Shown: positions 1 to 64,000 of the stretch, in pieces
Layout of the letters: every line of letters starts with the position of its first letter
Position numbering within the stretch: position 1 is the first letter of the stretch
NCBI GenBank assembly: GCA_044225175.1
Contig: JBGAJA010000002.1
Span: forward strand, 280,991 to 344,990
Direction: 5' to 3'
Length of the DNA: 64,000 nt
Source: Candidatus Omnitrophota bacterium
GTDB taxonomy: Bacteria > Omnitrophota > Gorgyraeia > Zapsychrales > Fredricksoniimonadaceae
Position numbers and translations under genes: made by a program
Notes under the pieces: model-generated
The model's database searches: none
Told to the model about the DNA's origin: nothing
Seen by the model: only the letters and a program-made list of their open reading frames with translations

Positions 1-310
1 ACCCTGCTGATATCGATATTGTTGCTATCATCAATGATAATTATTCAGGAAAGAAACGATTGAAACTTAAAGGAGAAGAAATCTCCAAAAAGATATTTCA
101 TTCTCATTATGCCAGATTTACCGATTTTGTGGATGTGTCTTTCATGACGCAAAGACAGTTAATGGAGGATTGGGGCGTTAAAACAACACTTGCTAACTTT
201 GGAATTGTATTGAAGGCACAAGACCTTTGGGATGAACCTTTGACCCATGCACGCAAAAGCCATATCAACCGTTTGGAGAAGGCACAGGATCTATTATCTG
301 AGTCTCAAAG
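1..310 (+). other. Domain: C-terminal part of a minimal (Pol beta-like) nucleotidyltransferase fold, copy 1 (inside the giant CDS)
   Basis: The translation DIDIVAII...FTDFVDVSFMTQRQLMEDWGVKTTLANFGIVLKAQDLWDEPLTHARKSHINRL aligns at about 43 percent identity with copy 2 near nt 5150-5345. Confidence 0.5.
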
Positions 311-3300
311 AATACTTGATCTTAATAAACCCTACATTACTGAAGGAGAAGAGGCTTTAGGACGAGTATATAGTCGTTTTGACCAGGCCAACCTATTTCT
401 TTTGAAAGATTATCCACAGTTAGCCTTATCTGAAAACAAAATGAGGAAATTGGCTGTTGAAATCAGACATTATTTAGATAGATCCACTAGATTTGCTGAA
501 AAGCATGCAATGCTTCAATCTATCCAGAATGAATTAATAGAGAGCATCTATTTGGCAAGGCGGGAACTAGTACGAAGGGAATTGGCAAACTTGAATATCA
601 AGGCATTTCAACCTTCTGTAAATATCCGTGCTGGACCTAGAGCCAATCTAGTTCCTATTTCTATTCCTGCAGCAGTTATGCTGGCCTCTATTGGCCTTAA
701 CCCAGACCCTGCCTTAGCAAAGGCATTCATTATTCTAGCAATGATTTTCTTCTTGTTCCTTATTGGAAAGATAATCATCAGTTTTAAGAATTTTTCATGG
801 AGACTTCACCTACGACTGCCATGGACACGTGTTCGAACATTGACTCCCAAAGAGATGCTAGAGACCCTCGAAGACATTGCCATGTCTTATCAGAAGCAAT
901 GGAGCAGAGTTTCTAATCAAAAATTGTTCTTTCAAAGAAAGACAAGAGCATTAGCTAAATCCATTGTCAGAAATACCATCCGAGTAATTTCTCATACCCA
1001 AGCCCCTCAGAATAATTTAAAGTCGGCGATTGTCTTTATTCAGAGACAATTTGAACCTAAAGAAGCAGGACATAATAAAAGCCAAATAATGTATGAAACA
1101 TTACTATTGGCCTTTTGGAAGACAGTTTCTCAAAAGACTTCGATGAAAGACCAAGGAACAAATTTGATTGTCTGGTTGGATAAGTATATAAGCATGGGAC
1201 TGTTGTACTATGCCATTATTGTCCAGATGAAACTGCTTCCGATTGCGATTTTCTCCAGGTATGTGTTATCAAGATGGCGTATTTATATTGAATACAAGAA
1301 AGAAATGAATAGTCATTTTAGAGACGACCCAGAACTCCAAAAGTGGGTCGTTACTATGCAAACCATGATTCAAGAAGGCAAGAAGAATATAGACATAGTT
1401 AATGCTATTAAGAAAGCACCTTTTGCCCACATATCTATTGATCTTTACAAAGACTTGCTGACCTCTTCTTATATGAATTCAAGATCGTTCTATCTTTATA
1501 GTTATTTATACATCTTTGAGGAAATCCAAAGATCATCCTCGAGCGCCAACAGAGAATTTAATATGCGGCAGACCATTGGCATGGTTTTAGGAGATGAGGG
1601 ACTAGAGCTTTTTGACTACGTTACGAAAAGGATGGGTGTCCAAATTCTATTTATTGAGAGAAAAGACGAGGATTTAAATGATCCGAACTTTATTAATCTA
1701 AGAGAAAGAAAAGTTTATCTTAATCAAGGTTCTTCTTTTGTGATGAATGCATTTAGGTTTTTATCACTGGCACGTTTCTTTTTAAACCATAAGTCTTTGG
1801 GTCCTTATCATTTCTTAGTTGATGTTAAAGCGGATAAACTACCGCTGAAATTTCTCTGGAAGTTATTTAGAAATCGATTTAAAGATCCCACAATCAAGGA
1901 CTTATTTAACAAACTGACGGTCAAAGAACGTAGACATTACTTTTTTGTATTATGGCATGCCATGGGTATGGGAACGGCTGTTTCTTGGATCAAATGGGAC
2001 TACACCTATTTAGTTGTCAGAAAATTAAAATTATTAGAACAGACCTCAATATTCTTAAGTGAAATTCATCTTTCCAAACAAAGAATCCAAAATATTAATA
2101 GCGATTATTCGTTGAGTAGCCCTGCTCCACCTAAGCGTCTGGCCTCTAAAGCCATGATATTACCAGCCATCAGACTATTCATTCGACGCATTCATTATCT
2201 ACCCTATCTAGCATTCATCTCTGTTATTTATGTTCCAATTATTGCAGCCATTGATTGGAGCAGATTAAGATTTCTAGCGGATCCTTTTATATGGTTATTC
2301 AATAAGCTCATTGAACTAGCAGAATTCTTGAATCTAAAGGAGTTAGCTCGAATATTGAAAAAAATCGCCCATCAAATCAATGAGGCCCTTCAAGGTGTTT
2401 GGCATATGGTGGAGAATTGGGCAATGAACGTTTGGGAAGTAATAGGTCCATACATTATGAATGTCGCCCATGCTGCTGAAGGATTACTGCACTATTTGAT
2501 TTCCCCTGCAGCTTTCATGTTGGGTGCTGTAGTTATAATCCTCACATACTTCGTCACCAAGCTCATGTTTAAATTTATTCTAAGAAAATCCAGCGAGAGA
2601 ATCGTATGGGTAGGGGCAACAGTAAATATTCTAAAGAAGTTAAACAATGATCCTATTCTAAAAATCATCGGGATCGTTGCAAATAAAATTAGTGTCTGGG
2701 TTGGAGGGCTGTTTTTTATTGGGGGAGCGATTGCGATAACCACTGAGGCTCTTGCTTTCATAGGAAAACACCTTTTGTTAAGGTGGGATTATCTTCGCGG
2801 GTTTAAATATAAAATTTCACTAAGCGATGATTCGTACAAAGCATTTTTCAAAATGATTCATGAAATGTTTTCTCGTATCCAATCACATCTGCCTAAAGAT
2901 TTAAATGAAGACTACAGAAAATTAGTCGTAGAACAAATTCTTAAGAAAGAAGAAGAAATCAAGGAACTCATGACGCAGCTTATTACTTCTGGCATGCGAA
3001 GTATGGAAGAAAATATCACTTCTGCTGCGCCGGTAGCTTCATTAAGAAATGACCACTGGATCAATTTAATACTGGCACCGATGGATTTATTATCGAAGGA
3101 CATCAATGCGCGTTTAGAGACATGGCACTCTATGGGGATTCCTTTTACGCATGTTCATTTTTATTTTACATGCGGATCGTTCTTTGGCATGGCGCTTCTT
3201 ATTTTGATCTTTCTTCCCAGAGAATTCATTAAAATTTATGTCGAAGACATTAAAAGACTTTTCAGGTTTATCTTTACTAAACGAATCAACAGCTTATCCA

Positions 3301-6300
3301 GTGAGTTAAAGAAATTGAGAGGTTTACAAGACATTGACTTTACATTAGAAATTGCCGAGAAAAGATTAGGGCGCTTCACGTATGTTATTAAAGCTTACGG
3401 CCAAGAATTTAATACACGATTAGGGGTTTTTACAAGTGTGTCTAAACTATTTATAAGAACATTCTTTAATAAACCAAGGCCATACCTCTTGCCTGCACCG
3501 CATATAAGCAAGGCTTTTAGTCCAGGGGAAGATGCAAAGAATATAGAAGAAGGTTCTCCTAGTCAAAGTCGAGATGTTGATTCAAGAGATAAGATTCAGA
3601 CGACAACTGTTTTCATGGGTAGTCTGAGTGTTATGCGTGCAGGACCAGAAATACATTCCGTTGATAGCATTAATTGGACGTATGAATTGGCCCATCGCTA
3701 TGGTCCAGTTCTTTCACACGATTTAGTATTAATCCTTGGAGCTTTTGTCTTAATAGTAATGTTGTTTTTTAACAGAATTATTACAGAGTGGATCTTTAAG
3801 TTTATATCGAAAAGTAATGCAAGAATTCTTAATAAGGATAGCAATCCCTTGAAGATCAGAATGACCTCCATTGAAAACCACACCATAGTCATCCAATACT
3901 CCAGAAACAAATTCACAAATATCTATCGCAGCACAGACAATGATGTTTTGCTGATGGATTCCCAGAGACGATCAAAAGATATTTTTGTATATAAGGCTGC
4001 CCAGGCAATTTCAATTAAAGAAGATCAAAAGTTGAGACATGGAGACATAGAGATATTGGTTGAACCAGGCAGTATGGTTACGATTAAGAATTTCGGGAAA
4101 AAGCCAATTAAGATTATGACTGAGTCCGAACTCTCATTAGATGACCAGGACTATTTTAGAAGAGGTACAGCGGTAGTATTAGGTGGCGGTTATTTGTTGC
4201 TTGTATTTAATCGTATTTTGTTTGATTTTAACCTCATAGAAGTTGCTGGATTAACTCTGGCCCTCATCTTATTTCTAGTAAAAAGAACAGACGATGATAA
4301 ACCCACAAAGTTAAATTATTTAATTTATCGCATCCTTAATAGAACAGAAAACATCATTAATTACATTGATGATTTCTTTAGAAGGACAAACAAGAAGCGC
4401 TTCTTCCTTATTCCTCAATTTTTCAGGTCATGGAAACCATCTACTCAGTCTTTTAATGATGATCAAATTGATTTTGTGGTTTCTTATTTGCATGGTTTAG
4501 TCGCATCTCGTAAGATTTTCTCAGAGAATGATTTAATATGGACGTATCGACTAGCTAAGAGCTGCATTCAAGTTAGACAAATCGATCGTTTTGTTCAGGA
4601 ACATTTGGAAAAATGGGCTAGGGAGAGCCGGGATTTACGTGTTCTTTCGGCTATTATTACCGGATGGATCCAAGCTCCCCAAAGCAGAGGAGGCATTGAT
4701 AGATTAACGCAGATATTGATTAAAACCCACGGATTTTCTAAGAAAACAGTTACATCCTCTCTTTTAATGAAAATTGCCAAGCAAGGTGCGGACCAGGCGA
4801 GGTATGAATCGGTAGATGATGATGTCTCAGATGATAGGGTCCCTTCTTATAGAAAACAACTGAGGGACCGCTCGATCTACAAGCATCAACGTTTCGGTCT
4901 TCAAAAGAAAATTTTAAGACGCGTAGCATCTATCGATGTCACGCGACTAAAAGCATTCTTAGAAGAAGAGTTGTCCAACATCTCATCACAGAAAAATTCA
5001 ACTCAAGGGTGCGTTAAAACAATCATAGTCTTTGGAAGTTTTCTTTATGGAACTCGTCGAGAACCAACTGATTTGGATGTTTATGTCATTGTTGAAGGGG
5101 TTGAAGTTAAACAACTCGTTAAGAAGACAGTAAACATTCCTAGATATGTGTTCTCAGATGAATACTCACGATTAACACGATTTGCAGATTTGCATTTTAT
5201 GAATCGAGAAGAGTTAATAAGAGACATAGGTTTTCGAACATCAGCAGCGAATGTCGGAATTGTGTTAAGAGGAGAAGGATTAAGAGATGAGCCTTTGACC
5301 AATGCTAGATCCTCCGATTTTAATCGTCTTGTCCGTGCCTCAACGGCCATGAAACATGGCATGAAAATGATAGAAAGCACTGTCGAACATGATCGTCGTT
5401 ATCCTGATGCCATTCCTGTATGGAGGGCCAAAGCATGGAGACGTATTACGGAATCCCATTTATTTATCCAAGAGGTAGATTCTTCTGTGACAGCGCACGA
5501 GGATTTTATTGAGGAACTATTATATGGGATGGAGCGTTACAATGAAGATCCTCATAAGAACCATGATGATTTTCAGTGGCAGCTTAAGCGCACTCACGCC
5601 TTAGTAATAGCATCATTACATTATGCCCGCATGTCATTAGTTTGGCGTTATTTAAGAAGTGTTCGTCCTCCTCAAGTTCCGACAATAAGACATAAGAGGG
5701 CCTTTGGCATAACGGTTTTGCCTGTTGTGTTGTCTGGTTTATTTACCGCAGCATGCTCCATCATCTTTATTGTAAGACACCAGTTATCGATGGAATACGA
5801 GTCTCTAGTGAACATAGGAGCGCGCCTAGAAATTTTAATACCAATTCTCTTGCTGTCAGGGATCTTTGCAGTACCTTTCCGCAGAAATTCTAAGAAATCT
5901 GCTGTGATTAAAATTCAAGGCAAGCCAGAGGAAGAATATTTGTTAATGCTGAGGTTTTTCTTTGTCAATTTATTGTCTATCAATTTTCGGCTTATGCAAA
6001 TTACAACTCAGGAGAGCCCAGATCGAAGAAAGTTCAGACCCATTATTAAAGACTTAGTGAACATTAGCCGTAATTTTAAGGAACGGTTGAGCGCTACACA
6101 GAAAGCTTATGATCAAGAATCAATTCCTTATAAACGAAATTTACTTTCTTCCCGCATCGAGTGGATGACAATTATGAATACTAAACTGATCAGGGCTTGG
6201 GGTTTATTGACAGATAAAGCTAATGGCCCCGCGGTCAGCCAAATTCTTTTATTTCAAGCCGATTCTTTGTTTAAGAGATACACCCAAGCCCATTTAAAGA

Positions 6301-9300
6301 AAGTAGAAAGAGACCGCATTCGATTAAGAAGCAGGCACTTGGATTATCCTACAGGCAAAGGGCGTATTTGGACAAACGTGAAAGAGAATGTGGATAAGCT
6401 TACCCGATGGGCCCACACTTCAACTAAAATTTCTAAAGGAATGGAAATCACAAGCCCTCAAGTCATTGAAATTAGTTTTAAAAGCCGGTGGCAGATGAAT
6501 CGTTCCAATGGTCATGCGCTGAATTCTGTGATGGCAAATCAAAAGAAATTCCAATTGATTGTTGAGACGCTTCAAGAATTAGAAAAGCAATTAATCACCT
6601 ATAAAGAAAAAGGATCCATAGACCCTCCTTTATTAATGCAATTATTTGATCCGATCGTCAGATTACTAGATCAATTTATCGGTCGAGATACGAAGACAAT
6701 TATTGAAGAGCTTGAGTTAGCTGCATCAGCATGGCAAACCGCTGAAATGCTTCTTAAAAGCAAGAATTGGAAATGGGGAATGACAACGATCAGTTGGGCC
6801 AAAAGATTTTTCGAAGGACGATTAAAAGAATTGCAACAGCAAAGGATTTATTATGAACAGAACAAACTCCTTCCTACATTTGGCATGACATTTGAACGGA
6901 ATGCCTCTATTTTTCAGCGAGTCGTAGAAATCGAAACAGACGGAAAGTGGAATACAACTGTCATCACAAGACTCATCAAAGACCTAGAACCCAATCAAGA
7001 TCCAGATATTGTACTTATCTTAAATTCTTTGATGGACGCTCAAAAGCATTACGTACAAGGAAAACGAGTACGTGCAAGCAAATATCTGGCTGAGGCCAAG
7101 CTAAGGGTGGGAAATTCGAACCTGCTCTATGAATTCTTAATGATTTATAGAGACCATGTTAAAGGCTTTATTTTAGATGGATATCTTTTAAAAGATGCTC
7201 ACCACACGGGTTTTATTAAAGCTTTTGAACAATTTTTACTAGACCACCCTCAAGAAGTGAGATTCAAAGCAGTATGGACATACCGTTTCTTCCAGGCTGT
7301 TTTTGTCAGATTTAAAGTCGAAGCACCTAAGCAAAAAGGAAAAAGGGTCATAAAAATTCCTAATCCTTTATTTATTTGGTTCTCAAAATTAATTGAAACG
7401 ATTGAATCCAAAGGGTTCTTTCAATTACCTAAAGCTGAACGTGAAAAAATCCCCTATCAAATTGCGCAGGAATTAGAACTTGATCTGCCACCAACGAAGG
7501 TTGAAGAAACGATCAAAGCAGTGACGTCTTACATTCCAAACACCCAACATCTTCCAATAGCAGCTAATAGTGTGGACCAATGGCTGATCGATTTAGGATT
7601 ACAGGCCTTAAATTATTCACGCAATACACTCTTTAATAGACGAGGAACTCGTATTTTTATCAGAGCCCTTAATTTACATGTGCAGCAAATGCAGGATGTG
7701 ATTGAATGGATTGCAGAACAAAGCAAACTCAGAGGTAGAATCGTCTATGCTAAGCCCACCCCCAATAAAACTCCCGAAGGCGAAGAAATTTGGCACTTAA
7801 TTTCTTCTAAAACTTACGCCAGACTTGACCCAAAAGACAGAAAAGTTTACCACAAACTTGAAAATATTCCTGATCCTCATCTCAAATGGCTTGGTATTGA
7901 TCGCGAAGATCTGAGAAGAACATTTACTTTAGAGATAGCTAGGCAAGCGGTTGAGTTAGGTAAGGAAACAGGTAATCAAACCATGGTTGATATTTATCAA
8001 CCGTTCTTGGATTGGTTGCAGCAATCCTATAGACCAGATCCTAATGAGTCTTCTATCTCCATGCAGGAGCCATTTGCTTATATCGAAGGTAATGCCATAG
8101 TGATGGCATCTATTTATTCCAAACTTTCCCCGCATCTAGAAAGGCGAGTCCAAGAACATGAACGCCTTCATTTGAAACACCCCACGATCACTGATGAAAT
8201 GGTCATTTGTCAAAAACATGCTCAAGCTGTCCTCATGGATCAAATCAAAACAATCAGCACCTTCAAAGGCACAAGTTTTTCAAGCCGTGACTTTCAAAAT
8301 AAAATCAAGGCTATTTTAGCCTATGAAGGAAAATCTAAGGAAAAAGTCCAGAAATTCATAAGAGTGGCCATCAAAACCATGGCCCAGCTTGTCCAAGATA
8401 ATGATCAATTGCAAATATTTTATGGTTTATTAGGAGAAATTATAGGCGTATATCAGGTGCTTTTTAGCCAGAATACCGTGCTGGAAGGTCTTGATTTGGG
8501 AGACATTAAAGAAATCAATTTAGAATTGGCTATTAATGGCAAACCCCGAGAAATGGACTGCGTTACTTCTCGTGCCCTCATTGAAATCAAATTTCAACTG
8601 ACATGGTACAAATTGCTTGAACAAATCATTAATAACCGTAAGGATGGAGGGAGTTCATATTTAGCATCTTTGGAATGGGAATCACTTGGATTTGGACACA
8701 TTCGTAAAATTATCTATTTTGGATACAAAGATTATGGTTCTATGGCGCAAGGCCTTATTGAGTACTTAAAGAATCATCCTGCAGATCTAAGTCATTTGAA
8801 ATTCACAGAAGAAGGCTTCCGTTTTGAGATTTCTTTCCAAAAGTTGTTTGATTTTCTTTTTTCTAAAGAAATCCAAAAAGCAGTGCAAGAAGAGAACCGG
8901 CGACGATCTCTAGTGAGCTATTGGCAGGAAAGATCTCAAGCTGTATTTGAATTGATCCAACGCCTTGCCCATCGTTTGAGCGAAGAGCCTAAAACATTAG
9001 TCATTGCTGTCCATCAAGCAAGGAAAAAGGACTTAGCCATTTTAAGAAATCTAGGAAAAGGAGTTACGAGCCAAAGTGATTCTAAGGAAGAGTTCTTGAG
9101 CTATAGGACCTCCAAATACATGCAATTCTTTTACACTATTTGGCCTAAGACTTTAGGCCATCTTAAAGGAATTGGAATGATTCCAAGTGAACATGAAAGT
9201 CATGTGATTATCCGCAATGGTGACAATCAACCTAAATGGACAATTTCACTAGAAGACCTAAGGAGGGCTTTAGAAGACATATATTCCTTAGACACATCTT

Positions 9301-12300
9301 CAGAGTCCGTTTTATCTACCGAGGAAGTCATAGACCTCGTTTGGGTCAAATATTCAGAACCTACTGAAACTCTCGGGCTGGAAGCTCAGAGAACTTGGCT
9401 GTTAGAAAATAAGATCCAAAATCAAGAGTGGTCCCTGGAAGAGATTGATTATCGCCTAGAAAAACTCTTTGAGGCCATCCAAATGGATGAACTTTTTAAC
9501 CTGGAGATAGATCAACTCAATATTAAGAAATCTATTGAGCAGAATGGTTTTCTTAACCTTCCTGAAGACAAGTTAATTGCACTAGCTTCAAAAATCAAAG
9601 AATACCATGCCCACTTGCAGGAGTTCTTTGATCTTCTTTATCAAGCCTGTGAGCGATTCAATCAAATGGCTCAGAAAGAACGTGAACGTCACAATAGATT
9701 GGGCATTTATGATCGTCAGAGAATATTATTGCAAGTGCTTTTAACATGGAACCCCACAGACCGATATTTAAGGAGAAAACTGGCTTTTATCAGTAATTTA
9801 CTCGGTCAGCAGGATCAAGCCGAAGCAATCCTCTTGGGCGTAAGACCGCGGGCTGAAGATGATGTGATTGAGGCTGCTAATGTGAAATTAGACATGGCCA
9901 GGCATTTGTATGGACAATTGAAAATAGACTTAATGTACCGCCGTTCTGCTCTAGGCGAGATATTAGAAGAAATATTATCTAAGTCCCGTCAAGGCAGAGA
10001 CATCTTAAGAACTTTTATTTTATCGCACAAAAAGGGCTCACCTATCCATAAGTTGTCAATGGTCTACTCCAAATTAGCTTCATTCCATGAATTAATTGGA
10101 ACAATTTACAACCGGCTTTCAATGACAGCCTATTTACGCAAATCTCAAGAGTATAATTTAATGGCTTTTCAATCCATGGTTCATGCCGTGTCATTAACTG
10201 TTCAGGCCCTTAAAATGGATTCTAATAACTGGCATGCCATTCGTAAGCTACCCATGATTCTTTCGCTTACTCAGCGAACGATTCAGAATCTCAAGATCAC
10301 CATTCAAAACTCTGAAAATATCTATAAATCATTGGAAGAATTAAAAAAAGCCTTAGGAGATTTAAATATACCTTCATTTCAATCACACAAAGCAAGGATT
10401 GATGAAATTATTCAGGAAAAGCTTGAGATATGTTTGTTTTATGAAAACCTGAGCGGACGTTTTGTTGCAGTGACAATAGAAATGCTCAAAAAGGATCTCT
10501 ATACCACTCAGGAAGATTTAATAAAAGCGATCTTAGCTAACAGTGAATTAGGGAAAGAAGATGAGATTCGCAGATTAGAGGAAGTCTTCAGACATAGAAT
10601 GCGAGAACTCGATCTTATTGCTTTAGACATGGCCATTATTTATTTCTATTTTGAACTTGAGGAAGAGCTGCGTGATTTAGAGAAGCTTCCTGCTTATCTA
10701 CAAATGGTCACAGGCCTTGAGAAAATTCAGATCCGAGATATTAAAGACAGGGTAGTTAATAAAAAAGATTTTTATGCTTTGTTAGGGATAGAAGTGACTG
10801 AGAAAACAACTACGGAGGAGGAACCTCAAAACATTCTTTATAATAAAACTAATATCCGACATTTCTTGATCCAAGATCCCTTAAGATTGGAACAGCTATA
10901 TGAACGTTTACAACAACTTCGAGGATGGATGAAATATAAAGAATTTCAGTCCTTGTATGATCTTTATCAACAGGTCAAAGATAAAGTGACAGACTTCTTG
11001 AACCAGGGGAATGATGTCATTGAGTCATCTAAGAAAGAGGTGACTCCTCAATTAGCCAAGTTAAGAAATTTACGTGTAGGTCCACAAGGATATGTAACAC
11101 AGCGTCAGCAATTAGAGCAAAAAATTGAGAATGTTGTCAGAAAAGTTAAAGAGCAATTAAGTCAGGGAAAAGACCAATTAATGCAGTATTTTAAAATTAT
11201 CCAAGAAGTAGAGGCTATTTATAAGTCTAAATGGATTAAGGAAGTTAAAGCCAGGATCGAATCAGCCATTAAGGAAATGGAATTACTGCAACACAGCCAG
11301 AATAAGAACTATTTGTCCAGATGGCGTTACCAAGAGCTTTTAAATCAAAGAACCCATTACGATGTTATCTTGGCACCTTTATTTGAGCATAGAGGTCTTC
11401 TTAAAGAAATCCACCAGATCATACAAGAAGTTGAAGGAATGCTGGCTCAGAAAGATATTCTCAATGGCCATATGTCAACATGGGCATTAATGTGGCAAGC
11501 GATCAAAGAATCTTATGAGGATGTCGCTTTTGAAGATCAAGCTTTTGTACAAATCTCTATGAGTAAATTTGAAATGATGATCTTTGCTAAGAAATTAAGA
11601 AAAACAGTAAAGACCAACCAGGATTTCGATACTCTTAGGAAGAGGCATGGGGAGTTGGAGAAAACTTACATGCTACATAACGGCATTTATTTAAATCCAT
11701 CCACAGAATACTCTTTCAAGGAAAAAGAGATCAAAGATCTTTTGAGTCAATGGCAACAGAAGTATGAAGAGTGGATGGCCTTGCCATTTGATTCGAAGAA
11801 TTTCATCCCCTATGCATTGAGAGTAAAGGTTATTTATAAAGAACTGCTTGAGTCGATCAAGGACATTCAAGAAAAGATCAGGATTTTAGTCAATGAAAAG
11901 AACTCAGTACTGCTTGTCCAAATAGAAGATCTTGAGAAGTTTGTCAATGAGTTCTTTGTATGGATCGAAGGGGAAATCCTACCTACATATAAAGGTCATA
12001 CAAGATCTAAGACGAATTTACATCAATTTATGAAAATATTTAGAAATTACATTCATTCTTTAAAAGGGATATTAGCCACTGATGTCGACGATAAGAATTA
12101 TCTGCGATTAGTCGCGCAGGGTACAGAGAAACTGAACTGTTTAGCATCTTTAGCGGTATCTTTACAAGTTATTTATAACGAGGAACTTGGTTGTATAAAA
12201 AATACTCTGTTAAAATATGTTCCCCGCTTTGAGACACGTTCCAATGAATACGATCTCGCAGAATCTTTTTCTGCAAGTATATTCGGTGTTAAACAAAACC

Positions 12301-15300
12301 ATCCAAGCTCTCTTACATACAGAATAAGTCAAGCTCAATCAGAATTAAGAAAATGGTTAAATTATAAAGATGGTCCTATGCCTTACTGGGAGTGGTCTAA
12401 TGTAAATTTTATAACTTTAAATGTATACCTTTTTTTATGGTCCAATAATAATTCTTTGCCAATCCCACCTTTATATGAGGTAGTTCAAAAAGCATACAAA
12501 GATATTGTATCTAGAAGGTTAGAAGTATTCCAAAAGAACCCTAATCCTCTAAGAAAACCTATGACTACGATTAGTATTCTTAAGGGGTGGAGGACCATAC
12601 AAGGCGTTCTCAATCGGGTCTTAACTAATCACATAGAAGGATGGTCTTTCTTGCTAATAAAGAGAAAATTTGGCGACGTATTTAATAAAGCCCAATCGAT
12701 CAAGGAGAATAATGCAAAGAAATTATCTGTTCATATTTGGCCTTTGATGTTGATTGGGATGGGATTAACCATAGGGCAGCAGTACGGTATCTATGGAATC
12801 CGTGCAGGGGCTCAGTCGCAATATGTTCTTGGTTCGCAACAGATTTTATTTTCTGTGCTGGGCGTATTAAGTGGCATTTTGGCTTTGCTAGTAGTTGGCC
12901 TTATCCTCATATTCCTTTCGGATATCTGGAGAGCTTTTAAAGATCCCAATTCAAAAATTTATAGGATTTTAGATGTTGTTTTAACTGTCCTCATGATCCC
13001 TTTATGGATTCCTGTGAGCTTCTTAATGGGATTATATGTATTTGTTCTTTTGAAACACCATGGTTCATCTCAATCGGTCCTTTTTAAACAAGAAAGAATC
13101 GGACATCAAGATCAACCATTTATGATCTACAAATTCTGCTCCATAATTAATACTTCCAACGGAAAAGAGATTGTTCTCAAGCATTTACGTAAATCTGGTT
13201 TAGATGAAATTCCTCAAGTCATCAATATTTTCAAACGACAAATGTCATTATGGGGGCCGCGGCCTGTTCGACAGGAAGACATTGATAATGGCCGTTATCC
13301 AGACTATTCATTAGAAATACGAAGAAGATTACCAGGATACCTAAGCCTTTTCGTTCTTGACCGAGGCGCCGGTGATGGACATTCTCCCAAGGACCAGAAA
13401 ACGATTGAAGCACAAGGCAAGCGATTCCAAGAATTGTCACAGCGGGAATATGAGCATTGGAGCCCTATCCTTGCAATTAGTCTTATACTTGAATTTGGAT
13501 TTTATCTTTTGAAATTTATAGTAAGACTATTTGGTTTTGGAAATAAACTCAGAGGGCCGCCTTCTTTAATTATAAATGATGTAAAAATCCTGCCTACGCT
13601 GACCCCAGAAGATACTCTCGAGCTTCCTCCTCCATCAGATTTAAAAGACAAAGGTTTTCTTACAAAGTCGATATTCATTAAAGATCAGATCCAACAAGGC
13701 CAATTGAGTACGATTGTTCTTCCAGATTTCCCATATAACTCTCCAATATTAATCCGTATATTTGAATGGCTCGATGGGGATGAATCCATCCGAGAATTGA
13801 TGGACATAGTCTACGGGTATATCCCGTCTTTAAAATTGTTTAACCATGTGTCTTTGATCACGCTTTTAGATGAAGTCAGAACATGGAAACCAAAGAACCT
13901 GATTGCAACTATTGGTGCACAAACTAATACACGAGAAGAGATTCAACGACGATTATTCGATGCTATTAATCATGGCGCAACAGGTGTTTTGGTGGTCTCT
14001 GGCGGAGGAGCATGGCGACGAATATTCACGGGTATTGTCTCTATATTAAATATCCTCTCACCGCTTCTTATCACAGTATTTATCGCAAGGATCATTCAGC
14101 GTAAATATCTTTCTATGGATTCAATGAAAATCCTGGAACTTATCAGTGAAATGAAACAACGAGGACAGATCGCTCAAACAATTACTGTATGGGCTGTAGC
14201 TAATCCTTATCGAGATTCTATTAAAAGGATTGAACATAAGATTGAGTGTGGGGCACAGAGAATATTGATCCAACCGCCAATTCTTTGGGAATTATTTACA
14301 TCGTGGTGGAGAGAAGCCCAGACAAGCAAGCTTAAAGAAAAAATCATTGTAGGCATTCCTTATATTGCATCATTGAAGTCGTTGGAATTTTGGTTTTTCT
14401 TAATGAATATTAAGACTTCAAACTGGCCATTCTTTAGAAATCGATTGACCCAAGATGCTTATAATTTGCAACAGCAATTTATTCAGGTCCAGAAGTTAGG
14501 GAAAAAAGCTGAAGAAACATTCATTGAACAATGGAATGCCGATTTCAAATCTCGAGTGCATCATTTGTCAGGATTTATAGGGGGCCATCACATGCCTGTT
14601 ATGGCATGGGGACGGGTGGGCCGCAAAGAAATCAATGAGATGAGAGATAAGCTGCAGACCCTATTAGGAACAGTGATTGAATGGGGAGGGAATTCTTATA
14701 GCGTAGATGCCAACATGGTTGTGTTACATCGAGTCTTAAGTGTTTTACTTCGGATGATTGATGAAAAGAAGATCGATCTTAAAGGTACCTCTGCGTTGAT
14801 CGAGAGGATCTTTTTTATTCATACCATTGCCCCCAATAGTTCTCAGCTTATGATTGATCCAAGGCCTCTGTATAGAAATAAGAAGTTTATTGGACGCTTT
14901 GATATTCTTTTTGATTTAAGGCAGCTGGGCAAATTATCTGTATCGGCACTCGAGAAAAACATAGTCATGGTATTAAATATCAACTCTCAAGAAGTTCCCT
15001 CGAAGGCCCTTATGCTTTCGGATCCAGCCCCCATTAGCCAAAGCAGAATCCTCTGGCAATTTAACTACGCCTTTTGGAGAAATCTAAAAGGTCATTTGGA
15101 TGCCACAGGTCAAGACTTCGATGCATCCATTGCAGGCTCTCCGGATTCTAACGATCAATATGTCGAATATTTAGCCAAAAGATTTTTAATCAAGCTCATT
15201 GCTGCCATTAAACAGGAGCCTTCCCAAAGATATTTCTTTCTTGAGATAGGAAGCGCAGGGGCGAAATTCGTTCAACTGTTCTTAACTAAGCTCATGGCAT

Positions 15301-27300: not shown

Positions 27301-28430
27301 ACAGGATTGAGAGCATCACACATTTTATTGAAAGAAAAAAGACTAAAGCCGGTTTTCAGGGTTTATGGCATGGACGCGATGATCTTATGGCAGATAAGAT
27401 TCACGATGAATTATGGTCAATCGAAGAGTTCATTTCTGAATATGGATTACGTATGCTACGAGTAGTTTTCATAATATATTGGATAGGGAAAATGGTAACC
27501 TGGCCTCCGAGTAGATATCTCTGGTGGTGCTTTGGCTTGGTTCTTATTGTTGGTACCGTTTTAATGATAATTGAAAAGATAATCAAATTAAGAATCTTAA
27601 ACAAACGGTTCCATGAGATTACAACTGATGTTTCTCCAATTGCAGCCATTGAATCTGGCTGGCCCAAATGGGTAGAGGCATTCATTGGTCTAATAAATAA
27701 AAAATTTGGTCTTCGTAAAACAGGCATGCAGCAGTATCAAGAAGCAGTTGAAATTCTTTCAATGAAATTTGAATCAATTTTAAGAAATCTTCCAGATCAA
27801 ACCAATTTCACAGTGGAGCAATTGCAGGAATCTTTTGCCCAACAAGATTTAAATAGTGATTTCGCGTCTCTATCTATTTTGTTAAAAGAGAATCTACTTC
27901 ATTTTCTTGATGAAGAAGGCCCCATTGATATGGTCGCTACGAAGACTTTCATCGAAGCCTGCCAGTTAGTTGGAATACGAGCTGAACTGGATTCTTTCTA
28001 TGCACAGCATGCAATACTGATAGGTCAGAATAATCAAAAGATGGTCGTTAAATTTGTCTTTGATGTGATTAATCACATCATGATTTGTTCTTTAACAGAG
28101 CACGAAGTGATTAGCATGAGAAATTCTGTTGCAGATATTGTTCGCTCAGAGACAGCCTTAGAATTGCGCAGGAAACTTTATGATTTAGGTGAAGGTGTGG
28201 GTTTCAGAATAGTCTATAGCCAGCTTTTTCAATATAAGATTCTTCAATTTAATGTCCAGGCTGTCATAGGTAATCTTGATCCAGAGAAACTTGCCGAAAT
28301 TTTTTTTGTACAGTACCCGGACGATTCTCGGGACTCTTGGCACGCGATTTCTAAGAAGGATGCTCAAGGGCAGAGAATAACGAAACCCATAAAAGATATC
28401 TCCAATCCTCAAGAGGCTTGGATCAGTTAG
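1..28430 (+). CDS. Giant multidomain polytopic membrane protein, 5-prime partial, more than 9,470 aa. It contains nucleotidyltransferase, phosphoglycosyl transferase, GT9, SAM methyltransferase, GHKL-like, CPBP protease and HExxH modules plus internal repeats.
   Basis: There is no stop codon in this frame from nt 3 to nt 28430 (stop TAG at 28428-28430). The ORF-track start at 60 is a TTG, and the frame upstream translates ...PADIDIVAIINDNYS..., which continues a nucleotidyltransferase motif. The gene therefore begins upstream of the window. Many hydrophobic helices and recognisable catalytic motifs support a real gene (see the domain features below). Confidence 0.85.
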   Translation, partial: PADIDIVAIINDNYSGKKRLKLKGEEISKKIFHSHYARFTDFVDVSFMTQRQLMEDWGVKTTLANFGIVLKAQDLWDEPLTHARKSHINRLEKAQDLLSESQRILDLNKPYITEGEEALGRVYSRFDQANLFLLKDYPQLALSENKMRKLAVEIRHYLDRSTRFAEKHAMLQSIQNELIESIYLARRELVRRELANLNIKAFQPSVNIRAGPRANLVPISIPAAVMLASIGLNPDPALAKAFIILAMIFFLFLIGKIIISFKNFSWRLHLRLPWTRVRTLTPKEMLETLEDIAMSYQKQWSRVSNQKLFFQRKTRALAKSIVRNTIRVISHTQAPQNNLKSAIVFIQRQFEPKEAGHNKSQIMYETLLLAFWKTVSQKTSMKDQGTNLIVWLDKYISMGLLYYAIIVQMKLLPIAIFSRYVLSRWRIYIEYKKEMNSHFRDDPELQKWVVTMQTMIQEGKKNIDIVNAIKKAPFAHISIDLYKDLLTSSYMNSRSFYLYSYLYIFEEIQRSSSSANREFNMRQTIGMVLGDEGLELFDYVTKRMGVQILFIERKDEDLNDPNFINLRERKVYLNQGSSFVMNAFRFLSLARFFLNHKSLGPYHFLVDVKADKLPLKFLWKLFRNRFKDPTIKDLFNKLTVKERRHYFFVLWHAMGMGTAVSWIKWDYTYLVVRKLKLLEQTSIFLSEIHLSKQRIQNINSDYSLSSPAPPKRLASKAMILPAIRLFIRRIHYLPYLAFISVIYVPIIAAIDWSRLRFLADPFIWLFNKLIELAEFLNLKELARILKKIAHQINEALQGVWHMVENWAMNVWEVIGPYIMNVAHAAEGLLHYLISPAAFMLGAVVIILTYFVTKLMFKFILRKSSERIVWVGATVNILKKLNNDPILKIIGIVANKISVWVGGLFFIGGAIAITTEALAFIGKHLLLRWDYLRGFKYKISLSDDSYKAFFKMIHEMFSRIQSHLPKDLNEDYRKLVVEQILKKEEEIKELMTQLITSGMRSMEENITSAAPVASLRNDHWINLILAPMDLLSKDINARLETWHSMGIPFTHVHFYFTCGSFFGMALLILIFLPREFIKIYVEDIKRLFRFIFTKRINSLSSELKKLRGLQDIDFTLEIAEKRLGRFTYVIKAYGQEFNTRLGVFTSVSKLFIRTFFNKPRPYLLPAPHISKAFSPGEDAKNIEEGSPSQSRDVDSRDKIQTTTVFMGSLSVMRAGPEIHSVDSINWTYELAHRYGPVLSHDLVLILGAFVLIVMLFFNRIITEWIFKFISKSNARILNKDSNPLKIRMTSIENHTIVIQYSRNKFTNIYRSTDNDVLLMDSQRRSKDIFVYKAAQAISIKEDQKLRHGDIEILVEPGSMVTIKNFGKKPIKIMTESELSLDDQDYFRRGTAVVLGGGYLLLVFNRILFDFNLIEVAGLTLALILFLVKRTDDDKPTKLNYLIYRILNRTENIINYIDDFFRRTNKKRFFLIPQFFRSWKPSTQSFNDDQIDFVVSYLHGLVASRKIFSENDLIWTYRLAKSCIQVRQIDRFVQEHLEKWARESRDLRVLSAIITGWIQAPQSRGGIDRLTQILIKTHGFSKKTVTSSLLMKIAKQGADQARYESVDDDVSDDRVPSYRKQLRDRSIYKHQRFGLQKKILRRVASIDVTRLKAFLEEELSNISSQKNSTQGCVKTIIVFGSFLYGTRREPTDLDVYVIVEGVEVKQLVKKTVNIPRYVFSDEYSRLTRFADLHFMNREELIRDIGFRTSAANVGIVLRGEGLRDEPLTNARSSDFNRLVRASTAMKHGMKMIESTVEHDRRYPDAIPVWRAKAWRRITESHLFIQEVDSSVTAHEDFIEELLYGMERYNEDPHKNHDDFQWQLKRTHALVIASLHYARMSLVWRYLRSVRPPQVPTIRHKRAFGITVLPVVLSGLFTAACSIIFIVRHQLSMEYESLVNIGARLEILIPILLLSGIFAVPFRRNSKKSAVIKIQGKPEEEYLLMLRFFFVNLLSINFRLMQITTQESPDRRKFRPIIKDLVNISRNFKERLSATQKAYDQESIPYKRNLLSSRIEWMTIMNTKLIRAWGLLTDKANGPAVSQILLFQADSLFKRYTQAHLKKVERDRIRLRSRHLDYPTGKGRIWTNVKENVDKLTRWAHTSTKISKGMEITSPQVIEISFKSRWQMNRSNGHALNSVMANQKKFQLIVETLQELEKQLITYKEKGSIDPPLLMQLFDPIVRLLDQFIGRDTKTIIEELELAASAWQTAEMLLKSKNWKWGMTTISWAKRFFEGRLKELQQQRIYYEQNKLLPTFGMTFERNASIFQRVVEIETDGKWNTTVITRLIKDLEPNQDPDIVLILNSLMDAQKHYVQGKRVRASKYLAEAKLRVGNSNLLYEFLMIYRDHVKGFILDGYLLKDAHHTGFIKAFEQFLLDHPQEVRFKAVWTYRFFQAVFVRFKVEAPKQKGKRVIKIPNPLFIWFSKLIETIESKGFFQLPKAEREKIPYQIAQELELDLPPTKVEETIKAVTSYIPNTQHLPIAANSVDQWLIDLGLQALNYSRNTLFNRRGTRIFIRALNLHVQQMQDVIEWIAEQSKLRGRIVYAKPTPNKTPEGEEIWHLISSKTYARLDPKDRKVYHKLENIPDPHLKWLGIDREDLRRTFTLEIARQAVELGKETGNQTMVDIYQPFLDWLQQSYRPDPNESSISMQEPFAYIEGNAIVMASIYSKLSPHLERRVQEHERLHLKHPTITDEMVICQKHAQAVLMDQIKTISTFKGTSFSSRDFQNKIKAILAYEGKSKEKVQKFIRVAIKTMAQLVQDNDQLQIFYGLLGEIIGVYQVLFSQNTVLEGLDLGDIKEINLELAINGKPREMDCVTSRALIEIKFQLTWYKLLEQIINNRKDGGSSYLASLEWESLGFGHIRKIIYFGYKDYGSMAQGLIEYLKNHPADLSHLKFTEEGFRFEISFQKLFDFLFSKEIQKAVQEENRRRSLVSYWQERSQAVFELIQRLAHRLSEEPKTLVIAVHQARKKDLAILRNLGKGVTSQSDSKEEFLSYRTSKYMQFFYTIWPKTLGHLKGIGMIPSEHESHVIIRNGDNQPKWTISLEDLRRALEDIYSLDTSSESVLSTEEVIDLVWVKYSEPTETLGLEAQRTWLLENKIQNQEWSLEEIDYRLEKLFEAIQMDELFNLEIDQLNIKKSIEQNGFLNLPEDKLIALASKIKEYHAHLQEFFDLLYQACERFNQMAQKERERHNRLGIYDRQRILLQVLLTWNPTDRYLRRKLAFISNLLGQQDQAEAILLGVRPRAEDDVIEAANVKLDMARHLYGQLKIDLMYRRSALGEILEEILSKSRQGRDILRTFILSHKKGSPIHKLSMVYSKLASFHELIGTIYNRLSMTAYLRKSQEYNLMAFQSMVHAVSLTVQALKMDSNNWHAIRKLPMILSLTQRTIQNLKITIQNSENIYKSLEELKKALGDLNIPSFQSHKARIDEIIQEKLEICLFYENLSGRFVAVTIEMLKKDLYTTQEDLIKAILANSELGKEDEIRRLEEVFRHRMRELDLIALDMAIIYFYFELEEELRDLEKLPAYLQMVTGLEKIQIRDIKDRVVNKKDFYALLGIEVTEKTTTEEEPQNILYNKTNIRHFLIQDPLRLEQLYERLQQLRGWMKYKEFQSLYDLYQQVKDKVTDFLNQGNDVIESSKKEVTPQLAKLRNLRVGPQGYVTQRQQLEQKIENVVRKVKEQLSQGKDQLMQYFKIIQEVEAIYKSKWIKEVKARIESAIKEMELLQHSQNKNYLSRWRYQELLNQRTHYDVILAPLFEHRGLLKEIHQIIQEVEGMLAQKDILNGHMSTWALMWQAIKESYEDVAFEDQAFVQISMSKFEMMIFAKKLRKTVKTNQDFDTLRKRHGELEKTYMLHNGIYLNPSTEYSFKEKEIKDLLSQWQQKYEEWMALPFDSKNFIPYALRVKVIYKELLESIKDIQEKIRILVNEKNSVLLVQIEDLEKFVNEFFVWIEGEILPTYKGHTRSKTNLHQFMKIFRNYIHSLKGILATDVDDKNYLRLVAQGTEKLNCLASLAVSLQVIYNEELGCIKNTLLKYVPRFETRSNEYDLAESFSASIFGVKQNHPSSLTYRISQAQSELRKWLNYKDGPMPYWEWSNVNFITLNVYLFLWSNNNSLPIPPLYEVVQKAYKDIVSRRLEVFQKNPNPLRKPMTTISILKGWRTIQGVLNRVLTNHIEGWSFLLIKRKFGDVFNKAQSIKENNAKKLSVHIWPLMLIGMGLTIGQQYGIYGIRAGAQSQYVLGSQQILFSVLGVLSGILALLVVGLILIFLSDIWRAFKDPNSKIYRILDVVLTVLMIPLWIPVSFLMGLYVFVLLKHHGSSQSVLFKQERIGHQDQPFMIYKFCSIINTSNGKEIVLKHLRKSGLDEIPQVINIFKRQMSLWGPRPVRQEDIDNGRYPDYSLEIRRRLPGYLSLFVLDRGAGDGHSPKDQKTIEAQGKRFQELSQREYEHWSPILAISLILEFGFYLLKFIVRLFGFGNKLRGPPSLIINDVKILPTLTPEDTLELPPPSDLKDKGFLTKSIFIKDQIQQGQLSTIVLPDFPYNSPILIRIFEWLDGDESIRELMDIVYGYIPSLKLFNHVSLITLLDEVRTWKPKNLIATIGAQTNTREEIQRRLFDAINHGATGVLVVSGGGAWRRIFTGIVSILNILSPLLITVFIARIIQRKYLSMDSMKILELISEMKQRGQIAQTITVWAVANPYRDSIKRIEHKIECGAQRILIQPPILWELFTSWWREAQTSKLKEKIIVGIPYIASLKSLEFWFFLMNIKTSNWPFFRNRLTQDAYNLQQQFIQVQKLGKKAEETFIEQWNADFKSRVHHLSGFIGGHHMPVMAWGRVGRKEINEMRDKLQTLLGTVIEWGGNSYSVDANMVVLHRVLSVLLRMIDEKKIDLKGTSALIERIFFIHTIAPNSSQLMIDPRPLYRNKKFIGRFDILFDLRQLGKLSVSALEKNIVMVLNINSQEVPSKALMLSDPAPISQSRILWQFNYAFWRNLKGHLDATGQDFDASIAGSPDSNDQYVEYLAKRFLIKLIAAIKQEPSQRYFFLEIGSAGAKFVQLFLTKLMAYVPQYGLSLKDIQEHFTYILADYSPQIIKKTQQEIGLQFKGVAIEYELLSTTNTIPQLKSKYGQRVLCAHSTNVYDNLYGDKVGKLNGRNYMVEVMVTLPEEGMVRIVKEFNLDKDAFQRDLREYLLVRKNVDEFLLVYQMLFIQREQPLQFCLFWQALWREIKLPARLVMMDDLRNDMTINTIPESGRIIHEALSKYKGNIEIFVPSQAIESGLNVLDLLHPEGIFEVTDIAVTRIEEYALDPRKAVPLFFDGSIVFWFNAALFAEFAKSHYQNFSMDVQSLKAFDKNKAHMSLTTMTVNCPPIAISLVGFIASIAFGITNFENFSYGFIGIVVIMGCLGALFSGSEKIKTNPNKIDLEVEQTTMIDTKGNIVKTSKRLKAQELRALPIGYRVTVIKKLDGFKAGFNFAGVNPWFYLGNCRGFTIKVEFEIRTQGPVIVDVKPIKDAKGHIIQEQDQLINGSSIEYDAKGNLVEFRANMSVSEFKRIPKDHRVVVVKKLCRLSGEFNFVRMNPRFIMGKYKNHMVRVHFEIRKDKAFIVNVELIRDAQGNVIKHQIINGSSIEYDAKGKLVQFRVNMSLKDFKKIPQGHRVIAFKKLEKTDGRFIFARTIWFYLIKYKQYTAKVEFFTHAKGNQTIQNVVLIRNTDGEVIPEIIPLKFQSKYRPMIREANWSVGRKGRAHKTTVMGTQREQDGYQTVSEREMIGVIETHIKTHFRNMNVPRVMRFLRELSEVPIQDRSEFIKRKAQAAHITIKNFEKVLRELRKHLSGLITGFDPPPATKAKRRGHVTFELLSVLTGALLSVLYLSVPLSRTTYVFNVFSAPSLFTLVLGLFFIRLIFPQRQDYSETIEEKVTVLNGAGDIIKIMKVIRNKELQALPEGYCIVVIKKLSKGLGCFSLAQSNLFYLSNYERFTVEVKIEKKGQELVLMDVKLLKDDQGNNIQKAEQFIEGSLIEYNKDGQVVRFWPMMRLKEFQKITPGHQMVVHRQLDALGGFTFAKPQRWFFLAEVAGYIVKVRFVMREHGAVIIDVKVIKDAEGNLLEDKDTILDGTAVEYDELSQIVQFWPNMDSTEFKSISNGHRLIVVKKLDSSDGGFSFAGVNSWFYLIGYEGYTVQVEFKIAQEGALIINVIPIRNAGGEFVEAKDRLIKGGVFEYDEQGELIKFWNSMTNKHFKNIPKGHRLFVTKNISKSNGQFRFAHVIWFTSTKHRNYTAKVCFYIDQNGNCRIESVNLIRDGKGNVIDEQAFPVATGLIYQHFSIEEQWTEDHKGRKHKTRIAGSPREENSYCIIAGRETTGIIEDYIRQHVDTIRIKVFMNFLRELGELSLKERRIAIQRRTRDWGITVEAFNLVLKGLRKHLLDIMSLAVVIINSKHLFSLHLSSGSSVHINHTIVDALGLKIHAGLVNFSCSLFATVDVMMSSLLGFMSPIRAGPTILGSFVGVDTIGLSVGIGLVALIVCLICVIHTGRVVTKRFKITSMIVSTLFLAVINFWFIAPAISKDSSIVLQLFINSIFFMIFRANTDFFMQSLSQRGFILKQTLFVLPAGFVMGILSGISLLFFNTALTLHESVGWLNVLLGLGWMTGFVFLTYFGVAVLPLLLGKEFKWKDLIQFKDMKAGAPIVATGTAIFSIIFTGFVFITKKVDNPIAYGIINALHIIGLLSIFRWRSMIYRTVVKWVQDGHSKDPPEIIWQTKGSLIVRAALLTFPVLEHYAAEIDSFINNIKIGTIVRYLRNLKKKAGSLSAEEENRFKKFLSTYGQSNTTLQTPLADSLLRTQIRRVIYIEYKDKLGNKTIQSSVMLHAIRRSFPHLKEIVVITEYPGLYDGQERLKTIEVDLVFLNHQTKLAQELAQLAKNASQNDLFISDSEGYLQYLHPRITRSFFCQADNFWDPRSEIFSKIRGADKKQNVIDNQARLRALGLEFEERFDYFYQDSRKLKGKGQVILTRAKGQWRYKFSKPVLIINPHAVFYGIQNWQPRWAALIKRLVQSNDYEIFLTSGTPDNAWDQRRLEEIKTLLARADINNRTYHILPPMTVGPLKAVLSAADAVITVQTGVAHLAEALGKPVIVWTDSPNGVGFLHEETALLRLVLDVDRNEKQPFRFKSIEEIVEETLRKCLELTDSPPSSVKILKSLAWPSMLFAGASGFTAVVLKAEGINFLFNAGFAMMSSLLGFMSPIRAGPVSNSNPFTNPYCQLLLVSLFLIAVLRAGIPCQNLIKFLLSAFFRKRITGLSWIKIGQFKKAIHLGKAVEYLKEQALYEEVKRTTKKGQRTSARWFALKAFPFAIFNKDGEPQLKLMGLSDYVKLYNLAWSMDYVYRLRGLVETVDARIRYDLGEYGFTDRVLDREDYTCKSITLQPLQDGTQDYEEQIIRLRCFISSIQDFVRSKIQNFDHITNMDHILMQLGQNIIQHSRIGILNVSAAFVDGQITMDITQCDVGRGIDLKEESQLRSQNIHQLASDIFNRYFNTRITLFSQGQKFKITGIDALGNLEGPIESFSEAKKGMKAEISFVVLKGGRRQARAHPTAPIIHRPPSGRRPVRSQTALSNVTGLIIIGILGLTATYARAGPVNVPKLSHQFPLNLAVGPNVWPIVIGLIFVVIFAVLIIVFLNRRKEIKHLSGLQEKLSPGRVDRGWAYMNLEVQTFIQETMAKASVQMGKPKILIIGVGGGRILYDMMYLFPGAEFSFINKHPIRISKEEFGEPFKGATSIREFLKYFARNETVHDVDQGLPYSSNSFDLVLVAQHTSMYFKDKLKVLSEIKRVLKKDAVGMVWGWLNSSKFKDEQGSDLLEKDVIESFNSQGDRYYILSYFYFIMVNLRPKNSFPALELIAQGRYQEWPGMAFRYYDTYQTNSKPQPSQTIAIDEKGVVLVHVLGSLPKEGTLYPNSYFDPLFYARKTPLPFLFRCPREIVEFSWNDALKFFHSDDSMAVLIPLSAYKGKDLINLWYTATSHFGPFEIPAGSSLVLPMKHKGNPNLEAIREKGIKIVFFEESMTFTRQTSLDLHVQNNGIYDAITQEIQQMGYKSYELLTRSVTGGLGYDTTFLDASSGIDYLDENTQEATTKIKEQMAQTLGIPSSKSTLEYPVGLITFMMEKMHRDFTDAGYLGTVKIQYKEFLNLARQAYQSLSPEQQSSPTGQRFLQYLSFYSLLLRINDQLKKNPLMPIEPMYDYSSPKRRTSKEIQRSKKRFISFVNKTYRLHFKADHLKTLEDYAQIFESILAKDESIKLAISGERESVANPLAEKDLKSRQISWLWTIGLISAASIFGLQLFIGSSIKDNTTILAIIYMVLIAPILEEVVFRIILFQRLFRPYFGVIVSTVISSLLFALVHLIVERLNVLDFITFFAFGTVYALAYEKTKKFWVPIMAHVINDGLINLCIFYGILDGTAGGISFVAFRGLILVIFVSWLMAGRGNFSKLFDKTSKVDSKLLRWYEQWDDSVKRKIRLFRKKVNIEDVIQERWLGKLESWQKKEILASLKQERKVLSKILGFMAVASAIVILLFVLSKVAISFDLPPMPLTPVFILVLYLTLITHELGHWLAGRWIQYHVKPSPYKKISIHLIPNPPYVAYVDFLPKTEFSPTPAQHILTFQGGPFANLILAMLCSPALAYLVYHGSLFSQLTIGLLLASNLVFFSMYLIKYPSISDGAIVKQTRGILKIVNSMMMLYENIGPLESIEDNDDNQFYLKMGGSIYALVKEDGKQSHADPSIELIYWANSLGIQEPIAVPFRIHGELIKTKTQEPCFVYQGKRYFLYKISNFPQELLIPEDDSLSETRNPLDQRSLNTYKLANVFKDLFIKLWRKFLRKKRSVEYPLDEAVSREHPVICFVLNFLREKDRDEMIMSLESRLTQRQVFLKENIVTADEFISQATVVIESVFELEQLIGHRHENLIGLLKRAYEDLKKGQKIKDWRTSLNQFIDWGFPIEFIQEIVTNREVKDYFVNYRKPFPISRHQGGYSCLEIVFSGMVGGFLCYLGKWWVFAAHLILFWIDGRIIHYFTVKIMSDRWNNRIESITHFIERKKTKAGFQGLWHGRDDLMADKIHDELWSIEEFISEYGLRMLRVVFIIYWIGKMVTWPPSRYLWWCFGLVLIVGTVLMIIEKIIKLRILNKRFHEITTDVSPIAAIESGWPKWVEAFIGLINKKFGLRKTGMQQYQEAVEILSMKFESILRNLPDQTNFTVEQLQESFAQQDLNSDFASLSILLKENLLHFLDEEGPIDMVATKTFIEACQLVGIRAELDSFYAQHAILIGQNNQKMVVKFVFDVINHIMICSLTEHEVISMRNSVADIVRSETALELRRKLYDLGEGVGFRIVYSQLFQYKILQFNVQAVIGNLDPEKLAEIFFVQYPDDSRDSWHAISKKDAQGQRITKPIKDISNPQEAWIS
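4930..5350 (+). other. Domain: minimal nucleotidyltransferase (Pol beta superfamily), copy 2 (inside the giant CDS)
   Basis: The motif IIVFGSFLYGTRREPTDLDVYVIVEG matches the GS-x10-DxD nucleotidyltransferase signature. It is followed by ...ANVGIVLRGEGLRDEPLTNAR..., which is homologous to copy 1. Confidence 0.6.
12735..13385 (+). other. Domain: polyprenyl-phosphate phosphoglycosyl transferase (bacterial sugar transferase, WbaP/PglC-like), TM helices plus catalytic core (inside the giant CDS)
   Basis: Hydrophobic helices come first (nt 12735-13060). The catalytic motifs follow: KQERIGHQDQPFMIYKF, then LDEIPQVINIFKRQMSLWGPRPV, then RRLPGYLSLFVLDRG. These match the conserved Bac_transf blocks (G-x-G-x-F-x-xxKFRTM, DELPQLxNVLxGxMSxVGPRP, PGxTGxxQ). 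Confidence 0.7.
16432..19380 (+). repeat. Array of seven roughly 100-aa (about 300-nt) beta-rich repeats arranged as two super-repeats (3 then 4 units), each ending in a homologous tail of about 110 aa (inside the giant CDS)
   Basis: Unit anchors (P-x-G-H-R-[VL]-x-V-x-K-K-L... then NGSSIEYDAKG-x-LV-x-FR-x-NMS) lie at nt 16463, 16764, 17059, 17930, 18230, 18529 and 18826. Spacing is 295-301 nt. The tails KGRAHKTTVMGTQRE...FLRELSEVP and KGRKHKTRIAGSPRE...FLRELGELS are homologous. Confidence 0.7.
19544..19591 (+). repeat. 48-nt segment encoding MMSSLLGFMSPIRAGP, copy 1 of a near-identical pair
   Basis: The sequence gatgatgtcatctttattgggcttcatgagtcccatccgtgctggacc matches nt 21785-21832 at 46 of 48 positions. 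Confidence 0.8.
20870..21520 (+). other. Domain: GT9-family glycosyltransferase (ADP-heptose:LPS heptosyltransferase-like) (inside the giant CDS)
   Basis: The translation ...VLIINPHAVFYGIQNWQPRWAALIKRL...YEIFLTSGTPDN...VITVQTGVAHLAEALGKPVIVWTDSPN matches the conserved GT9 C-terminal blocks (D-S-G-P-M-H-L-A-A-A-L-G-x-P-x-V-x-L-F-G-P-T). Confidence 0.6.
21785..21832 (+). repeat. 48-nt segment encoding MMSSLLGFMSPIRAGP, copy 2
   Basis: The sequence gatgatgtcatctttattgggcttcatgagtcctatccgcgctggacc is a direct repeat lying 2.2 kb downstream of copy 1. The two copies bracket a multi-TM block and the GT9 domain. Confidence 0.8.
22480..22640 (+). other. Domain: possible GHKL (histidine-kinase-like ATPase, RsbW/SpoIIAB-type) segment (inside the giant CDS)
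   Basis: ILMQLGQNIIQHSRIGILNVSAAFVDGQITMDITQCDVGRGIDL resembles the N-box through G1-box of anti-sigma-factor-type GHKL kinases. Confidence 0.3.
23200..23640 (+). other. Domain: class I SAM-dependent methyltransferase (inside the giant CDS)
   Basis: Motif I is PKILIIGVGGGRILYDM. An acidic post-I residue is present. Later come SNSFDLVLVAQHTSMYF (motif II region) and LKKDAVGMVWGW (motif III). Confidence 0.6.
25030..25440 (+). other. Domain: CPBP / CAAX-protease (Abi) family intramembrane metalloprotease (inside the giant CDS)
   Basis: All three CPBP motifs sit within hydrophobic helices: APILEEVVFR (EExxxR), SLLFALVHL (FxxxH) and MAHVINDGL (HxxxN/D). Confidence 0.65.
25790..26230 (+). other. 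Domain: membrane-embedded HExxH segment, possible M50/S2P-like metalloprotease (inside the giant CDS)
   Basis: LTLITHELGHWLAGRW (HELGH) lies in a TM helix, with further TM helices downstream. This is motif-level evidence only. Confidence 0.3.
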
Positions 28431-28462
28431 TAAAAGGGCATTGCCCAGAAAGGACATTAGCC

Positions 28463-28831
28463 ATGTCAGAATTACGTCAAATCCCCCGATGGCAAATTGG
28501 TGAGAGAGCAAAGGTAACACTTAAAGAGCATGAGTGGGAGGGTAAGTGTTTGCTTGAAGACTTGAATCTTAAAGGATTCAAGATATCTTCGAAAGAAAAA
28601 CTGCCTGCAGACACAGTCTTTGAGATTAATCTAGATCTTAAAAGTTATTTAATTCTTGATGCTATTGTGAAGGTCTGTTGGAAGATGGAGCGTGAAGGTC
28701 GTTATCATTATGGGATGGAGTTTCTTAGAATCAAGGACCAGGACAAGCAGGATATTAGTCAGTATTTATTTAAGAATCATGCAGAACAAGTCAAAAATAT
28801 CTGGTGGTCTAGAGATGGGATTAAGGAATGA
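28463..28831 (+). CDS. PilZ-domain-like small protein, a putative c-di-GMP receptor
   Basis: An ATG at 28463 follows AGGA at 28451-54. The translation has RQIPR (RxxxR), then about 25 aa later DLNLKG (D/N-x-S/N-x-x-G), and a C-terminal YGMEFLRI block, matching PilZ layout. The ORF-track start at 28418 overlaps the giant gene's last codons. Confidence 0.45.
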   Translation: MSELRQIPRWQIGERAKVTLKEHEWEGKCLLEDLNLKGFKISSKEKLPADTVFEINLDLKSYLILDAIVKVCWKMEREGRYHYGMEFLRIKDQDKQDISQYLFKNHAEQVKNIWWSRDGIKE

Positions 28832-29011
28832 GAGAGGTTCTTCTTTAATGTTTTTTAGGCGGATTCTTTCGATCTCCTAATCTGACAAGAAGTTCCCGCA
28901 AAAATATTCCCTAGATTAAATAAAGCCTTGCTAGTAATGGAAATCTATAGAGGTTTGATTCATCAAAACCACTTAAAGGACATGATGAATCATACCCCTA
29001 CAAAAGTGTAT

Positions 29012-30811
29012 TTACGTCCTCAAGAATTGTTTATCCAAGAAGCTTTCTTTGATTTCAACAACTGTAGGACGTCCGTGGGGGCAGGTGAAGGGGTCGTGGC
29101 AAGCTAAGAGTTGCTTGCGTTGATAGTCAGCTTGGGAAATGTCCATTTTGTCACCAGTGACGATCGAGGCTTTGCAGGCACGTCGGGCGATTGTGGTGCG
29201 ATCACAGCGGGCAACAGAGTCACCTGATAAAAGCATTCGAACGGAATTTTCAATATTCTTAAGAAGCACGGGTTGTGTTTGAATGGCCAGAGTATCTTCA
29301 TCAAATAGTGACGTTTCAATCCCTACATCTTTCAAATTTTCCTGTGAATTTTCCCATGCGATTTTTTCTGAAGCATTCATTTTAAGCAAAACAGGCGTCA
29401 ACAAAGGCTGAACTTCGATCTTGCCTTGCTTAATTTGATTGTCAAACTTCTCAAACATAATTCTTTCTTGAGCAGCATGTTGATCCACCAAAAACAAGGA
29501 TTGTTCAGATTCGAATAAAAGATATTTACTGATAAAGCTCCCAATAAACCTGGCTTTAGTAAATTTGCTTCGCAGATTATCTTCCGATTTAAAAAAATCT
29601 TCGGAGGCTGTCTTCCAATGACTTGTTTCAAAGCTGCGGCCAATAGCGGACTTTAAAAAACCAGGATTCTGAGAGATCGCAGGAGACGAAGTAGAGAATA
29701 AGGACGCAGGCTCGTCCTTTAAGAAATTGGATTGAGCTTTGTTGATAAAGGTTGCACCCGTTTCCTGGGGACCGATTCCTTCAATGGACTTGGCTTGTCC
29801 TTGCTGCAAAAGCGTATATTCCGTCATATGACGAACAAATGAAATCAAACGACTTTCCTGACGAAGTCGGACTTCACGTTTAGTGGGATGAATATTAGCG
29901 TCCACCTCAGAGGGATCAATTTGAATGTCTAATACAAAAGCAGGATAAACTCCCGGAGGCAAAATCAATCGATAGACATCATTCATATTAAAGCTTAAGT
30001 TTTTGTTTTCCACAGGACGGTTATTCACAAAGATGAATTGCAGATCACGACGGGGACGCTGAACATTGATGCTGCTGACAAGCATGCGTACTGTGGCATT
30101 AAGTTCTGCAAATTCCTGGCTGGCTTCAAATAAATCCTTGTTTGCTAAGTTTAAAGCATGTGACATGCGATCAATGGCAGAAGTGCTGGGGGTCAAATCA
30201 ATGAGGATCTTTCCCGCATGGCTTAACAAAAAACGCTTGGCAGGATAAAGAAGCGTATAAGGCAGAAAAACATTAATGATTTGCTGCATTTCAGAGGCAT
30301 TGTTCTTAAGAAATTTTCGACGAGCTGGCGTATTAAAGAATAATTGGGTGATTTTGATCTCTGTGCCTTGAGAGGACAGGGCTGCGGGTTTTAATTCCAA
30401 GCGTTTGCTTGCCTGCAAATGGATTTCCCAACCATCTTTCCAGCCAGAGGCTGGTCCGCCTTTGGCGGATGTTTTACTTCGAAGAATAATGTCTGAAACA
30501 GCAGCTAATGAATATAAAGCTTCCCCACGAAAGCCCATGGAAGAAAGCTTCTGTAGATCTTCAATGGATTGCAGCTTGCTTGTTGCATGACGCTGAAAGA
30601 TCTGGTCCATGTCGCCTTTGGCAATGCCGCAGCCATCGTCTTTGATGTGAATAAGTTCCTTGCCAGCATCTTTGAGATGGACTTCAATCGAATTTGCCCC
30701 TGCATCGATAGAGTTTTCAACCAATTCTTTGACGACAGACGCAGGACGTTCCACTACCTCACCGGCAGCGATTTTGGCAATGACATCAGAAGAAAGAATT
30801 TTTACAGGCAT
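29012..30811 (-). CDS. mutL: DNA mismatch repair protein MutL
   Basis: The N-terminal GHKL ATPase motifs are present: KELVENSIDAG and DDGCGI. The length is 599 aa. Confidence 0.93.
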   Translation of the reverse strand: MPVKILSSDVIAKIAAGEVVERPASVVKELVENSIDAGANSIEVHLKDAGKELIHIKDDGCGIAKGDMDQIFQRHATSKLQSIEDLQKLSSMGFRGEALYSLAAVSDIILRSKTSAKGGPASGWKDGWEIHLQASKRLELKPAALSSQGTEIKITQLFFNTPARRKFLKNNASEMQQIINVFLPYTLLYPAKRFLLSHAGKILIDLTPSTSAIDRMSHALNLANKDLFEASQEFAELNATVRMLVSSINVQRPRRDLQFIFVNNRPVENKNLSFNMNDVYRLILPPGVYPAFVLDIQIDPSEVDANIHPTKREVRLRQESRLISFVRHMTEYTLLQQGQAKSIEGIGPQETGATFINKAQSNFLKDEPASLFSTSSPAISQNPGFLKSAIGRSFETSHWKTASEDFFKSEDNLRSKFTKARFIGSFISKYLLFESEQSLFLVDQHAAQERIMFEKFDNQIKQGKIEVQPLLTPVLLKMNASEKIAWENSQENLKDVGIETSLFDEDTLAIQTQPVLLKNIENSVRMLLSGDSVARCDRTTIARRACKASIVTGDKMDISQADYQRKQLLACHDPFTCPHGRPTVVEIKESFLDKQFLRT

Positions 30812-30813
30812 AA

Positions 30814-33330
30814 TCAGGTCAATTTTCTTTTAATTTCATCCAATTTCTTCAAGGCATCTAATGGTGTCATGTTATCGATATCAACCGATTCTAACGATGA
30901 ACGCAATTCTTCAACTAAAGGGTCTGATGTGGGTGCAAATAAATCAATTTGTTTCTCATGACGTTTAATGGGTGTTGTTGAACCTAACTCTAATTCGCAA
31001 AGAATTTCTTTGGAACGTTTAATGACATTCTGAGGGATACCTGCTAATTGGGCAACATAGATTCCGTAGGAATCATCACAGCCGCCTTCCACAATTTTGT
31101 GCATGAAGATGATTTGGTCTTTCCATTCCTTAATAGCTACGTTGTAGTTCTTGACTCCAGAGAATTTATCCGCCAAGGCAATCAGTTCATGGAAATGGGT
31201 GGCAAAGAGTGTACGCACTTTTTGCTGTTCTAGATGCTCTGCCAAAGCCCACGCTAAAGATAATCCGTCGCTAGTTGAGGTGCCGCGGCCAATTTCATCT
31301 AAGATAACCAGCGATCGTGGTGTTAGGTTATTGAGAATATCAGCAGCTTCTGTCATCTCAACCATAAATGTGCTTTGATTTTTGGAAATATCGTCATGAG
31401 CGCCAATGCGAGTGAAAATCTTGTCCACTAATCCTATGGAAGCAGAACCCGCGGGAATAGGCGCGCCCATTTGGGCCATTAAAACAAGAATAGCCGTTTG
31501 GCGAATGTACGTGCTTTTGCCTGCCATATTAGGGCCTGTCAAAATGATTAATTGATTGTCTTTTGTATCTAGAAAGGTATCGTTGGCAATAAAGTTTTCC
31601 GTCACTGTATGTTCAACCACAGGATGACGACCGTCTTTAATATCGATTGTCATGGAATCATTGAGGCTAGGGAAGATATATCCACGGCTTTTACTTAAAG
31701 AGGATAAAGACAGGATGCAATCTAAGAAAGCAATCTGAGTCGAATAGTTATGGAGATGGGGAACTTCATCCAAAATAGCTTTCTCAACCGACTGCAGAAT
31801 CTTTTTTTCGATGGAAAGGATTCTATCTTGTGCTGTTAAGAATTTCTCTTCATAGTCTTTGAGTTCTTGGGTAATGTAACGCTCACCATTGGCCAAAGTC
31901 TGTTTTCGGATGTAATGGGAGGGGGCTGATTTTTGATGGGTTTTGGAAATTTCAATGTAGTAGCCAAAGACATTATTAAAGCCTACCTTCAAAGAATTAA
32001 TTCCACTTTTCTTGATTTCTTCTGCTTGATAATTGGCAAGCCACTGACGTGCATTGTCCTGCAATCCGCGAAGATCATCTAATTCTTTGTCTATTCCTAG
32101 TTGAATGATTTTTCCTTCAGGTTTTGCTAAAGGAACATCAGGGTTAATGGTTTGAGTAAGAAGTTCACGCAGTTTCTCTAAATCACTAACAACTAATAAA
32201 GGATGACTAATTGTGGAGAGGGTTTCGGCAATCAAAGGTCCTCTCAAAAGACCGTTTCGCAGGGCCAGAATATCTTTAATGCTGCAGCAGCCGCAACTGA
32301 TTCTTGAAAGCGCCTTTTCTAGATCAGGCATATTCTGTAAGCATTCAATTAATCGTGTTTCTGTTTTTGAGTTTTCAGATAAATGTTTAACAGCTAATTG
32401 TCTCTCTTGAATGGCTTGAGCATTTTTTAAAGAATGAAACATCCAAAATCGAAAAAGTCTATGTCCCATGGGGGTATGAGTGTGGTCAAGCGTCTTAAGC
32501 AATTCCTCAAGTTCAAGTCCATAGTGGGCGGCGGGTGAAATGAACATAAAATCATTTGCTGTATAGAGAGACAGACGATGAATATGTTTGAGAGATGTTT
32601 TATTCGCTAAGCGTAAGTATTCGAGCAAAGCCCCAGAAGCACTGATCGCTAGCGGCTTCTGGTCTAACCCAAAACCATTTAAGTTAAGGACCCCAAAGTG
32701 GGAGCAAAGATTTTTATTAGAAACGTCCCAATGGAAATGCCAATCATCCATAGGGCTTAAAGAAATATTTTTGATTTTTAAAAGGGGATGGGCAAATAAA
32801 GCACGAATTTGTTCTTCCTGGGAAGATGGATAAATGCATTCGTAAACGGCCAGCTTAGAAATAATTTCAAGGGCACTTTTTAAAGAGCATTCATTGGACT
32901 GCAAGATACCCCCTGTATTGTCACAGAAGCAAAATCCTAGGCGATCTTTAGATATATAAAGAGAAAGAAGGGAGCGGGCCTGTGTTTCTTCATCGAGGAA
33001 TGTCCCGGCGCTAATGACCCGGATCACATCTCGCTTGACCAATCCCTTTGCAAGGGCAGGATCTTCGACCTGTTCACAGATGGCCACTTTTCGTCCAGCC
33101 TTAATCAATTTAGCAATATAGTTTTCCGATGAATGATAGGGCACCCCACACATAGGAATTTTGCCACTGTCTTGGCCGCGGGAGGTCAGTACTAGATCTA
33201 ATAGAGAAGAGGCATCTTTAGCATCATCAAAAAACATTTCATAGAAATCCCCTAAGCGGAAAAATACAATCGAGTCTTTATGGCGGGATTTGATTTCGTG
33301 ATACTGCTTAATCATGGGAGTTGTTTCCAT
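30814..33330 (-). CDS. mutS: DNA mismatch repair protein MutS
   Basis: The N-terminus is TPMIKQYHEIKSRHKDSIVFFRLGDFYEMFFDDA. The Walker A motif GPNMAGKST is present. The length is 838 aa. It lies immediately upstream of mutL on the same strand. Confidence 0.95.
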   Translation of the reverse strand: METTPMIKQYHEIKSRHKDSIVFFRLGDFYEMFFDDAKDASSLLDLVLTSRGQDSGKIPMCGVPYHSSENYIAKLIKAGRKVAICEQVEDPALAKGLVKRDVIRVISAGTFLDEETQARSLLSLYISKDRLGFCFCDNTGGILQSNECSLKSALEIISKLAVYECIYPSSQEEQIRALFAHPLLKIKNISLSPMDDWHFHWDVSNKNLCSHFGVLNLNGFGLDQKPLAISASGALLEYLRLANKTSLKHIHRLSLYTANDFMFISPAAHYGLELEELLKTLDHTHTPMGHRLFRFWMFHSLKNAQAIQERQLAVKHLSENSKTETRLIECLQNMPDLEKALSRISCGCCSIKDILALRNGLLRGPLIAETLSTISHPLLVVSDLEKLRELLTQTINPDVPLAKPEGKIIQLGIDKELDDLRGLQDNARQWLANYQAEEIKKSGINSLKVGFNNVFGYYIEISKTHQKSAPSHYIRKQTLANGERYITQELKDYEEKFLTAQDRILSIEKKILQSVEKAILDEVPHLHNYSTQIAFLDCILSLSSLSKSRGYIFPSLNDSMTIDIKDGRHPVVEHTVTENFIANDTFLDTKDNQLIILTGPNMAGKSTYIRQTAILVLMAQMGAPIPAGSASIGLVDKIFTRIGAHDDISKNQSTFMVEMTEAADILNNLTPRSLVILDEIGRGTSTSDGLSLAWALAEHLEQQKVRTLFATHFHELIALADKFSGVKNYNVAIKEWKDQIIFMHKIVEGGCDDSYGIYVAQLAGIPQNVIKRSKEILCELELGSTTPIKRHEKQIDLFAPTSDPLVEELRSSLESVDIDNMTPLDALKKLDEIKRKLT

Positions 33331-33387
33331 AGGGCAATTTTATAGCACACATTTGAATAATGGTAAATAGGCAAAAATTTGGTCAGC

Positions 33388-33416
33388 TTGACGACGAGCA
33401 TATAGGGTGTTATACT
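33388..33416 (+). promoter_or_regulatory. Sigma70-like promoter candidate (TTGACG, 17-nt spacer, TATACT) about 80 nt upstream of the 33497 CDS
   Basis: The hexamers and spacing were read directly from the sequence. The promoter sits in the divergent intergenic region between mutS and the secreted-protein gene. Confidence 0.4.
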
Positions 33417-33496
33417 TCGATATCTTAGTCGCTATTGCAGTAAAAAAGGACAAAGATTTTTTGATGTAAACCATTTGATACCAAGGATTTTAGTTC

Positions 33497-33955
33497 ATGA
33501 AGAAAACCCTCCTTATCCTGGCCTTTTTAACCACTATTTTTTCTATGAATGTTTATGCACAATCCAATGTGTCCATGCGCACAATAGCGGCAGATCAGCT
33601 TTATCAATATGGCCAAGCTATTTACGATCGTGGAAACTATAGCGAAGCTGCAGTCATTGTCTCAAGAGTGCTTAAGTTGGCGCCACAGCATGAAGGAGCA
33701 AGGCAAATAGCTGAAAAACTCAATAAAAAAGGTGCACGTATTACTATTCCGCCCGCACCCGTGCAACCTGAGGTGAAAGCAGTGGTTCCTCAAGTTAAGA
33801 AAACAATTACAAATCCACCACCACAACAATCTATGACCAATCAAGATTTGCATCAAGATATTCAATCTGCTAACCAAGCCATTGATACGCTTAAAAGCGA
33901 GGTGGCTGACCTAAGAAGTCAATTATCCCAAGGACAAGACGCTACTCTAAAATAA
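33497..33955 (+). CDS. Small secreted protein with a TPR-like/coiled-coil region and a signal peptide
   Basis: MKKTLLILAFLTTIFSMNVYAQ is a signal-peptide-like N-terminus. A proline-rich linker and a C-terminal coiled-coil heptad region follow. Confidence 0.6.
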   Translation: MKKTLLILAFLTTIFSMNVYAQSNVSMRTIAADQLYQYGQAIYDRGNYSEAAVIVSRVLKLAPQHEGARQIAEKLNKKGARITIPPAPVQPEVKAVVPQVKKTITNPPPQQSMTNQDLHQDIQSANQAIDTLKSEVADLRSQLSQGQDATLK

Positions 33956-33980
33956 CATTTCAAATGAAGGATTTAATCTC

Positions 33981-36900
33981 ATGAAGAAAACTTTTCATAT
34001 TTGTCTCTCAACCCTGTTTCTTTTAAGCACCATTCCAAGCCAAATATGGGCTGCCCCCGTCATAGATGCGCCGCCTATTTATGTCAGAGTAGTTGACTTA
34101 AACAATCAGGTGACAGAGCTCAAGCGCGATGTTCTTAATCAAGAACGGGTGAATCGTGATGAAGAGATTGCAGCTAGAGAATTGGCCCAAGAAAATGCAT
34201 TGTTGATTCGAAAAATTGAAGAGTCTCAGAAAAATGCCCTACATAATGCCCCAACCAGCGACTTATTTACAACCATTGACACCATGAAGCAGTTAAAAGA
34301 GGTCATGGAAGATTATGGCCGTAAGTTGGATAATCGCAATCAAACGATGATTGCCCGCAATGAAGAGATTTCTTCCCTACGTGCCAGGATCGATAAACTC
34401 GAACATCTTTTCGATGAAGTCATCAAGCTTTATAACAATACGCAAGCAATGAAAAATCCTCCCCTTGCGCAGGAAATTCCAGCAAATTCCTTGGTGGCCA
34501 GCTTAGAAGAACAAAAAGAAGAGTTGTTATCAAAAAACAAATTCCTCTCCGAGAAATATAAACAATTGATGGAGTATAAACAGGAATTGGCCAATACCAA
34601 AGATCAGCTACGTAAGCTGCAGGCAGAGAAAATACAACCACCTTTAGCTGTTGTGGTTCAAAAAGAACCTGGCGTAAACAATAATGAAGAAATACAAGAC
34701 TATAAACAGCAATTAGCGGATGCAAAAGACCAGATTAATAAACTTCAGAGAGAAAAAACACAATCACCCTTAGCGGTTGCTGTAGTTGAAAAAGAAGCCA
34801 AAGCAAATAATAAGCAAGAAACGCTTATGTATAAACAGCAATTAGCAGATGCTAAAGACCAAGTTACTCAATTGCAGTCAGAGCACAAAGATCTTTTAGA
34901 AAGTGTAGATCAATTAAAGTCTCAAATTAAGAAAATCAGAGATATGCAGTCTTCTCTTGAGGAGAAAGACCAGCGATTAGGTCAAATGAATGAGATGATG
35001 TTTCAAAAAGACCGACAAATTGCAGAGCTTAAGAATGATTTGTCCCAAGCCAATGAGAATTTGAATAAAGCCAAAGCAGAAATTGCCCTAAAAGACAATA
35101 CAATCAAGGGCCAGCAAGCAGCCTTAAGTAAACAACAGCAAACTCTAGCAAATCTCCAGCAGGAAGTTTTAGATGTTAGAGCAAATATTAAGAAAGTTCA
35201 GTCTAATTATAGTGAGGATCAAGGCGGTTTTGAACGCATTCGTCAAAACATTGTAGCTTTGAAGTCTAAGTTAAATGAAGCTCAAGGCCGTGCTGCATTG
35301 GCTAGTACCCAAGAAGTTGAAATGATTAAACTGAAAGGTGATATTGCAGCTTTGACATACCAGCTTCAAAATGCCCAAGAAGATTTAGTTGAATATAAAA
35401 ACACAGTGGCCCAACAAAAGAAGATCGTTGCTGAACAAAAGACTCTCATTGATCAGCAAAAAGCTGCTATTGAAGAACATAAAGCCATCATTGAGCAAGA
35501 ACGAGTGATCATTGAGAAAGAAAAACAAACGATCCATGAACATAAAAATGCTATTGATTTGCTTAACAGTCAATCTCTCCAGAAGGAACAAGGATTAAAA
35601 GATAAGGATGTGAAAATTGAAGGGTTGAATTTGCTGGTGCGTTCACAAGATCAAGATTTGAAGAATAAAGAGCTCCAGATGGCTCAAATTGAGCAACAGA
35701 AAGTTCAAGAGATTTCCACATATAAGAACATGGTAGGAAATCTGAAAGAAAATCTGCAATCTTTGATACAGCAAATCAACGCATTAAAAGATGATGTGGC
35801 TAATTCTTTTAATATTCAAGCTCAGATGAAAGAACGCGTGGGGCTGCAGGATATTTTGCTTTCTAAATATCGAGTTTTAGAAGATTTAGCCTCACAAAAA
35901 TGTGAACTGCTCATGCAGCTAGCTATCAAATTTAAGGACCGAAGAGAATATTACAAAGATCAGCTTAAGAAAACAGTAGTGTACTGGCAGGATTTGAATT
36001 CACAAAGCGAAGGGCAAATGGAAGGCTTAAAAAAAGAAATCTCTTCCAAGCAAGAACAGTTAGATGAAATCCAGAAACAATTTGAAGCCAATAAGGCTAA
36101 GAGCGCTCAATTAGAGGGCATGTTAGATGTGTATCAAAAGAAAATTGATGAGGGTGATGTTCAGGCCAAAGAGAAGACCAAACAAATCGATCAACTTCAA
36201 GGAGATTTACAAACCGCTTTAGATGCCGTTGATCAACGACAAAAAGACATTGTAAAGGTCAGAGACTATTTTTATGAACTCGAGAAGAAATCTTCAGAGA
36301 AAAGCAAGGAATTGCGAGAGAAGAATCAGGAACTTGCTTTACTTAATGCAAGTTTAGAAGGCAAAAAAGAAAGCATCTCCCAATTAAATGCTAGACTTGC
36401 CTCCATTGAAGCAAAATTAAAAACGTCAATTGATTCAAGTGCTTTGGATCAACACAAAGAACAGATGACGGCCTTGCAGGAGAAATTGACTGTTGCTGAA
36501 GAAAAACTCAAGACAACTGTCGATCAAGCAGAATTGAATCAAACTAAAGAATTCCTTAAATCATCTACAGATGAAATGACGGAACTCAAGAATTCTTTAA
36601 AAGATAAAGAAATGCAAATTGAACAAATCAAGAAAGATAATGTAGATAATGTTTCGCTTCAAAAAAGTTTATCGGAAGCTAAAGAGAAAATAACCAAACT
36701 AATGGAGGATTCTTACTACAAAGATAAGCAAATCCAGCGTCTGAACATGCTCGTTTCGCAAAAAGACAAAACGAAGAACAAGGATGCAAAGATTAAGGAA
36801 TTGACCAAACAAATCGATGAGCGTAATCAACAAATTAGTTCACTCAAACAGCAGATAGAAAATTTGCAAAAGCCAACACCCATGACCAAAGAGGACAGAG

Positions 36901-37079
36901 ACATAGGTGTTTTAAAGAAGCAGCTAGAACTCGCTCAAAAAGAAACTGCACAAGCCAGAGCAACGGCCAGAGATAAAAATAAACAAGCTAAAGAATTAAA
37001 TGACCAAATCGTCATTCTCCACAAACAAATCCAAGAGCTTCAAAAGAACATCGATTCCTTACGAAATATTTCAAAATAA
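33981..37079 (+). CDS. Large secreted coiled-coil protein (1032 aa)
   Basis: The protein has a signal peptide (MKKTFHICLSTLFLLSTIPSQIWA). Almost all of it is Q/E/K-rich heptad-repeat sequence. Confidence 0.75.
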   Translation: MKKTFHICLSTLFLLSTIPSQIWAAPVIDAPPIYVRVVDLNNQVTELKRDVLNQERVNRDEEIAARELAQENALLIRKIEESQKNALHNAPTSDLFTTIDTMKQLKEVMEDYGRKLDNRNQTMIARNEEISSLRARIDKLEHLFDEVIKLYNNTQAMKNPPLAQEIPANSLVASLEEQKEELLSKNKFLSEKYKQLMEYKQELANTKDQLRKLQAEKIQPPLAVVVQKEPGVNNNEEIQDYKQQLADAKDQINKLQREKTQSPLAVAVVEKEAKANNKQETLMYKQQLADAKDQVTQLQSEHKDLLESVDQLKSQIKKIRDMQSSLEEKDQRLGQMNEMMFQKDRQIAELKNDLSQANENLNKAKAEIALKDNTIKGQQAALSKQQQTLANLQQEVLDVRANIKKVQSNYSEDQGGFERIRQNIVALKSKLNEAQGRAALASTQEVEMIKLKGDIAALTYQLQNAQEDLVEYKNTVAQQKKIVAEQKTLIDQQKAAIEEHKAIIEQERVIIEKEKQTIHEHKNAIDLLNSQSLQKEQGLKDKDVKIEGLNLLVRSQDQDLKNKELQMAQIEQQKVQEISTYKNMVGNLKENLQSLIQQINALKDDVANSFNIQAQMKERVGLQDILLSKYRVLEDLASQKCELLMQLAIKFKDRREYYKDQLKKTVVYWQDLNSQSEGQMEGLKKEISSKQEQLDEIQKQFEANKAKSAQLEGMLDVYQKKIDEGDVQAKEKTKQIDQLQGDLQTALDAVDQRQKDIVKVRDYFYELEKKSSEKSKELREKNQELALLNASLEGKKESISQLNARLASIEAKLKTSIDSSALDQHKEQMTALQEKLTVAEEKLKTTVDQAELNQTKEFLKSSTDEMTELKNSLKDKEMQIEQIKKDNVDNVSLQKSLSEAKEKITKLMEDSYYKDKQIQRLNMLVSQKDKTKNKDAKIKELTKQIDERNQQISSLKQQIENLQKPTPMTKEDRDIGVLKKQLELAQKETAQARATARDKNKQAKELNDQIVILHKQIQELQKNIDSLRNISK
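34575..34960 (+). repeat. Three tandem units of about 126-129 nt (about 43 aa) inside the coiled-coil gene
   Basis: Units start at 34575, 34701 and 34830 with tataaacag(g/c)aattagc. They encode YKQ(E/Q)LA(N/D)(T/A)KDQ...LQ..K.Q.PLAV.VV.KE. Confidence 0.6.
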
Positions 37080-37082
37080 TAT

Positions 37083-37118
37083 GTAGGGAGCAGGCTTGCC
37101 TGTTCCCTACTTTACCTA
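37083..37118. terminator. Bidirectional rho-independent terminator between convergent genes
   Basis: gtagggagcagg-cttg-cctgttccctac forms a 12-bp stem with one mismatch. A T-rich tract (tttacctattttatt) follows. The hairpin lies between the stop at 37079 (+ strand) and the stop at 37121 (- strand). Confidence 0.55.
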
Positions 37119-37120
37119 TT

Positions 37121-38659
37121 TTATTGGGTAATCCTGTCTAATGCTCTATAACCAATGGCTTCGGCAATATGGTGAGATAGGATGTTGTCACAGTCTCCTA
37201 AATCGGCGATTGTTCGCGCCACTTTAAGAATTTTATCGTGGGCACGAGCAGAGAGACCTAATGTATCAATGGCTTTTTTAAGTAGTTCTTTTGATTGTTC
37301 ATCCAATATGCAGAATTTTTTTAGGTCTTCTGTCGTCATATGGGCATTGGTATGGACAGATGGATTAGAGAAGCGTTGGGACTGAATAGATCTGGCCTTG
37401 ACCGTACGTTTTTTTATTTCATTAGACGTAGAAACGCAAGATTTTGCGTCTCTATCTAATATTTCATGTGTCTTCAATGCCGGAACCTGCAAATGCAAAT
37501 CAATACGATCCAGCATAGGTCCTGAAATCTTGGTGAAATATTTCTGGATTTCTATGGAGGAACATTGACAAGGTTTTACGTGACTTAAAAGCCAGCCACA
37601 CGGGCATGGATTCATCGCTGCAATCAACATGAAGCCCGCTGGAAAACGAAGGGATTTGCTGGCACGTGCGACGGTGACATGAAGGTCTTCCATGGGTTGA
37701 CGAAGAACCTCCAGGACATGCCTGGAAAATTCACCAAGCTCATCTAAGAACAACACACCATTATGAGCAAGAGTAACTTCACCTGGCCTTGGATTTGATC
37801 CGCCGCCGATTAAGGCAATGTCGGAGGCTGTATGATGAGGACAGCGAAAAGGTCTAGAGGTCACAATACCCTGTTGGTTTTTGATAAGACCCATGACGGA
37901 GTAAATCTTGGTTGTTTCTAAGGCTTCTTCTAATGTCATATCTGGAAGGATAGATGGCAGGCGTTTAGCAAGCATGGTTTTGCCGCTTCCTGGAGGGCCA
38001 ATCATTAAACAGTTGTGACCCCCCGCAGCAGCAATTTCAAGCCCCCGCTTGACGTGATTTTGACCTTTTACGTCAGAGAAATCGATGGAATAGATCTGTT
38101 CATTGGCTAAAGGAGTAATTCCCTCAGAAACTATCTGTGAAAGGCTATCTGGAGCGCTTAAGAAATGAATGACCTCTTTTAAGTGAGAAGCGGGATAAAT
38201 TTTGACAGTATTAGCCAGGGCTGCTTCCTTGGCGTTTTGGGTTGGCACGATTAATCCTTTATAAAGCTTAGGATCACAGGCCAGCGCTATAGGCAGGGCG
38301 CCATTAATAGGCCGAATCCGGCCATCCAGGGCCAGTTCACCTAAAAAGGCATATCCATTGAGACTTTCAGCTGGAATTTGTTCTGAGCTAGCCAGAATGC
38401 TCAAAGCAATGGCCACATCAAAAGATGGTCCAGCTTTTTTGATATCAGCAGGTGCCAGATTGACTGTCAGTCTCCCATTGGGGAATGTCAAACCGCTGTT
38501 TTTGATAGCCAAACGCACACGTTCACGGCTTTCTTTAAGGGCATTGTCCGGCAAGCCTACAATGGTCATTAAAGGCAGGCCGCTTGTAATATCTGATTCG
38601 ATGGTGACACAAAACGCCTCAAGTCCACTTAAGGAAAAACTACTAGTTTTGGCAAGCAT
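37121..38659 (-). CDS. YifB/ComM family Mg-chelatase-like AAA+ ATPase
   Basis: The Walker A motif GPPGSGKTML is present. The length is 512 aa and the architecture is characteristic of YifB. Confidence 0.88.
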   Translation of the reverse strand: MLAKTSSFSLSGLEAFCVTIESDITSGLPLMTIVGLPDNALKESRERVRLAIKNSGLTFPNGRLTVNLAPADIKKAGPSFDVAIALSILASSEQIPAESLNGYAFLGELALDGRIRPINGALPIALACDPKLYKGLIVPTQNAKEAALANTVKIYPASHLKEVIHFLSAPDSLSQIVSEGITPLANEQIYSIDFSDVKGQNHVKRGLEIAAAGGHNCLMIGPPGSGKTMLAKRLPSILPDMTLEEALETTKIYSVMGLIKNQQGIVTSRPFRCPHHTASDIALIGGGSNPRPGEVTLAHNGVLFLDELGEFSRHVLEVLRQPMEDLHVTVARASKSLRFPAGFMLIAAMNPCPCGWLLSHVKPCQCSSIEIQKYFTKISGPMLDRIDLHLQVPALKTHEILDRDAKSCVSTSNEIKKRTVKARSIQSQRFSNPSVHTNAHMTTEDLKKFCILDEQSKELLKKAIDTLGLSARAHDKILKVARTIADLGDCDNILSHHIAEAIGYRALDRITQ

Positions 38660-38742
38660 GATGGATGTTCCTAATTGGGGAAGTTAAATGATAGGTATCA
38701 ATTTACAGCAATTTTGACGCTGGGGAAGCATCAAAGCAACGC

Positions 38743-38770
38743 TTGCTTTTTGAGGAAGCAAAGTTATAAT
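38743..38770 (+). promoter_or_regulatory. Sigma70-like promoter candidate (TTGCTT, 16-nt spacer, TATAAT) upstream of the DUF212 gene
   Basis: The hexamers were read from the sequence at 38743-48 and 38765-70. Confidence 0.35.
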
Positions 38771-38821
38771 ACAGGCTAACAAATTCGAGTTTTTTCGTCA
38801 ATAATTAATTAATAAGGCTGC

Positions 38822-39283
38822 ATGGATCTCCCACACACACATTCCTTTGGGCCAGAAATCTGGCACAATAAAATCTTTTTAGTGACTCTTTTGGTTTGGA
38901 TATTAGCCCAAACGACTAAGGTGATTATTGGTGTTTTTCAAGAGAGGAAGTTTAACTTCCGCTGGTTTATTGGGACAGGTGGAATGCCTTCTTCTCATGC
39001 GGCTGGGGTAACTGCTTTGGCATGTTCTATGGGAATTGAATATGGTTTTGATGGTCCTCTTTTTGCCATTGCAGCAGCATTTGCCCTTGTCACCATGTTT
39101 GATGCTCAAGGGGTACGACGATCAGCTGGCCAGCAGGCATCTGTTCTTAATAAAATGATGGAAGACATTTATTGGAAGGGTCAGATTGAAGAGAAAAGGC
39201 TTTTGGAACTTGTTGGACACACTCCCATCCAAGTTTTAGCAGGGTTTGTTTTTGGCATTATTTGTACATTATTTTTATATTAA
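38822..39283 (+). CDS. DUF212 / divergent PAP2 (acid phosphatase-vanadium haloperoxidase related) membrane protein
   Basis: GGMPSSHAAGVTALA is the hallmark DUF212 motif. The length is 153 aa. Confidence 0.75.
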   Translation: MDLPHTHSFGPEIWHNKIFLVTLLVWILAQTTKVIIGVFQERKFNFRWFIGTGGMPSSHAAGVTALACSMGIEYGFDGPLFAIAAAFALVTMFDAQGVRRSAGQQASVLNKMMEDIYWKGQIEEKRLLELVGHTPIQVLAGFVFGIICTLFLY

Positions 39284-39288
39284 GGAGA

Positions 39289-40119
39289 ATGATTGTGAAT
39301 AAACGTTGGATTGTCATTGGTATCGTAGTTATTTTGCTTGCAACTGTCGGTATTGTGATTGCGAAGGTCAAAAAAAGCGCACCTTCGTCTGAAAAAGCCC
39401 CTATTCCTGTTCAGAAACTTTTAGATGAAGCCTCTCAATATGAATCCCAAGGCGATCAGCTTAAGGCCAAAGAATCCTTGGCTCAAATTGTAGCAGACCA
39501 CCCCGACTATGATAAAGTCGAAGACATTCAGAAAAAATTAGGGGATTTAAACATTCAAATCATCGGCTCTAAAATTCAAACTCCTCAGACGGAAATGTAC
39601 CAAGTCCAGCCAGGAGATTCTTTGGGAAAACTTTCAAAAATGTTTGGAACAACCAAGGAACTCATCAAAAAAAGTAACAATAAAAAAAGTGATGTGATCA
39701 GAGTCGGAGAAAACTTAAGAATTTGGAAAGCTCCTTTCTCCGTTAGCGTCAGCAAATCACAAAAGACATTGACCTTAAGAAGTAATGATGAAGTGATTAA
39801 GATTTATAGAATCGCCACAGGACGGGATACTTCAGATAATGCTACTCCTGTTGGTACATTTAAGATTTCTTCCAAAATCGCTAATCCCGTATGGTTTAAA
39901 GCTGGAGGTAAGCCCATCCCCCCAGAAAGCCCTGAAAATGAGCTTGGTTCAAGATGGATGGGGTTTGATACCGATCCTCATTATGGGATTCATGGGACCA
40001 TTCATCCAGAAGCCATTGGTGAGAATGCCACGGCCGGATGTGTGCGGATGATTAACAGTGATGTCGAGGAATTATTTGATCTGCTGCCCGTTGGAACAAA
40101 AGTGACTATTCAGGAATAA
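39289..40119 (+). CDS. LysM-domain L,D-transpeptidase (YkuD family)
   Basis: The protein has an N-terminal TM helix. A LysM domain follows (VQPGDSLGKLSKMFGTTKELI...RVGENLRI). The YkuD catalytic HGT...GCVRM motif is present. The start may instead be the GTG at 39295, which follows AGGAGA. Confidence 0.8.
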   Translation: MIVNKRWIVIGIVVILLATVGIVIAKVKKSAPSSEKAPIPVQKLLDEASQYESQGDQLKAKESLAQIVADHPDYDKVEDIQKKLGDLNIQIIGSKIQTPQTEMYQVQPGDSLGKLSKMFGTTKELIKKSNNKKSDVIRVGENLRIWKAPFSVSVSKSQKTLTLRSNDEVIKIYRIATGRDTSDNATPVGTFKISSKIANPVWFKAGGKPIPPESPENELGSRWMGFDTDPHYGIHGTIHPEAIGENATAGCVRMINSDVEELFDLLPVGTKVTIQE

Positions 40120-40121
40120 TT

Positions 40122-41075
40122 ATGAGCAAACTCGAATTCGAAAAACCGATCGTTGAACTTGAAAATAAGATTGAAGATCTTCGTAAAATGGGATCCAAAA
40201 AAGTGACTTTGGAACCAGAGATCAAGCGTCTGGAAGCCAAGCTTGATAAGTTAAAGCATGATATTTATGACAATCTTTCTGCCTGGCAGAGAGTCCAGAT
40301 TGCCCGCCACCCGCAGCGTCCATACACCCTAGATTACATCAAAATGATGACCGATGAATTTTTGGAATTGCATGGAGATCGTTTGTTTGCGGATGATCTC
40401 TCTATCGTCGGAGGGTTCGCGAAGATTGATGGCCAGAAGGTCATGATTTTTGGACACCAAAAGGGGCGGGACACCAAAGAAAATTTGCATCGTAATTTTG
40501 GCTGTGCTCATCCGGAAGGGTACCGTAAGGCCATGCGTTTAATGAAGCTTGCCGCTAAGTTTCAAGTTCCTGTGGTATGTCTGATTGATACTCCAGGGGC
40601 TTACCCAGGAATAGGCGCAGAAGAACGCGGTCAGGCTCAGGCCATTGCTGAGAACCTACGCGATATGTCCACTGTGGAAACTCCTATTATTTCTGTGGTC
40701 ATTGGTGAAGGTGGAAGCGGTGGAGCTCTTGGAATTGGTGTGGCAGATTGCATTCTTATTCTACAACATGCCTATTATTCTGTAATTTCACCAGAAGGAT
40801 GTGCATCTATCCTTTGGCGAAGTTCCTTGAAAGCGCCGGAAGCTGCTAAAGCACTCAAACTTCACGGTGAGGATCTAATGGAATTTGGGATTGTTGATGA
40901 AATCATTCCCGAACCTTTAGGTGGTGCCCATCGCAACCACGAAGAAACTGCCAGCAATTTAAAGCAAAGTCTTTTAAAAAACATTAAAAAACTCTCTGCT
41001 CTTTCCCATGAGGACCTCCTAGAGAAGCGATATGAGAAATTTCGCTCCATAGGTGAGGTTATCGAAAAAAAATGA
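40122..41075 (+). CDS. accA: Acetyl-CoA carboxylase carboxyltransferase subunit alpha
   Basis: The protein is full length and has the AccA-like sequence ...IGEGGSGGALGIGVAD. Confidence 0.93.
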   Translation: MSKLEFEKPIVELENKIEDLRKMGSKKVTLEPEIKRLEAKLDKLKHDIYDNLSAWQRVQIARHPQRPYTLDYIKMMTDEFLELHGDRLFADDLSIVGGFAKIDGQKVMIFGHQKGRDTKENLHRNFGCAHPEGYRKAMRLMKLAAKFQVPVVCLIDTPGAYPGIGAEERGQAQAIAENLRDMSTVETPIISVVIGEGGSGGALGIGVADCILILQHAYYSVISPEGCASILWRSSLKAPEAAKALKLHGEDLMEFGIVDEIIPEPLGGAHRNHEETASNLKQSLLKNIKKLSALSHEDLLEKRYEKFRSIGEVIEKK

Positions 41076-42109
41076 AGCGCAATATCTTAGACCTTTCTTT
41101 CGACGAATTATCTCAGTATTTTCAATCGATAGATGAAAAGTCTTTTCGTGCCAAGCAGGTTACGGAGTGGATTTATCATAAAGGGGTGTGGTCTTTGGAT
41201 GACATGCCAAATATTCCAAAACCTCTCCGAGAGAAAATTAAGAAAGATTTCGACCTAAAGCCGACGAAGATCGTTGATAAACAGATTTCTCAGGAAGGGA
41301 CGACCAAGTTCTTGTTTGATTTGGATGACCGAGAGAAAATCGAAAGCGTATTAATCCCAACACCAACACGGACAACAGCCTGCATTTCAACCCAGGCAGG
41401 CTGCAAGTTTGGATGCAAGTTTTGTGCCAGTGGAATTGGAGGATGGTCGAGAAACTTAACGAGCGGCGAGATTGTAGCCCAAGTTCTGCATGTGAGAGAA
41501 GAATCGCTTAAGCATAAGCGGCCATTAACAAACATTGTTTTTATGGGAACAGGCGAGCCTCTAGACAATTTTGAGAATCTAATGAAGGCCATTCGCATCA
41601 TCAATTCAGATCAGGGCATAAATATTGGAGCTAGGCACATAACAGTATCAACGGTAGGATTGGTTCCTAAGATTAAAGAATTGGCTCAAGAAGGTTTGCA
41701 AATTGAGTTAGCAATTTCTTTGCATGGCTACGACAATGAATCTAGAAATGTTCTCATGCCGGTCAATCGCAAATATCCTTTTGATGAGCTGATTGCTGCT
41801 TGCCGTGAATACATTAAGTTGACCAAGCGTCAGATCACATTCGAGTATATTTTAATTAAAGACATTACATGCACAGATCACGCCGTGCAAAGTCTGCGCA
41901 AAGCTTTTCGAGGCTTAATCTGCAAGATGAACTTGATTCCATACAATCCTGTTTCAGAGTTCGATCATAAAACACCGTCTAAAGAAGAGATGTTTGCATT
42001 TAAAAATCGTCTGGAAGAATATGGGATTCACTCAACAATTCGTATGCCTCGTGGACGTGATGTGGGAGCTGCATGCGGACAATTAAGACATCAGCATCAA
42101 AAAGTTTAG
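41072..42109 (+). CDS. rlmN: 23S rRNA/tRNA m2A methyltransferase RlmN (radical SAM)
   Basis: CKFGCKFCASG is the CxxxCxxC radical-SAM cluster motif. The C-terminal RlmN blocks are present. The start overlaps the accA stop (ATGA). Confidence 0.9.
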   Translation: MKRNILDLSFDELSQYFQSIDEKSFRAKQVTEWIYHKGVWSLDDMPNIPKPLREKIKKDFDLKPTKIVDKQISQEGTTKFLFDLDDREKIESVLIPTPTRTTACISTQAGCKFGCKFCASGIGGWSRNLTSGEIVAQVLHVREESLKHKRPLTNIVFMGTGEPLDNFENLMKAIRIINSDQGINIGARHITVSTVGLVPKIKELAQEGLQIELAISLHGYDNESRNVLMPVNRKYPFDELIAACREYIKLTKRQITFEYILIKDITCTDHAVQSLRKAFRGLICKMNLIPYNPVSEFDHKTPSKEEMFAFKNRLEEYGIHSTIRMPRGRDVGAACGQLRHQHQKV

Positions 42110-42137
42110 AAATTCTTAATAATCAAGGGAGATGGAT

Positions 42138-42662
42138 ATGAATAAAAAAGTAAGCGTAATAGAAACTCTGATTGAGACCGCGTTATGGAAAAGCCGCCTC
42201 ATTGTGATCCTGCCTGTCATTTTTGGCATTATTGCAGCGGCCGCTCTTTTTGTGACAGCAAGCATAGAAATCTATCAGGCCGTTAAGTACATGCATCTTT
42301 TCTCAGAGCAGCCAAGCGGAGAGCACACAGCATTAATCATTCACATTATTACAGCCATTGATCAGTATTTGATCGGTATTGTGCTGTTGATCTTTGCTTT
42401 TGGTATTTATGAATTATTTATCTCTAAGATTGATGCAGCCCGTCAAGCTGAGGGAGATAGTATTTTAGACATCGGATCCTTGGATGAACTTAAGAATAAA
42501 ATCCTTAAAGTCGTTGTCATGGTGTTGATTGTCAGTCTTTCTAAATCTTTACTTACTGCAACAGTAGGCTCAGTTTTAGATTTACTGTTCTTGTCATTAG
42601 CCATTTTAGCGTTGTCGGGATGTGTGTTTTTGGTTAGGAATATCGAAGGGGATAAGAAATAG
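42138..42662 (+). CDS. UPF0114/YqhA family inner-membrane protein
   Basis: The ATG at 42138 is preceded by GGGAGA. The protein has four TM helices and YqhA-like sequence. Confidence 0.7.
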   Translation: MNKKVSVIETLIETALWKSRLIVILPVIFGIIAAAALFVTASIEIYQAVKYMHLFSEQPSGEHTALIIHIITAIDQYLIGIVLLIFAFGIYELFISKIDAARQAEGDSILDIGSLDELKNKILKVVVMVLIVSLSKSLLTATVGSVLDLLFLSLAILALSGCVFLVRNIEGDKK

Positions 42663-42679
42663 ATTTTTAAGAAACTATT

Positions 42680-43186
42680 TTATTTCGAAGAGAGACTTTC
42701 CATAAGTTTTCTTACCTTAGGGTCTTTCATTAATTCTCGTGCTTTAGGATTGTTTTCTAAGGCTTTAACGTCTCTTGCTGCAGCTGCTTGTGTAATACTA
42801 GGGTCGCTCAATAATTTCATTAATTCAGGATCTTTGGTCATTTCCATGATTTGATTTAAAGCTTGTGGATCATTCATGAGCTTGTTTTGAGTCTCAGTGA
42901 TTCGCTGGTTAAAGTCATCAGATCCTTGAACTGAAGGAGAGCTTGTGAATCCAACTCCAGATTGAGCTTGCACACCCTGACTTGAAATGCTAACAACCTG
43001 AGCCGTATCCACATCCACTTTTCCCATCGTAGAAGTCTGAACATTATATTTTCCATTTCCCACACCCACTAATTCACCCTTGATTTGAGAACCATCTTTG
43101 AGAGTAATAATTTGTTGTTCGCTGTGGGCGATGTTTGGGATCAGAAAAGTGACTAATAGGAATGTGAAAAGAAGAGAATTTTTCAT
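42680..43186 (-). CDS. Periplasmic protein with a signal peptide and C-terminal STI1-like DP-repeat helices
   Basis: The ATG at 43186 (minus strand) lies downstream of GAGG. The signal peptide is MKNSLLFTFLLVTFLIPNIAHS. The C-terminus has DPQALNQIMEMTKDPELMKLLSDP... repeats. Confidence 0.55.
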   Translation of the reverse strand: MKNSLLFTFLLVTFLIPNIAHSEQQIITLKDGSQIKGELVGVGNGKYNVQTSTMGKVDVDTAQVVSISSQGVQAQSGVGFTSSPSVQGSDDFNQRITETQNKLMNDPQALNQIMEMTKDPELMKLLSDPSITQAAAARDVKALENNPKARELMKDPKVRKLMESLSSK

Positions 43187-43234
43187 ATTTACCTCAAGTG
43201 TACCATATGGTTTCTTAGAAGGCAAAAATCAAAG

Positions 43235-43318
43235 TGCTGGGAGAGGGAATCGAACCCTCACAGCCGTGAAGCTACTGGTTTTTGAGACCAGCGCGTATAC
43301 CAGTTCCGCCATCCCAGC
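43235..43318 (-). tRNA. tRNA-Leu (anticodon CAA)
   Basis: The sequence was folded by hand. The acceptor stem is GCTGGGA/TCCCAGC. The anticodon stem is CTGGT/ACCAG with loop CTCAAAA. A long variable arm is present. The T-arm is GAGGG-TTCGATT-CCCTC. The discriminator is A. Confidence 0.85.
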
Positions 43319-43324
43319 AAAATT

Positions 43325-43402
43325 TGGTGGAGTTGAGGGGGGTTGAACCCCTGACCTCCTGCATGCCATGCAGGCGCTCTACCAAAACTGAGCTACAACC
43401 CC
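43325..43402 (-). tRNA. tRNA-Ala (anticodon GGC), CCA encoded
   Basis: The acceptor stem GGGGTTG/CAACTCC carries the G3:U70 Ala identity pair. The anticodon loop is ATGGCAT. The T-arm is AGGGG-TTCAACC-CCCCT. Confidence 0.85.
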
Positions 43403-43414
43403 AAAGAAGACGCC

Positions 43415-43443
43415 AATATAACATTGAGCCTATCTTTTGTCAA
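43415..43443 (-). promoter_or_regulatory. Consensus sigma70 promoter for the tRNA-Ala/tRNA-Leu transcript (TTGACA, 17-nt spacer, TATATT on the minus strand)
   Basis: On the minus strand the sequence reads ttgacaaaagataggctcaatgttatatt. The -10 element ends about 12 nt before the tRNA-Ala 5-prime end. Confidence 0.5.
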
Positions 43444-43480
43444 TCATTGGGCATATGTAAACCAATAGGCTCTAAGGAAG

Positions 43481-43509
43481 TTGACAATGGGCTTTTGGGT
43501 ATTTATGAT
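43481..43509 (+). promoter_or_regulatory. Sigma70-like promoter (TTGACA, 17-nt spacer, TATGAT) ending 8 nt before the cysteine desulfurase ATG, implying a leaderless or near-leaderless mRNA
   Basis: The hexamers were read directly from the sequence. No Shine-Dalgarno sequence lies between the -10 element and the ATG at 43518. Confidence 0.4.
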
Positions 43510-43517
43510 AAGGCCCT

Positions 43518-44657
43518 ATGAAAGACATTTATCTCGATTATGCGGCCACCACACCGACTGATCCTGTTGTCCTGGAAGCTATGAAACCCTTTTTCTTTGA
43601 GCGTTTCGGCAATGCTTCCAGCCCGCACAGCTTTGGCCGCAGAGCCCATAGTGCAATAGAAGATTCCCGCAAAATTCTAGCTGATTTTATTGGAGCCAAG
43701 CCTTCTGAAATTGTCTTTACCTCAGGTGCAACGGAATCTAACAATCAAGCTATTCTAACTTTAGCTTTAGGGCTATTCACTAAAGGTCGTCATGTCATTG
43801 TTGGATCGATTGAACACTCAAGTGTCTATGAACCTGCCAAACGCCTTTCTAAGCTGGGATTTGAAGTCAGTTTTGTTGATCCAGACCCTTATGGAATCAT
43901 GGATCCCAAAGCTTTTAAGAATTTAATGCGAGAAGATACTATCTTGGTTATTTTACATCATGCCAACAATGAAATAGGAGTGATTGAACCTGTGGAGGAG
44001 ATTGGCGCTATTACTCGGGAGAGAGGAATTTGCTTTTTGGTTGATGCCACCCAAACGGTTGGCCATATCCCGGTCGATGTTCAGAAAATTTCCTGTGACT
44101 TGTTATCTTTGTCAGCCCATAAATTCTATGGTCCAAGTGGTATTGGAGCTTTGTATGTTAGAGAAGGGCTTACAATCGAACCAAGGCTTTATGGCGGTGA
44201 CCAGGAAAGTTCCCGACGGGCAGGCACACATAATCTGCCTGGGATTGTAGGTTTAGGTAAGGCAATCGAATTGTGCGCTCATCACATGGACCAAGAAGCA
44301 AAAAATCAAATCGCCCTGCGTGATCACATTATTCAATATGTCTTAGAAAATATTAAAGATGCCAGACTCAATGGCCATAGGTCTCAAAGACTTCCCAACA
44401 ATGCTCATTTTTGTTTTGAGGGAATCAATGGGGAAGAACTCGTGGTGGCCCTTGATATGGCAGGTATTGGGGTTTCCCAAGGCTCTGCATGCACCCGTGG
44501 AATATTAGAAGCATCTCATGTTCTTAAAGCGATCGGACTTTCCTCTGAATTAGCTTTAGGAAGCTTGCGTGTCAGTTTAGGCCGCTGGACCAAACAAGAA
44601 GACGTAGATTATTTTCTGCAGCAACTGAGTTTAATCGTAGGAAAGATGCGCAGATAA
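43518..44657 (+). CDS. Cysteine desulfurase (NifS/IscS class V aminotransferase)
   Basis: The PLP-lysine motif SLSAHKFYGP is present. The active-site Cys loop is GSACT. The length is 379 aa. Confidence 0.88.
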   Translation: MKDIYLDYAATTPTDPVVLEAMKPFFFERFGNASSPHSFGRRAHSAIEDSRKILADFIGAKPSEIVFTSGATESNNQAILTLALGLFTKGRHVIVGSIEHSSVYEPAKRLSKLGFEVSFVDPDPYGIMDPKAFKNLMREDTILVILHHANNEIGVIEPVEEIGAITRERGICFLVDATQTVGHIPVDVQKISCDLLSLSAHKFYGPSGIGALYVREGLTIEPRLYGGDQESSRRAGTHNLPGIVGLGKAIELCAHHMDQEAKNQIALRDHIIQYVLENIKDARLNGHRSQRLPNNAHFCFEGINGEELVVALDMAGIGVSQGSACTRGILEASHVLKAIGLSSELALGSLRVSLGRWTKQEDVDYFLQQLSLIVGKMRR

Positions 44658-44730
44658 ATATATAAAATACTTTTTGTGAGGGGTGGCCGATGGGGATACC
44701 TGAGGACAGGACCCCCCAGTAGAAAATACT

Positions 44731-45687
44731 ATGCAAGAGCGGATCATTCAATTTTTAAAACAAACAGACGGCTATGTTTCTTGTGAAGAAATCAGCCAGC
44801 AGCTTAATATGTCGCGGGCGGCCATTTGGAAGCATATGCAGGATTTGCGTGGCTTAGGTTATGAAATTGCCGCCGTTCCTCATTTGGGATATCAACTGGT
44901 CTCGAGTCCCGACGCACTCTTGCCCCACGAAATTCAAAGCGGGTTAAAAACTAAACTGATGGGCCAAAACGTATTTTCCTTTGATACCCTTCCCTCTACC
45001 ATGGATGAAGCATTTCGACTGGGAATGTTAGGAGCTGCAGAGGGTACGGTTATTTGTGCGGAAGCACAAACCAAGGGTCGTGGACGTCTTGGCCGTACAT
45101 GGGCTTCTCCTAAGGGAAAAGGCATTTACTGTTCCATCATTCTTCGTCCTAAGTTATCCCCATCTCAGATGTCGCAGCTTACGTTGATGACAGCGGTTGC
45201 CGTTTGTGAAGCTATCAAGAAAGTCACAAATCTTGAGCCAACGATCAAATGGCCTAACGATCTCATTTTAGGTTCTAAGAAAATCGCCGGCATTCTAACC
45301 GAGTTGCGGGCCGAGATTGATGCGCTCACATTTGTCGTCGTGGGACTAGGCCTTAATGTGAATTCAAGTGCCAGCCAATTGATTGAGAGCGCCACATCAC
45401 TCAAACTTGAAGGTCAAAGCAATGTGAATCGTGTTGAACTCTTACAAGAAATCCTCCTTTCGATTGAGAAATGGTGCGGCAAGATTTTAAAAGGTCAATT
45501 TGATGAAGTTTTAGATTATTGCCGCAAGAATTCTGCGACATTAAAGAAACGTGTTCGCATTGCGGATGCCACAGGTGTTCAAGAGGGCAAAGCCATTGAT
45601 ATAGATAAGGACGGGGGCTTAATGATCCGTCTGAATAATGGCAAGGTTATTAAGAAAATTGCAGGGGACGCTCAAATTTTAAAATGA
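44731..45687 (+). CDS. birA: Bifunctional biotin-[acetyl-CoA-carboxylase] ligase and bio operon repressor BirA (class II, with N-terminal HTH)
   Basis: An N-terminal wHTH is present (ISQQLNMSRAAIWKHMQDLR). The biotin-binding motif is GRGRLGRTW. Confidence 0.9.
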   Translation: MQERIIQFLKQTDGYVSCEEISQQLNMSRAAIWKHMQDLRGLGYEIAAVPHLGYQLVSSPDALLPHEIQSGLKTKLMGQNVFSFDTLPSTMDEAFRLGMLGAAEGTVICAEAQTKGRGRLGRTWASPKGKGIYCSIILRPKLSPSQMSQLTLMTAVAVCEAIKKVTNLEPTIKWPNDLILGSKKIAGILTELRAEIDALTFVVVGLGLNVNSSASQLIESATSLKLEGQSNVNRVELLQEILLSIEKWCGKILKGQFDEVLDYCRKNSATLKKRVRIADATGVQEGKAIDIDKDGGLMIRLNNGKVIKKIAGDAQILK

Positions 45688-46838
45688 TTACCAATGCTTT
45701 TTTAAAAAACAATCTCCAAGAACTAGAATCCCAATCCATGCTTCGTCGTTTGCGGCAGGTGCAAAGCACGCAAGCCAGAGAGATTGTGATTGATGGCATA
45801 AGAGTCTTAAATTTTTGTTCCAATAATTATTTGGGCCTTGCAGATGATCCTCGTATTGTTGAGGCTGGCAGGCGCTCCTTAGACACAAGAGGGTTTGGAA
45901 GCGGCGCTTCCCGATTGGTTTGTGGCAATATGGATGAACATGAAGCGTTAGAAAAGAAGATTGCCGATTTAAAGAAAACCCAGCGAGCGCTTCTTTTTAA
46001 TAGCGGTTATGCTGCAAATACAGGAACCATACCAGCCTTGTTTGATCGAGAAGATATCATTTTTTCTGATCGTTTAAACCATGCATCGATTATTGATGGC
46101 ATTCTCTTAAGCAGGGCTGAACTCAAACGATATCAGCACAATGATATGAAATCTTTGGAAGAGCTTCTCAAAGGGTCAGGGGGTTTCAAAAAGAAGCTTA
46201 TAGTTACTGATAGTGTCTTTAGCATGGATGGAGACAGGGCTAATTTAAAAGAAATTGTTCGTCTAGCCAAACGTTATGAAGCCTCTGTTATGGTTGATGA
46301 AGCACATGGCTTTGGAGTCTTAGGGGAGCATGGCGGAGGATTGGTCGAAGAAGAGGGATTAAGCAAAGAGATTGATATTCAAATGGGGACCCTTTCAAAG
46401 GCCGCAGGGTGTTTTGGTGCTTATGTGGCTGGATCAAGCCTTTTGTGTGAGTATCTGATTAATCATAGCCGCAGTTTTATTTATACCACAGCACTTCCCC
46501 CAAGCCTGGCAGCAGCAGCATCGAAAGCTATAGATATTTTAAGTGAAGACAAAGCAAGACGAACAAAGCTCTTAGAGAATGCCGCTTATCTTCGCCAAGG
46601 CCTTAAAGAGTTAGGGTTTGATACACTTAATTCATCGACACCCATTATTCCCATTGTTTTAAAAGATGCTAAAAAAGCATTAGCAGCGTCTAAGTATTTG
46701 ATGGAACAAGGCATCTTTGTCCAAGCCATACGTCCACCAACGGTGCCTATCAATACGGCGCGATTACGTGTAACAGTGATGGCAACGCATACAAAGGAAG
46801 ATTTGGAGCGACTTTTGAAGGGTATGAGGTCTTTGTAA
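45684..46838 (+). CDS. bioF: 8-amino-7-oxononanoate synthase
   Basis: The protein is an AONS family PLP enzyme with GTLSKA containing the PLP-Lys. The ATGA start overlaps birA. Confidence 0.9.
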   Translation: MITNAFLKNNLQELESQSMLRRLRQVQSTQAREIVIDGIRVLNFCSNNYLGLADDPRIVEAGRRSLDTRGFGSGASRLVCGNMDEHEALEKKIADLKKTQRALLFNSGYAANTGTIPALFDREDIIFSDRLNHASIIDGILLSRAELKRYQHNDMKSLEELLKGSGGFKKKLIVTDSVFSMDGDRANLKEIVRLAKRYEASVMVDEAHGFGVLGEHGGGLVEEEGLSKEIDIQMGTLSKAAGCFGAYVAGSSLLCEYLINHSRSFIYTTALPPSLAAAASKAIDILSEDKARRTKLLENAAYLRQGLKELGFDTLNSSTPIIPIVLKDAKKALAASKYLMEQGIFVQAIRPPTVPINTARLRVTVMATHTKEDLERLLKGMRSL

Positions 46839-46839
46839 A

Positions 46840-47640
46840 ATGCCAAATTTAACAACTAAATCAGGAATTAATTGGAATTACGAACTCTCTGGCCAGGGAG
46901 AGCCCTTGGTGTTTATTCATGGATTTGGCGGGTCTCTTCGCTGGTGGGGAAGCCAAGTTTCTTCTTTTGAAAAAGACTTTCATGTGCTTCGTTTGGATTT
47001 ACCAGGACATGGACAAAGCTCGTGGAAGCCTTGCACCTTGCTTTCCATGGCGCAAGACATTAAACAAATTCTGGAACACTTAAATATGCTGCGTGTGAAC
47101 GTGGTGGCCAGTTCTTTTGGGGGTTTGATTGCGATTGAATTATTTCGCATCATGCATGAGGATGTGTCTCGAATTAGCTTTGTAGGTTCTTTACCTAAGT
47201 TTGCTAGAAGTAACGAATACCCAGCAGGTCTTGATATTGAACACATTAGAACGATGAGTCATCAGTTTGAAGGGGATTATGGGGCGATCTTAGACATCTT
47301 TTTCCGATCCTTGTTTACTATGGAAGAGCGACAATCGGAAGAGTTTAAAAAGTTGAAAGACTTGCGCCAAAGTGAACCTTTGCCTCAAAAGGAAGCTTTA
47401 AATGCTTTTTTAGAAATTTTAGAAAAAACAGATTTGCGTGATCGCCTCGCTTCGCTTATTTGTCCAACTCAATTCATTACAGGTGCTCATGATTATCTTT
47501 GTCCTAAAGAAGTGATGGAGTGGATCCAGGACCACATGCTAAACGCCCGTTTAGATTTTATCGATGGCAGCGGACACCTGCCTTTTTTAACTAAAGTGAA
47601 ACAATACAATGACTTACTCGAAAACTTCCTTATCAATTAA
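46840..47640 (+). CDS. bioH: Alpha/beta hydrolase, probable pimeloyl-ACP methyl ester esterase (BioH-like)
   Basis: HGFGGS and ASSFGG nucleophile-elbow motifs are present. The gene sits between bioF and bioC. Confidence 0.7.
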   Translation: MPNLTTKSGINWNYELSGQGEPLVFIHGFGGSLRWWGSQVSSFEKDFHVLRLDLPGHGQSSWKPCTLLSMAQDIKQILEHLNMLRVNVVASSFGGLIAIELFRIMHEDVSRISFVGSLPKFARSNEYPAGLDIEHIRTMSHQFEGDYGAILDIFFRSLFTMEERQSEEFKKLKDLRQSEPLPQKEALNAFLEILEKTDLRDRLASLICPTQFITGAHDYLCPKEVMEWIQDHMLNARLDFIDGSGHLPFLTKVKQYNDLLENFLIN

Positions 47641-48397
47641 GGACATTCAAAAATCATTTAGCCAGGCTGCCAAACAGTACGATGAACTTTCCCAAGTTCA
47701 TCAAAAATATGCCCTGCGAATGGTAGAAGAGATTTCGGTGTTAAACGCCAATCTATCAAATGTATTGGATGTTGGCTGTGGCACAGGTTATTTGTCTTCT
47801 AAGCTTAAAGCAAGATTTCCTCGGGCCAAAATTACCGGCTTAGATTTTGCCTCCGGCATGATTACTCAGGCCCAAGAAAATTACGCTGGTATTGATTTTA
47901 AGTTGGCCGATGCCTCTCACATGCCTTTCGAAGGCAACAGTTTTGATTTGGTATTGTCTAATTTTGCTTATCAGTGGATGGCTGATCTAACCCAAGCCTT
48001 TGGGGAAGCTCACAGGGTCTTGATGCCTCGCGGACAATTCACCGCGACATTATTTGGATATAGGACATGCGAAGAACTTTTTTTAAGTTTAGAACATGCG
48101 GGCGTTAATATGGCCTCGTTCAATCGTTTTGCCACTATTTCTGAAGTCCAAGAGCATCTTGAGAAGGCGGGATTTGCTTCTTTAGAAGTTCAAGAGGAAG
48201 TCATCAAGATTGGCTTCAAAGACCTGTTTCATCTCTTGAGTTGGTTAAAAGCTATTGGCGCTAATCAATTATCGTCTGGAAAATTCTTAGGCCCCAAGGC
48301 CCTTGAGAAGGCCAGCAACTTTTGTTTCAAAAATTTCGCTAATCAGAACCATATTTTGATTTCTTTCGAAGTGATTAAAATTCATGCGACTAAATAG
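47609..48397 (+). CDS. bioC: Malonyl-ACP O-methyltransferase
   Basis: The SAM motif is VLDVGCGTGYLS. The protein is BioC-like and about 260 aa long. The start codon is uncertain because it overlaps the bioH end by about 30 nt. Confidence 0.8.
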   Translation: MTYSKTSLSIKDIQKSFSQAAKQYDELSQVHQKYALRMVEEISVLNANLSNVLDVGCGTGYLSSKLKARFPRAKITGLDFASGMITQAQENYAGIDFKLADASHMPFEGNSFDLVLSNFAYQWMADLTQAFGEAHRVLMPRGQFTATLFGYRTCEELFLSLEHAGVNMASFNRFATISEVQEHLEKAGFASLEVQEEVIKIGFKDLFHLLSWLKAIGANQLSSGKFLGPKALEKASNFCFKNFANQNHILISFEVIKIHATK

Positions 48398-48407
48398 GAA
48401 TATATGT

Positions 48408-48780
48408 GTCATTGCGAGGAGCAAAGCGACGAAGCAATCTTAAATTATGTTGACAAAACAATATTACGTTTATTTTTTAACGAATTAGAATAATAAAGTT
48501 CTGTATGTAGGAGTAACGAACGATTTAAAGCGCAGAACCTATGAGCACAAGAGTGGATTGGTCGATGGATTCACTAAGAAATATCGTGTGAATAAATTAG
48601 TCTACTATGAAGTTGCCGAACTGATTGAAAGTGCGATTTTAAGAGAAAAACAGATTAAAGCTGGTTCGAGGAAAAAGAAAACGGACTTAATAACAAGTTT
48701 TAATCCTAATTGGGAAGACCTAGCTGACAAACTATAAAAAGATTGCTTCCTCAGTCGCTTCGCTTCTTCCTCGCAATGAC
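48408..48780. mobile_element. Small GIY-YIG (COG2827-type) cassette bounded by imperfect inverted repeats, inserted in the bioC-bioD spacer
   Basis: The left IR at 48408-48439 is gtcattgcgaggagcaaagcgacgaagcaatc. The right IR at 48741-48780 reads, as its reverse complement, gtcattgcgaggaagaagcgaagcgactgaggaagcaatc. The pair encloses a roughly 96-codon GIY-YIG ORF. Confidence 0.55.
48447..48737 (+). pseudogene. GIY-YIG nuclease-superfamily ORF (URI domain) with an in-frame TAG at codon 14
   Basis: The translation is MLTKQYYVYFLTN*NNKVLYVGVTNDLKRRTYEHKSGLVDGFTKKYRVNKLVYYEVAELIESAILREKQIKAGS... The GIY (YVYFL) and YIG (LYVGVT), R and E motifs are present. The TAG at 48486-48488 interrupts the frame. 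Neighbouring genes in this window (bioC, the giant gene) use TAG as a stop. Confidence 0.5.
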
Positions 48781-48813
48781 AAAATAAGTCTCTATATTTA
48801 GGAGAATCTTTAT

Positions 48814-49485
48814 ATGAAGCCTTATGAAACAAAGATAATCTTTATCACAGCAACAGATACAGGGGTTGGTAAGACTGTTGCAACAGCTGTGCTTGGAGTG
48901 CTCTTGCAATCTCAAGGTTTTAGGGTGGGGGTGCTTAAACCTGTTCAGTGTTCGGGGGATGATGCGGCATTTTTAAAGAGAATACTGAAAGTCGCGGATC
49001 CGCTTGCTGTCATCAATCCGATTTATGCCCCTGAAGCTTTGTCACCTCATTTGGCACTCAAACGGGCTGGACTTACATTTGATCTAAAGAAAATCAAACA
49101 ATCGTTATTAATAATGCGTCGCTGCTATGATGTTGTTTTGATTGAGGGGGCAGGGGGATTGATGGTGCCTTTAAGGCCAAATTACTATGTGGCAGACTTA
49201 ATTGGTGAGCTTAAAGCTGAGGTGGTGATTGTTTCCCGCTTAGGGTTGGGGACCATCAACCACACGTTGCTTACGATTAATGAAGCAAAGGCGCGTAAGA
49301 TTAAGATCAAAGGAGTTTTGTTTTCAGATAGTCGTCCTGGCAAAAAGACCCTTCCTGAACAAACAAACCCCCAAGAAATTGCTAAGTTATCTAAAATCAA
49401 AGTGCTTGGAACCATTCCCTATTTGAAATCATTAACTCCAAAGAACATTCTAAAAACATGCCAACACTTAAAACTCAACGTTTAA
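48814..49485 (+). CDS. bioD: Dethiobiotin synthetase
   Basis: The P-loop is ITATDTGVGKTV. GGAG lies upstream of the ATG. Confidence 0.9.
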   Translation: MKPYETKIIFITATDTGVGKTVATAVLGVLLQSQGFRVGVLKPVQCSGDDAAFLKRILKVADPLAVINPIYAPEALSPHLALKRAGLTFDLKKIKQSLLIMRRCYDVVLIEGAGGLMVPLRPNYYVADLIGELKAEVVIVSRLGLGTINHTLLTINEAKARKIKIKGVLFSDSRPGKKTLPEQTNPQEIAKLSKIKVLGTIPYLKSLTPKNILKTCQHLKLNV

Positions 49486-50765
49486 AAGCTATCGATAAGA
49501 AATACCTCTGGCATCCTTTCACCCAAATGAAGGATTGGCTGGCTGATTCCAATCAGCCACTTGTCATTGATCGGGCCCAAGGAGTTTATCTGTATGACAC
49601 AGACGGCCGAAAATACATAGATGGCGTCTCGTCTTTATGGGTCAATGTCCATGGGCATAGACATCCAGTCATTGATCGAGCCATCAAACAACAAATTGAC
49701 CGCCTAAGTCATTCCACATTACTAGGTTTGGCAAATACCCCTGCTGTTGAGCTGTCTAAGAAGTTAATCGACATTGCTCCCAAAGGTTTATCTAAGGTCT
49801 TTTATTCTGACAATGGATCAACCGCGGTTGAAATCGCCCTCAAACAAGCTTATCAATATTGGCAGAATGTAGGACAGACAAAGAAGCGAACGCTCGTGCA
49901 TTTATCTAACTCTTATCATGGAGACACATTAGGGTCAGTCAGCGTCGGGGGCATAGACTTATTTCATACGGTGTATGGGGGGCTTATATTTAAGACGATT
50001 GGACTTAAAGCACAGGGCCCGGGGGCGACCCAGGAATTTGAACATCTTCTTAAGACCAAAGCATCTTCTATGGCTGCCTTAGTTGTGGAACCTTTGGTAC
50101 AGGGAGCAGCAGGGATGATTATGTGGCCTAAAGGGGTGCTCAAGGAATTTAGAAGATTATGCACAAAGTACGATGTCTTTCTAATTGTCGATGAAGTAGC
50201 CACCGGATTTGGCCGTACAGGTAAGATGTTTGCCTGTGAGCATGAGAATGTGACCCCAGATTTTTTATGCCTAGCCAAAGGTCTAACCGGCGGCTACCTG
50301 CCGCTTGCCGCCACACTTACAACTGAGAAAGTCTACAATGGATTTCTGGTTCAAAAAGGTGTCAGACACCTTTTTTCTACGTTCTTTCATGGACATACGT
50401 ATACCGGTAATCCTTTGGCTTGTGCGGCCGCCTTGGCAAACTTGGAAATTTTTCAAAAAGAGCGTACTTTAGACAAGCTGGCCCCAAAAATTAAATTCCT
50501 AGCCCAGGAATTGAAAATGTTTTATAATCTGCCCTCTGTTTTGGATGTCCGCCAATGCGGCTTTATGGGTGGAATTGAGATCAAAGGACGCCCCGAAGAC
50601 CGCCTAGGTGCCAAGATTTGTCAGGAACTTCGAGCTAAGGGAGTCCTATTAAGACCTTTAGGCAATGTGATTGTCATTATGCCGCCTTTGGTCATCACGA
50701 TTAAAGAATTGAAATATTTATTGGAATGTGTTTATCAAACAATTAAAGATCATGGAACAAAATAA
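49458..50765 (+). CDS. bioA: Adenosylmethionine-8-amino-7-oxononanoate aminotransferase
   Basis: The protein is a class III aminotransferase with DEVATGFGRTG. It carries one 23-bp palindromic element in frame (QKGVRHLFS). Confidence 0.93.
   Translation: MPTLKTQRLKAIDKKYLWHPFTQMKDWLADSNQPLVIDRAQGVYLYDTDGRKYIDGVSSLWVNVHGHRHPVIDRAIKQQIDRLSHSTLLGLANTPAVELSKKLIDIAPKGLSKVFYSDNGSTAVEIALKQAYQYWQNVGQTKKRTLVHLSNSYHGDTLGSVSVGGIDLFHTVYGGLIFKTIGLKAQGPGATQEFEHLLKTKASSMAALVVEPLVQGAAGMIMWPKGVLKEFRRLCTKYDVFLIVDEVATGFGRTGKMFACEHENVTPDFLCLAKGLTGGYLPLAATLTTEKVYNGFLVQKGVRHLFSTFFHGHTYTGNPLACAAALANLEIFQKERTLDKLAPKIKFLAQELKMFYNLPSVLDVRQCGFMGGIEIKGRPEDRLGAKICQELRAKGVLLRPLGNVIVIMPPLVITIKELKYLLECVYQTIKDHGTK
50353..50375. 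repeat. 23-bp palindromic element, copy 1: aaaaaggtgtcagacaccttttt
   Basis: It lies inside bioA and is read as K-G-V-R-H-L-F. Confidence 0.85.
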
Positions 50766-51834
50766 AGACAAAACAGTATTTGTGGCTATGTCAGGCGGAG
50801 TTGATTCTTCCGTTGTGGCAGGATTAATTAAAGAGGCTGGCTACAAGACCGTTGGTGTTACCATGTGCTTTAATATCACCCACAGTGATGGGAAAGCTTC
50901 CTGTTGTGGGATTGAAGGCATTGCGGATGCTAAGCGTGCTGCAGAAATCATCGGTATTCCCCATTACGTCTTTAATTTTGCGGCTGATATTAATGACTTT
51001 ATCATCGATAACTTCGTCGATGAGTACTTAAAAGGCCGCACCCCGAACCCTTGTGTGCGCTGCAATCAACATCTCAAATTTGGAACTCTCTACGATAAAG
51101 TTAAATCCTTAGGTGCGGATTATATTGCAACGGGACATTATGGAATCATTGACCGCAATGACGGGCAGTATGAGCTAAAGAAATCCGTCGATGAACGTAA
51201 GGACCAGTCTTATTTTCTTTACAGTATGAAAAAAGAAACTCTGCCGTCTGTTCTTTTTCCTTTAGGAGGATTAACTAAAGGAGAGGTACGTGATTTAGCA
51301 CGTAAATTCCATCTTAATACGGCAGACAAACCCGAAAGCCAAGACATTTGTTTTGTACCAGCTGCCGGGTATAAAAAATTTATTGAAGATCGCGTGGGAA
51401 AAGAAGTGATGGTTCCAGGAGATTTTATGGATGAGAATGGAAAGGTCGTAGGTCAACACAAGGGAATTGCTAATTATACGATTGGTCAGCGGGATAAATT
51501 GGGGATTGCCTTAGGTTATCCTGTGTATGTTTATAAGATTGATTCTCAAACCAACACTGTTCATGTAGGGAATCTTGAAAAACTCTATTCCAAAGGATTA
51601 GTGGCTTCCCAGGCCAATTGGGTGAGCATGGAAATTCCCAAAGAAAGCATAGAAGTATGGGCAAGAATTCGTTATAATTCTCCTGAAGTTAAAGCCAAAC
51701 TTACAGCGACGGATGAGAACACAATTCGGCTTGATTTTTATGAGCCGCAAAAATCCGTCACACCAGGACAGTCAGTCGTTTTTTATAAAGACGATGTGGT
51801 TTTAGGTGGAGCAATTATAGAGAATTCTATTTAA
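50752..51834 (+). CDS. mnmA: tRNA 2-thiouridine(34) synthase MnmA
   Basis: The PP-loop is VAMSGGVDSS. The ATG at 50752 overlaps the last codons of bioA. The ORF-track start at 50728 is probably upstream of the true start. Confidence 0.88.
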   Translation: MEQNKDKTVFVAMSGGVDSSVVAGLIKEAGYKTVGVTMCFNITHSDGKASCCGIEGIADAKRAAEIIGIPHYVFNFAADINDFIIDNFVDEYLKGRTPNPCVRCNQHLKFGTLYDKVKSLGADYIATGHYGIIDRNDGQYELKKSVDERKDQSYFLYSMKKETLPSVLFPLGGLTKGEVRDLARKFHLNTADKPESQDICFVPAAGYKKFIEDRVGKEVMVPGDFMDENGKVVGQHKGIANYTIGQRDKLGIALGYPVYVYKIDSQTNTVHVGNLEKLYSKGLVASQANWVSMEIPKESIEVWARIRYNSPEVKAKLTATDENTIRLDFYEPQKSVTPGQSVVFYKDDVVLGGAIIENSI

Positions 51835-51849
51835 TCCGAGGATAAACCT

Positions 51850-52494
51850 ATGTTAAGAATTTTTTCCATGCTCGTTGTTTTGATGTTAGTGTCCAGCCTT
51901 GTCTTTGCTCAAGCAGTAAATCCAGCCCGCGAATATGAACGAAGAAGAAATTCTGAAGCCCCTGCCGATGGCGTTTGGTATGTCTATGATCGTGAAGGAA
52001 ATCTTTCCAAAGAAGAACATTACAAAACATATCGTTTAGATGGTGAAGTTAAAAGTTTTTATAAAAGTGGTGCTATTAAAGCTATTACTCCTTATGTGGA
52101 TGGTTTTCGTGAAGGTTTAGAGAGAACATATTTTGAAAAGGGCGGTTTAATGGGTGAGAATACTTACTCCAGAAATAATCTCAATGGAACAAGCCATCAA
52201 TATTACGACGACGGTTCTCTTCAGCAAGAATCAAATTACCTTAATGGCCAGCTCAACGGCGTTACAAAGATTTATTATAGAAATGGAAATTTAAAACAAG
52301 TTTGGAACTACAAGCTTGGTGTGATTAATGGGACAGTCCTTAATTATGGTGAGGATGGACAAATTAAATCAGAAGATATTTATTCCAAAGGCGAAATAGC
52401 TTCCCATAAAGATTATGTGAATGATGTTTCTACGCTTGTAGCTGGTGAAAAAGCTCCAGCACCAGCAAGTAAGACCCCTGCCGCTAAACCATAA
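51850..52494 (+). CDS. MORN-repeat protein with a signal peptide
   Basis: The signal peptide is MLRIFSMLVVLMLVSSLVFA. Repeated YxDGxLxxExxYxNGxxxG (MORN variant) units follow. Confidence 0.7.
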   Translation: MLRIFSMLVVLMLVSSLVFAQAVNPAREYERRRNSEAPADGVWYVYDREGNLSKEEHYKTYRLDGEVKSFYKSGAIKAITPYVDGFREGLERTYFEKGGLMGENTYSRNNLNGTSHQYYDDGSLQQESNYLNGQLNGVTKIYYRNGNLKQVWNYKLGVINGTVLNYGEDGQIKSEDIYSKGEIASHKDYVNDVSTLVAGEKAPAPASKTPAAKP

Positions 52495-52512
52495 TAGATA
52501 GAAAGCCGCGCC

Positions 52513-53781
52513 ATGATTTCTTTAAACACGGATTATCTCAAAGGCTTCGTTAATAACGAAGACATTCAAAAAACTTTACCTGAAATTAAAACTGCCCACG
52601 AGGCTTTGCATTCGGGAACCGGCAAGGGTTCTGAATTTACTGGCTGGCTGGATTTGCCCTCTCGCATCTCTGATGATTTGATCAAAGAACTTCAAACATT
52701 GGCCCAGGATGTTCAGAGAGATTGCGATTGTTTGGTTTCCATCGGTATCGGTGGTTCGTATTTAGGGATTCGTGCGACGGTGGAATTTTTAGGTGGGAGC
52801 AAACTTCCTATTTATTATGCTGGGCATAATATCAGCAGCGACTATTTGCATGGACTTTTGGAAACGCTTAAAGATAAACGACCTGCGGTTGTTGTGATTT
52901 CCAAGTCAGGTACAACGACGGAACCTGCCATCGCTTTTCGTGCCATTAAAAAATTATTAGAATCAAAATATACACCTGTAGAATTAAAGAAACGTATCAT
53001 TTGTGTGACGGATGAAAAGAAAGGTGCTTTGCGCCAAATCGTCAACAAGAACGGCTATCGTTCATTTGTGATTCCTGATGATGTGGGCGGACGGTTTTCT
53101 ATTTTGACGCCAGTTGGTTTGGTTCCTTTAGCTTTAGCTGGTGTCGATATCAAATCTTTAGTTGATGGGGCTAAAAAGGCCCAAGCTGAATACGCTCAAA
53201 TGGATTTAGAGAAGAATAATTGTTATCGCTATGCCGCCATCCGTAATGTTCTTTATCGCAAGGCCAAGAAGATTGAAGTGGTTTCCTCATTTTATCCGCA
53301 AGTGCAGTTTGTAGCCGAATGGTTTAAGCAATTGTTTGGTGAGAGTGAAGGTAAGGATGGGAAAGGGATTTTTCCTGCATCCATGATTTTCTCGACGGAC
53401 CTACACTCTATGGGGCAACAAATGCAAGACGGAGAACGTAATATCTTTGAAACATTTATTGCCATTGATAAACCAGCGCACGATGTCATTGTTCCTCATG
53501 ATGAAGATGATTTAGATGGTTTTAATTATGTGGCGGGAAAGACATTTGACTTCGTCAACAAAAAGGCTTATGAAGCAACGTCAGCGGCACACTTTGAAGG
53601 TGGTGTTCCTAATATGACACTCACCTTGTGTAAGGCAGATGCCTTTCATCTAGGTCATTTATTTTTCTTCTATGAGAAGGCGGTTGCAATCTCGGGGTAT
53701 GTCTTGGATGTAAATCCCTTTGATCAGCCGGGTGTTGAAGCCTACAAGAAAAAAATGTTTGCCCTTCTTGGCAAAAAATAA
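52513..53781 (+). CDS. pgi: Glucose-6-phosphate isomerase
   Basis: SIGIGGSYLG and GGRFSILTPVGLVPLALAG are PGI signature blocks. The length is 422 aa. Confidence 0.9.
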   Translation: MISLNTDYLKGFVNNEDIQKTLPEIKTAHEALHSGTGKGSEFTGWLDLPSRISDDLIKELQTLAQDVQRDCDCLVSIGIGGSYLGIRATVEFLGGSKLPIYYAGHNISSDYLHGLLETLKDKRPAVVVISKSGTTTEPAIAFRAIKKLLESKYTPVELKKRIICVTDEKKGALRQIVNKNGYRSFVIPDDVGGRFSILTPVGLVPLALAGVDIKSLVDGAKKAQAEYAQMDLEKNNCYRYAAIRNVLYRKAKKIEVVSSFYPQVQFVAEWFKQLFGESEGKDGKGIFPASMIFSTDLHSMGQQMQDGERNIFETFIAIDKPAHDVIVPHDEDDLDGFNYVAGKTFDFVNKKAYEATSAAHFEGGVPNMTLTLCKADAFHLGHLFFFYEKAVAISGYVLDVNPFDQPGVEAYKKKMFALLGKK

Positions 53782-53784
53782 TTT

Positions 53785-55407
53785 ATGCCTTCGGTCATTG
53801 AAGTCCGTAATCTTAAGAAAACCTTCCGATCTCGCAGGGAAATCATTGAGGCTATTAAAGACACCGATTTAGACGTGGAACAAGGAGAAGTTCTTGGGAT
53901 CCTTGGTCCCAATGGTGCAGGAAAAACCACATTTCTAAACACTCTTTCTACCCTTCTTTTGCCTGATAGTGGTTCCATTAAGATCCTGGGAATCGAATCC
54001 ACCCCTAGAAATTTCTCTTCCATCCGCAGACTCATCAATATGTCTTCGGGTTATCCTAACTATGCGTTTAGTCTAACTGTGAAAGAGAATCTGGAATTCT
54101 ACGGCAGGCTTTATGGATTAATGGGTAAGCCTCTTGAGAAAAAGATCGATGAGGTGATGGAGCTCTTTTTATTGACGACATATGCCAATCGCAGGTTTGA
54201 TGAATTATCCTCGGGGACTAAGCAGCGTTTATCTTTGGCCAAATCATTGCTGAATGATCCAAAGATTCTTTTCTTAGATGAGCCTACGATTGGATTAGAT
54301 CCAGATGTAGCCATTCAAACGAGGGAAGTCGTTAAACGCATCCTTAAAGAACGCCAAATGACTGTCCTTTTTACCAGCCACAATATGGCTGAGATTGAAG
54401 AAATGTGTGAACGTGTGGCGTTTATTCAAAAAGGGACGATTGTAAAGCTTGCGGCTATAGATGAGCTCAAGCGCCTACATAAAACCGACAATTTAGAGCA
54501 AGTCTTCATTCAACTCTCCCGAGAGACCCAAACTACCCAAATTAAACAAAAAGGTGCCCAAAAAGGTGTCAGACACCTTTTTGAAGAATCGCAACCTCAA
54601 AAAAGGTGTCAGACACCTTTTTCACTATCCCAGTGGTTCAATCGTTGCTATGCCTTTACATTTCGCAGTTGTATATTTGCCATCCGCAATCTCTTTGTCA
54701 TGACAGATGTTTTTTTCTGGCCCATGATCAGTTTGATTTCTATGGGGCTTATGTTTAAGTTTGTCCATCTTGAAAATCATGTGCTGGAATTTGTCATGAC
54801 AGGAACTTTAGCTGCAGGTGTCCTGCAAATTGTCCAGTTGGATGTAGGCTATACGATTCTTTATGAGCTGTGGTCCAAAAGTCTTAAGCACACCATGTTA
54901 ACTCCAGTTGGAACAACCGAAGGGGTGGTTGGAACTTTGCTTTCTGGTATATTTCGTGGAACTATTAGTTTTATTATTCTAGCCATTGCAGCAGTTTGGT
55001 GGTTTGGCTTTGAACTTCCGCCTTTTGGGGTAACGCTGGCATTTTTATTAGGAATTTTTGGATGCGCTTTAATTTTGGGAATTATTGTAAACATTCTCAT
55101 TTTATCTTTTGGCCAAAAAGTCGAAATCACCGCTTGGATGTTTGCCCATTTATTCCTCATTTTATGCGGAATTTATTACCCCATAGATGTTTTGCCAGAC
55201 GTTTTCCAAAAAATAGCATTAGTGGTTCCAATTACCCACTTTTTAGAGTATTTTAGGCAATATTATGGATTTAAAGCCCACACAAACAATCCATTGATAT
55301 ATGGATATGGTTTAACAATGATTTACATTTTTGTCTTTTTACACTTCCTTTCCCAATCCTACATTCGCGCCCGCCAAAAAGGCATCATCATCCGCCTTTC
55401 GGAATAA
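53785..55407 (+). CDS. ABC-2 type exporter with the ATP-binding domain fused to a 6-TM permease domain
   Basis: Walker A GPNGAGKTT is present. The ABC signature is LSSGTKQRLSLA. Walker B is ILFLDEP. Six hydrophobic helices of ABC-2 type follow. Two palindromic elements lie exactly at the domain junction. Confidence 0.85.
   Translation: MPSVIEVRNLKKTFRSRREIIEAIKDTDLDVEQGEVLGILGPNGAGKTTFLNTLSTLLLPDSGSIKILGIESTPRNFSSIRRLINMSSGYPNYAFSLTVKENLEFYGRLYGLMGKPLEKKIDEVMELFLLTTYANRRFDELSSGTKQRLSLAKSLLNDPKILFLDEPTIGLDPDVAIQTREVVKRILKERQMTVLFTSHNMAEIEEMCERVAFIQKGTIVKLAAIDELKRLHKTDNLEQVFIQLSRETQTTQIKQKGAQKGVRHLFEESQPQKRCQTPFSLSQWFNRCYAFTFRSCIFAIRNLFVMTDVFFWPMISLISMGLMFKFVHLENHVLEFVMTGTLAAGVLQIVQLDVGYTILYELWSKSLKHTMLTPVGTTEGVVGTLLSGIFRGTISFIILAIAAVWWFGFELPPFGVTLAFLLGIFGCALILGIIVNILILSFGQKVEITAWMFAHLFLILCGIYYPIDVLPDVFQKIALVVPITHFLEYFRQYYGFKAHTNNPLIYGYGLTMIYIFVFLHFLSQSYIRARQKGIIIRLSE
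54560..54582. repeat. 23-bp palindromic element, copy 2: aaaaaggtgtcagacaccttttt
   Basis: It lies in the ABC gene linker and is read as K-G-V-R-H-L-F. Confidence 0.85.
54600..54622. repeat. 23-bp palindromic element, copy 3: aaaaaggtgtcagacaccttttt
   Basis: It lies 40 nt after copy 2 and is read in a different frame as K-R-C-Q-T-P-F. Confidence 0.85.
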
Positions 55408-55563
55408 TCCAATAAAAAATAGGGTGAACTCACATTTTTAGAAGAAACAGGAAGTTGCCCCTATTTTTGAGAAAGCGTTATCTCAAAGAGGGGTTCTAAG
55501 CCTTGTTTTCGTCAACTTTAGGTGTAATACTTTAGGTATATTAATAAGCAGTATATAAAGTAT

Positions 55564-58500
55564 ATGAGAACCCCCATATCTATCCTAACTTTGATGTGTT
55601 TCTTTTTCACAAGCATATGTGGCCCTATGCCTGTGAATGCCCAGGAAATTCATTTAACAAAACCTGGGGTAATGGTCCATTTAAGCACTCCTGTAACCCC
55701 ACCTCTACTCAAAGGAATCAAGGTCCATCCAGACAACCCATTTAGGTTCGATTTTATCCTGGATACAGGGTCACGTTCCGTCGATGATGCACATAAATTG
55801 AAGGAAGAGTCCAACCGACTAATCAAGTACTTTTTAGCCTCTTTAACCATTCCCGAAGCGGACCTTTGGGTGAACCTAAGCCCCTATGAAAAAAACCGCA
55901 TTGTCCCCGAAAGCTTTGGCCAAACCGAGATGGGACGTGACCTATTAGCCCAGGACTACATGCTAAAGCAGATCACAGCCAGCCTTATGTACCCAGAAGA
56001 TGAGATAGGAAAGAGATTCTGGAGAAGAATCTATGAAGAATCAGCCAAAAGGTATGGAACAACCAACATTCCAGTCAACACATTCAACAAGGTATGGATA
56101 GTCCCCGAGAAAGCCGTAGTCTATGAGAATGCAAAGGCCGGAACAGCCTATGTAGTGGAATCCAGGCTGAAAGTGATGTTAGAAGAAGACTACGTAGCCT
56201 CCAAAAAGGTGTCAGACACCTTTTTGAAGGGGCAGAGTGATAAAAAGGTGTCTGACACCATTTTGCACAGTCAGATCATACGGGAGGTTGTTATTCCTGA
56301 ATTGACCAAAGAAATCAATGAAGGATCCAATTTTGTGCAGCTTAGGCAGGTTTATAGTTCCTTGATTTTAGCTACTTGGTACAAGAAGAAGATCAAGGAT
56401 TCACTATTGGCGCAGGTGTATGCGGATAAGAATAAGGTCATGGGTCTTGGGTATATGGGAGGCGGATCGGAACAGATTTACCAACGATACCTCCAAGCTT
56501 TTAAAAAAGGCGTTTATAACTACATCAAAGAAGAACCCGATCCCATAACCCAACAATCTGTCCCTCGAAAATATTTCTCTGGTGGAATGGCATTTGATCA
56601 TGCCATGAATGTAACGATTAAATATACGGGTGAAATTGCAGGTCCAATTAATTCTGCCATGCAAGTGACTGTTGATATGTCAATAGCAAATCATGTAGAG
56701 TTAGAGCATTCTACCGACCAAGCTATGAGCGCAGTCCTCCATCAAAGCGATTTGCCCAGGCTATATTGGGGAAATATTGTTCAGCGTTTAATCTTTTCTT
56801 TAGTGGATCGCTTTAGAACCGGCGAGAACATTCAAAGAGAGGATCTTGTTACATCCGCACAGGCGCTCACACAACAATTTACCCCTGAAGCTACTGCTTC
56901 TGAAAAGCAATTATTCGAAGATGTTATGAAAGGGGCAGATCTAAAAGGGTTAGGTAAGACAAGGTTAAATGTCGCTACCATTATGGCTGCTTTTATTGCT
57001 CAACAAGCTATTGGGGCAGATACAGATTCTCAAGAATTCACTAATGTTTATCTGCCAAGAGATATGGGCTTAGGATACACCATTGAAAAAACGTTAGCAT
57101 CATTAAAAGATGAGACAAGAGAACCTGGCATATATTATCTTAGTCGAGATAGTTTGGAAGAAGGAGTTTATTCAAGAGTCAGCAACATTATTGAGAATGT
57201 AAAAGCCAAACAAAAATTAATTAATGCCTTAGCAGAGACTCCTAAAGAGCGAAGACGGATATTTATTCAATACGTAGGTCGAGAGATCATGGAAGATGAT
57301 CTTTGCAGACCAGCCGCAAAAAGGATTCTTAAAGAATTAAAAGAGTTGGGCATTATTAAGAACAACGCCAAATTAAGATTCGTGGATACAGGATATAAAA
57401 CTTTTCCTATCATGCTTCAAGCCATCATCGCTGCAGCGAGTGAATTAGATGCTTTTCATATTCAAACGGAAGGCCTCGTCATTAACAGTTCCATTGAAGC
57501 TTATCTTGATCAAATTGATCCTAAGAAGTGGGACGCGCCATCTCAAAGACTTGCTTCATTCAATCCTTTTTCAAAATTAGCAAGACCGGGAATTTTGGGA
57601 TTTATGGAGGATGACAATGCCTTACCTCACCCATTTCGGTTTAGCAAAACTCATAAAGGAATGGTTGCAACAGACGCCAAAACACAAAGAGAAGCGTACG
57701 CAACTCAGATTATGTTTGGTTTTGGTGCGATTGAATATCAGAGGTTAATTGATGAATTAGCTAAAAATTTGCTCGCTCAAGGGGTTTCAAAATTAGATTC
57801 TAAAGAGATATCTCAAGAATTAATTGCCCAGTTGGTAGGCCTCACTAAAGCAGACCAGAGTGATGATTATGTGCGAGAGCTAGATATAAAAACCGACCTA
57901 TATTTTACTGAGTTCAAAACAGTCTTTGCAGGTCGTATGAATTCAATGCAAAACAACATTCATGACGTCTATGGTTATAAGGATTTTAAAATAAAAGAAA
58001 TGAACCCGGATATTTTATCAACTATCCTGAAAATATCAGAAGAGAAATACAAGATAGATGTCAGTTTTCACAGATCGATTAAAGAATTTTATCCAAGAAA
58101 AGAACACATGAATTTTCTAAGTGCTAATTTTAAAATAAAAAACGAATTAATTTTCGATACAATCTCACAATTTAAAAAGGCTCCACATGAATCAAAACTA
58201 AAATCTTTGCTTTTTTATTTTAAAAAATTTGGAAAATTAATTAATACTCCAAGAAATCTTTTCAAAGACTCACAAGAAAAAGAAGATACTGACCCTGCCA
58301 TGAAATCCTCTAAAACCATAAAAAATGGAATCATCGGCGCAATTGCAGCAGCTATTACAAGTAGTTTGAGCGGTTGTTATACATCTGAGGCGGGGAAGAA
58401 TTATCAAAATACCTTGGAACGTAGAAAAGAAGTCATTCCCGCCAAAGAGGGAGACCACACTCCCTTATCAAGTGCAATTTGGGATTCATCTATTGAAAGA

Positions 58501-60237
58501 ACAGATGATGGACACAGTTCAGAAAAAATAAGAACTGCGCAAAGACCTATCGAAGAAAAAATATCTGACAAAGCGCAAATACCACCAGACTACGCCGCCC
58601 AAGGTATAAATAACCGAAGAATTTTAACAAATTTCTTTAGACAATTTCCCCAAGGAGCAAAGGGTTTGGATGAGGAAGTGGCATCCAGATTTGATCACCT
58701 TCCTCCAGAAGCCCTCCAGGCAGGATTGGAAGTACTAAAAGAACTTCTGGGAGAGGAAGGGCTTAGCGAACTTTTCTCAACAAAACAAGGTTTTTATACT
58801 GGCGGAATTTCGTTTATGTATCTATTTATAAAAGAACCGACAGAACTTAAAGAGTCATTGCTCACGGTGAAAGCAGGATTGAAACAATATAGATACAAAG
58901 GAATAAATCTAGTCAGTGAGCTTATCAACATCTTGAACCTATCTAGTAAATCGAGACTAAACGAAAAGATTCAGAAGCTCGAGATGATCTGGCCTGGCGT
59001 TGCTAACGAAAGTGTGGTTAAAGATCCATTAATATTTTTTAATGAATTAAAAGATATAAACTTGGATGATTTAGATAAGGTTGAAGCGCTCGAATTGAAG
59101 TATCCAGGAATCAAAGCAATTATGAGAAAGTTTATAAAGGACCATACAGATTTCTTTCCTGAAGCTCTCAATAGATTGGTTAATGATGTTTTAAAAGACC
59201 ATGATTCGCAGTTGACAGAAGCGTTCTTAAGCCTGGACGTTGATAAAATCAAAATGATTGTAAAGGCCAAGATGCCTGAAGCCCATCAGAGAGTCATGGA
59301 TTTTGAAAGAAAATATTCCAAATGGAAAGATATGGAAGATTCAAGCCTCAAACATTCTTTGATGGTACAAGCCATTATGGATGCATTTGTCGTCACGCTG
59401 CATAATTTCTTTGAAGCAGATATTCCAGCCATGCCTGCTGAGATCATGGCAGAGACATATCTCTTAATTTTGGGATATTCAAAATTGGGAAATTTGACTA
59501 CTTCAAAGTTTGAAATTAATCCGAATGACTTGGGCGGAGGTTTCCAATGGAAAAGTACCATGACACATGAGATATGGCACCATTTCATTAGTCCTTATTT
59601 AAAGGCAGGAGGTAGAGCTTCCTTTAAAGAAGCAGCCATGAGTGAATTAGGTGCAGATTTAAGCTGGTTGGCTTTATACCAAATCATGAATGAGCAGGCG
59701 CCAATTGTGGAAGCAATCAAGTCTTTCTTGAAATATGACGAGTCATTGAAGTTCATTGAAGAACGTTGGCCATTTTTGAATTATCATGGCGTAGGACGGG
59801 GAGCTCTGACTGCGCTTATCAAAGCCATTGAGAAACAAAAAGGTAAAGTTGATTATGTGGCATTATTGAAATCATACATGAATTACATTCAAGCCAATGG
59901 TCACAATTCCCGCGTAGGAGTGTTCATTCAACATGCATCAATACAATTAGGTCTTCACGAAGACCCCTATTTAAGAAGAATTGCTAAGCAAGCCGATCAG
60001 ATGGACCGTGCTATGAAGGCTGAAACTGTGGGTGGTATTGATTTGACCGTGGGCAATTTGAACTTGCAAACACAAAGCTCTAATGGTGAAATATCATTCA
60101 AAATTGATCCAGCTATGTTAGAACAATTGCAAAATGCTTCTGGTTTTTCACCTGTGATCATTCAAATGCAGCCGCTGACTGATGTAAAGGGATTTTTAGG
60201 AATGAAAGACAGAGAAAAGGAAACGATCAGCGTATGA
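55564..60237 (+). CDS. Very large secreted protein P1 (1557 aa) of unknown function, with a signal peptide, a conserved N-terminal domain shared with P2, and an HEIWH motif near the C-terminus
   Basis: The signal-peptide-like N-terminus is MRTPISILTLMCFFFTSICGPMPVNA. The N-terminal roughly 330 aa are homologous to the next gene. TMTHEIWHH is an HExxH motif. Two palindromic elements are embedded in the gene. Confidence 0.75.
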   Translation: MRTPISILTLMCFFFTSICGPMPVNAQEIHLTKPGVMVHLSTPVTPPLLKGIKVHPDNPFRFDFILDTGSRSVDDAHKLKEESNRLIKYFLASLTIPEADLWVNLSPYEKNRIVPESFGQTEMGRDLLAQDYMLKQITASLMYPEDEIGKRFWRRIYEESAKRYGTTNIPVNTFNKVWIVPEKAVVYENAKAGTAYVVESRLKVMLEEDYVASKKVSDTFLKGQSDKKVSDTILHSQIIREVVIPELTKEINEGSNFVQLRQVYSSLILATWYKKKIKDSLLAQVYADKNKVMGLGYMGGGSEQIYQRYLQAFKKGVYNYIKEEPDPITQQSVPRKYFSGGMAFDHAMNVTIKYTGEIAGPINSAMQVTVDMSIANHVELEHSTDQAMSAVLHQSDLPRLYWGNIVQRLIFSLVDRFRTGENIQREDLVTSAQALTQQFTPEATASEKQLFEDVMKGADLKGLGKTRLNVATIMAAFIAQQAIGADTDSQEFTNVYLPRDMGLGYTIEKTLASLKDETREPGIYYLSRDSLEEGVYSRVSNIIENVKAKQKLINALAETPKERRRIFIQYVGREIMEDDLCRPAAKRILKELKELGIIKNNAKLRFVDTGYKTFPIMLQAIIAAASELDAFHIQTEGLVINSSIEAYLDQIDPKKWDAPSQRLASFNPFSKLARPGILGFMEDDNALPHPFRFSKTHKGMVATDAKTQREAYATQIMFGFGAIEYQRLIDELAKNLLAQGVSKLDSKEISQELIAQLVGLTKADQSDDYVRELDIKTDLYFTEFKTVFAGRMNSMQNNIHDVYGYKDFKIKEMNPDILSTILKISEEKYKIDVSFHRSIKEFYPRKEHMNFLSANFKIKNELIFDTISQFKKAPHESKLKSLLFYFKKFGKLINTPRNLFKDSQEKEDTDPAMKSSKTIKNGIIGAIAAAITSSLSGCYTSEAGKNYQNTLERRKEVIPAKEGDHTPLSSAIWDSSIERTDDGHSSEKIRTAQRPIEEKISDKAQIPPDYAAQGINNRRILTNFFRQFPQGAKGLDEEVASRFDHLPPEALQAGLEVLKELLGEEGLSELFSTKQGFYTGGISFMYLFIKEPTELKESLLTVKAGLKQYRYKGINLVSELINILNLSSKSRLNEKIQKLEMIWPGVANESVVKDPLIFFNELKDINLDDLDKVEALELKYPGIKAIMRKFIKDHTDFFPEALNRLVNDVLKDHDSQLTEAFLSLDVDKIKMIVKAKMPEAHQRVMDFERKYSKWKDMEDSSLKHSLMVQAIMDAFVVTLHNFFEADIPAMPAEIMAETYLLILGYSKLGNLTTSKFEINPNDLGGGFQWKSTMTHEIWHHFISPYLKAGGRASFKEAAMSELGADLSWLALYQIMNEQAPIVEAIKSFLKYDESLKFIEERWPFLNYHGVGRGALTALIKAIEKQKGKVDYVALLKSYMNYIQANGHNSRVGVFIQHASIQLGLHEDPYLRRIAKQADQMDRAMKAETVGGIDLTVGNLNLQTQSSNGEISFKIDPAMLEQLQNASGFSPVIIQMQPLTDVKGFLGMKDREKETISV
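56203..56225. repeat. 23-bp palindromic element, copy 4: aaaaaggtgtcagacaccttttt
   Basis: It lies inside P1 and is read as K-K-V-S-D-T-F-L. Confidence 0.85.
56242..56264. repeat. 23-bp palindromic element, copy 5 (degenerate): aaaaaggtgtctgacaccatttt
   Basis: It lies 39 nt after copy 4, is read as K-K-V-S-D-T-I-L, and has the central T variant. Confidence 0.75.
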
Positions 60238-63200
60238 GGATTTTAAGAATACTGATCCTTATAGCATTCTTTGTTAATTGCCTGGGGCCTATGCCTGTGT
60301 CTGCCGACGTAGGGGCAGGGCTTGCCCCTGCCCAAAAAGGGCAATCGCAAGGATTGCCCCTACAGTTGCCTAAACCTGGTGTGATGGTCCATCTCAGCTC
60401 AGAATTTACCCCAGCGCATTTGAGCGGCCTTGTGATCCACCCAGAAGATCCCTTAAAGTTCGACTTTTTGATTCATCGTGGCGATGGTTCTGTGGATAAA
60501 AATGCAGAATACACCAAATTAATCAAATACTTCCTAGCTTCACTAACCGTCCCCGATGAAGACCAATGGGTAAATTTATCTCCCTATGAGAAGGATCGTA
60601 TCATTAATGAGAACTTTGGTAAAACAGAGATGGGCCGAGATCTGTTGGCCCAGGACTATCTATTAAAACAGATCACCGCTTCCATGATTTATCCGCAGGA
60701 TAAGCTAGGTGAGAAGTTCTGGAATAAGATATATCAAAGAGCCTGGGAAGAATACCACACTACAAATATTCCAGTGAATACGTTTAACAAAGTCTGGATT
60801 ATCCCCGATGAAGCAGCTGTGTATGAGTCAGGAAATACAGTCTATGTGTTAAAGAACCATTTGAAGGTGATGTTGGAAGAAGATTATTTATCGTTAAATA
60901 AACACAAAAAGGTGTCTGACACCTTTTTGACAAGCCAGATCATCCGAGAAATTATCCTGCCGGAACTAGAACGTGAAGTCAATGGGGGAGAGAATTTTGC
61001 TCCTTTACGTCAAATTTACAGCGCTATGATCTTGGCCACATGGTACAAGCGAAGCCTCAAAGAATCTTTATTAACTAAAGCCTATGCCGATAAATCCAAG
61101 ATCCAAGGCGTCAATCTGGAAGACCCAAAAGCCAATCAAGAAATCTATCAGCAGTACTTGAAGGCCTTCAAGAAAGGTGTGTTTAATTACATTAAAGAAG
61201 ATATAGACAAGTACTCCAAACAAGTGATTCCAAGGAAATACTTCTCAGGGGGTATGACTAAGGGTTATGCAGATGGAAGTATGATCAAAAGATATGATTC
61301 ACACCATGCCATGCCTGCTACATATTATCAAGATGCGGCACTATTATCTCGGCTTGATTTGGCCCAAGTGGCTTTGAATACCTCTTCTCCTGTGGGTCTC
61401 AAAAAAGACCAAGCTATGAAAGCAGCAAAAGAAGAAGAGAATTTTCTGGATAAAACAGAGGCTTTTTCGTGGGTCATTTTTAATCGCTTCACAACGGCTG
61501 GTTTCTTATTGATAGCCATGAGCCTTGGTGGATTTTTCGGCTCGCCAGCCCTCGTTTTATCTGCTGCCGGCCCTTTTTTGGGTTTAGGTATAAGTAGCGT
61601 GGTATTGATCTATAAAAAGGACTCTCAAGGTAAAAAAGACCCTTGGGGGGTTTATAAAAAAGGCAAACGTCTAAGACGTTTAAGTGTTTTTACAGGGATG
61701 GTCGGTTTATCTATCGGAGGATATTTAGCTTATAAGCCGGTCTTAGACCATGGCCAACAGTTCAATCAATTCATCAAAGTTTACAATGACCTTGCAACAG
61801 ATGAAAGAAATGGCCAGCCACATACAGGCGTTGCCCTAGATCAATTTAAAGTTTTGATCAAAAATGCCTATCAGGTCAAGATGGAACATTTTTATGACAA
61901 TTGGTGGGCAGAGACTATTCTTCGTATGGCTAGCGAGCATCCTTCCAAAAAAGTCCGTGATATTTTTGTCGAGCATATGGCCCAAACCAATTTGACGCTT
62001 TCGGGCAGACATGACCTTCAAAAAGCTTTCAGAGAAAATGTTGGTGTTAAAGAAGTCGAACGCTGGTTGATAGACCATAAAGACTATCCTATAGAGCGAT
62101 GGGAAATTTTTTCAGCTGTAGCCTATCTTTATACCGACATGATGGAAGAGCATCCTAAGCAAGCAGCTACTTTTCTTTGGGAGCTGGCTAAATACAGGGG
62201 AGACCCATTTACTCTTAAAACACTGATGAAACTTTTTCCCATCAATTATTTTGATGTCCTTCAAGAATGGTTAAATACTTTCAATGAAGAAGAGCGCTGG
62301 GACATCATATCTCTCATCATGCGTGAAGAAATGGAAAATGAAGAATTCATTGTCAAAGACACAGTATGGTCAACTCACGTGGGCAATTGGACATTTTATG
62401 AATTATTTGATGCTCTTTCACCACAAGAGAGACATCAACAATTAGACAGGCTACTGAGAGAAGGGGTTTATTTCACCCGGGACGATTTTAAACAAGGAAA
62501 CATCGACAGTTGGCAAGAGGTGACCCAAAGCTTGATTGACCATCAGTGGGCTAAAGCAGTGAATGCCGATGAGATCATAGTGACAGGCACAATGGGTCAT
62601 GAGCGAAAAGAAATGGCCGAAACTTTAGGAGAAAAGACCTATCGGAAATTGCAGAAGATTTGGAGAAAAGGATTTGGTCATTTTGGAGATGACAACTTTT
62701 ATGCCATGGTCCATAAACTAGCGATTTTTGTCTATCTTAAAGAAAAGCTTCCCCATTTGTGGGACCCGCGTGATCCCGAGGTTCTGGATTTCTGGCAAAA
62801 AGTCATGACCAATATTTCCTATGAATCGCCGCAACCGCAAGGGTCCCAAGTGCAAGATCCTCACAAGGTTGTCATCTATTTTGGCCAAGACATTCACCAA
62901 GCAATCGATGAGATAGCCACACGAATTCAGGCCAGGTACCCCGACATTACAAGCGCTAAACACGCAGCTACTGAAGGAGATGTAGATTTGGGACCTATTT
63001 CTAAGAATGATAATGCCATGTCAACGCAAGGTACAACCCAATCTCTTAGCTCCTTGAGAAGCTTAGAGGATTATTTAAAGTCCCAAGAATTTCAAGACCA
63101 CAAAGAGGTTACGAAAGCCATGGTAATTTTAAAGACATATCCCCAGACTCTCCTAGAGATTGGCGGGGGAAGCTTTGAGCGGGCAGACCAAATTGCACGG

Positions 63201-64000
63201 CATGACAGAAGAATGGGAGTGGTTTCTACAGATCAGTTTGAAGAAGATGGATACTATAGTTTTAATGAGCAGCGATGGAAAAATAGATTATTAAGGACCC
63301 AAAAAAATCCACCAGAAAATTTGGCCCTTTTAAAGGCAGATGTGAGAATGATTACAGGAAAACTGCCAAATCATTCCCTAGACTATATCCTCGTCGAAAA
63401 CCCAGATGATCCCGCATGGGTTTATATCAGAGAAAACGTTGAGATTGTTAAAAGGAAGTTGAAACCGGGCGGTGTATTAATTATGAAACCTCACTATGGT
63501 GATCACATCAAAGATTTGACTAGACTTGGATTTACACCCTGGAGAGAAGATTTAACTCCTGGAATCGATATGAACTATCGTGTTCCTGAATACGACAATA
63601 ATTTCCCCCCTATGATTTTAACAACTTCAATGACTAATAACGATAAGGCAATGGCAGTACAGAAGACAAGCCAAGCCCTTAGCACATGGAAAGGCTTAGA
63701 AGAGTATTTGGAAAGAGGCAATGTTCAAAAGGAAAACGAAGTAAGAAAAGCAATTGATCTTCTTAGTACAGGACGAAAGACCATATGGAAAATTGGTATC
63801 AAAGAACCTAGGTGGACCCAAGACATTGTGGCGAAAAGAAATCAAAATTTTAGAATGGTGGTGAGTGATGATTTCAGTCCTGAAAGAACATATAGCCAAG
63901 GAGAGTCCTATGAAAAGTGGCAGAAGGGCACTCTTACTATTCAGCAAGCTCAACCCAATGAATTAGCCATTGTTAACGCGAAAGTCCAAGAGATGCTCCC
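60234..64000 (+). CDS. Very large secreted protein P2, a paralog of P1 (3-prime partial, more than 1250 aa), with tandem methyltransferase-like modules in its C-terminal part
   Basis: The ATG overlaps the P1 stop (ATGA). The signal-peptide-like N-terminus is MRILRILILIAFFVNCLGPMPVSA. The N-terminal domain aligns with P1 (LPKPGVMVHLS...NIPVNTFNKVWIIP...). The frame stays open to the window end. LLEIGGGSFERADQIA, DYILVENPDDP and LKPGGVLIM resemble SAM-MTase motifs, and a second degenerate module follows. Confidence 0.7.
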   Translation, partial: MRILRILILIAFFVNCLGPMPVSADVGAGLAPAQKGQSQGLPLQLPKPGVMVHLSSEFTPAHLSGLVIHPEDPLKFDFLIHRGDGSVDKNAEYTKLIKYFLASLTVPDEDQWVNLSPYEKDRIINENFGKTEMGRDLLAQDYLLKQITASMIYPQDKLGEKFWNKIYQRAWEEYHTTNIPVNTFNKVWIIPDEAAVYESGNTVYVLKNHLKVMLEEDYLSLNKHKKVSDTFLTSQIIREIILPELEREVNGGENFAPLRQIYSAMILATWYKRSLKESLLTKAYADKSKIQGVNLEDPKANQEIYQQYLKAFKKGVFNYIKEDIDKYSKQVIPRKYFSGGMTKGYADGSMIKRYDSHHAMPATYYQDAALLSRLDLAQVALNTSSPVGLKKDQAMKAAKEEENFLDKTEAFSWVIFNRFTTAGFLLIAMSLGGFFGSPALVLSAAGPFLGLGISSVVLIYKKDSQGKKDPWGVYKKGKRLRRLSVFTGMVGLSIGGYLAYKPVLDHGQQFNQFIKVYNDLATDERNGQPHTGVALDQFKVLIKNAYQVKMEHFYDNWWAETILRMASEHPSKKVRDIFVEHMAQTNLTLSGRHDLQKAFRENVGVKEVERWLIDHKDYPIERWEIFSAVAYLYTDMMEEHPKQAATFLWELAKYRGDPFTLKTLMKLFPINYFDVLQEWLNTFNEEERWDIISLIMREEMENEEFIVKDTVWSTHVGNWTFYELFDALSPQERHQQLDRLLREGVYFTRDDFKQGNIDSWQEVTQSLIDHQWAKAVNADEIIVTGTMGHERKEMAETLGEKTYRKLQKIWRKGFGHFGDDNFYAMVHKLAIFVYLKEKLPHLWDPRDPEVLDFWQKVMTNISYESPQPQGSQVQDPHKVVIYFGQDIHQAIDEIATRIQARYPDITSAKHAATEGDVDLGPISKNDNAMSTQGTTQSLSSLRSLEDYLKSQEFQDHKEVTKAMVILKTYPQTLLEIGGGSFERADQIARHDRRMGVVSTDQFEEDGYYSFNEQRWKNRLLRTQKNPPENLALLKADVRMITGKLPNHSLDYILVENPDDPAWVYIRENVEIVKRKLKPGGVLIMKPHYGDHIKDLTRLGFTPWREDLTPGIDMNYRVPEYDNNFPPMILTTSMTNNDKAMAVQKTSQALSTWKGLEEYLERGNVQKENEVRKAIDLLSTGRKTIWKIGIKEPRWTQDIVAKRNQNFRMVVSDDFSPERTYSQGESYEKWQKGTLTIQQAQPNELAIVNAKVQEML
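60906..60928. repeat. 23-bp palindromic element, copy 6: aaaaaggtgtctgacaccttttt
   Basis: It lies inside P2 at the position homologous to copy 4 in P1 and is read as K-K-V-S-D-T-F-L. Confidence 0.85.

What the first reader, a model, noticed from the sequence alone, without database searches (positions are those of the whole stretch)
1..28430. A single gene of more than 28.4 kb, open at the 5-prime end, encoding a protein of more than 9,470 aa that is enzymatic and membrane-spanning rather than adhesin-like
One reading frame runs from the first nucleotide of the window to 28430 without a stop, in an AT-rich genome where random ORFs are short. Giant bacterial proteins are usually built from Ig/cadherin/RTX-type extracellular repeats. 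This one is instead dotted with hydrophobic helices along its whole length. It carries catalytic motifs of at least seven different enzyme families (see the separate findings). That combination in one polypeptide is, to my knowledge, undescribed.
Basis: seen in the sequence. Interest (0 to 1): 0.9.

Follow-up and report, generated by a model that had tools for sequence, protein, structure and literature searches.

The report
Giant membrane-anchored multi-enzyme protein gene
The 28.4-kb open reading frame is real and encodes a membrane-stapled chain of many different enzymes. Such giant multi-enzyme membrane proteins have already been described in Omnitrophota and related PVC bacteria, so this is a new, sequence-orphan example rather than a new kind of protein.

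Summary
Observation confirmed. One frame is stop-free from nt 3 to 28427 (9,475 codons, stop at 28428-28430), and host-like codon usage favours that frame in every 1.5-kb window. The window begins inside a nucleotidyltransferase domain, so the gene continues upstream. An independent short-read assembly carries an identical last 2,213 aa.

Content:
- 39-51 hydrophobic helix-like segments.
- A polyprenyl-phosphate sugar-phosphate transferase, a GT9 glycosyltransferase, two SAM-methyltransferase modules and an MTHFR-like module.
- Two nucleotidyltransferase-like modules.
- A CPBP/Rce1-like and an M50 intramembrane protease, with catalytic motifs intact.
- Seven copies of an orphan 100-aa domain.

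About 73% of the protein remains unassigned.

Large soluble modules are followed by tight two-helix hairpins with K/R-rich flanks. This suggests that the enzymes stay on the cytoplasmic face.

The claim that this is undescribed fails. TM-rich multi-enzyme giants ('Archaeovorins'; 'multi-enzyme' class) are reported for Omnitrophota, and very large genes for other PVC phyla.

This copy has almost no sequence relatives: two partial hits among 5.8 billion protein clusters. It shows no SecA-like domain in the part seen and no secretion genes downstream, and a PilZ gene follows it.

Verdict: new member of a known kind; moderate interest.

The parts
3..28430 (+). Giant ORF, 9,475 codons plus stop, open at the 5' end
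3..584 (+). Nucleotidyltransferase-like module, copy A (aa 1-194). It is cut by the window edge and begins at the DxD motif 'PADIDIV'.
   Evidence: 28% identical to aa 1688-1884, E 1e-19; alignment
642..779 (+). TM hairpin 1 (aa 214-232 and 241-259, 8-aa loop)
4971..5654 (+). Nucleotidyltransferase-like module, copy B (aa 1657-1884), with GS-x11-DLD
   Evidence: Pfam NTP_transf_2 20.5 bits against a cut-off of 21; Polbeta 20.6 bits; motif. No PDB support.
5718..5870 (+). TM hairpin 2 (aa 1906-1956)
5871..12854 (+). Unassigned region of 2,328 aa with no strict TM-like segment (two weaker hydrophobic stretches at aa 1980-1998 and 2803-2821). Somewhat enriched in helix-forming residues.
12957..13487 (+). 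Polyprenyl-phosphate glycosyl-phosphate transferase module (Bac_transf, aa 4319-4495). It has a re-entrant helix, the 'LDEIPQ' Asp-Glu dyad and GPRP.
   Evidence: Pfam 7.7e-22; NCBIfam EPS_sugtrans 4e-21; aligned to PglC 8e37
13887..14624 (+). MTHFR-like module (aa ~4629-4874)
   Evidence: HMMER hits to ~320-380-aa proteins that match Pfam MTHFR. Profile A4 hits MTHFR structures at E 5e-5.
14907..16184 (+). Second SAM-methyltransferase-like module (aa ~4969-5394). Together with the MTHFR-like part it equals a free-standing ~860-aa protein in other bacteria.
   Evidence: also 36.5% identical to part of P0001
16203..16331 (+). TM hairpin 3 (aa 5401-5443)
16383..17282 (+). Three copies of an orphan ~100-aa alpha/beta domain (aa 5461-5760), followed by a ~125-aa helical tail
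17673..17813 (+). TM hairpin 4 (aa 5891-5937)
17850..19052 (+). Four more copies of the 100-aa domain (aa 5950-6350), followed by a homologous helical tail
19524..20285 (+). Polytopic membrane block of about 8-9 helices (aa 6508-6761), with no family match
21003..21491 (+). GT9 (heptosyltransferase-family) glycosyltransferase, C-terminal nucleotide-sugar domain (aa ~7001-7163)
   Evidence: Pfam 2.2e-16; NCBIfam heptsyl_trn_I 5e-11
22914..23114 (+). TM hairpin 5 (aa 7638-7704)
23274..23588 (+). Class I SAM methyltransferase (aa ~7758-7862), motif I 'IIGVGGG'
   Evidence: Pfam Methyltransf_11 4.3e-6, 27.7 bits against a cut-off of 21.2; motif
23871..24926 (+). Unassigned module shared (26% identity) with a 7,831-aa protein of another MAG (P0002)
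25041..25508 (+). CPBP/Rce1-like glutamic intramembrane protease (aa 8347-8502) with EEVVFR, FALVH and HVIND
   Evidence: Pfam 7.8e-21; NCBIfam MroQ/MrtJ; motifs
25740..26282 (+). M50 site-2-protease-like module (aa 8580-8760) with HELGH and 'PSISDG'
   Evidence: Pfam 1.6e-10; motifs
28463..28831 (+). PilZ-domain gene (122 aa from the ATG at 28463) 33 nt after the giant's stop, on the same strand, with no terminator-like site between them
   Evidence: Pfam PilZ 5.9e-12; also present in the independent contig

Best explanation
This is a genuine single gene of a chromosome from an uncultured, probably PVC-related bacterium. It encodes the C-terminal >=9,475 aa of a very long inner-membrane protein.

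The protein is a string of otherwise independent cytoplasmic-type enzymes and unassigned modules. Membrane segments between them tie the string to the membrane.

Shown:
- The frame is continuous and coding throughout.
- It contains a polyprenyl-phosphate glycosyl-phosphate transferase, a GT9 glycosyltransferase and two methyltransferase modules.
- It contains an MTHFR-like module and two nucleotidyltransferase-like modules.
- It contains two intramembrane proteases (CPBP and M50), all with catalytic motifs intact.
- At least one module (MTHFR-like plus methyltransferase) is a free-standing gene elsewhere.
- Five soluble blocks are followed by tight two-helix hairpins.

Inferred:
- The hairpins are N-in/C-in by the positive-inside rule.
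- Every recognised soluble enzyme needs a cytoplasmic cofactor (nucleotide sugar, SAM, NTP or flavin/NAD(P)H).
- The soluble modules therefore sit on the cytoplasmic face as a membrane-tethered enzyme array.
- The array most plausibly builds and modifies a lipid-linked glycan or another envelope component: the transferase starts on polyprenyl phosphate, GT9 extends, and the methyltransferases decorate.
- The co-oriented PilZ gene suggests c-di-GMP control.
- The embedded proteases act either on the giant itself or on client membrane proteins.

By architecture it belongs to the described class of TM-rich multi-enzyme giant proteins of Omnitrophota and other PVC bacteria. It is not a demonstrable homologue of any of them.
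For: - ORF and coding signal. Independent assembly of the last 2,213 aa.
- Enzyme domains. Motifs. PglC alignment with the conserved Asp-Glu dyad.
- MTHFR-like plus methyltransferase module: free-standing homologues P0003 and P0004 at 38% and 34% identity over the full length. Pfam on the hits. PDB profile hit to MTHFR. The free-standing gene sits beside the fab operon in L085.
- Hairpins: loops of 5-29 aa. K+R is 20% in the flanks, 7.8% in the loops and 13% in the whole protein.
- No Ig, cadherin, RTX, dockerin, NRPS or PKS domains.
- PilZ gene 33 nt downstream with no terminator between.
- The class is described in the literature.
- Related giant ORFs in other MAGs also carry scattered metabolic enzymes: kinase, adenylate-kinase-like, LOG-like, glucosamine-6-P isomerase-like, 2-hydroxyacid dehydrogenase, M48, FHA and GT9.
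Against: - Topology rests on a home-made hydropathy scan and the positive-inside rule. No dedicated predictor was run and there is no experiment.
- In aa 399-1423, single helices 80-300 aa apart imply that some loops face outward.
- About 73% of the protein has no assigned function.
- The N-terminus is missing, so a signal peptide, a C39/S8 peptidase or a SecA-like domain cannot be excluded.
- No expression data exist.
- The pathway (glycan assembly) is inferred from only two glycan-related domains.
Confidence: 0.6

Rival explanations
1. Extracellular predation or attachment weapon, as proposed for Archaeovorins. Most of the polypeptide would be exported and would act on the surface of a host or prey cell.
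For: The literature favours this reading for many Omnitrophota giants. The repeat unit has a weak fold resemblance to carbohydrate-binding stem domains. The closest syntenic relative, L002, has pseudopilin-type genes nearby.
Against: Every recognised soluble enzyme here needs a cytoplasmic cofactor. No glycoside hydrolase, lytic transglycosylase, dockerin, TSP3 or HEAT hits were found. No SecA_DEAD hit and no Walker A motif occur anywhere in the 9,475 aa. The 35 kb downstream holds no T2SS, pilus or CAZyme genes; it holds mutL, mutS, accA, the biotin operon and pgi. The hairpin charge pattern favours cytoplasmic modules.
Confidence: 0.15
2. Self-processing polyprotein. The single translation product would be cut by its own CPBP and/or M50 intramembrane proteases at or near the membrane hairpins, releasing separate enzymes and helical 'tail' modules.
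For: Two intact intramembrane protease modules lie in the same chain. Soluble modules are regularly punctuated by TM hairpins. A 16-aa peptide, MMSSLLGFMSPIRAGP, occurs twice next to TM clusters, encoded by 51 nt at 94% identity while the flanks have diverged. In a relative (L082) comparable content is split into adjoining ORFs of 9,648, 435, 2,357, 3,761 and 563+ aa.
Against: There is no evidence of cleavage. CPBP and S2P enzymes normally act on other proteins. The repeated motif occurs only twice, and its three synonymous differences cannot separate selection from recent conversion.
Confidence: 0.15
3. Artefact or non-functional ORF: an assembly chimera, or a stop-free remnant that is not translated as one protein.
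For: The part upstream of window position 21789 could not be checked against an independent assembly. The ORF's GC (0.377) and codon score are lower than those of neighbouring housekeeping genes. Only two partial homologues exist.
Against: P about 1e-288 for chance. The coding signal is uniform in one frame only. There are no long identical repeats. Catalytic motifs are intact in eight modules. The last 6.6 kb are identical in a second assembly. The source is an NCBI contig of 793 kb.
Confidence: 0.05

Closest known systems
Archaeovorin-type giant proteins of Omnitrophota (West-Roberts et al. 2023, bioRxiv 10.1101/2023.11.21.568195; type: the Velamenicoccus archaeovorus giant protein)
   Same: One very long ORF with numerous TM helices and scattered glycosyltransferase, methyltransferase and peptidase domains. 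The domains are highly divergent and long stretches are unannotated. Relatives have almost no alignable sequence.
   Different: In the 9,475 aa available there is no SecA_DEAD, glycoside hydrolase, NUDIX, HEAT or TPR signal. No T2SS or pilus neighbours occur downstream. The host was not shown to be Omnitrophota: the nearest MutS found (57%) comes from a MAG labelled Planctomycetales. The particular set of transferase, GT9, CPBP and M50 is not mentioned in the main text of that paper. Only >=9.5 kaa is seen, against their >=30 kaa definition of 'giant'.
'Multi-enzyme metabolic cluster' class with 'TM-only' topology among long Omnitrophota proteins (Nielsen & Lui 2026, bioRxiv 10.64898/2026.06.07.730766)
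   Same: Many distinct Pfam families tile the chain and none dominates. TM helices are present, and those authors discuss a reading of membrane-anchored, cytoplasm-facing domains.
   Different: This is an architectural class, not a homologous family. By my crude count the TM density here (39 strict segments, about 4 per 1,000 aa) is higher than their average (mean 22 helices at >=10 kaa). The flanks differ: housekeeping genes and PilZ here, against secretion, CAZyme and transposase genes there.
Polyprenyl-phosphate glycosyl-phosphate transferases (PglC / WbaP, Pfam Bac_transf)
   Same: Residues 4319-4495 align to PglC, with the re-entrant helix, the Asp-Glu dyad and the GPRP motif conserved.
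   Different: Here the domain is one bead in a >9,475-aa chain rather than a 200-500-aa protein. Scores are far below the NCBIfam equivalog cut-offs.
Repeat-based giant adhesins (Ig/cadherin/RTX types)
   Same: Size, and one short tandem array (7 x ~100 aa).
   Different: The repeats make up only about 7% of the length and match no known repeat family. The rest is unique sequence containing enzymes and TM helices.

Membership tests
Archaeovorin-type giant proteins (West-Roberts 2023) | Encoded in an Omnitrophota genome | tested here: inconclusive
   The best MutS relative found is 57% identical, in a MAG labelled 'uncultured Planctomycetales'. All others are <=44%. The candidate list was truncated at 600 rows, so closer relatives may exist. 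No rRNA or ribosomal proteins lie in the window.
Archaeovorin-type giant proteins (West-Roberts 2023) | Length >=30,000 aa ('giant') or >=10,000 aa ('large') | not testable with these tools
   >=9,475 aa, with the 5' end outside the window. The upstream DNA was not recovered.
Archaeovorin-type giant proteins (West-Roberts 2023) | Numerous transmembrane helices | tested here: met
   39 strict and 51 lenient hydrophobic segments. This is a hydropathy heuristic only.
Archaeovorin-type giant proteins (West-Roberts 2023) | Scattered glycosyltransferase, methyltransferase and peptidase domains | tested here: met
   Bac_transf, GT9, Methyltransf_11, Rce1-like and M50.
Archaeovorin-type giant proteins (West-Roberts 2023) | Glycoside hydrolase and NUDIX domains | tested here: not met
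   No Pfam or NCBIfam hit at E<=0.5 / 0.05 in the available 9,475 aa. No NUDIX motif.
Archaeovorin-type giant proteins (West-Roberts 2023) | Divergent SecA_DEAD / SecA preprotein-binding domain (present in most) | tested here: not met
   No Pfam hit. No Walker A [AG]xxxxGK[ST] and no DEAD/DEAH motif anywhere in the part seen. It could lie upstream of the window.
Archaeovorin-type giant proteins (West-Roberts 2023) | N-terminal C39 or S8 peptidase / signal peptide | not testable with these tools
   The N-terminus lies outside the window.
Archaeovorin-type giant proteins (West-Roberts 2023) | Type II secretion / pilus or carbohydrate-import genes nearby | tested here: not met
   The downstream 35 kb holds PilZ, mutL, mutS, comM, ykuD, accA, rlmN, iscS, birA-bioFHCDA, mnmA, pgi and an ABC transporter. 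The upstream side was not seen.
Multi-enzyme / TM-only long proteins (Nielsen & Lui 2026) | Many distinct Pfam families, none dominant by copy number | tested here: met
   Six Pfam families, each present once or twice.
Multi-enzyme / TM-only long proteins (Nielsen & Lui 2026) | TM helices without a signal peptide; >=10 kaa | tested here: inconclusive
   TM helices are present, but the N-terminus and the full length are unknown.
Repeat-type giant adhesins | Bulk of the protein made of tandem Ig/cadherin/RTX-like repeats | tested here: not met
   No such Pfam hits. The only array is 7 x 100 aa. TRF finds no nucleotide tandems.
NRPS/PKS megasynthases | Condensation, adenylation, carrier, KS or AT domains | tested here: not met
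   No hits.
Monotopic polyprenyl-phosphate glycosyl-phosphate transferases (Bac_transf) | Re-entrant helix with Pro, Asp-Glu catalytic dyad, GPRP | tested here: met
   'MIPLWIP', 'GLDEIPQ' aligned to 'SLDELPQ' of PglC 8e37, and 'WGPRP'. Pfam 78 bits against a cut-off of 27.
CPBP / Rce1-like glutamic intramembrane proteases | Motifs EExxxR, FxxxH, HxxxN/D on successive TM helices | tested here: met
   EEVVFR 8389, FALVH ~8419-8423, HVIND 8461. Pfam 74.6 bits against a cut-off of 22.4.
M50 site-2 proteases | HExxH in a TM helix plus a downstream ...PxxxxDG zinc ligand | tested here: met
   HELGH 8626 and 'YPSISDG' ~8743-8749. Pfam 41 bits against a cut-off of 27.2. Only the N-terminal half of the profile is matched.

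The most novel reading that the evidence does not exclude
The protein could be a self-processing, membrane-stapled polyprotein. In this reading a deep-branching PVC-related bacterium translates an envelope-biogenesis 'operon' as one chain, inserts it co-translationally by its hairpins, and then uses the embedded CPBP and S2P-type proteases to cut at hairpin-proximal motifs such as MMSSLLGFMSPIRAGP. This would release enzymes and helical regulatory tails, under c-di-GMP control through PilZ. It would be a bacterial counterpart of viral polyprotein expression and would give the first mechanism for this class of giant proteins.
Probability: 0.1. Interest if true: 0.8.

Novelty: new member of a known kind. 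Interest (0 to 1): 0.38.

Why it matters
The function of TM-rich multi-enzyme giant proteins in PVC bacteria is unresolved, and the published readings conflict: extracellular weapon against cytoplasm-facing array. This copy is small enough to dissect. Its enzymes all need cytoplasmic cofactors, its hairpin punctuation is very regular, it has two embedded intramembrane proteases, and a PilZ gene follows it. It also lacks the secretion-gene context used to argue for predation. It is therefore a useful test case for the cytoplasm-facing and polyprotein models. It also shows that 'dark' stretches of such proteins can hide ordinary free-standing enzymes, here an unannotated MTHFR-like plus methyltransferase family.

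Tried and rejected
1. The whole-protein self-BLAST reported no repeats. This was a method failure, because the identity hit masked everything. Tiled BLAST found the 7-unit array and the duplicated nucleotidyltransferase module.
2. Recovery of the upstream contig failed. The N-terminal 500 aa found nothing in genome contigs or metagenome contigs. Exact look-ups of MutS and of the 122-aa PilZ product were not on record.
3. Homologue searches gave very little. The C-terminal 5,000 aa gave two partial hits. The N-terminal 5,000 aa gave none. The repeat-unit profile gave none.
4. The large ORF at the syntenic position in L002 is not alignable to the giant.
6. The model of unit 7 plus its tail had pLDDT 51.5 and was not used. 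The idea that the tail is a sigma-r4-like HTH is therefore untested, and Pfam shows nothing there.
7. The second HExxH, at aa 2719, has no protease context.
8. The nucleotidyltransferase profile found nothing in the PDB.
9. The methyltransferase-2 profile gave only weak PDB hits to PKS C-methyltransferases, E 0.05.
10. Run accessions SRR28480385 and SRR28480388 were not found in the paper library.
11. Alternative genetic codes make no difference to the ORF.

Full report
**Observation**

Frame +3 of the window is free of stop codons from nt 3 to nt 28427 (9,475 codons). It ends with a stop at 28428-28430 and is open at the 5' edge. The window is 39% G+C, so a stop is expected about every 15 codons. 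The chance probability of such a run is about 1e-288.

I trained a codon-usage log-odds score on the neighbouring housekeeping genes. It is positive in the ORF frame in all eighteen 1.5-kb windows and clearly negative in the other two frames, with no discontinuity. G+C is even across the ORF. The only DNA repeats inside it are diverged copies of a protein repeat and one 51-nt motif.

By working out where a Logan short-read contig of run SRR28480385 must begin, I could look up the product expected there. That independent assembly encodes exactly the last 2,213 aa (window 21789-28427), contiguous with the PilZ gene, mutL and mutS. The window's proteins also occur on an NCBI contig of 793 kb.

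The first 194 residues align with an internal module at aa 1688-1884. The window sequence starts about 62 residues into that module, at its DxD motif. The gene therefore certainly continues upstream. Attempts to recover the upstream DNA failed.

**What the protein contains**

Families scoring above Pfam's own thresholds:
- a bacterial sugar transferase, i.e. a polyprenyl-phosphate glycosyl-phosphate transferase (aa 4319-4495)
- the nucleotide-sugar half of a GT9 glycosyltransferase (aa ~7001-7163)
- a class I SAM methyltransferase (aa ~7758-7862)
- a CPBP/Rce1-like glutamic intramembrane protease (aa 8347-8502)
- an M50 site-2-type metalloprotease (aa 8580-8760)

NCBIfam agrees.

The catalytic signatures are intact:
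- The transferase aligns to PglC (PDB 8e37) with the Asp-Glu dyad conserved ('GLDEIPQ' against 'SLDELPQ') and with GPRP.
- The CPBP module has EEVVFR, FALVH and HVIND.
- The M50 module has HELGH and a downstream '...PSISDG'.
- The methyltransferase has 'IIGVGGG'.

A nucleotidyltransferase-like module scores just under threshold (20.5 bits against 21). It has GS-x11-DLD plus a third conserved Asp, and it is present twice. I call it probable, because a two-sequence profile found nothing in the PDB.

One 'dark' stretch was resolved. A full HMMER search of aa 4500-5400 against 1.84 billion representative proteins gave 201 hits. They include free-standing ~860-aa proteins aligned end to end at 38% and 34% identity.
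- The N-terminal half of the stretch matches ~320-380-aa proteins that hit Pfam MTHFR. A 26-sequence profile hits human and Thermus MTHFR structures (E 5e-5 to 5e-3).
- The C-terminal half matches ~370-aa SAM methyltransferases. PDB support for this half is weak.
- In another bacterium the free-standing version lies between the fab operon and smc.

Part of the giant is therefore a fused copy of an ordinary gene.

Tiled self-comparison also found seven copies of a ~100-aa unit at 24-44% identity. They form two super-repeats, each made of 3-4 units, a ~125-aa helical tail and then membrane helices (aa 5461-5937 and 5950-6761).
- The unit folds confidently (pLDDT 87).
- It has no sequence relatives in 5.8 billion protein clusters or in the PDB.

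Recognised modules cover about 27% of the chain. There are no Ig, cadherin, RTX, dockerin, NRPS/PKS or P-loop signatures.

**Membrane segments**

A hydropathy scan gives 39 strict and 51 lenient TM-like segments. They are clustered, not evenly spread, and aa 1957-4284 has none above the strict threshold.

Five soluble blocks are each followed by a tight two-helix hairpin with a loop of 5-29 aa:
- nucleotidyltransferase A
- nucleotidyltransferase B
- the MTHFR/methyltransferase module
- repeat block A
- the block that lies between GT9 and the third methyltransferase

K+R makes up 20% of the residues flanking these hairpins, 7.8% of the loops and 13% of the protein overall. By the positive-inside rule this argues for N-in/C-in hairpins, which would keep the flanking modules on the cytoplasmic side. 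This is inference from a crude method.

**Surroundings and relatives**

Downstream, 33 nt after the stop and on the same strand, lies a PilZ-domain gene with no terminator-like site between them. Then follow convergent mutL-mutS, a coiled-coil ORF, comM, a LysM-YkuD transpeptidase, accA, rlmN, two tRNAs, iscS, birA-bioFHCDA, mnmA, pgi and an ABC transporter. This is an ordinary bacterial chromosome with no secretion, pilus or CAZyme genes.

The closest MutS found (57% identity, with MutL at 50%) is in a MAG labelled 'uncultured Planctomycetales'. There too a large ORF (>=2,717 aa, with a protein kinase and an adenylate-kinase-like domain) converges on mutL, but it is not alignable to this one. 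The phylum is not settled, because that candidate list was truncated.

Among 5.8 billion protein clusters, only two proteins share any segment with the giant. Both are themselves very long and carry scattered enzyme domains:
- a 3,761-aa protein that shares the MTHFR/methyltransferase module; it lies in a run of adjoining large ORFs of 9,648, 435, 2,357, 3,761 and 563+ aa
- a 7,831-aa protein that shares aa 7957-8308

**How it most likely works**

Shown: there is one coding frame. It contains intact catalytic modules of about eight families, regular hairpin punctuation, and at least one module that is a free-standing gene elsewhere.

Inferred: the chain is inserted co-translationally, and the hairpins staple a series of cytoplasm-facing enzymes to the inner membrane. 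All recognised soluble enzymes need cytoplasmic cofactors. The transferase plus GT9 plus methyltransferases point to the assembly or decoration of a lipid-linked glycan or another envelope component. PilZ suggests c-di-GMP control. The two intramembrane proteases could process client proteins or the giant itself.

Rivals are the published 'extracellular weapon' model, a self-cleaving polyprotein, and an artefact. The evidence for and against each is listed in the dedicated fields.

**Comparison with what is known**

West-Roberts et al. 2023 describe Omnitrophota giant proteins with numerous TM helices and scattered glycosyltransferases, methyltransferases and peptidases ('Archaeovorins'). They also note proteins of >=10,000 aa in other PVC phyla, including Planctomycetota. 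Nielsen & Lui 2026 define a 'multi-enzyme' class and find that 46% of long Omnitrophota proteins are TM-only, read as membrane-anchored cytoplasmic-domain proteins. A survey of huge proteins notes enrichment in PVC phyla and finds that most huge proteins have no TM helix.

Membership in the Archaeovorin group cannot be claimed, for several reasons:
- SecA_DEAD, glycoside hydrolase and NUDIX domains, and secretion-gene neighbours, were tested and not found in the part available.
- The N-terminus and the total length cannot be tested.
- The host phylum is unresolved.

The specific domain set (the polyprenyl-phosphate sugar-phosphate transferase, GT9, CPBP, M50) is not mentioned in the main texts of either paper.

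**Verdict**

This is a new, sequence-orphan member of a known kind. Interest is moderate. It is a compact and tractable case for deciding between the cytoplasm-facing-array, polyprotein and extracellular readings of these proteins.

Noticed in passing
window 28463-28831 (+): A 122-aa PilZ-domain protein (Pfam 5.9e-12; RxxxR present, DxSxxG degenerate as DLNLKG) is encoded 33 nt after the giant's stop on the same strand, with no terminator-like site between them. It may be co-transcribed, which would suggest c-di-GMP control.
   Followed up: partly
window 55564-60237 (+) and 60183-63998 (+, runs off the 3' end): Two further long ORFs (1,557 aa and >=1,272 aa) have no Pfam hit. They overlap by 55 nt in different frames, and each has a hydrophobic segment near its N-terminus. 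They may be a second long-protein locus or one gene with a frameshift. Neither resembles the giant.
   Followed up: partly
window 19541-19591 and 21782-21832: A 51-nt direct repeat at 94% identity encodes the identical peptide MMSSLLGFMSPIRAGP twice (aa 6515 and 7262), each time next to a TM cluster, while the flanks have diverged. It could be a sorting or cleavage motif, or a small gene conversion.
   Followed up: partly
L002 14396-22546 (-) (CAZAXH010000018.1, labelled uncultured Planctomycetales): The closest relative found (MutS 57%, MutL 50%) also has a large ORF (>=2,717 aa; protein kinase plus adenylate-kinase-like domain; no TM-like segments) converging on mutL, but it is not alignable to this giant. 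Pseudopilin-type (N_methyl, DUF4900) genes lie upstream of mutS there.
   Followed up: partly
L082 (JGI 3300056624, Ga0558117_03137): A 52.9-kb contig is almost entirely filled by adjoining same-strand ORFs of 9,648, 435, 2,357, 3,761 and 563+ aa. They carry LOG-like, glucosamine-6-P-isomerase-like, 2-hydroxyacid dehydrogenase and DsrC-like domains. The 3,761-aa protein shares the MTHFR-like plus methyltransferase module.
   Followed up: partly
L085 9881-12844 (+) (Ga0209514_10000024); proteins P0003, P0004: A family of free-standing ~860-990-aa proteins (MTHFR-like N-half, SAM-methyltransferase-like C-half) is essentially unannotated in Pfam. In L085 it lies directly after plsX-fabH-fabD-fabG-fabF and before smc.
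   Followed up: partly
window 33981-37079 (+): A 1,032-aa ORF has only weak coiled-coil-type Pfam hits and lies in a region of strong AT skew (0.18-0.23). It is identical in the independent Logan contig.
   Followed up: no
window 44731-50765 (+): A compact biotin cluster: birA, bioF-like, an alpha/beta hydrolase (bioH-like), a methyltransferase (bioC-like), bioD and bioA. It is followed by mnmA, a MORN-repeat protein, pgi and an ABC transporter. The organism is therefore not extremely reduced in cofactor synthesis.
   Followed up: no
window 43234-43402 (-): Adjacent tRNA-Leu(CAA) and tRNA-Ala(GGC) genes. Rfam found no other RNA families in the window.
   Followed up: yes
window 3-28427 compared with 28431-64000: The giant ORF is lower in G+C (0.377 against 0.408) and scores lower on host codon usage (0.03-0.24 against 0.19-0.36) than the housekeeping neighbours. 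This fits low expression, fast evolution or foreign origin.
   Followed up: no

What the first reader, a model, noticed from the sequence alone, without database searches (positions are those of the whole stretch)
1..5350. Two Pol-beta-type nucleotidyltransferase domains about 5 kb apart, suggesting an ancient internal duplication of the N-terminal megamodule
nt 1-310 (DIDIVAII...ANFGIVLKAQDLWDEPLTHAR) and nt 4930-5350 (VFGSFLYGTRREPTDLDVYVIV...ANVGIVLRGEGLRDEPLTNAR) align over about 65 aa at roughly 43 percent identity. Nucleotide identity is about 65 percent. Each domain is followed by TM helices. NTase domains in an envelope or glycan megaenzyme could nucleotidylate a sugar-phosphate, a lipid, or the protein itself. 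The first copy is cut by the window edge, so further copies may exist upstream.
Basis: seen in the sequence. Interest (0 to 1): 0.6.

Follow-up and report, generated by a model that had tools for sequence, protein, structure and literature searches.

The report
Repeated nucleotidyltransferase cassette in giant protein
Two old, diverged copies of a rare ~400-residue enzyme cassette with a Pol-beta-type nucleotidyltransferase core sit 5 kb apart in a giant (at least 9,476-residue) membrane protein of an uncultured Omnitrophota bacterium; the copies are real, but what they modify is unknown.

Summary
Window aa 1-196 and aa 1688-1886 of one giant ORF (nt 3-28430, frame 3) are homologous: E = 3e-21, z = 33.7 against shuffles.

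The repeated unit is not a bare NTase domain, and it is not the whole 5-kb stretch. It is a ~400-aa cassette: an N-terminal helical domain, a Pol-beta NTase core and a C-terminal helical bundle. A TM/beta-rich/TM segment probably belongs to it too. Copy 2 is complete (nt 4458-5663). Copy 1 starts at profile position 199 of 399, so its first half lies upstream of the window.

Both copies keep the catalytic residues (DxD and the third Asp; GS is visible only in copy 2). Each is followed by a TM hairpin whose charge pattern puts the cassette in the cytoplasm.

An exhaustive search of 1.84 billion proteins found only eight other carriers. All are huge multidomain proteins, and one has three copies. 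Fold and profile searches place the core nearest the MNT and ANT/KNTase/HalB-type NTases. No curated subfamily fits.

The two window copies are not sisters, so the duplication is ancient or the cassettes were shuffled in. The substrate is unknown.

Each carrier protein also has a short lineage-specific junction motif ([IM]RAGP here) that brackets the cassette.

The parts
3..28430 (+). Giant ORF, at least 9,476 codons, open at the window's left edge. It is the host protein of both cassettes.
   Evidence: ORF list and translation. About 40 hydrophobic helices. Pfam domains Bac_transf, GT9, Methyltransf_11, Rce1-like/CPBP and Peptidase_M50 lie further downstream.
3..593 (+). Cassette copy 1, C-terminal half only (aa 1-197). 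It matches family profile positions 199-398. It holds DxD (DID, nt 9-17), the third Asp (nt 132-134), the ANxGIxL motif (nt 189-218) and the C-terminal helical bundle. The GS motif and everything N-terminal of it lie upstream of the window.
   Evidence: hmmsearch with the 12-member profile, E = 1.5e-69. Residue table. Coordinates.
621..641 (+). Junction motif N-IRAGP-R, 12 aa after the end of copy 1. This is the same position as RSELR/GARLA after the cassette in relatives.
642..788 (+). TM hairpin after copy 1 (aa 214-234 and 240-262). Flanks carry 3 and 5 K/R; the loop DPALA has none.
   Evidence: Kyte-Doolittle scan and charge count.
3630..3650 (+). Junction motif V-MRAGP-E, upstream of the unit that contains copy 2.
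3723..4280 (+). Probable N-terminal extension of the copy-2 unit: TM helix (nt 3723-3782), beta-rich segment (nt 3843-4148) and a hydrophobic stretch of one or two TM helices (nt 4167-4280).
   Evidence: The same layout precedes the cassette in P0001 (three times), P0002 and P0008. hhalign of their beta-rich segments against the window segment gives probability 72%, E = 3.3e-5. HMMER alone gives E = 0.16. Treated as probable, not proven.
4458..4781 (+). Copy 2, family-specific N-terminal helical domain (aa 1486-1593). Motifs: L..YRLA (family consensus L.RLA.TV) and D.R..AAI..GW.
   Evidence: Alignments. AF2 model helices 2-108.
4848..5309 (+). Copy 2, Pol-beta NTase core (aa 1616-1769). It holds the family-invariant Tyr1616 and Gln1619 of 'PPSY..Q' (Tyr at nt 4848-4850), GS (nt 5034-5039), DLD (nt 5070-5078) and the third Asp1729 (nt 5187-5189).
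   Evidence: Pfam NTP_transf_2 at 21.6 bits against a cut-off of 21, and Polbeta at 21.3 bits. hhalign 96.6% to the bona fide NTase P0013. PDB profile hit to poly(A) polymerase over GS...DxD. AF2 strands at module residues 185-248. Residue table.
5316..5663 (+). Copy 2, C-terminal four-helix bundle (aa 1772-1887) with the conserved motifs W-R-x-K-A-x-R-R and iDPS.
   Evidence: AF2 helices 287-401. Foldseek alignments to KNTase and AadA span 250-280 columns, covering both domains.
5709..5882 (+). TM hairpin after copy 2 (aa 1903-1925 and 1940-1960). Flanks carry 5 and 6 K/R; the loop has none and holds 2 acidic residues.

Best explanation
The two segments are paralogous copies of a discrete cassette that defines a rare, undescribed protein family.

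Anatomy. The cassette has three parts: a family-specific helical domain, a Pol-beta-superfamily nucleotidyltransferase core with an intact GS / DxD / Asp catalytic set, and a C-terminal helical bundle arranged as in ANT/KNTase-type enzymes. It occurs only inside very large multidomain proteins of uncultured bacteria. In this case the host is an Omnitrophota giant membrane protein.

Inferred mechanism. Each copy is held at the cytoplasmic face of the membrane by the TM hairpin that follows it. There it most likely binds Mg-NTP through the carboxylate triad and the conserved K/R of the helical bundle, and transfers a nucleotidyl group (probably AMP) to a hydroxyl acceptor.

What is shown and what is inferred. 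Homology, fold class, conservation of the catalytic residues, cassette boundaries and the rarity of the family are shown. Cytoplasmic location, catalytic activity and the type of reaction are inferred. The acceptor is unknown.

Origin. The two copies arose by an old duplication or by separate insertion of cassettes. They did not arise by recent duplication of a 5-kb block.
For: - Homology of the copies: E = 3e-21, z = 33.7.
- Family: a HMMER scan of 1.84e9 representative proteins with the window-only profile found 8 strong carriers (E from 1e-133 to 1e-23) and one fragment. All carriers are 1,100-6,037 aa. P0001 is a complete 4,388-aa protein with 3 copies.
- Only the cassette is shared between the window protein and these carriers.
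- NTase core: NTP_transf_2 and Polbeta hit 7 of 12 cassettes. Window copy 2 scores 21.6 bits against a cut-off of 21. P0001 as a whole scores 39.6 against 26.9 for Polbeta.
- The window-only profile hit the bona fide minimal NTase P0013 at library-wide E = 3e-4, and hhalign gives 96.6%.
- The best PDB profile hit is poly(A) polymerase, aligned on GS...DxD.
- The AF2 model has pLDDT 86 and pTM 0.87. In Foldseek, 17 of the top 18 PDB hits are Pol-beta NTases: HalB, KNTase/ANT(4'), AadA, TUT7 and HI0073.
- Catalytic residues are kept in both window copies and in 9 of the 11 cassettes in which all three motifs are visible.
- Hairpin flanks are K/R-rich and the loops acidic or neutral. By the positive-inside rule (established knowledge), this is an N-in/C-in topology.
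- The copies are not sisters.
Against: - Every match to characterised NTases is weak: Foldseek E from 0.014 to 0.5, TM-scores 0.2-0.4, and Pfam scores at the threshold.
- No curated subfamily model fits.
- The structure model rests on only 12 sequences.
- P0004 has lost all three carboxylates (NLN, N) and P0008 the third. The cassette can therefore persist without catalysis.
- Topology rests on a crude hydropathy scan and charge counts. Published work notes that topology predictions for such giants are unreliable.
- Nothing identifies the acceptor.
Confidence: 0.6

Rival explanations
1. The cassette is a self-priming or protein-modifying NTase. It would nucleotidylylate a tyrosine of the giant protein itself, with the invariant Tyr of 'PPSY..Q' as the candidate. 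It might extend an oligonucleotide from that tyrosine, as HalB does, or poly-AMPylate it, as MntA does to HepT.
For: HalB is the best Foldseek hit (E = 0.014, probability 0.99), and it primes synthesis on one of its own tyrosine hydroxyls (PMC13434031). The best NCBIfam hit for copy 2 is MntA, though weak. Tyr and Gln of 'PPSY..Q' are invariant in all 11 cassettes where that region is visible. They lie in a segment modelled with high confidence, pLDDT about 95.
Against: Similarity to HalB and MntA is at superfamily level only. The Tyr is also kept in the catalytically dead P0004 cassette, so it may be structural.
Confidence: 0.15
2. The cassettes are non-catalytic pseudoenzyme or scaffold modules, for example dimerisation or nucleotide-sensing units that organise the giant protein at the membrane.
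For: P0004 (NLN / N) and P0008 (third Asp changed to Asn) have lost catalytic residues while keeping the rest of the cassette. Much of the conserved sequence lies outside the catalytic core, in the helical domains. KNTase-type NTases are obligate dimers (own knowledge), so paired copies could form an intramolecular dimer.
Against: Both window copies and 9 of the 11 cassettes in which all three motifs are visible retain the full carboxylate triad, and GS is kept in 10 of 11, across roughly 25-40% overall identity. This argues for selection on catalysis.
Confidence: 0.15
3. One reading: the whole N-terminal ~5-kb 'megamodule' was duplicated in place, and only the NTase part is still recognisable.
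For: The true unit is larger than the NTase core, about 400 aa for certain and probably 650-750 aa. Both copies are followed by a similar TM hairpin. Repeated domains from old duplications are described as the rule in Omnitrophota giant proteins (10.64898/2026.06.07.730766).
Against: There is no similarity at E < 0.01 between aa 260-1212 and anything after aa 1960. TM layouts differ: about 8 helices after copy 1, against a roughly 2,300-aa TM-free stretch after copy 2. The copies are not each other's closest relatives. In relatives the cassette sits in unrelated contexts.
Confidence: 0.05
4. The similarity is a chance or compositional artefact, or the domains are not NTases.
For: Single-sequence searches were uninformative: no PDB hit beyond a spurious tailspike, Pfam just under threshold when scanned inside a 1,600-aa chunk, and no hits in the word-index search.
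Against: z = 33.7 and E = 3e-21. Independent carriers share the same 400-aa cassette. Pfam, hhalign, PDB and Foldseek evidence converges.
Confidence: 0.01

Closest known systems
Minimal Pol-beta-superfamily nucleotidyltransferases (Pfam NTP_transf_2 PF01909 and Polbeta PF18765; MNT/MntA type)
   Same: The hG[GS]...D-x-D signature, a third carboxylate on a later strand, and the alpha-beta-alpha-beta core. These are the best Pfam and NCBIfam matches. hhalign gives 96.6% to a bona fide member.
   Different: Minimal NTases are free-standing proteins of 100-130 aa, usually paired with a HEPN partner. Here the core is embedded in a 400-aa cassette with two extra helical domains, inside giant proteins. 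Scores are at or below the family thresholds. The MntA equivalog scores 15.7 bits against a cut-off of 60.
Two-domain antibiotic nucleotidyltransferases: KNTase/ANT(4') (1KNY), ANT(4')-IIb, and AadA/ANT(3'')(9) (5G4A)
   Same: An NTase N-domain followed by a helical bundle. Foldseek alignments cover about 250-285 columns, which is both domains. A weak ANT(9) NCBIfam hit appears in 2 of 12 cassettes.
   Different: Sequence identity is 9-14% and TM-scores 0.24-0.39. The cassette is not a resistance-gene-sized soluble protein. It has an extra N-terminal helical domain and the invariant PPSY..Q segment. Nothing indicates an aminoglycoside acceptor.
HalB, the NTase of the Hailong anti-phage system (9DBJ)
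   Same: It is the best Foldseek hit (E = 0.014, probability 0.99). It is a small NTase with a helical part, and it works together with a membrane protein.
   Different: HalB is a free 218-aa protein encoded next to the HalA channel gene. No such operon is present here, and identity is 13%. The cassette is fused into housekeeping-type giant proteins rather than sitting in a defence island.
Giant multi-enzyme, membrane-anchored proteins of Omnitrophota (West-Roberts et al. 2023 preprint; Nielsen and Lui 2026 preprint)
   Same: The host organism is Omnitrophota. The ORF is at least 9,476 aa with many TM helices, tiled by unrelated enzyme domains, and has internally repeated, sequence-diverged domains. 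[quoted passage not shown]
   Different: Neither paper mentions nucleotidyltransferase domains, this cassette or junction motifs; term searches returned 0 occurrences. No SecA_DEAD, C39 or dockerin domain was detected in the part of the protein that is visible.

Membership tests
Pol-beta-type nucleotidyltransferase superfamily | hG[GS] motif at the end of strand 1 | tested here: met
   Copy 2 has VFGSFLYG (GS at aa 1678-1679). GS is kept in 10 of 11 cassettes and is GG in P0005. In copy 1 this motif lies upstream of the window and cannot be seen.
Pol-beta-type nucleotidyltransferase superfamily | [DE]h[DE]h metal-binding motif 9-13 residues after GS | tested here: met
   Copy 2 has DLD at aa 1690-1692, 11 residues after GS. 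Copy 1 has DID at aa 3-5.
Pol-beta-type nucleotidyltransferase superfamily | Third catalytic carboxylate on a following beta-strand | tested here: met
   Asp1729 (ADLHF) in copy 2 and Asp44 (VDVSF) in copy 1. The position falls on the predicted strand at module residues 242-248.
Pol-beta-type nucleotidyltransferase superfamily | Profile match above the curated threshold | tested here: inconclusive
   Isolated copy 2 scores 21.6 bits on NTP_transf_2 against a cut-off of 21. Inside a 1,600-aa chunk it scores 19.9, below the cut-off. Its Polbeta score of 21.3 is below 26.9. The relative P0001 passes both. hhalign to a bona fide member gives 96.6%.
Pol-beta-type nucleotidyltransferase superfamily | alpha/beta NTase fold | tested here: met
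ANT(4')/KNTase and AadA-type two-domain NTases | NTase domain followed by a C-terminal helical bundle | tested here: met
   Predicted helices at module residues 287-401. Foldseek alignments span both domains of 1KNY and 5G4A.
ANT(4')/KNTase and AadA-type two-domain NTases | Sequence-family membership (NCBIfam ANT models) | tested here: not met
   Only ANT_9 at E = 0.024, in 2 of 12 cassettes, far below the cut-off.
ANT(4')/KNTase and AadA-type two-domain NTases | Aminoglycoside or other antibiotic acceptor | not testable with these tools
   This needs biochemistry.
MNT-HEPN (MntA/HepT) toxin-antitoxin | MntA equivalog score, and a HEPN partner with the Rx4-6H motif | tested here: not met
   MntA scores 15.7 bits against a cut-off of 60. 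The consensus of the C-terminal helical domain has no conserved His after the RR pair. The cassette is fused into a giant ORF and is not part of a two-gene module.
CD-NTase / cGAS-DncV-like | Match to CD-NTase/SMODS/Mab-21 profiles | tested here: not met
   No such family appears at E <= 1 among the Pfam or PADLOC hits of any of the 12 cassettes.
GlnE / GlnD adenylyl/uridylyl-transferases | Match to GlnE/GlnD_UR_UTase profiles | tested here: not met
   There were no hits at E <= 1.
Hailong HalB | Free NTase encoded next to the HalA channel gene; Tyr-primed oligo-dA synthesis | tested here: not met
   The gene context is different: the cassette is embedded in the giant ORF. The priming chemistry is not testable here.
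Omnitrophota giant multi-enzyme membrane proteins (descriptive class) | Omnitrophota host; product around 10 kaa or more; many TM helices; several unrelated Pfam domains; repeated diverged domains | tested here: met
   All named MutS homologues are Omnitrophica/Omnitrophota. The ORF is at least 9,476 aa, with TM helices, five enzyme families and internal repeats. A 19,116-aa giant gene sits at the same syntenic position in GCA_964583975.1.

The most novel reading that the evidence does not exclude
The carrier proteins may be bacterial polyproteins. They are strings of unrelated enzymes and membrane units joined by a short, lineage-specific junction peptide: [IM]RAGP in the window, R[SA]ELR, G[AS]RL[AS] and AGLE[EG] elsewhere. 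That peptide could be a processing site. The NTase cassette is the one unit common to all of them. It could be a self-priming (Tyr-linked) or protein-modifying nucleotidyltransferase needed for maturation or regulation of these assemblies.
Probability: 0.12. Interest if true: 0.8.

Novelty: new variant of a known kind. Interest (0 to 1): 0.45.

Why it matters
Giant genes of Omnitrophota and similar uncultured bacteria are mostly unannotated. This work defines one of their building blocks precisely: a bounded, foldable ~400-aa cassette with a recognisable catalytic core. Only about nine proteins in 1.84 billion representatives carry it. It is small enough to express and test.

If the cassette is active, these membrane megaproteins carry nucleotidyl-transfer chemistry alongside glycan-assembly and intramembrane-protease domains.

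The junction motifs that bracket the cassette also give a concrete, testable handle on an open question raised in the giant-gene literature: whether such giants are processed into smaller proteins.

Tried and rejected
- Word-index homology searches with copy 2 and with the 12-member profile found nothing.
- Extending the contig upstream failed. Neither the source nor a close relative was found in genome contigs or in the first metagenome scan. MutL was found only on a 4.5-kb Logan contig. MutS is not on record in the gene-position index. The source is an NCBI contig of 793,076 bp, and its name was not retrievable.
- The first AF2 run, with only the two window copies, was unusable at pLDDT 49.6.
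- Single-sequence phmmer against the PDB gave only a spurious tailspike hit.
- P0009-P0011 and P0014 from the exhaustive search are TPR proteins. They match a 30-aa stretch repeatedly ('G.WD.AL..YR.SL') and were rejected as spurious.
- A DNA-level palindrome or repeat origin for the junction motifs was rejected, because the codons vary synonymously.
- The syntenic 19,116-aa gene of GCA_964583975.1 could not be used as a length proxy. Its readable C-terminal 2,430 aa are not collinear with the window protein and contain no cassette.
- A literature search for the motifs returned nothing relevant.

Full report
**1. The observation**

The first 28.4 kb of the window is one frame-3 ORF. It is open at the left edge and ends at nt 28430, giving at least 9,476 codons.

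- BLASTP gives E = 3e-21 with 28% identity over 202 columns.
- A chunked self-comparison gives aa 1-194 against aa 1688-1884 at E = 1e-19. This is the only similarity between the N-terminal part and anything else in the protein.
- The Smith-Waterman score is 209, against 33 +/- 5.2 for shuffled sequences, z = 33.7.

The homology is about three times longer than reported. The nucleotide identity is 45-55%, not 65%, so there is no DNA-level repeat.

Each copy is followed by two hydrophobic helices, at aa 214-262 and aa 1903-1960.

**2. What the repeated unit is**

The word-index homology search found nothing. An exhaustive HMMER scan of 1.84 billion representative proteins, using a profile of just the two window copies, gave 14 hits.
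- Eight are strong, with E from 1e-133 to 1e-23. They are proteins of 1,100-6,037 aa.
- One is a 170-aa fragment of the family.
- One is a bona fide minimal NTase (P0013).
- Four are TPR false positives.

P0001 is a complete 4,388-aa protein on a 100-kb contig and carries three copies.

Aligning all 12 copies shows that conservation extends about 190 aa upstream of the NTase core. The unit has about 400 positions, in this order:
- a helical domain with motifs L.RLA.TV ... N..IE.EL..W ... D.R..AAI..GW;
- a linker with an invariant P-x-x-Y-x-x-Q;
- the NTase core with motifs yGSy.YG.R..PtDlDl ... yaR.T..aDv.F.T ... ANvGI.L;
- a C-terminal helical domain with motifs vWrgKA.RR..EaNLl..iDPS ... Ar.slvWr.

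With this profile the window has exactly two copies. Aa 1486-1886 is complete. Aa 1-196 matches profile positions 199-398, so the first half of copy 1 lies upstream of the window. No other frame or region matches.

In P0001 (all three copies), P0002 and P0008, a TM helix, a beta-rich ~120-aa segment and more TM helices precede the cassette, and these segments are homologous to one another. The window has the same layout upstream of copy 2, at aa 1241-1426. HMMER alone is not significant there (E = 0.16). hhalign gives 72% probability and E = 3.3e-5. The family's full unit is therefore probably 650-750 aa.

**3. Is it a nucleotidyltransferase?**

- Pfam NTP_transf_2 and Polbeta match 7 of the 12 cassettes. 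Isolated window copy 2 scores 21.6 bits against a gathering score of 21. P0001 as a whole passes both thresholds.
- The module profile aligns to P0013, which scores 56.6 bits on Polbeta, with 96.6% hhalign probability across helix-strand-GS-strand-DxD.
- The best PDB sequence-profile hit is S. pombe poly(A) polymerase, aligned exactly on GS...DxD.
- With 12 sequences AlphaFold gives a confident model, pLDDT 86 and pTM 0.87.
- In Foldseek against the PDB, 17 of the top 18 hits are Pol-beta-fold NTases: HalB, kanamycin NTase/ANT(4'), ANT(4')-IIb, AadA, TUT7 and HI0073. The E-values are modest (0.014-0.5) and TM-scores low. The KNTase and AadA alignments span both the NTase domain and the helical bundle.
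- NCBIfam and PADLOC give only weak MntA, ANT(9) and PDC-S09 hits. GlnE/GlnD and CD-NTase models do not hit at all.

The cassette therefore belongs to the superfamily, nearest the MNT and ANT/KNTase group, but to no curated family.

The catalytic residues are intact in both window copies: DID with Asp44 in copy 1, and GS, DLD and Asp1729 in copy 2. P0004 (NLN, N) and P0008 (third Asp changed to Asn) have lost them.

**4. Location and likely mechanism**

Both post-cassette hairpins have K/R-rich flanks (3 and 5 for copy 1, 5 and 6 for copy 2). Their loops are short, contain no K/R and carry 1-2 acidic residues. By the positive-inside rule (established knowledge) the hairpins are N-in/C-in. This places the cassettes, and the long region after copy 2, in the cytoplasm where NTPs are available.

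My best reading is a membrane-tethered, Mg-NTP-dependent nucleotidyl (probably adenylyl) transferase. By analogy with ANT enzymes (own knowledge), its helical bundle would help bind the NTP and the acceptor through the nearly invariant Lys and Arg of W-R-x-K-A-x-R-R. Activity and the acceptor are inferred, not shown.

One lead concerns HalB, the best structural match. It primes synthesis on one of its own tyrosines (PMC13434031). The family has an invariant Tyr, window aa 1616, in a confidently modelled segment just before the core. Against this, the Tyr is also kept in the catalytically dead P0004 copy.

**5. Age and mode of the duplication**

Over the shared 195 residues, copy 2 is 38-39% identical to cassettes of P0001, P0002 and P0003 but only 28% identical to copy 1. 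The two window copies group together in 58 of 200 bootstrap trees. P0001's three copies are likewise not each other's nearest relatives; its copy b is 53% identical to P0002.

Outside the cassette the window protein shares essentially nothing with the other carriers. The carriers combine the cassette with unrelated domains: RidA and a methyltransferase in P0002, crotonase in P0008, GNAT in P0006.

The cassette therefore behaves as an old, mobile building block. 'Ancient' is right. 'Duplication of a 5-kb megamodule' is not supported.

**6. Context and host**

Every named close homologue of the window's MutS (59-77% identity) is labelled Candidatus Omnitrophica or Omnitrophota. The source is a 793-kb NCBI contig. 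The neighbours are housekeeping genes: MutS/MutL, AccA, RlmN, a biotin operon and MnmA.

A related genome, GCA_964583975.1, has the same synteny and a 19,116-aa gene at the same place. That gene is not collinear with this one over the part I could read.

Giant multi-enzyme, membrane-anchored proteins with repeated, diverged domains are described as typical of this phylum. A repeated domain is therefore not surprising in itself. Neither paper mentions this cassette or NTase domains.

The carriers differ widely in composition (GARP fraction 0.20 to 0.36). No carrier was found in 185,579 species-representative genomes with the patterns used. Two were found in metagenome contigs.

**7. Junction motifs (beyond the finding)**

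Each carrier is punctuated by its own short peptide, and this peptide brackets the cassette. P0001, P0002 and P0008 use R[SA]ELR (10, 5 and 12 sites). P0003 and P0004 use G[AS]RL[AS] (4 and 13 sites). P0005 and P0006 use AGLE[EG].

The window protein uses [IM]RAGP. All five RAGP tetrapeptides in all six frames of the 64-kb window lie in this ORF. My rough estimate of the chance expectation is about 0.06. One site lies 12 aa after copy 1. Another lies ahead of the TM/beta-rich/TM/cassette unit of copy 2. Most sites sit just before TM helices.

The codons vary synonymously, so the constraint is on the peptide. Several carriers also end about 10 residues after a last motif. This looks like a unit-boundary or processing signal. 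I found no description of it in the literature.

**8. Verdict**

The cassette is a new, very rare variant of a known enzyme kind, embedded in a class of giant proteins where repeated domains are common. Interest is moderate. The junction-motif and polyprotein reading is the part that could raise it.

Noticed in passing
window nt 624-638, 3633-3647, 19578-19592, 21819-21833, 22980-22991; variants at nt 12801-12812 (RAGA) and 21909-21920 (RAGI): A recurrent peptide, [IM]RAGP, occurs 5 times, only in the giant ORF and in no other frame of the 64-kb window. It mostly sits just before TM helices and at the boundaries of the NTase cassette units. The codons differ synonymously, so the constraint is on the peptide. 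Relatives have their own equivalents that bracket the cassette: R[SA]ELR, G[AS]RL[AS] and AGLE[EG]. It may be a unit-boundary or processing signal.
   Followed up: partly
window nt 19491-19592 and 21741-21833 (aa 6497-6530 and 7247-7277): A near-identical ~30-aa element, ...MMSSLLGFMSPIRAGP, occurs twice (62-69% identity), each time ending in the junction motif and followed by TM helices.
   Followed up: no
window nt 16380-19382 (aa ~5460-6460): About ten tandem ~100-aa repeats, 30-42% identical to each other (up to E = 8e-68 for blocks of three). They have no Pfam match and are interrupted by TM helices around aa 5891-5934.
   Followed up: no
window nt 12963-13487, 21135-21491, 23451-23588, 25119-25400, 25845-26264: The same giant ORF carries Bac_transf (polyprenyl-phosphate sugar-phosphate transferase), GT9 heptosyltransferase-like, Methyltransf_11, CPBP/Rce1-like and Peptidase_M50 (site-2 protease) domains. 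Envelope-glycan enzymes and two intramembrane proteases therefore sit in one polypeptide. The proteases are candidates for processing the protein itself.
   Followed up: partly
L005 nt 15213-22502 (GCA_964583975.1, contig CAZOXU010000003.1): A related Omnitrophota genome has the same MutS/MutL synteny, with a 19,116-residue gene in the position of the window's giant ORF. Its last 2,430 aa share only one 118-aa stretch with the window protein (34% identity, window aa 2523-2640, nt 7569-7922). Giant genes at one locus appear to turn over fast.
   Followed up: partly
Relatives P0004 (aa ~2284-2496) and P0008 (aa ~1600-1852): Some cassettes are catalytically dead. P0004 has NLN in place of DxD and Asn in place of the third Asp. 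P0008 has Asn in place of the third Asp. The rest of the cassette, including the invariant Tyr, is conserved in both.
   Followed up: yes
window nt 27216-27506 (aa 9072-9168): The only similarity to the carrier proteins outside the cassette is a weak match to P0008 aa 161-257 (E = 2e-5), in a TM-rich part.
   Followed up: no
window nt 55564-60237 (+) and nt 33981-37079 (+): Two more large ORFs lack an informative annotation. One is 1,557 aa with no Pfam hit. The other is 1,032 aa with only coiled-coil-type weak hits.
   Followed up: no
window nt 43235-43402 (-), nt 44731-50765 (+): Two adjacent tRNA genes, and a complete-looking biotin cluster: BirA-like, BioF-like aminotransferase, alpha/beta hydrolase, methyltransferase, dethiobiotin synthetase-like AAA_26 and BioA-like aminotransferase. 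This is ordinary chromosomal context.
   Followed up: no

What the first reader, a model, noticed from the sequence alone, without database searches (positions are those of the whole stretch)
28463..28831. PilZ-like small protein encoded immediately after the giant gene
The RxxxR and D/N-x-S/N-x-x-G spacing and the C-terminal YGMEFLRI block fit the PilZ c-di-GMP receptor fold. PilZ domains classically gate polysaccharide synthases such as BcsA and Alg44. One placed directly 3-prime of a megaprotein carrying PGT and GT domains hints at c-di-GMP control of that system.
Basis: partly seen in the sequence, partly recalled or inferred. Interest (0 to 1): 0.55.

Follow-up and report, generated by a model that had tools for sequence, protein, structure and literature searches.

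The report
Small PilZ gene after giant gene
The 122-residue ORF right after the giant gene is a real, conserved stand-alone PilZ-type (cyclic-di-GMP receptor) protein, but a 2023 preprint on Omnitrophota giant genes already describes small pilZ genes in this position, so this is another example of a known pattern.

Summary
Confirmed. Window 28463-28831 (+) encodes a 122-aa soluble protein. It scores 46.3 bits (E 5.9e-12, cut-off 22.5) over the whole Pfam PilZ profile. With a 100-sequence alignment it folds (pLDDT 87.7) into a beta-barrel plus C-terminal helices, and its 43 best PDB matches are all PilZ domains (MapZ, YcgR, MrkH, VCA0042, Alg44, BcsA).

R5xxxR9 and D33-x-N35-x-x-G38 are invariant in close homologues. 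Asn replaces the canonical Ser. In the wider family (668 representative clusters) Ser and Asn alternate at this position while the Arg, Asp and Gly stay fixed, so c-di-GMP binding is likely but untested.

The gene starts 32 nt after the tandem stops of a membrane-embedded ORF of at least 9,475 aa that carries PGT, GT9, methyltransferase, CAAX and M50 domains. Orthologues in other assemblies also sit just 3' of very long, contig-truncated ORFs, although those ORFs are barely alike in sequence.

West-Roberts et al. (bioRxiv 2023) already reported small pilZ genes immediately downstream of most Omnitrophota giant genes. The protein is a free-standing adaptor, not a fused gate as in BcsA or Alg44. 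Its target, and any control of the giant protein, remain inference. No diguanylate cyclase lies in the window.

Verdict: new member of a known kind, modest interest.

The parts
3..28430 (+). Giant ORF, at least 9,475 codons, open at the window's left edge. It is a polytopic membrane multi-enzyme protein with two NTase-like modules, Bac_transf/PGT (aa 4321-4495), GT9 (aa ~7045-7163), a methyltransferase (aa ~7758-7862), a CAAX/Rce1-like protease (aa ~8373-8466) and an M50 peptidase (aa ~8615-8753). It ends in tandem stops TAG TAA at 28428-28433.
   Evidence: 53 overlapping hydrophobic 19-mer segments (roughly 40 distinct); internal repeats
28431..28462 (+). 32-nt spacer between the giant gene and the PilZ gene. 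A Shine-Dalgarno-like AAAGGA sits at 28449-28454, 8 nt before the ATG. No promoter-like or terminator-like site falls in the spacer.
   Evidence: consensus scans at chance level; co-transcription is inferred, not shown
28463..28831 (+). Gene for a 122-aa soluble single-domain PilZ protein (pI ~7.7, 14.7 kDa).
   Evidence: Pfam PF07238 E 5.9e-12; AF2 pLDDT 87.7; the 43 best PDB fold matches are all PilZ; homologues
28475..28489 (+). RxxxR motif (R5-Q-I-P-R9) in the N-terminal loop. It is preceded by Leu4 and followed by the family-specific Trp10.
   Evidence: invariant in A3; R5 155/157 and R9 160/161 of aligned family domains; aligned to RKEPR of VCA0042
28559..28576 (+). D33-L-N35-L-K-G38, the (D/N)xSxxG motif with Asn in place of Ser.
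   Evidence: invariant in 11 close homologues; in the family D 167 / N 22, position 35 S 92 / N 77, G 190/191; aligned to DLSRSG of VCA0042 and DVSLHG of MapZ
28709..28723 (+). Y83-G-M-E-F87 on the last barrel strand, the conserved YGxxF block of the PilZ domain.
   Evidence: G84 188/194 and F87 181/194 in the family; aligned to YGLEF of VCA0042
28736..28816 (+). Two C-terminal helices (aa 92-105 and 107-118). They include the nearly invariant W114-W115 (nt 28802-28807), which lies outside the Pfam domain and is a candidate partner-docking surface.
   Evidence: DSSP of the model; WW conservation
28858..28944 (-). Stop-flanked remnant with no start codon of a small (62-68 aa) membrane-protein gene. 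In relatives that gene lies intact between pilZ and mutL.
29012..33330 (-). mutL (29012-30811) and mutS (30814-33330), convergent with pilZ. They mark the 3' boundary of the giant-gene/pilZ unit.
   Evidence: same arrangement in relatives

Best explanation
The ORF encodes a free-standing, single-domain PilZ protein. It most likely acts as a cytoplasmic c-di-GMP receptor/adaptor expressed as the last gene of the giant-gene transcription unit.

Proposed mechanism: c-di-GMP is clamped between the N-terminal R5xxxR9 loop and D33/N35/G38 on the barrel. Because Leu, not Arg, precedes the RxxxR, a monomer may be bound, as in VCA0042. The ordered loop, together with the C-terminal helices that carry the invariant Trp-Trp, then forms a surface that docks in trans onto a partner. 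The partner favoured by conserved gene order is a cytoplasmic part of the membrane-embedded giant multi-enzyme protein or its export machinery. This would couple the giant protein's activity or assembly to the second-messenger level.

Shown: PilZ family membership, the fold, motif conservation, the conserved position 3' of very long genes, and a c-di-GMP synthase in a relative's locus. Inferred: ligand binding, stoichiometry, co-transcription and the identity of the partner.
For: - Family and fold: PF07238 at E 5.9e-12 over the full profile. The AF2 model has pLDDT 87.7 with six barrel strands and two C-terminal helices. Foldseek ranks 1-43 are all PilZ domains at probability 1.00 and TM 0.5-0.7, led by MapZ, YcgR, MrkH and VCA0042.
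- Binding motifs: R5, R9, D33, N35 and G38 are invariant in 11 homologues down to 44% identity. Over 195 family domains the arginines, Asp/Asn and Gly are near-invariant, and Ser/Asn alternate 92:77.
- Gene arrangement: a 32-nt gap with a Shine-Dalgarno-like sequence, on the same strand, with no terminator-like site between.
- Conserved position: orthologues lie 18-87 nt after ORFs that run off the contig: at least 2262 aa, 3318 aa, 1281 aa, 701 aa and 763 aa. One has two small genes between it and an ORF of at least 2551 aa.
- Literature: most Omnitrophota giant genes are followed by one or more small pilZ genes.
- Topology: the giant protein is polytopic and carries PGT, GT9 and methyltransferase domains; that these face the cytoplasm, within reach of a soluble PilZ, is assumed from what is known of those enzyme families, not tested here.
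- Signal source: a GAF-GGDEF cyclase (E 6.9e-45) lies 7.6 kb from the orthologue in L008.
Against: - No binding or interaction data exist for any member of this family.
- The canonical Ser of D/NxSxxG is Asn, and I found no experimentally characterised PilZ with Asn at this position.
- There is no GGDEF, EAL or HD-GYP gene and no c-di-GMP riboswitch in the 64-kb window.
- The upstream giant genes of different relatives share almost no sequence near their 3' ends. A conserved docking site on them is therefore not evident.
- In two relatives (L003, L008) a ~620-aa GH-like gene, not the giant gene, is the immediate upstream neighbour.
- Gene adjacency alone does not identify a partner.
Confidence: 0.55

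Rival explanations
1. It is a genuine c-di-GMP-binding PilZ adaptor, but its target is something other than the giant protein. Candidates include a type II secretion / type IV pilus-like ATPase or another cytoplasmic enzyme, as with MapZ-CheR1 or PilZ-FimX-PilB. Its position after the giant gene would then reflect only shared transcription or inherited gene order.
For: Stand-alone PilZ proteins characterised so far act on unlinked partners; the best fold hit is MapZ in complex with CheR1. The 3' parts of the upstream giant genes are not conserved between relatives. The immediate upstream neighbour differs in L003 and L008. The preprint reports a conserved T2SS-like locus upstream of giant genes.
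Against: The same-strand, short-gap position behind very long ORFs persists down to ~35% PilZ identity, while the downstream genes change from mutL/mutS to coiled-coil genes or others. No secretion ATPase or chemotaxis gene lies in the window.
Confidence: 0.25
2. It has a PilZ fold but no longer binds c-di-GMP, because the Ser-to-Asn change disables the site. It would then work as a ligand-independent protein-protein adaptor like the xanthomonad type II PilZ proteins, or it binds a different nucleotide.
For: Position 35 is Asn instead of the canonical Ser. No cyclase or phosphodiesterase lies in the window. Many single-domain PilZ clusters are known to be non-canonical.
Against: Non-binding PilZ proteins lack both motifs altogether. 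Here R5, R9, D33 and G38 are under strict conservation across hundreds of clusters, and Ser and Asn interchange freely on the same background. That pattern points to a maintained ligand site. Asn keeps a hydrogen-bonding side chain. A relative's locus encodes an intact GGEEF cyclase.
Confidence: 0.15
3. The ORF is functionally tied to the convergent mutL-mutS pair, or it is a chance or decaying ORF in the spacer.
For: pilZ, mutL and mutS are adjacent in the window and in the closest relatives.
Against: The orientation is convergent. mutL/mutS are absent next to the orthologues in L008, L009, L010 and the P0018 contig, while the upstream long ORF remains. The protein is conserved, scores above the Pfam cut-off and folds confidently.
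Confidence: 0.03

Closest known systems
Small pilZ homologues immediately downstream of Omnitrophota giant genes (West-Roberts et al., bioRxiv 2023, doi 10.1101/2023.11.21.568195, Fig. [quoted passage not shown]
   Same: A ~120-aa single-PilZ ORF on the same strand, directly after a giant membrane-protein gene rich in glycosyltransferase, methyltransferase and peptidase domains (their 'Archaeovorin' type). The nearest database loci include a Candidatus Omnitrophota MAG.
   Different: There is only one pilZ copy here. The genes downstream are mutL/mutS and housekeeping genes, not the solute-binding-protein transporters and glycosyl hydrolases the preprint describes. No GGDEF domain occurs in the 9,475 aa of the giant ORF visible here. 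The full gene length and any upstream T2SS-like locus lie outside the window. The preprint gives no motif or family analysis of these PilZ proteins.
MapZ / PA4608 of Pseudomonas aeruginosa (stand-alone PilZ adaptor; PDB 5xly, 5y4r, 1ywu, 2l74)
   Same: Single-domain size, barrel plus C-terminal helix, RxxxR and D-x-S/N-x-x-G in register. It is the best PDB hit both by fold and by family profile (E 0.004). It acts in trans on a partner enzyme.
   Different: Only 17-21% identity. It has Ser where this protein has Asn, and RRxxxR (a dimer binder) where this protein has L-RxxxR. Its partner CheR1 has no counterpart in the window. The Trp10, Cys29, Trp73 and Trp-Trp114-115 signature is specific to the present family.
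VCA0042 / PlzD of Vibrio cholerae (PDB 1yln, 2rde, 3kyg)
   Same: It is the best single-sequence PDB match, with the motifs RKEPR/RQIPR, DLSRSG/DLNLKG and YGLEF/YGMEF aligned. A Leu directly precedes RxxxR, the feature linked to binding of a c-di-GMP monomer. The L135R mutant structure 3kyg is among the fold hits (principle cited).
   Different: VCA0042 has an additional N-terminal YcgR-N-like domain and is a dimer. The sequence match is weak (E 0.3).
PilZ domains of BcsA and Alg44 (polysaccharide synthase gating)
   Same: The same fold and ligand motifs (fold hits 4p00, 4rt0, 4rt1, 9fnn). They are associated with glycan-assembly machinery in the membrane.
   Different: There the PilZ domain is part of the synthase or co-polymerase polypeptide and gates its active site in cis. 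Here it is a separate gene in another reading frame behind tandem stop codons. The neighbouring protein has a PGT (Bac_transf) and a GT9 domain, not a processive GT2 synthase.
Type II, non-binding PilZ proteins of xanthomonads (XC1028; tetrameric XCC6012, PDB 3ph1/3rqa)
   Same: PilZ barrel used as a protein-protein adaptor. They appear as weak fold hits (ranks 37-47).
   Different: [quoted passage not shown]

Membership tests
PilZ domain (Pfam PF07238) | Score above the curated gathering threshold over most of the profile | tested here: met
   46.3 bits against 22.5, E 5.9e-12, profile positions 2-101 of 102. The L007 and L008 orthologues also pass.
PilZ domain (Pfam PF07238) | Six-stranded beta-barrel followed by C-terminal helix(es) | tested here: met
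   AF2 with 100 sequences gives pLDDT 87.7, strands 10-20, 25-34, 38-43, 52-59, 63-77 and 80-90, and helices 92-105 and 107-118. Foldseek ranks 1-43 are all PilZ structures.
[quoted passage not shown] | RxxxR motif in the N-terminal loop | tested here: met
   R5-Q-I-P-R9. It is invariant in close homologues and about 99% conserved in 195 family domains. It aligns to RxxxR of VCA0042 and MapZ.
[quoted passage not shown] | (D/N)xSxxG motif on the barrel | tested here: inconclusive
   The sequence is D33-L-N35-L-K-G38. Asp and Gly are present, but the Ser is replaced by Asn. In the family this position is Ser in 92 domains and Asn in 77, on an otherwise conserved motif. The strict consensus is not met, and the functional consequence is unknown.
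[quoted passage not shown] | Measured binding of c-di-GMP | not testable with these tools
   This needs ITC, DRaCALA or MST on the purified protein.
Omnitrophota giant-gene-associated pilZ (West-Roberts et al. 2023) | Small pilZ ORF immediately downstream of a giant gene on the same strand | tested here: met
   A 32-nt gap after an ORF of at least 9,475 aa. The same arrangement is seen in relatives.
Omnitrophota giant-gene-associated pilZ (West-Roberts et al. 2023) | Host genome belongs to phylum Omnitrophota | tested here: inconclusive
   The window's origin is not given. Of the two genome loci that carry orthologues, L008 is titled Candidatus Omnitrophota bacterium and shares comM-DUF212-ykuD-accA-rlmN synteny with the window. 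L007 is titled 'uncultured Planctomycetales bacterium'.
Omnitrophota giant-gene-associated pilZ (West-Roberts et al. 2023) | Giant gene longer than 30,000 aa with SecA-DEAD-like domain, T2SS-like locus upstream, and SBP transporters and glycosyl hydrolases downstream | tested here: inconclusive
   The 5' part of the gene and everything upstream lie outside the window. No SecA domain occurs in the visible 9,475 aa. The downstream genes are mutL/mutS, comM, accA, rlmN, the bio operon and others. A GH-like gene sits next to pilZ only in relatives L003 and L008.
BcsA/Alg44-type cis-gating PilZ | PilZ domain fused to the glycan synthase or co-polymerase polypeptide | tested here: not met
   It is a separate ORF in a different frame, after tandem stops TAG TAA. 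There is no processive GT2 synthase domain in the giant ORF.

The most novel reading that the evidence does not exclude
This PilZ would belong to a distinct, previously undescribed subfamily. The subfamily has about 670 clusters at 50% identity and the signature E-[RKL]-R-x-x-x-R-W ... C ... D-x-[SN]-x-K-G ... W ... YGxxF ... WW, with both single and tandem forms. It would be the dedicated c-di-GMP switch of the giant membrane 'Archaeovorin'-type proteins. It would dock through its Trp-Trp helix on a cytoplasmic module and turn prey attachment or cell-surface glycan assembly on or off. The window's clade would have moved from dimer binding (R-RxxxR) to monomer binding (L-RxxxR).
Probability: 0.3. 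Interest if true: 0.55.

Novelty: new member of a known kind. Interest (0 to 1): 0.3.

Why it matters
Giant genes of Omnitrophota are among the largest known, and how they are regulated is unknown. A conserved small second-messenger receptor at their 3' end is one of the few experimentally tractable handles on them. A 14.7-kDa soluble protein can be expressed, tested for c-di-GMP binding and used as bait to find which part of the giant protein, or which other partner, it contacts. For annotation, this work fixes the start codon. It also shows that the Asn variant of the D/NxSxxG motif is a regular feature of this family rather than a defect of this one gene.

Tried and rejected
- First AF2 run with only 5 sequences gave pLDDT 60 and was unusable. 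It was replaced by a 100-sequence alignment.
- Exact look-up of the public 137-aa gene call found no record.
- The genome-contig scan returned only 2 loci. The metagenome-contig scan returned 1 locus that was already known.
- Promoter and terminator consensus scans around the junction were at chance level.
- Rfam found no c-di-GMP riboswitch, only two tRNAs.
- A motif search for GGDEF/GGEEF in all six frames of the window found nothing.
- Cluster look-up gave no source names or accessions.
- BLAST of the relatives' upstream ORFs against the window's last 343 aa found nothing. That led to the finding that relatives' genes end earlier, after the CAAX domain.
- The idea that pilZ is tied to mutL/mutS was rejected on orientation and on loss of that adjacency in more distant relatives.
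- The idea that pilZ is a frameshifted C-terminal domain of the giant protein was rejected: it lies in a different frame, behind tandem stops, with its own Shine-Dalgarno-like sequence, and homologues share the same N-terminus.

Full report
**1. The observation**

Window 28463-28831 (+) is an intact ORF (ATG to TGA, 122 codons). It lies 32 nt after the end of an enormous ORF. That ORF has no stop codon from window position 3 to 28427, which makes it at least 9,475 codons. It is open at the left edge, so it is longer than the window shows. It ends in tandem stops, TAG TAA at 28428-28433.

The small ORF is in a different reading frame. An AAAGGA Shine-Dalgarno-like element sits 8 nt before its ATG.

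- R5-Q-I-P-R9
- D33-L-N35-L-K-G38
- Y83-G-M-E-F87

**2. It is a PilZ domain**

hmmscan against Pfam gives PF07238 (PilZ) at E 5.9e-12 and 46.3 bits, against a gathering cut-off of 22.5. The match covers profile positions 2-101 of 102. NCBIfam adds nothing above threshold.

The best PDB sequence match is VCA0042/PlzD. It is weak (E 0.3), but the motifs are in register: RKEPR/RQIPR, DLSRSG/DLNLKG and YGLEF/YGMEF.

An AlphaFold2 model built on five sequences was poor (pLDDT 60). With a 100-sequence family alignment the model reached pLDDT 87.7 and pTM 0.77. It has six strands (10-20, 25-34, 38-43, 52-59, 63-77, 80-90) and two C-terminal helices (92-105, 107-118).

Foldseek against the PDB returns only PilZ structures in ranks 1-43, all at probability 1.00 with TM 0.5-0.7. 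These include MapZ/PA4608 alone and in complex with CheR1, YcgR, MrkH, VCA0042, Alg44, BcsA, MotI and PlzA. The family profile's best PDB sequence hit is MapZ (E 0.004), with RRRFHR and DVSLHG aligned to the family's RRxxxRW and DINLKG.

The protein has no hydrophobic segment (maximum KD19 of 1.1) and is predicted to be soluble.

**3. The ligand site**

The word-indexed searches found 17 family members, including 7 at 58-81% identity. An exhaustive profile search of 1.84 billion representatives found 668 clusters at E <= 1e-3 and 176 at <= 1e-10. Most are 115-125 aa. A sizeable minority are about 230-aa tandem di-PilZ proteins.

In 11 close homologues, down to 44% identity, R5, R9, D33, N35, K37 and G38 are invariant.

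Conservation over 195 aligned family domains (denominators exclude gapped rows):

| Position | Residues observed |
|---|---|
| R5 | R 155/157 |
| R9 | R 160/161 |
| 33 | D 167, N 22 |
| G38 | G 190/191 |
| 35 | S 92, N 77 |

The canonical Ser is therefore replaced by Asn here. This is a regular alternative state of the family on an otherwise strictly conserved site, not a sign of decay. PilZ proteins known not to bind c-di-GMP lack both motifs outright.

I conclude that c-di-GMP binding is likely (about 0.75), but it is not demonstrated. I found no characterised PilZ with Asn at this position.

The residue directly before RxxxR is Leu in the window's subclade and Arg or Lys in most of the family. 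In VCA0042 this Leu goes with binding of a c-di-GMP monomer, and the L135R mutant binds a dimer (PDB 3kyg is among the fold hits; the principle is summarised in the paper read). A monomer-binding mode is therefore a testable prediction.

Family-specific conserved residues outside the canonical motifs are W10, C29, W73 and W114-W115 on the last helix. The C-terminal region of single-domain PilZ proteins is where MapZ contacts its partner. I take the Trp-Trp helix as the likeliest docking element. This is inference.

**4. The neighbourhood**

Pfam hits in the giant ORF:

| Domain | Position (aa) | E-value |
|---|---|---|
| NTase-like module, two copies | 1-110 and 1688-1791 | |
| Bac_transf (phosphoglycosyl transferase) | 4321-4495 | 7.9e-21 |
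| GT9 | ~7045-7163 | 1.2e-15 |
| Methyltransferase | ~7758-7862 | not recorded here |
| Rce1/CAAX-type protease | ~8373-8466 | 5e-20 |
| M50 peptidase | ~8615-8753 | 3.7e-9 |

The scan flagged 53 overlapping hydrophobic 19-mer segments, roughly 40 distinct ones.

Downstream and convergent with pilZ are mutL and mutS. After them come:
- comM, a DUF212 gene, an L,D-transpeptidase, accA and rlmN
- two tRNAs
- an aminotransferase gene (PF00266, class V)
- birA and a biotin operon
- mnmA, pgi and an ABC transporter
- two long ORFs without Pfam hits

.

The window contains no GGDEF, EAL or HD-GYP gene and no c-di-GMP riboswitch.

**5. Conservation of the arrangement**

| Family member | PilZ identity to window | What lies upstream of pilZ |
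|---|---|---|
| P0003 (18-kb contig) | 61% | ORF of at least 2,262 aa, cut by the contig end, 49 nt away; small ORFs then mutL and mutS follow pilZ |
| L007 (216-kb MAG contig) | 61% | ORF filling all 9,957 nt of available flank (at least 3,318 aa), 43 nt away; mutL and mutS follow |
| P0016 | 37% | ORF of at least 1,281 aa, cut by the contig end, 23 nt away |
| P0013 | 38% | ORF of at least 701 aa, cut by the contig end, 18 nt away |
| P0018 | 41% | ORF of at least 763 aa, cut by the contig end |
| L008 (Candidatus Omnitrophota MAG) | 44% | a 622-aa GH-like gene and a 152-aa ORF, preceded by an ORF of at least 2,551 aa |

In L008 the mutL/mutS pair is absent, but the comM-DUF212-ykuD-accA-rlmN block is shared with the window. 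L008 also carries a GAF-GGDEF cyclase (E 6.9e-45) 7.6 kb from its pilZ.

Five independent assemblies begin only 45-62 nt upstream of the pilZ start. This is what one expects if the upstream gene is hard to assemble.

The stable neighbour is therefore the long same-strand gene upstream, not mutL/mutS.

The upstream genes are hardly homologous to one another:
- L007's last 3,318 aa share only a ~140-aa module with the window's giant ORF. They carry NTP-transferase and histidine-phosphatase domains instead of PGT/GT9.
- The genes upstream of P0003 and P0005 end right after the CAAX domain, at a point equivalent to giant residue ~8,540. The window's ORF continues for another 935 aa.
- The closest relative (P0002, 81%) has the C-terminus of the GH-like gene upstream.

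The linkage is thus to the giant-gene locus, not to any particular enzymatic domain.

**6. What is already known**

West-Roberts et al. (bioRxiv 2023) surveyed Omnitrophota giant genes. [quoted passage not shown] Their 'Archaeovorin' class is defined by glycosyltransferase, methyltransferase, glycosyl hydrolase, peptidase and related domains and by many transmembrane helices. The window's ORF fits that description.

A full-text search found no other paper on this association and no experimental work.

What this analysis adds:
- the corrected start codon
- the fold confirmation
- the definition of a sizeable PilZ subfamily with its own signature
- the regular Ser/Asn alternation
- the Leu-before-RxxxR state of this clade
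- the finding that the association survives near-complete turnover of the upstream gene's 3' sequence

**7. Mechanism and rivals**

| Explanation | Probability |
|---|---|
| Trans-acting c-di-GMP adaptor, co-expressed with the giant membrane protein and acting on it or on its export/assembly apparatus | 0.55 |
| Same receptor, but with an unlinked target | 0.25 |
| PilZ-fold adaptor that no longer binds c-di-GMP | 0.15 |
| Link to mutL/mutS, or a spurious ORF | 0.03 |

The comparison with BcsA and Alg44 holds at the level of fold and ligand. It does not hold for architecture. Those are fused, cis-gating domains on processive synthases. This is a separate polypeptide next to a PGT/GT9-bearing protein.

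**8. Verdict**

The finding is real and correctly interpreted as far as sequence analysis can go, but it is a new member of an already described pattern. Interest is 0.3. It would rise only if binding and partner experiments showed that this family is the dedicated switch of the giant proteins.

Noticed in passing
window 25620-28430 (giant ORF aa ~8540-9475): Relatives' giant genes (upstream of P0003, P0005 and probably L007) stop just after the CAAX/Rce1-like domain with a shared ...FYIWLDDxxKxILRxxxR tail. The window's ORF reads on for about 935 aa, including an M50 peptidase domain. This could be a gene fusion or a lost stop codon in this lineage.
   Followed up: partly
window 28858-28944 (- strand): A stop-flanked fragment without a start codon (…SKALFNLGNIFAGT…) matches a conserved 62-68-aa small membrane-protein gene. 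That gene lies intact between pilZ and mutL in L003, L004 and L007. Here it looks like a pseudogene remnant.
   Followed up: partly
window ~16413-19385 (giant ORF aa 5471-6461) and aa 1-110 / 1688-1791: The giant ORF contains seven ~100-aa repeats in two blocks (aa 5471-5752 and 5960-6342; 32-44% identity), each block followed by a related tail module. Its first visible module (NTase-like) recurs at aa 1688-1791 (37% identity). This indicates growth by internal segmental duplication.
   Followed up: partly
window 55564-60237 and 60183-63998 (+): Two further long ORFs (1,557 aa, and at least 1,272 aa running off the right edge) have no Pfam hit at E <= 0.001. They may be another large-protein locus.
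   Followed up: no
L009 1-62; L017, L018, L019 1-45: Five independent metagenome assemblies of pilZ relatives start only 45-62 nt upstream of the pilZ ATG. This suggests that assemblies systematically break at the 3' end of the upstream (giant?) gene.
   Followed up: no
L008 17909-19834 (- strand): A GAF-GGDEF diguanylate cyclase (GGEEF, Pfam E 6.9e-45) lies 7.6 kb downstream of the pilZ orthologue in a Candidatus Omnitrophota MAG. No counterpart sits at the syntenic place in the window.
   Followed up: partly
L003 2-238; L008 8056-9924: In the closest (81%) and a distant (44%) relative, the gene directly upstream of pilZ is a ~620-aa protein with a weak GH2 TIM-barrel match and a conserved C-terminal module (54% identity between the two). 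This gene is absent from the window.
   Followed up: partly
window 28418-28462: The public gene call for this ORF (P0001, 137 aa) starts at TTG 28418 and overlaps the giant gene's stop. All homologues start at the position of ATG 28463, so the deposited start is probably 15 codons too early.
   Followed up: yes
window 44731-50765; 43235-43402: A birA plus bioF/bioH/bioC/bioD/bioA-like cluster and two adjacent tRNA genes on the minus strand. This is ordinary housekeeping context.
   Followed up: no

What the first reader, a model, noticed from the sequence alone, without database searches (positions are those of the whole stretch)
48398..48813. GIY-YIG mini-cassette with inverted repeats inserted inside the biotin operon, with its ORF interrupted by an in-frame TAG
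Imperfect inverted repeats of 32-40 bp (gtcattgcgagga...gaagcaatc) bracket a 96-codon GIY-YIG (URI-domain) ORF between bioC and bioD. The YVYFL, LYVGVT and RR...EH motifs are all present. Codon 14 is TAG, while flanking genes use TAG as a terminator. Small GIY-YIG genes of this type are widely regarded as selfish homing-like elements. This one has landed within a co-transcribed biosynthetic operon and appears to be decaying, or to depend on readthrough.
Basis: partly seen in the sequence, partly recalled or inferred. Interest (0 to 1): 0.6.

Follow-up and report, generated by a model that had tools for sequence, protein, structure and literature searches.

The report
Dead Ssn nuclease cassette in biotin operon
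Between the biotin genes bioC and bioD sits a 373-bp cassette, a tiny GIY-YIG nuclease gene killed by one stop codon and bracketed by two inverted DNA hairpins, which belongs to the Ssn nuclease/hairpin-repeat family described in 2025, so it is a real insertion but of a known kind.

Summary
Window 48408-48780 is a 373-bp cassette: a 32-nt hairpin arm, a 96-codon single-domain GIY-YIG ORF (48447-48737) with TAG at codon 14 (48486-48488), and an inverted 40-nt arm. It lies between bioC and bioD.

Two other assemblies carry the same TAG. Close homologues mostly have Trp (TGG) at that codon, and TAG is a normal stop here, so this is a recent nonsense mutation.

Relatives with the same birA-bioFHCDA-mnmA synteny have overlapping bioC/bioD, that is, empty sites. 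One relative has an ORF-less hairpin doublet at that junction.

The cassette is not new. It matches the Ssn family (Chenal et al. 2025, PMC11893778): about 94-aa GIY-YIG nucleases that bind a tagged hairpin repeat (NTS/SRM) in single-stranded DNA and cut just upstream of it. The repaired protein is 47% identical to gonococcal SsnA (E=3e-27) and keeps the catalytic Tyr/Tyr/Glu.

Two points go beyond the paper. The arms are a two-tier hairpin class that the published SRM search pattern misses. The filled, empty and doublet sites support the mobility that the authors only hypothesised.

Verdict: a pseudogenised new member of a known kind. "Homing-like" is only loosely right.

The parts
47609..48397 (+). 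bioC (malonyl-ACP O-methyltransferase), the upstream neighbour; its stop codon is TAG
   Evidence: TIGR02072 BioC E=2.4e-51, 174.9 bits, just below the 184.95 cutoff. Stop codon.
48408..48780 (+). Whole Ssn-SRM cassette, GTCA...TGAC, 373 bp
   Evidence: Boundaries come from comparing 34 two-armed cassettes (354-519 bp). Outside the arms only position -1 (T/C) and +1 (A/G) are conserved, and there is no target-site duplication. The cassette is absent from syntenic relatives.
48408..48439 (+). Left SRM-type hairpin arm: GTC tag, ATTGC stem, GA loop, inner GAGCAAAGCGAC, GAA loop, GCAAT stem, C tag
   Evidence: The same architecture occurs upstream of homologous genes across phyla. The 5' GTC and 3' C tags correspond to the nucleotides shown to matter for SsnA cutting and binding (PMC11893778).
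48447..48737 (+). ssnA-like single-domain GIY-YIG nuclease gene, 96 codons; a pseudogene
   Evidence: Pfam PF01541 E=6e-17. 47% identity over 88 aa to the N. gonorrhoeae SsnA orthologue, E=3e-27, with Y9, Y20 and E67 aligned to SsnA Y6, Y17 and E64. The AF2 model of the 82%-identical homologue P0003 has pLDDT 95 and is closest to UPF0213, Slx1 and the UvrC N-terminal domain.
48486..48488 (+). In-frame TAG at codon 14, a nonsense mutation
   Evidence: Identical in L001 and L002. Trp in 15 of 28 close homologues.
48741..48780 (-). Right SRM-type hairpin arm, the same motif on the minus strand, with inner segment GAAGAAGCGAAGCGACTGAG; it starts 3 nt after the TAA
   Evidence: In other copies the stop codon likewise abuts or overlaps the right arm.
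48800..48804 (+). AGGAG Shine-Dalgarno of bioD, 9 nt before the ATG at 48814
   Evidence: Read directly. In relatives with empty sites bioC and bioD overlap and are probably translationally coupled.
48814..49485 (+). bioD (dethiobiotin synthase), the downstream neighbour
   Evidence: TIGR00347 E=7.9e-44, 149.7 bits, above the 83.3 cutoff.

Best explanation
It is a pseudogenised member of the Ssn / SRM system: a ~370-bp cassette made of an ssnA-like gene flanked by two inverted copies of its cognate hairpin repeat. It inserted into the short bioC-bioD junction of an Omnitrophota-like genome.

How an intact copy works is known for four characterised homologues and inferred here. The 94-96-aa monomeric GIY-YIG nuclease binds the repeat only when the repeat is a hairpin in single-stranded DNA and only in one orientation. 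It then cuts a few nucleotides 5' of the GTC tag.

Because the two arms are inverted with their tags facing outward, the predicted cuts fall just outside the cassette. One would be on the top strand left of 48408 and the other on the bottom strand right of 48780. This placement is an inference.

In this window a TGG-to-TAG change at codon 14 truncates the protein to 13 residues. The copy is therefore inert and is presumably carried along by read-through transcription of the bio operon, with bioD translated from its own Shine-Dalgarno sequence.

Cassettes of this subfamily behave like selfish, horizontally moving units. ORF-less single hairpins and head-to-head doublets are their far more numerous relatives.
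For: Family membership:
- Pfam GIY-YIG match.
- 47% identity, E=3e-27, to the gonococcal SsnA orthologue, with the catalytic Tyr, Tyr and Glu aligned (tblastn E=2e-17).
- Single domain, 96 aa. The AF2 model of the 82%-identical homologue P0003 (pLDDT 95) is closest to UPF0213, Slx1 and the UvrC N-terminal domain.

Published properties of the family: PMC11893778.

Arms:
- Two copies of one oriented motif, against 0.05 expected by chance.
- 64 of 84 homologous loci have at least one arm in the same orientation and 34 have both. The paper reports 71% and 42%.
- The inner helix covaries: 65.7% of cells paired against 42.9% in shuffles, covariation score 0.487 against 0.175, 0 of 500 shuffles as high, and 27-34% paired when the partner is slid.
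- Compensated outer-stem variants exist: ATTAC/GTAAT and ACTGC/GCAGT.

Insertion:
- Empty sites in the P0125 contig and in L217/L218, and an ORF-less doublet in L216.

Unit-like spread:
- Homologues at 54-77% identity occur in more than 15 phyla.
- Nearest-neighbour proteins share the arm family in 10 of 11 non-ATTGC loci. This includes a Saccharibacteria and an Anaerolineae copy at 86% identity, both with TTTC arms.
- All four Logan-assembled contigs that end at a cassette break inside an arm.

Decay:
-.
Against: - The published degenerate SRM search pattern does not match either window arm, and it matches only 3 of 80 homologous loci. The arms are therefore a divergent repeat class, and cognate recognition is inferred, not shown.
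- The window arms fold weakly under nearest-neighbour DNA parameters (z = +0.2 and +1.4 to +1.6). Their stability would rest on tandem G.A pairs that the model does not credit.
- No other copy of the arm or the gene lies in the 64-kb window, and the rest of the genome could not be scanned.
- CDD cd10448 membership could not be tested.
- No closely related genome (above 71% BioD identity) was available to date the insertion.
- Mobility of Ssn cassettes has not been demonstrated by anyone. A hydrolytic GIY-YIG nuclease alone cannot carry out strand transfer.
Confidence: 0.85

Rival explanations
1. A classical free-standing GIY-YIG homing endonuclease (Seg- or I-TevI-like). It would cut double-stranded empty bioC-bioD alleles and be copied in by recombinational repair. 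The inverted repeats would be incidental.
For: It has the GIY-YIG fold. It sits in an intergenic position between conserved genes, with filled and empty alleles. It shows signs of decay typical of selfish nucleases.
Against: - It has only 96 aa and no DNA-binding domain.
- Characterised homologues show no activity on dsDNA (PMC11893778).
- The same arms flank homologues at unrelated loci in many phyla. That does not fit site-specific homing into a single target gene junction.
- PHROGs gives only weak matches to families of unknown function.
- It is rare in viral contigs: 11 loci.
Confidence: 0.05
2. The ORF is a secondary invader of a pre-existing hairpin doublet. On this view REPIN-like head-to-head doublets spread by some other route, and the nuclease gene homes into their loops using the arms as homology.
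For: Head-to-head doublets with 13-26-nt spacers are the commonest paired arrangement, 91 against 39 tail-to-tail. The cassette is exactly a doublet with the ORF in the loop. The motif is abundant where the gene is absent: at least 120 viral contigs carry the motif, but only 1 of those 120 has the gene nearby and only 11 viral loci encode it.
Against: - ORF and arms are packed as one unit. The stop codon abuts or overlaps the right arm, and the left arm ends 7-22 nt before the ATG.
- Arm families co-vary with protein clades.
- The L216 doublet spacer (ctctttaagaATGacc...) resembles a cassette leader plus ATG, which suggests deletion of an ORF rather than a virgin target. This is weak evidence.
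Confidence: 0.1
3. The TAG is not a defect. The gene would be expressed by programmed read-through or a reassigned codon, or the TAG is a sequencing error.
For: Every other conserved residue is intact, including all 30 columns invariant among 29 sequences. There is only one lesion.
Against: - The same TAG is found in two other run-level assemblies.
- TAG terminates bioC and 3 of 20 long ORFs. No other long ORF is interrupted by TAG.
- The window has no tRNA-CUA.
- In-frame stops in other copies lie at different codons, so this is not a conserved recoding site.
Confidence: 0.04

Closest known systems
Ssn nuclease family with NTS/SRM hairpin repeats (SsnA of Neisseria meningitidis; Chenal et al. 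2025, Nat Commun 16:2388, PMC11893778)
   Same: - A single-domain ~94-aa GIY-YIG protein, 47% identical to gonococcal SsnA, with the catalytic Tyr, Tyr and Glu conserved.
- The gene is flanked on both sides by oriented hairpin repeats with a 5' YGTC tag and a 3' C tag.
- The same fractions of homologues carry repeats: my 76% and 40% against the published 71% and 42%.
- Single repeats are far more numerous than genes.
   Different: - The gene here is dead (TAG at codon 14).
- The arms are a two-tier hairpin: a 5-bp ATTGC/GCAAT stem, a GA/GAA purine loop and a variable covarying inner helix, 25-50 nt in all. The published SRM pattern does not match them.
- The tags face outward from the gene, whereas at the gonococcal locus they face inward.
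- The host is an Omnitrophota-like lineage.
- Biochemistry is untested here.
Neisseria dRS3 repeats / NIME arrays
   Same: GTCATTCCCGCGCAGGCGGGAATC has the same GTCA-stem...stem-TC layout. 16 copies surround the gonococcal ssnA within 3.3 kb.
   Different: It has a single uninterrupted stem, a different stem sequence and hundreds of copies per genome. This window has only the two arms in 64 kb.
REP/REPIN-RAYT systems and IS200/IS605 (TnpA)
   Same: A small nuclease gene is bracketed by inverted hairpin repeats. The repeats also occur as singles, doublets and arrays. The hairpins are recognised in ssDNA. There is no target-site duplication.
   Different: The enzyme is a hydrolytic GIY-YIG nuclease, not an HUH tyrosine transposase. 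No strand-transfer chemistry is known for it. The cassette is about half the size of IS200.
Free-standing GIY-YIG homing endonucleases (T4 Seg proteins, I-TevI)
   Same: The same catalytic fold, an intergenic location between conserved genes, and a selfish-looking distribution with frequent decay.
   Different: Those enzymes carry DNA-binding domains and cut dsDNA at a cognate empty site. This protein is the catalytic domain only, and its characterised relatives do not cut dsDNA.
Bacterial UPF0213 / Slx1-like minimal GIY-YIG proteins (PDB 1zg2; Dunin-Horkawicz et al. 2006, PMC1564403)
   Same: Closest solved structure by sequence profile (E=1.9e-5) and by fold. Both are minimal single-domain forms.
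   Different: Only about 28% identity. The window protein has a C-terminal FNPxWxDL motif with an invariant Asn. No hairpin-repeat association has been described for UPF0213.

Membership tests
Ssn site-specific ssDNA nucleases (cd10448) | Single-domain GIY-YIG protein of about 94 aa with no extra DNA-binding domain | tested here: met
   96 codons. Pfam PF01541 covers residues 5-78. The AF2 model of the 82%-identical homologue P0003 is one compact domain, pLDDT 95.2.
Ssn site-specific ssDNA nucleases (cd10448) | Homology to characterised SsnA (the paper's criterion is E < 1e-10) | tested here: met
   tblastn against an N. gonorrhoeae record gives E=2e-17. The pairwise comparison gives 47% identity over 88 aa, E=3e-27. 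That the gonococcal ORF is the SsnA orthologue is inferred from its 94-aa length, its Y6/Y17/E64 positions and its NTS context.
Ssn site-specific ssDNA nucleases (cd10448) | Catalytic residues equivalent to SsnA Y6, Y17 and E64 | tested here: met
   Y9, Y20 and E67 align with them. They are invariant in 50 homologues.
Ssn site-specific ssDNA nucleases (cd10448) | Assignment to CDD model cd10448 | not testable with these tools
   No CDD library was available. NCBIfam gives no hit.
Ssn site-specific ssDNA nucleases (cd10448) | Gene flanked by oriented hairpin repeats (SRM) on both sides | tested here: met
   Arms at 48408-48439 (+) and 48741-48780 (-), with a YGTCA 5' tag, a palindromic stem and a TC 3' tag. 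The same layout holds in 34 of 84 homologous loci on both sides and 64 of 84 on at least one side.
Ssn site-specific ssDNA nucleases (cd10448) | Repeats match the published degenerate SRM search sequence HGTCWYN(0-2)YYVSBRHN(0-5)WNVSBRGN(0-2)RNCYNB | tested here: not met
   0 hits in the window, 3 of 80 homologous loci with a hit, and 9 hits in the 3.3-kb Neisseria locus as a positive control. The pattern was hand-built from 29 genomes of 4 phyla, so this shows a divergent repeat class rather than absence of repeats.
Ssn site-specific ssDNA nucleases (cd10448) | Binds and cuts only ssDNA, only the forward strand of the repeat, a few nt upstream | not testable with these tools
   This needs biochemistry. 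The G.T versus A.C count at paired positions (39 against 28, p=0.22) shows no significant bias towards one strand. The 156 G.A/A.G cells favour the GTC-tagged strand as the folding strand.
Ssn site-specific ssDNA nucleases (cd10448) | Intact, translatable gene | tested here: not met
   TAG at codon 14 in three assemblies. This copy is a pseudogene of the family.
GIY-YIG homing endonucleases | Catalytic domain linked to a sequence-specific DNA-binding domain (NUMOD, zinc finger or HTH) | tested here: not met
   96 aa with no further domain.
REPIN-RAYT / IS200-IS605 | HUH (Y1) transposase | tested here: not met
   The only domain is GIY-YIG.
REPIN-RAYT / IS200-IS605 | Hairpin repeats flank the gene in inverted orientation and also occur as dispersed doublets | tested here: met
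   (91 head-to-head doublets).
Classical TIR insertion sequences / MITEs | Target-site duplication of fixed length | tested here: not met
   There are no consistent flanking direct repeats among 34 two-armed cassettes.
Curated RNA families (Rfam 15) | Covariance-model match at the arms | tested here: not met
   No match at E<=1 in window 47000-50000. Nothing at gathering score on the arms of 14 homologous loci.

The most novel reading that the evidence does not exclude
Ssn-SRM cassettes of this two-tier-hairpin class are genuinely mobile, near-autonomous elements of only ~350-400 bp, about half the size of IS200. On this reading they:
- insert without target duplication into short junctions between co-directional genes;
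- move between phyla as ORF-plus-arms units;
- decay into ORF-less doublets.

The filled, doublet and empty bioC-bioD series would then be a natural record of that cycle. The ATTGC-type arm would define a new nuclease/hairpin specificity pair that the published SRM pattern misses.
Probability: 0.4. Interest if true: 0.65.

Novelty: new member of a known kind. Interest (0 to 1): 0.33.

Why it matters
The locus itself is an inert relic and has little consequence beyond uncoupling bioC from bioD.

Its value is as a data point for an open question raised in the Ssn paper: are NTS-ssnA-NTS units mobile elements or domesticated host genes? Here the same gene junction is occupied by a full cassette in one lineage, holds an ORF-less doublet in a second, and is empty in others. 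Sister cassettes sit inside other biosynthetic operons, always co-oriented. ORF and arm type travel together across phyla. These are the signatures expected of a selfish mobile unit.

The ATTGC-type two-tier hairpin is very abundant. It escapes the published SRM search pattern, so current censuses of Ssn-associated repeats probably undercount them. New enzyme/hairpin specificity pairs for ssDNA tools are available in this clade.

Tried and rejected
- **Rfam.** No family matches the arms, either at E<=1 on the window or at gathering score on 14 homologous loci.
- **Protein libraries.** NCBIfam and PADLOC give no hit. PHROGs gives only weak matches to families of unknown function.
- **Early literature searches.** GIY-YIG with inverted repeats, REP, MITE, COG2827/YhbQ, and the motif sequence itself all found nothing. 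The Ssn paper surfaced only after I recognised the Neisseria dRS3 repeat around the gonococcal homologue. Before that I had been treating the system as undescribed.
- **Target-site duplication.** None.
- **Orientation of single hairpins relative to genes.** No clear bias using naive ORFs. Many copies fall in spurious ORFs of high-GC contigs, so the test is unreliable.
- **RNA versus DNA folding strand from G.U versus A.C counts.** Not significant.
- **Promoter or terminator inside the cassette on the + strand.** None.
- **Plasmid carriage.** Only 32 of 72,556 records, mostly chromids.
- **Phage carriage of the gene.** 11 loci.
- **A further relative's junction (L235).** Rearranged and uninformative.
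- **Source genome.** The source appears to be a 793-kb NCBI contig, but look-ups returned only Logan contigs. Other copies in the same genome could not be counted.
- **Supplements of the Ssn paper.** Not held.

Full report
**1. What is in the sequence**

Window 48447-48737 (+) is a 96-codon ORF ending in TAA. Its codon 14 (48486-48488) is TAG. With that codon repaired, the protein matches Pfam GIY-YIG (PF01541) over residues 5-78 at E=6e-17.

The ORF is bracketed by two copies of one motif in inverted orientation:
- Left arm, 48408-48439 on the plus strand: GTC-ATTGC-GAG-GAGCAAAGCGAC-GAA-GCAAT-C.
- Right arm, 48741-48780 on the minus strand: the same boxes with a 20-nt inner segment.

The outer 14 nt are perfectly complementary and the inner 14 nt are 93% complementary. 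A generalised form of the motif finds only these two copies in 64 kb, against 0.05 expected from shuffles.

The left arm ends 7 nt before the ATG. The right arm begins 3 nt after the TAA.

The neighbours are bioC (47609-48397, stop TAG) and bioD (48814-49485, with its own AGGAG at 48800-48804). They lie in a birA-bioF-bioH-bioC-[cassette]-bioD-bioA-mnmA string on one strand.

**2. Is the TAG real, and what does it mean?**

- Two contigs assembled independently from two other sequencing runs (L001 from SRR28480385, L002 from SRR28480388) are identical to the window across the whole cassette, including the TAG.
- Among 28 close homologues (68-82% identity, nearly all 96 aa), the aligned residue is Trp in 15. 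TGG to TAG is therefore the simplest path, though Gln, Tyr, Leu and Lys also occur there and are each one step from TAG.
- All 30 columns invariant in that alignment are intact in the window copy, so the lesion is recent.
- TAG terminates bioC and 3 of the 20 ORFs of at least 200 codons. No long ORF is split by a TAG.
- The window encodes no tRNA-CUA.
- Three of 83 other copies carry a single in-frame stop, each at a different codon.

I conclude that this is an ordinary nonsense mutation in a decaying copy, not recoding.

**3. Is it an insertion?**

BioD homologues with the same synteny show what the junction looks like elsewhere:
- In the contig carrying P0125 (70% BioD identity), bioC and bioD overlap by 4 nt.
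- In L217/L218 (66% identity), they overlap by 14 nt.
- In L216 (GCA_964583975.1, 71% identity), a 124-nt spacer holds an ORF-less head-to-head doublet of a sister motif: GTGTCATCCTGAGG..GAAGGATCTC, a 19-nt spacer, then GAGATTCTTCG..CTCAGAATGACA. It folds at -21.3 kcal/mol, z=-3.6.

The same junction is thus empty, holds a doublet, or holds a full cassette in different lineages. No relative closer than 71% was found, so the insertion cannot be dated tightly.

**4. The cassette is one of a very large family**

The repaired protein has at least 7,965 relatives at E<=1e-10 in the 90%-clustered collection. A search with the homologue P0003 finds 4,799 clusters at 50% identity with E<=1e-10.

A genome scan returned at least 569 loci. 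The best 80 are at 54-77% identity. They span Omnitrophota, Patescibacteria, Chloroflexota, Cyanobacteria, Ignavibacteria, Bacteroidota, Clostridia, Nitrospirota, Planctomycetes (Kuenenia), Spirochaetes and others.

Among 84 loci:
- 64 have at least one arm in the expected orientation.
- 34 have both arms.

Two-armed units measure 354-519 bp from GTCA to TGAC. There is no target-site duplication, and nothing outside is conserved except T/C at -1 and A/G at +1. The stop codon typically abuts or overlaps the right arm.

The gene is co-oriented with both neighbours in 36 loci and opposed to both in 4. Sister copies sit in these gene strings:
- riboflavin (L003)
- topA/xerC (L005)
- moxR/batA (L006)
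- heme (L220)

. Landing in an operon is typical for this element.

All four Logan-assembled contigs that reach a cassette break inside an arm, as expected of a repeat.

**5. The arms are structured hairpins**

The general form is Y|GTC-[A X4]-GA-[G + variable helix + C]-GA(A)-[X4' T]-C.

The outer stem occurs in compensated variants such as ATTAC/GTAAT and ACTGC/GCAGT. Sister families have TCCT, TTCT, TTTC or CCCC in place of TTGC.

I tested the inner helix on a register-fixed alignment of 117 distinct arms. This alignment was built by me: the loops were replaced by AAAA, and the outer stem was imposed by the search and so was not scored. Results:
- 65.7% of cells are paired, against 42.9 ± 1.3% in shuffles.
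- The covariation score is 0.487 against 0.175 (0 of 500 shuffles reach it).
- Only 27-34% of cells are paired when the partner is slid by 1-3 columns.
- All seven pairs show changes on both sides.

Tandem G.A/A.G mismatches are strongly enriched, with 156 cells. G.T against A.C (39 against 28) shows no significant strand bias.

The window's own arms belong to the common GAGC-NNA-GCGAC inner class. They are weak by nearest-neighbour energies.

The motif is far more abundant than the gene:
Only one of those loci has a GIY-YIG gene nearby.
- Only 11 viral loci encode the protein.
- Head-to-head doublets (91) outnumber tail-to-tail pairs (39) and tandem pairs (48).

Protein nearest neighbours share the arm family in 10 of 11 non-TTGC loci. 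This includes a Saccharibacteria copy and an Anaerolineae copy at 86% identity, both with TTTC arms. ORF and arms therefore travel as a unit.

**6. What it is**

The link came from a tblastn hit in Neisseria gonorrhoeae. That 94-aa gene lies among 16 copies of GTCATTCCCGCGCAGGCGGGAATC in 3.3 kb, which is the classical dRS3 repeat. Searching dRS3 together with GIY-YIG retrieved Chenal et al. 2025 (Nat Commun 16:2388, PMC11893778).

That paper shows the following:
- SsnA of N. meningitidis is 94 aa, a single GIY-YIG domain, CDD cd10448.
- It binds the NTS repeat (CGTCATTCCCGCGMAVGCGGGAATCYRG) only as single-stranded DNA and only in the forward orientation.
- The three nucleotides 5' of the palindrome (GTC) matter most for cutting. 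The C just 3' of the palindrome matters most for binding.
- dsDNA and RNA are not substrates.
- Y6A, Y17A and E64A abolish cutting.
- 71% of homologues have an Ssn-related motif (SRM) nearby and 42% have one on both sides.
- Three further homologues cut their own repeats.
- In N. meningitidis the enzyme lowers transformation by NTS-bearing DNA.
- The NTS-ssnA-NTS architecture is noted as IS-like, by analogy with IS200/IS605 and REP/BIME. Mobility is offered only as a hypothesis.

A 2026 preprint already uses SsnA-associated repeats as a benchmark class.

**7. Membership**

The repaired window protein is 47% identical over 88 aa to the gonococcal SsnA orthologue (E=3e-27). Its Y9, Y20 and E67 align to Y6, Y17 and E64.

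An AlphaFold model of the 82%-identical homologue P0003 (pLDDT 95.2) is closest to UPF0213 BH0048, then to Slx1 and to the UvrC N-terminal domain.

The arms carry the same YGTC 5' tag and C 3' tag. My independent 76% and 40% repeat-association figures reproduce the published 71% and 42%.

One defining feature fails literally. The published degenerate SRM pattern gives no hit in the window and hits in only 3 of 80 homologous loci, while it hits the Neisseria locus 9 times. I read this as a divergent, two-tier SRM class that the hand-built pattern does not cover, not as non-membership.

The cd10448 assignment and the biochemistry could not be tested.

**8. How it most likely works**

- Shown for four relatives: the nuclease recognises its hairpin in ssDNA and nicks just 5' of the tag.
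- Inferred here: because the window's arms are inverted with tags outward, the cuts would fall just outside 48408 on the top strand and just outside 48780 on the bottom strand.
- Inferred from distribution: the cassette is a selfish unit that can be gained, as at the bioC-bioD junction, and can decay to pseudogenes and perhaps to ORF-less doublets. How a purely hydrolytic nuclease would achieve insertion is unknown.
- In this window: the protein stops after 13 residues, so the copy is inert. There is no terminator-like or promoter-like site on the + strand inside it. bioD has its own ribosome-binding site, so the operon probably reads through. This last step is an inference.

**9. Verdict**

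This is a real feature, correctly observed. It is a pseudogenised new member of a family that has been known since 2025.

'Homing-like' is only loosely apt.

The modest added value lies in three points:
- the filled, doublet and empty series at one junction;
- the co-orientation and lack of target-site duplication;
- the abundant ATTGC-type hairpin class that current SRM searches miss.

Noticed in passing
window 60-28430 (+): A single uninterrupted ORF of 9,456 aa that may start before the window. A second large ORF of 1,557 aa lies at 55564-60237. Giant genes are typical of Omnitrophota (from my own knowledge).
   Followed up: no
L216 3892-3988 (GCA_964583975.1), the bioC-bioD spacer of a 71%-BioD relative: An ORF-less head-to-head doublet of sister hairpins (TCCT and TTCT stems) sits at exactly the junction that holds the cassette in the window. 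Its 25-nt spacer, ctctttaagaATGaccttttttgag, resembles a cassette leader plus start codon, so it may be a deletion derivative.
   Followed up: partly
L006-L009, about 3330-3710 (same moxR|GIY|DUF58 locus in different peat metagenomes): The spacer after the cassette varies (138, 227, 278 and 418 nt) through different numbers of single arms plus another ~50-nt repeat, GACACGAACCGTACGAAGTCGAAGCAAGTGAGGCTCAAGCCTTTTGACAC. This is population-level copy-number variation of a second repeat family.
   Followed up: no
The commonest inner segment gives GCGAAGC/GCGNAGC, the classic very stable DNA mini-hairpin.
   Followed up: partly
L234 (N. gonorrhoeae NZ_CP119140.1 1880760-1884041): At the gonococcal ssnA the nearest NTS copies have their GTC tags facing the gene, the opposite of the outward-facing arrangement that dominates in the window's subfamily. 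This 2.17-Mb record is filed as a plasmid in PLSDB but is evidently the chromosome.
   Followed up: partly
L195 5001-5279 and 5427-5705; also L213, L137, L208: Two ssnA-like genes within a few hundred bases of each other (tandem or nested cassettes).
   Followed up: no
L150 8548-8666: A molybdenum-cofactor riboswitch (RF01055, 68.6 bits) lies amid a dense array of 18 hairpin arms in 10 kb.
   Followed up: no
window 47609-47640 and 49458-49485: bioH/bioC overlap by 32 nt and bioD/bioA by 28 nt, so the operon is otherwise tightly coupled. bioC scores just below the TIGR02072 cutoff (174.9 against 184.95).
   Followed up: no
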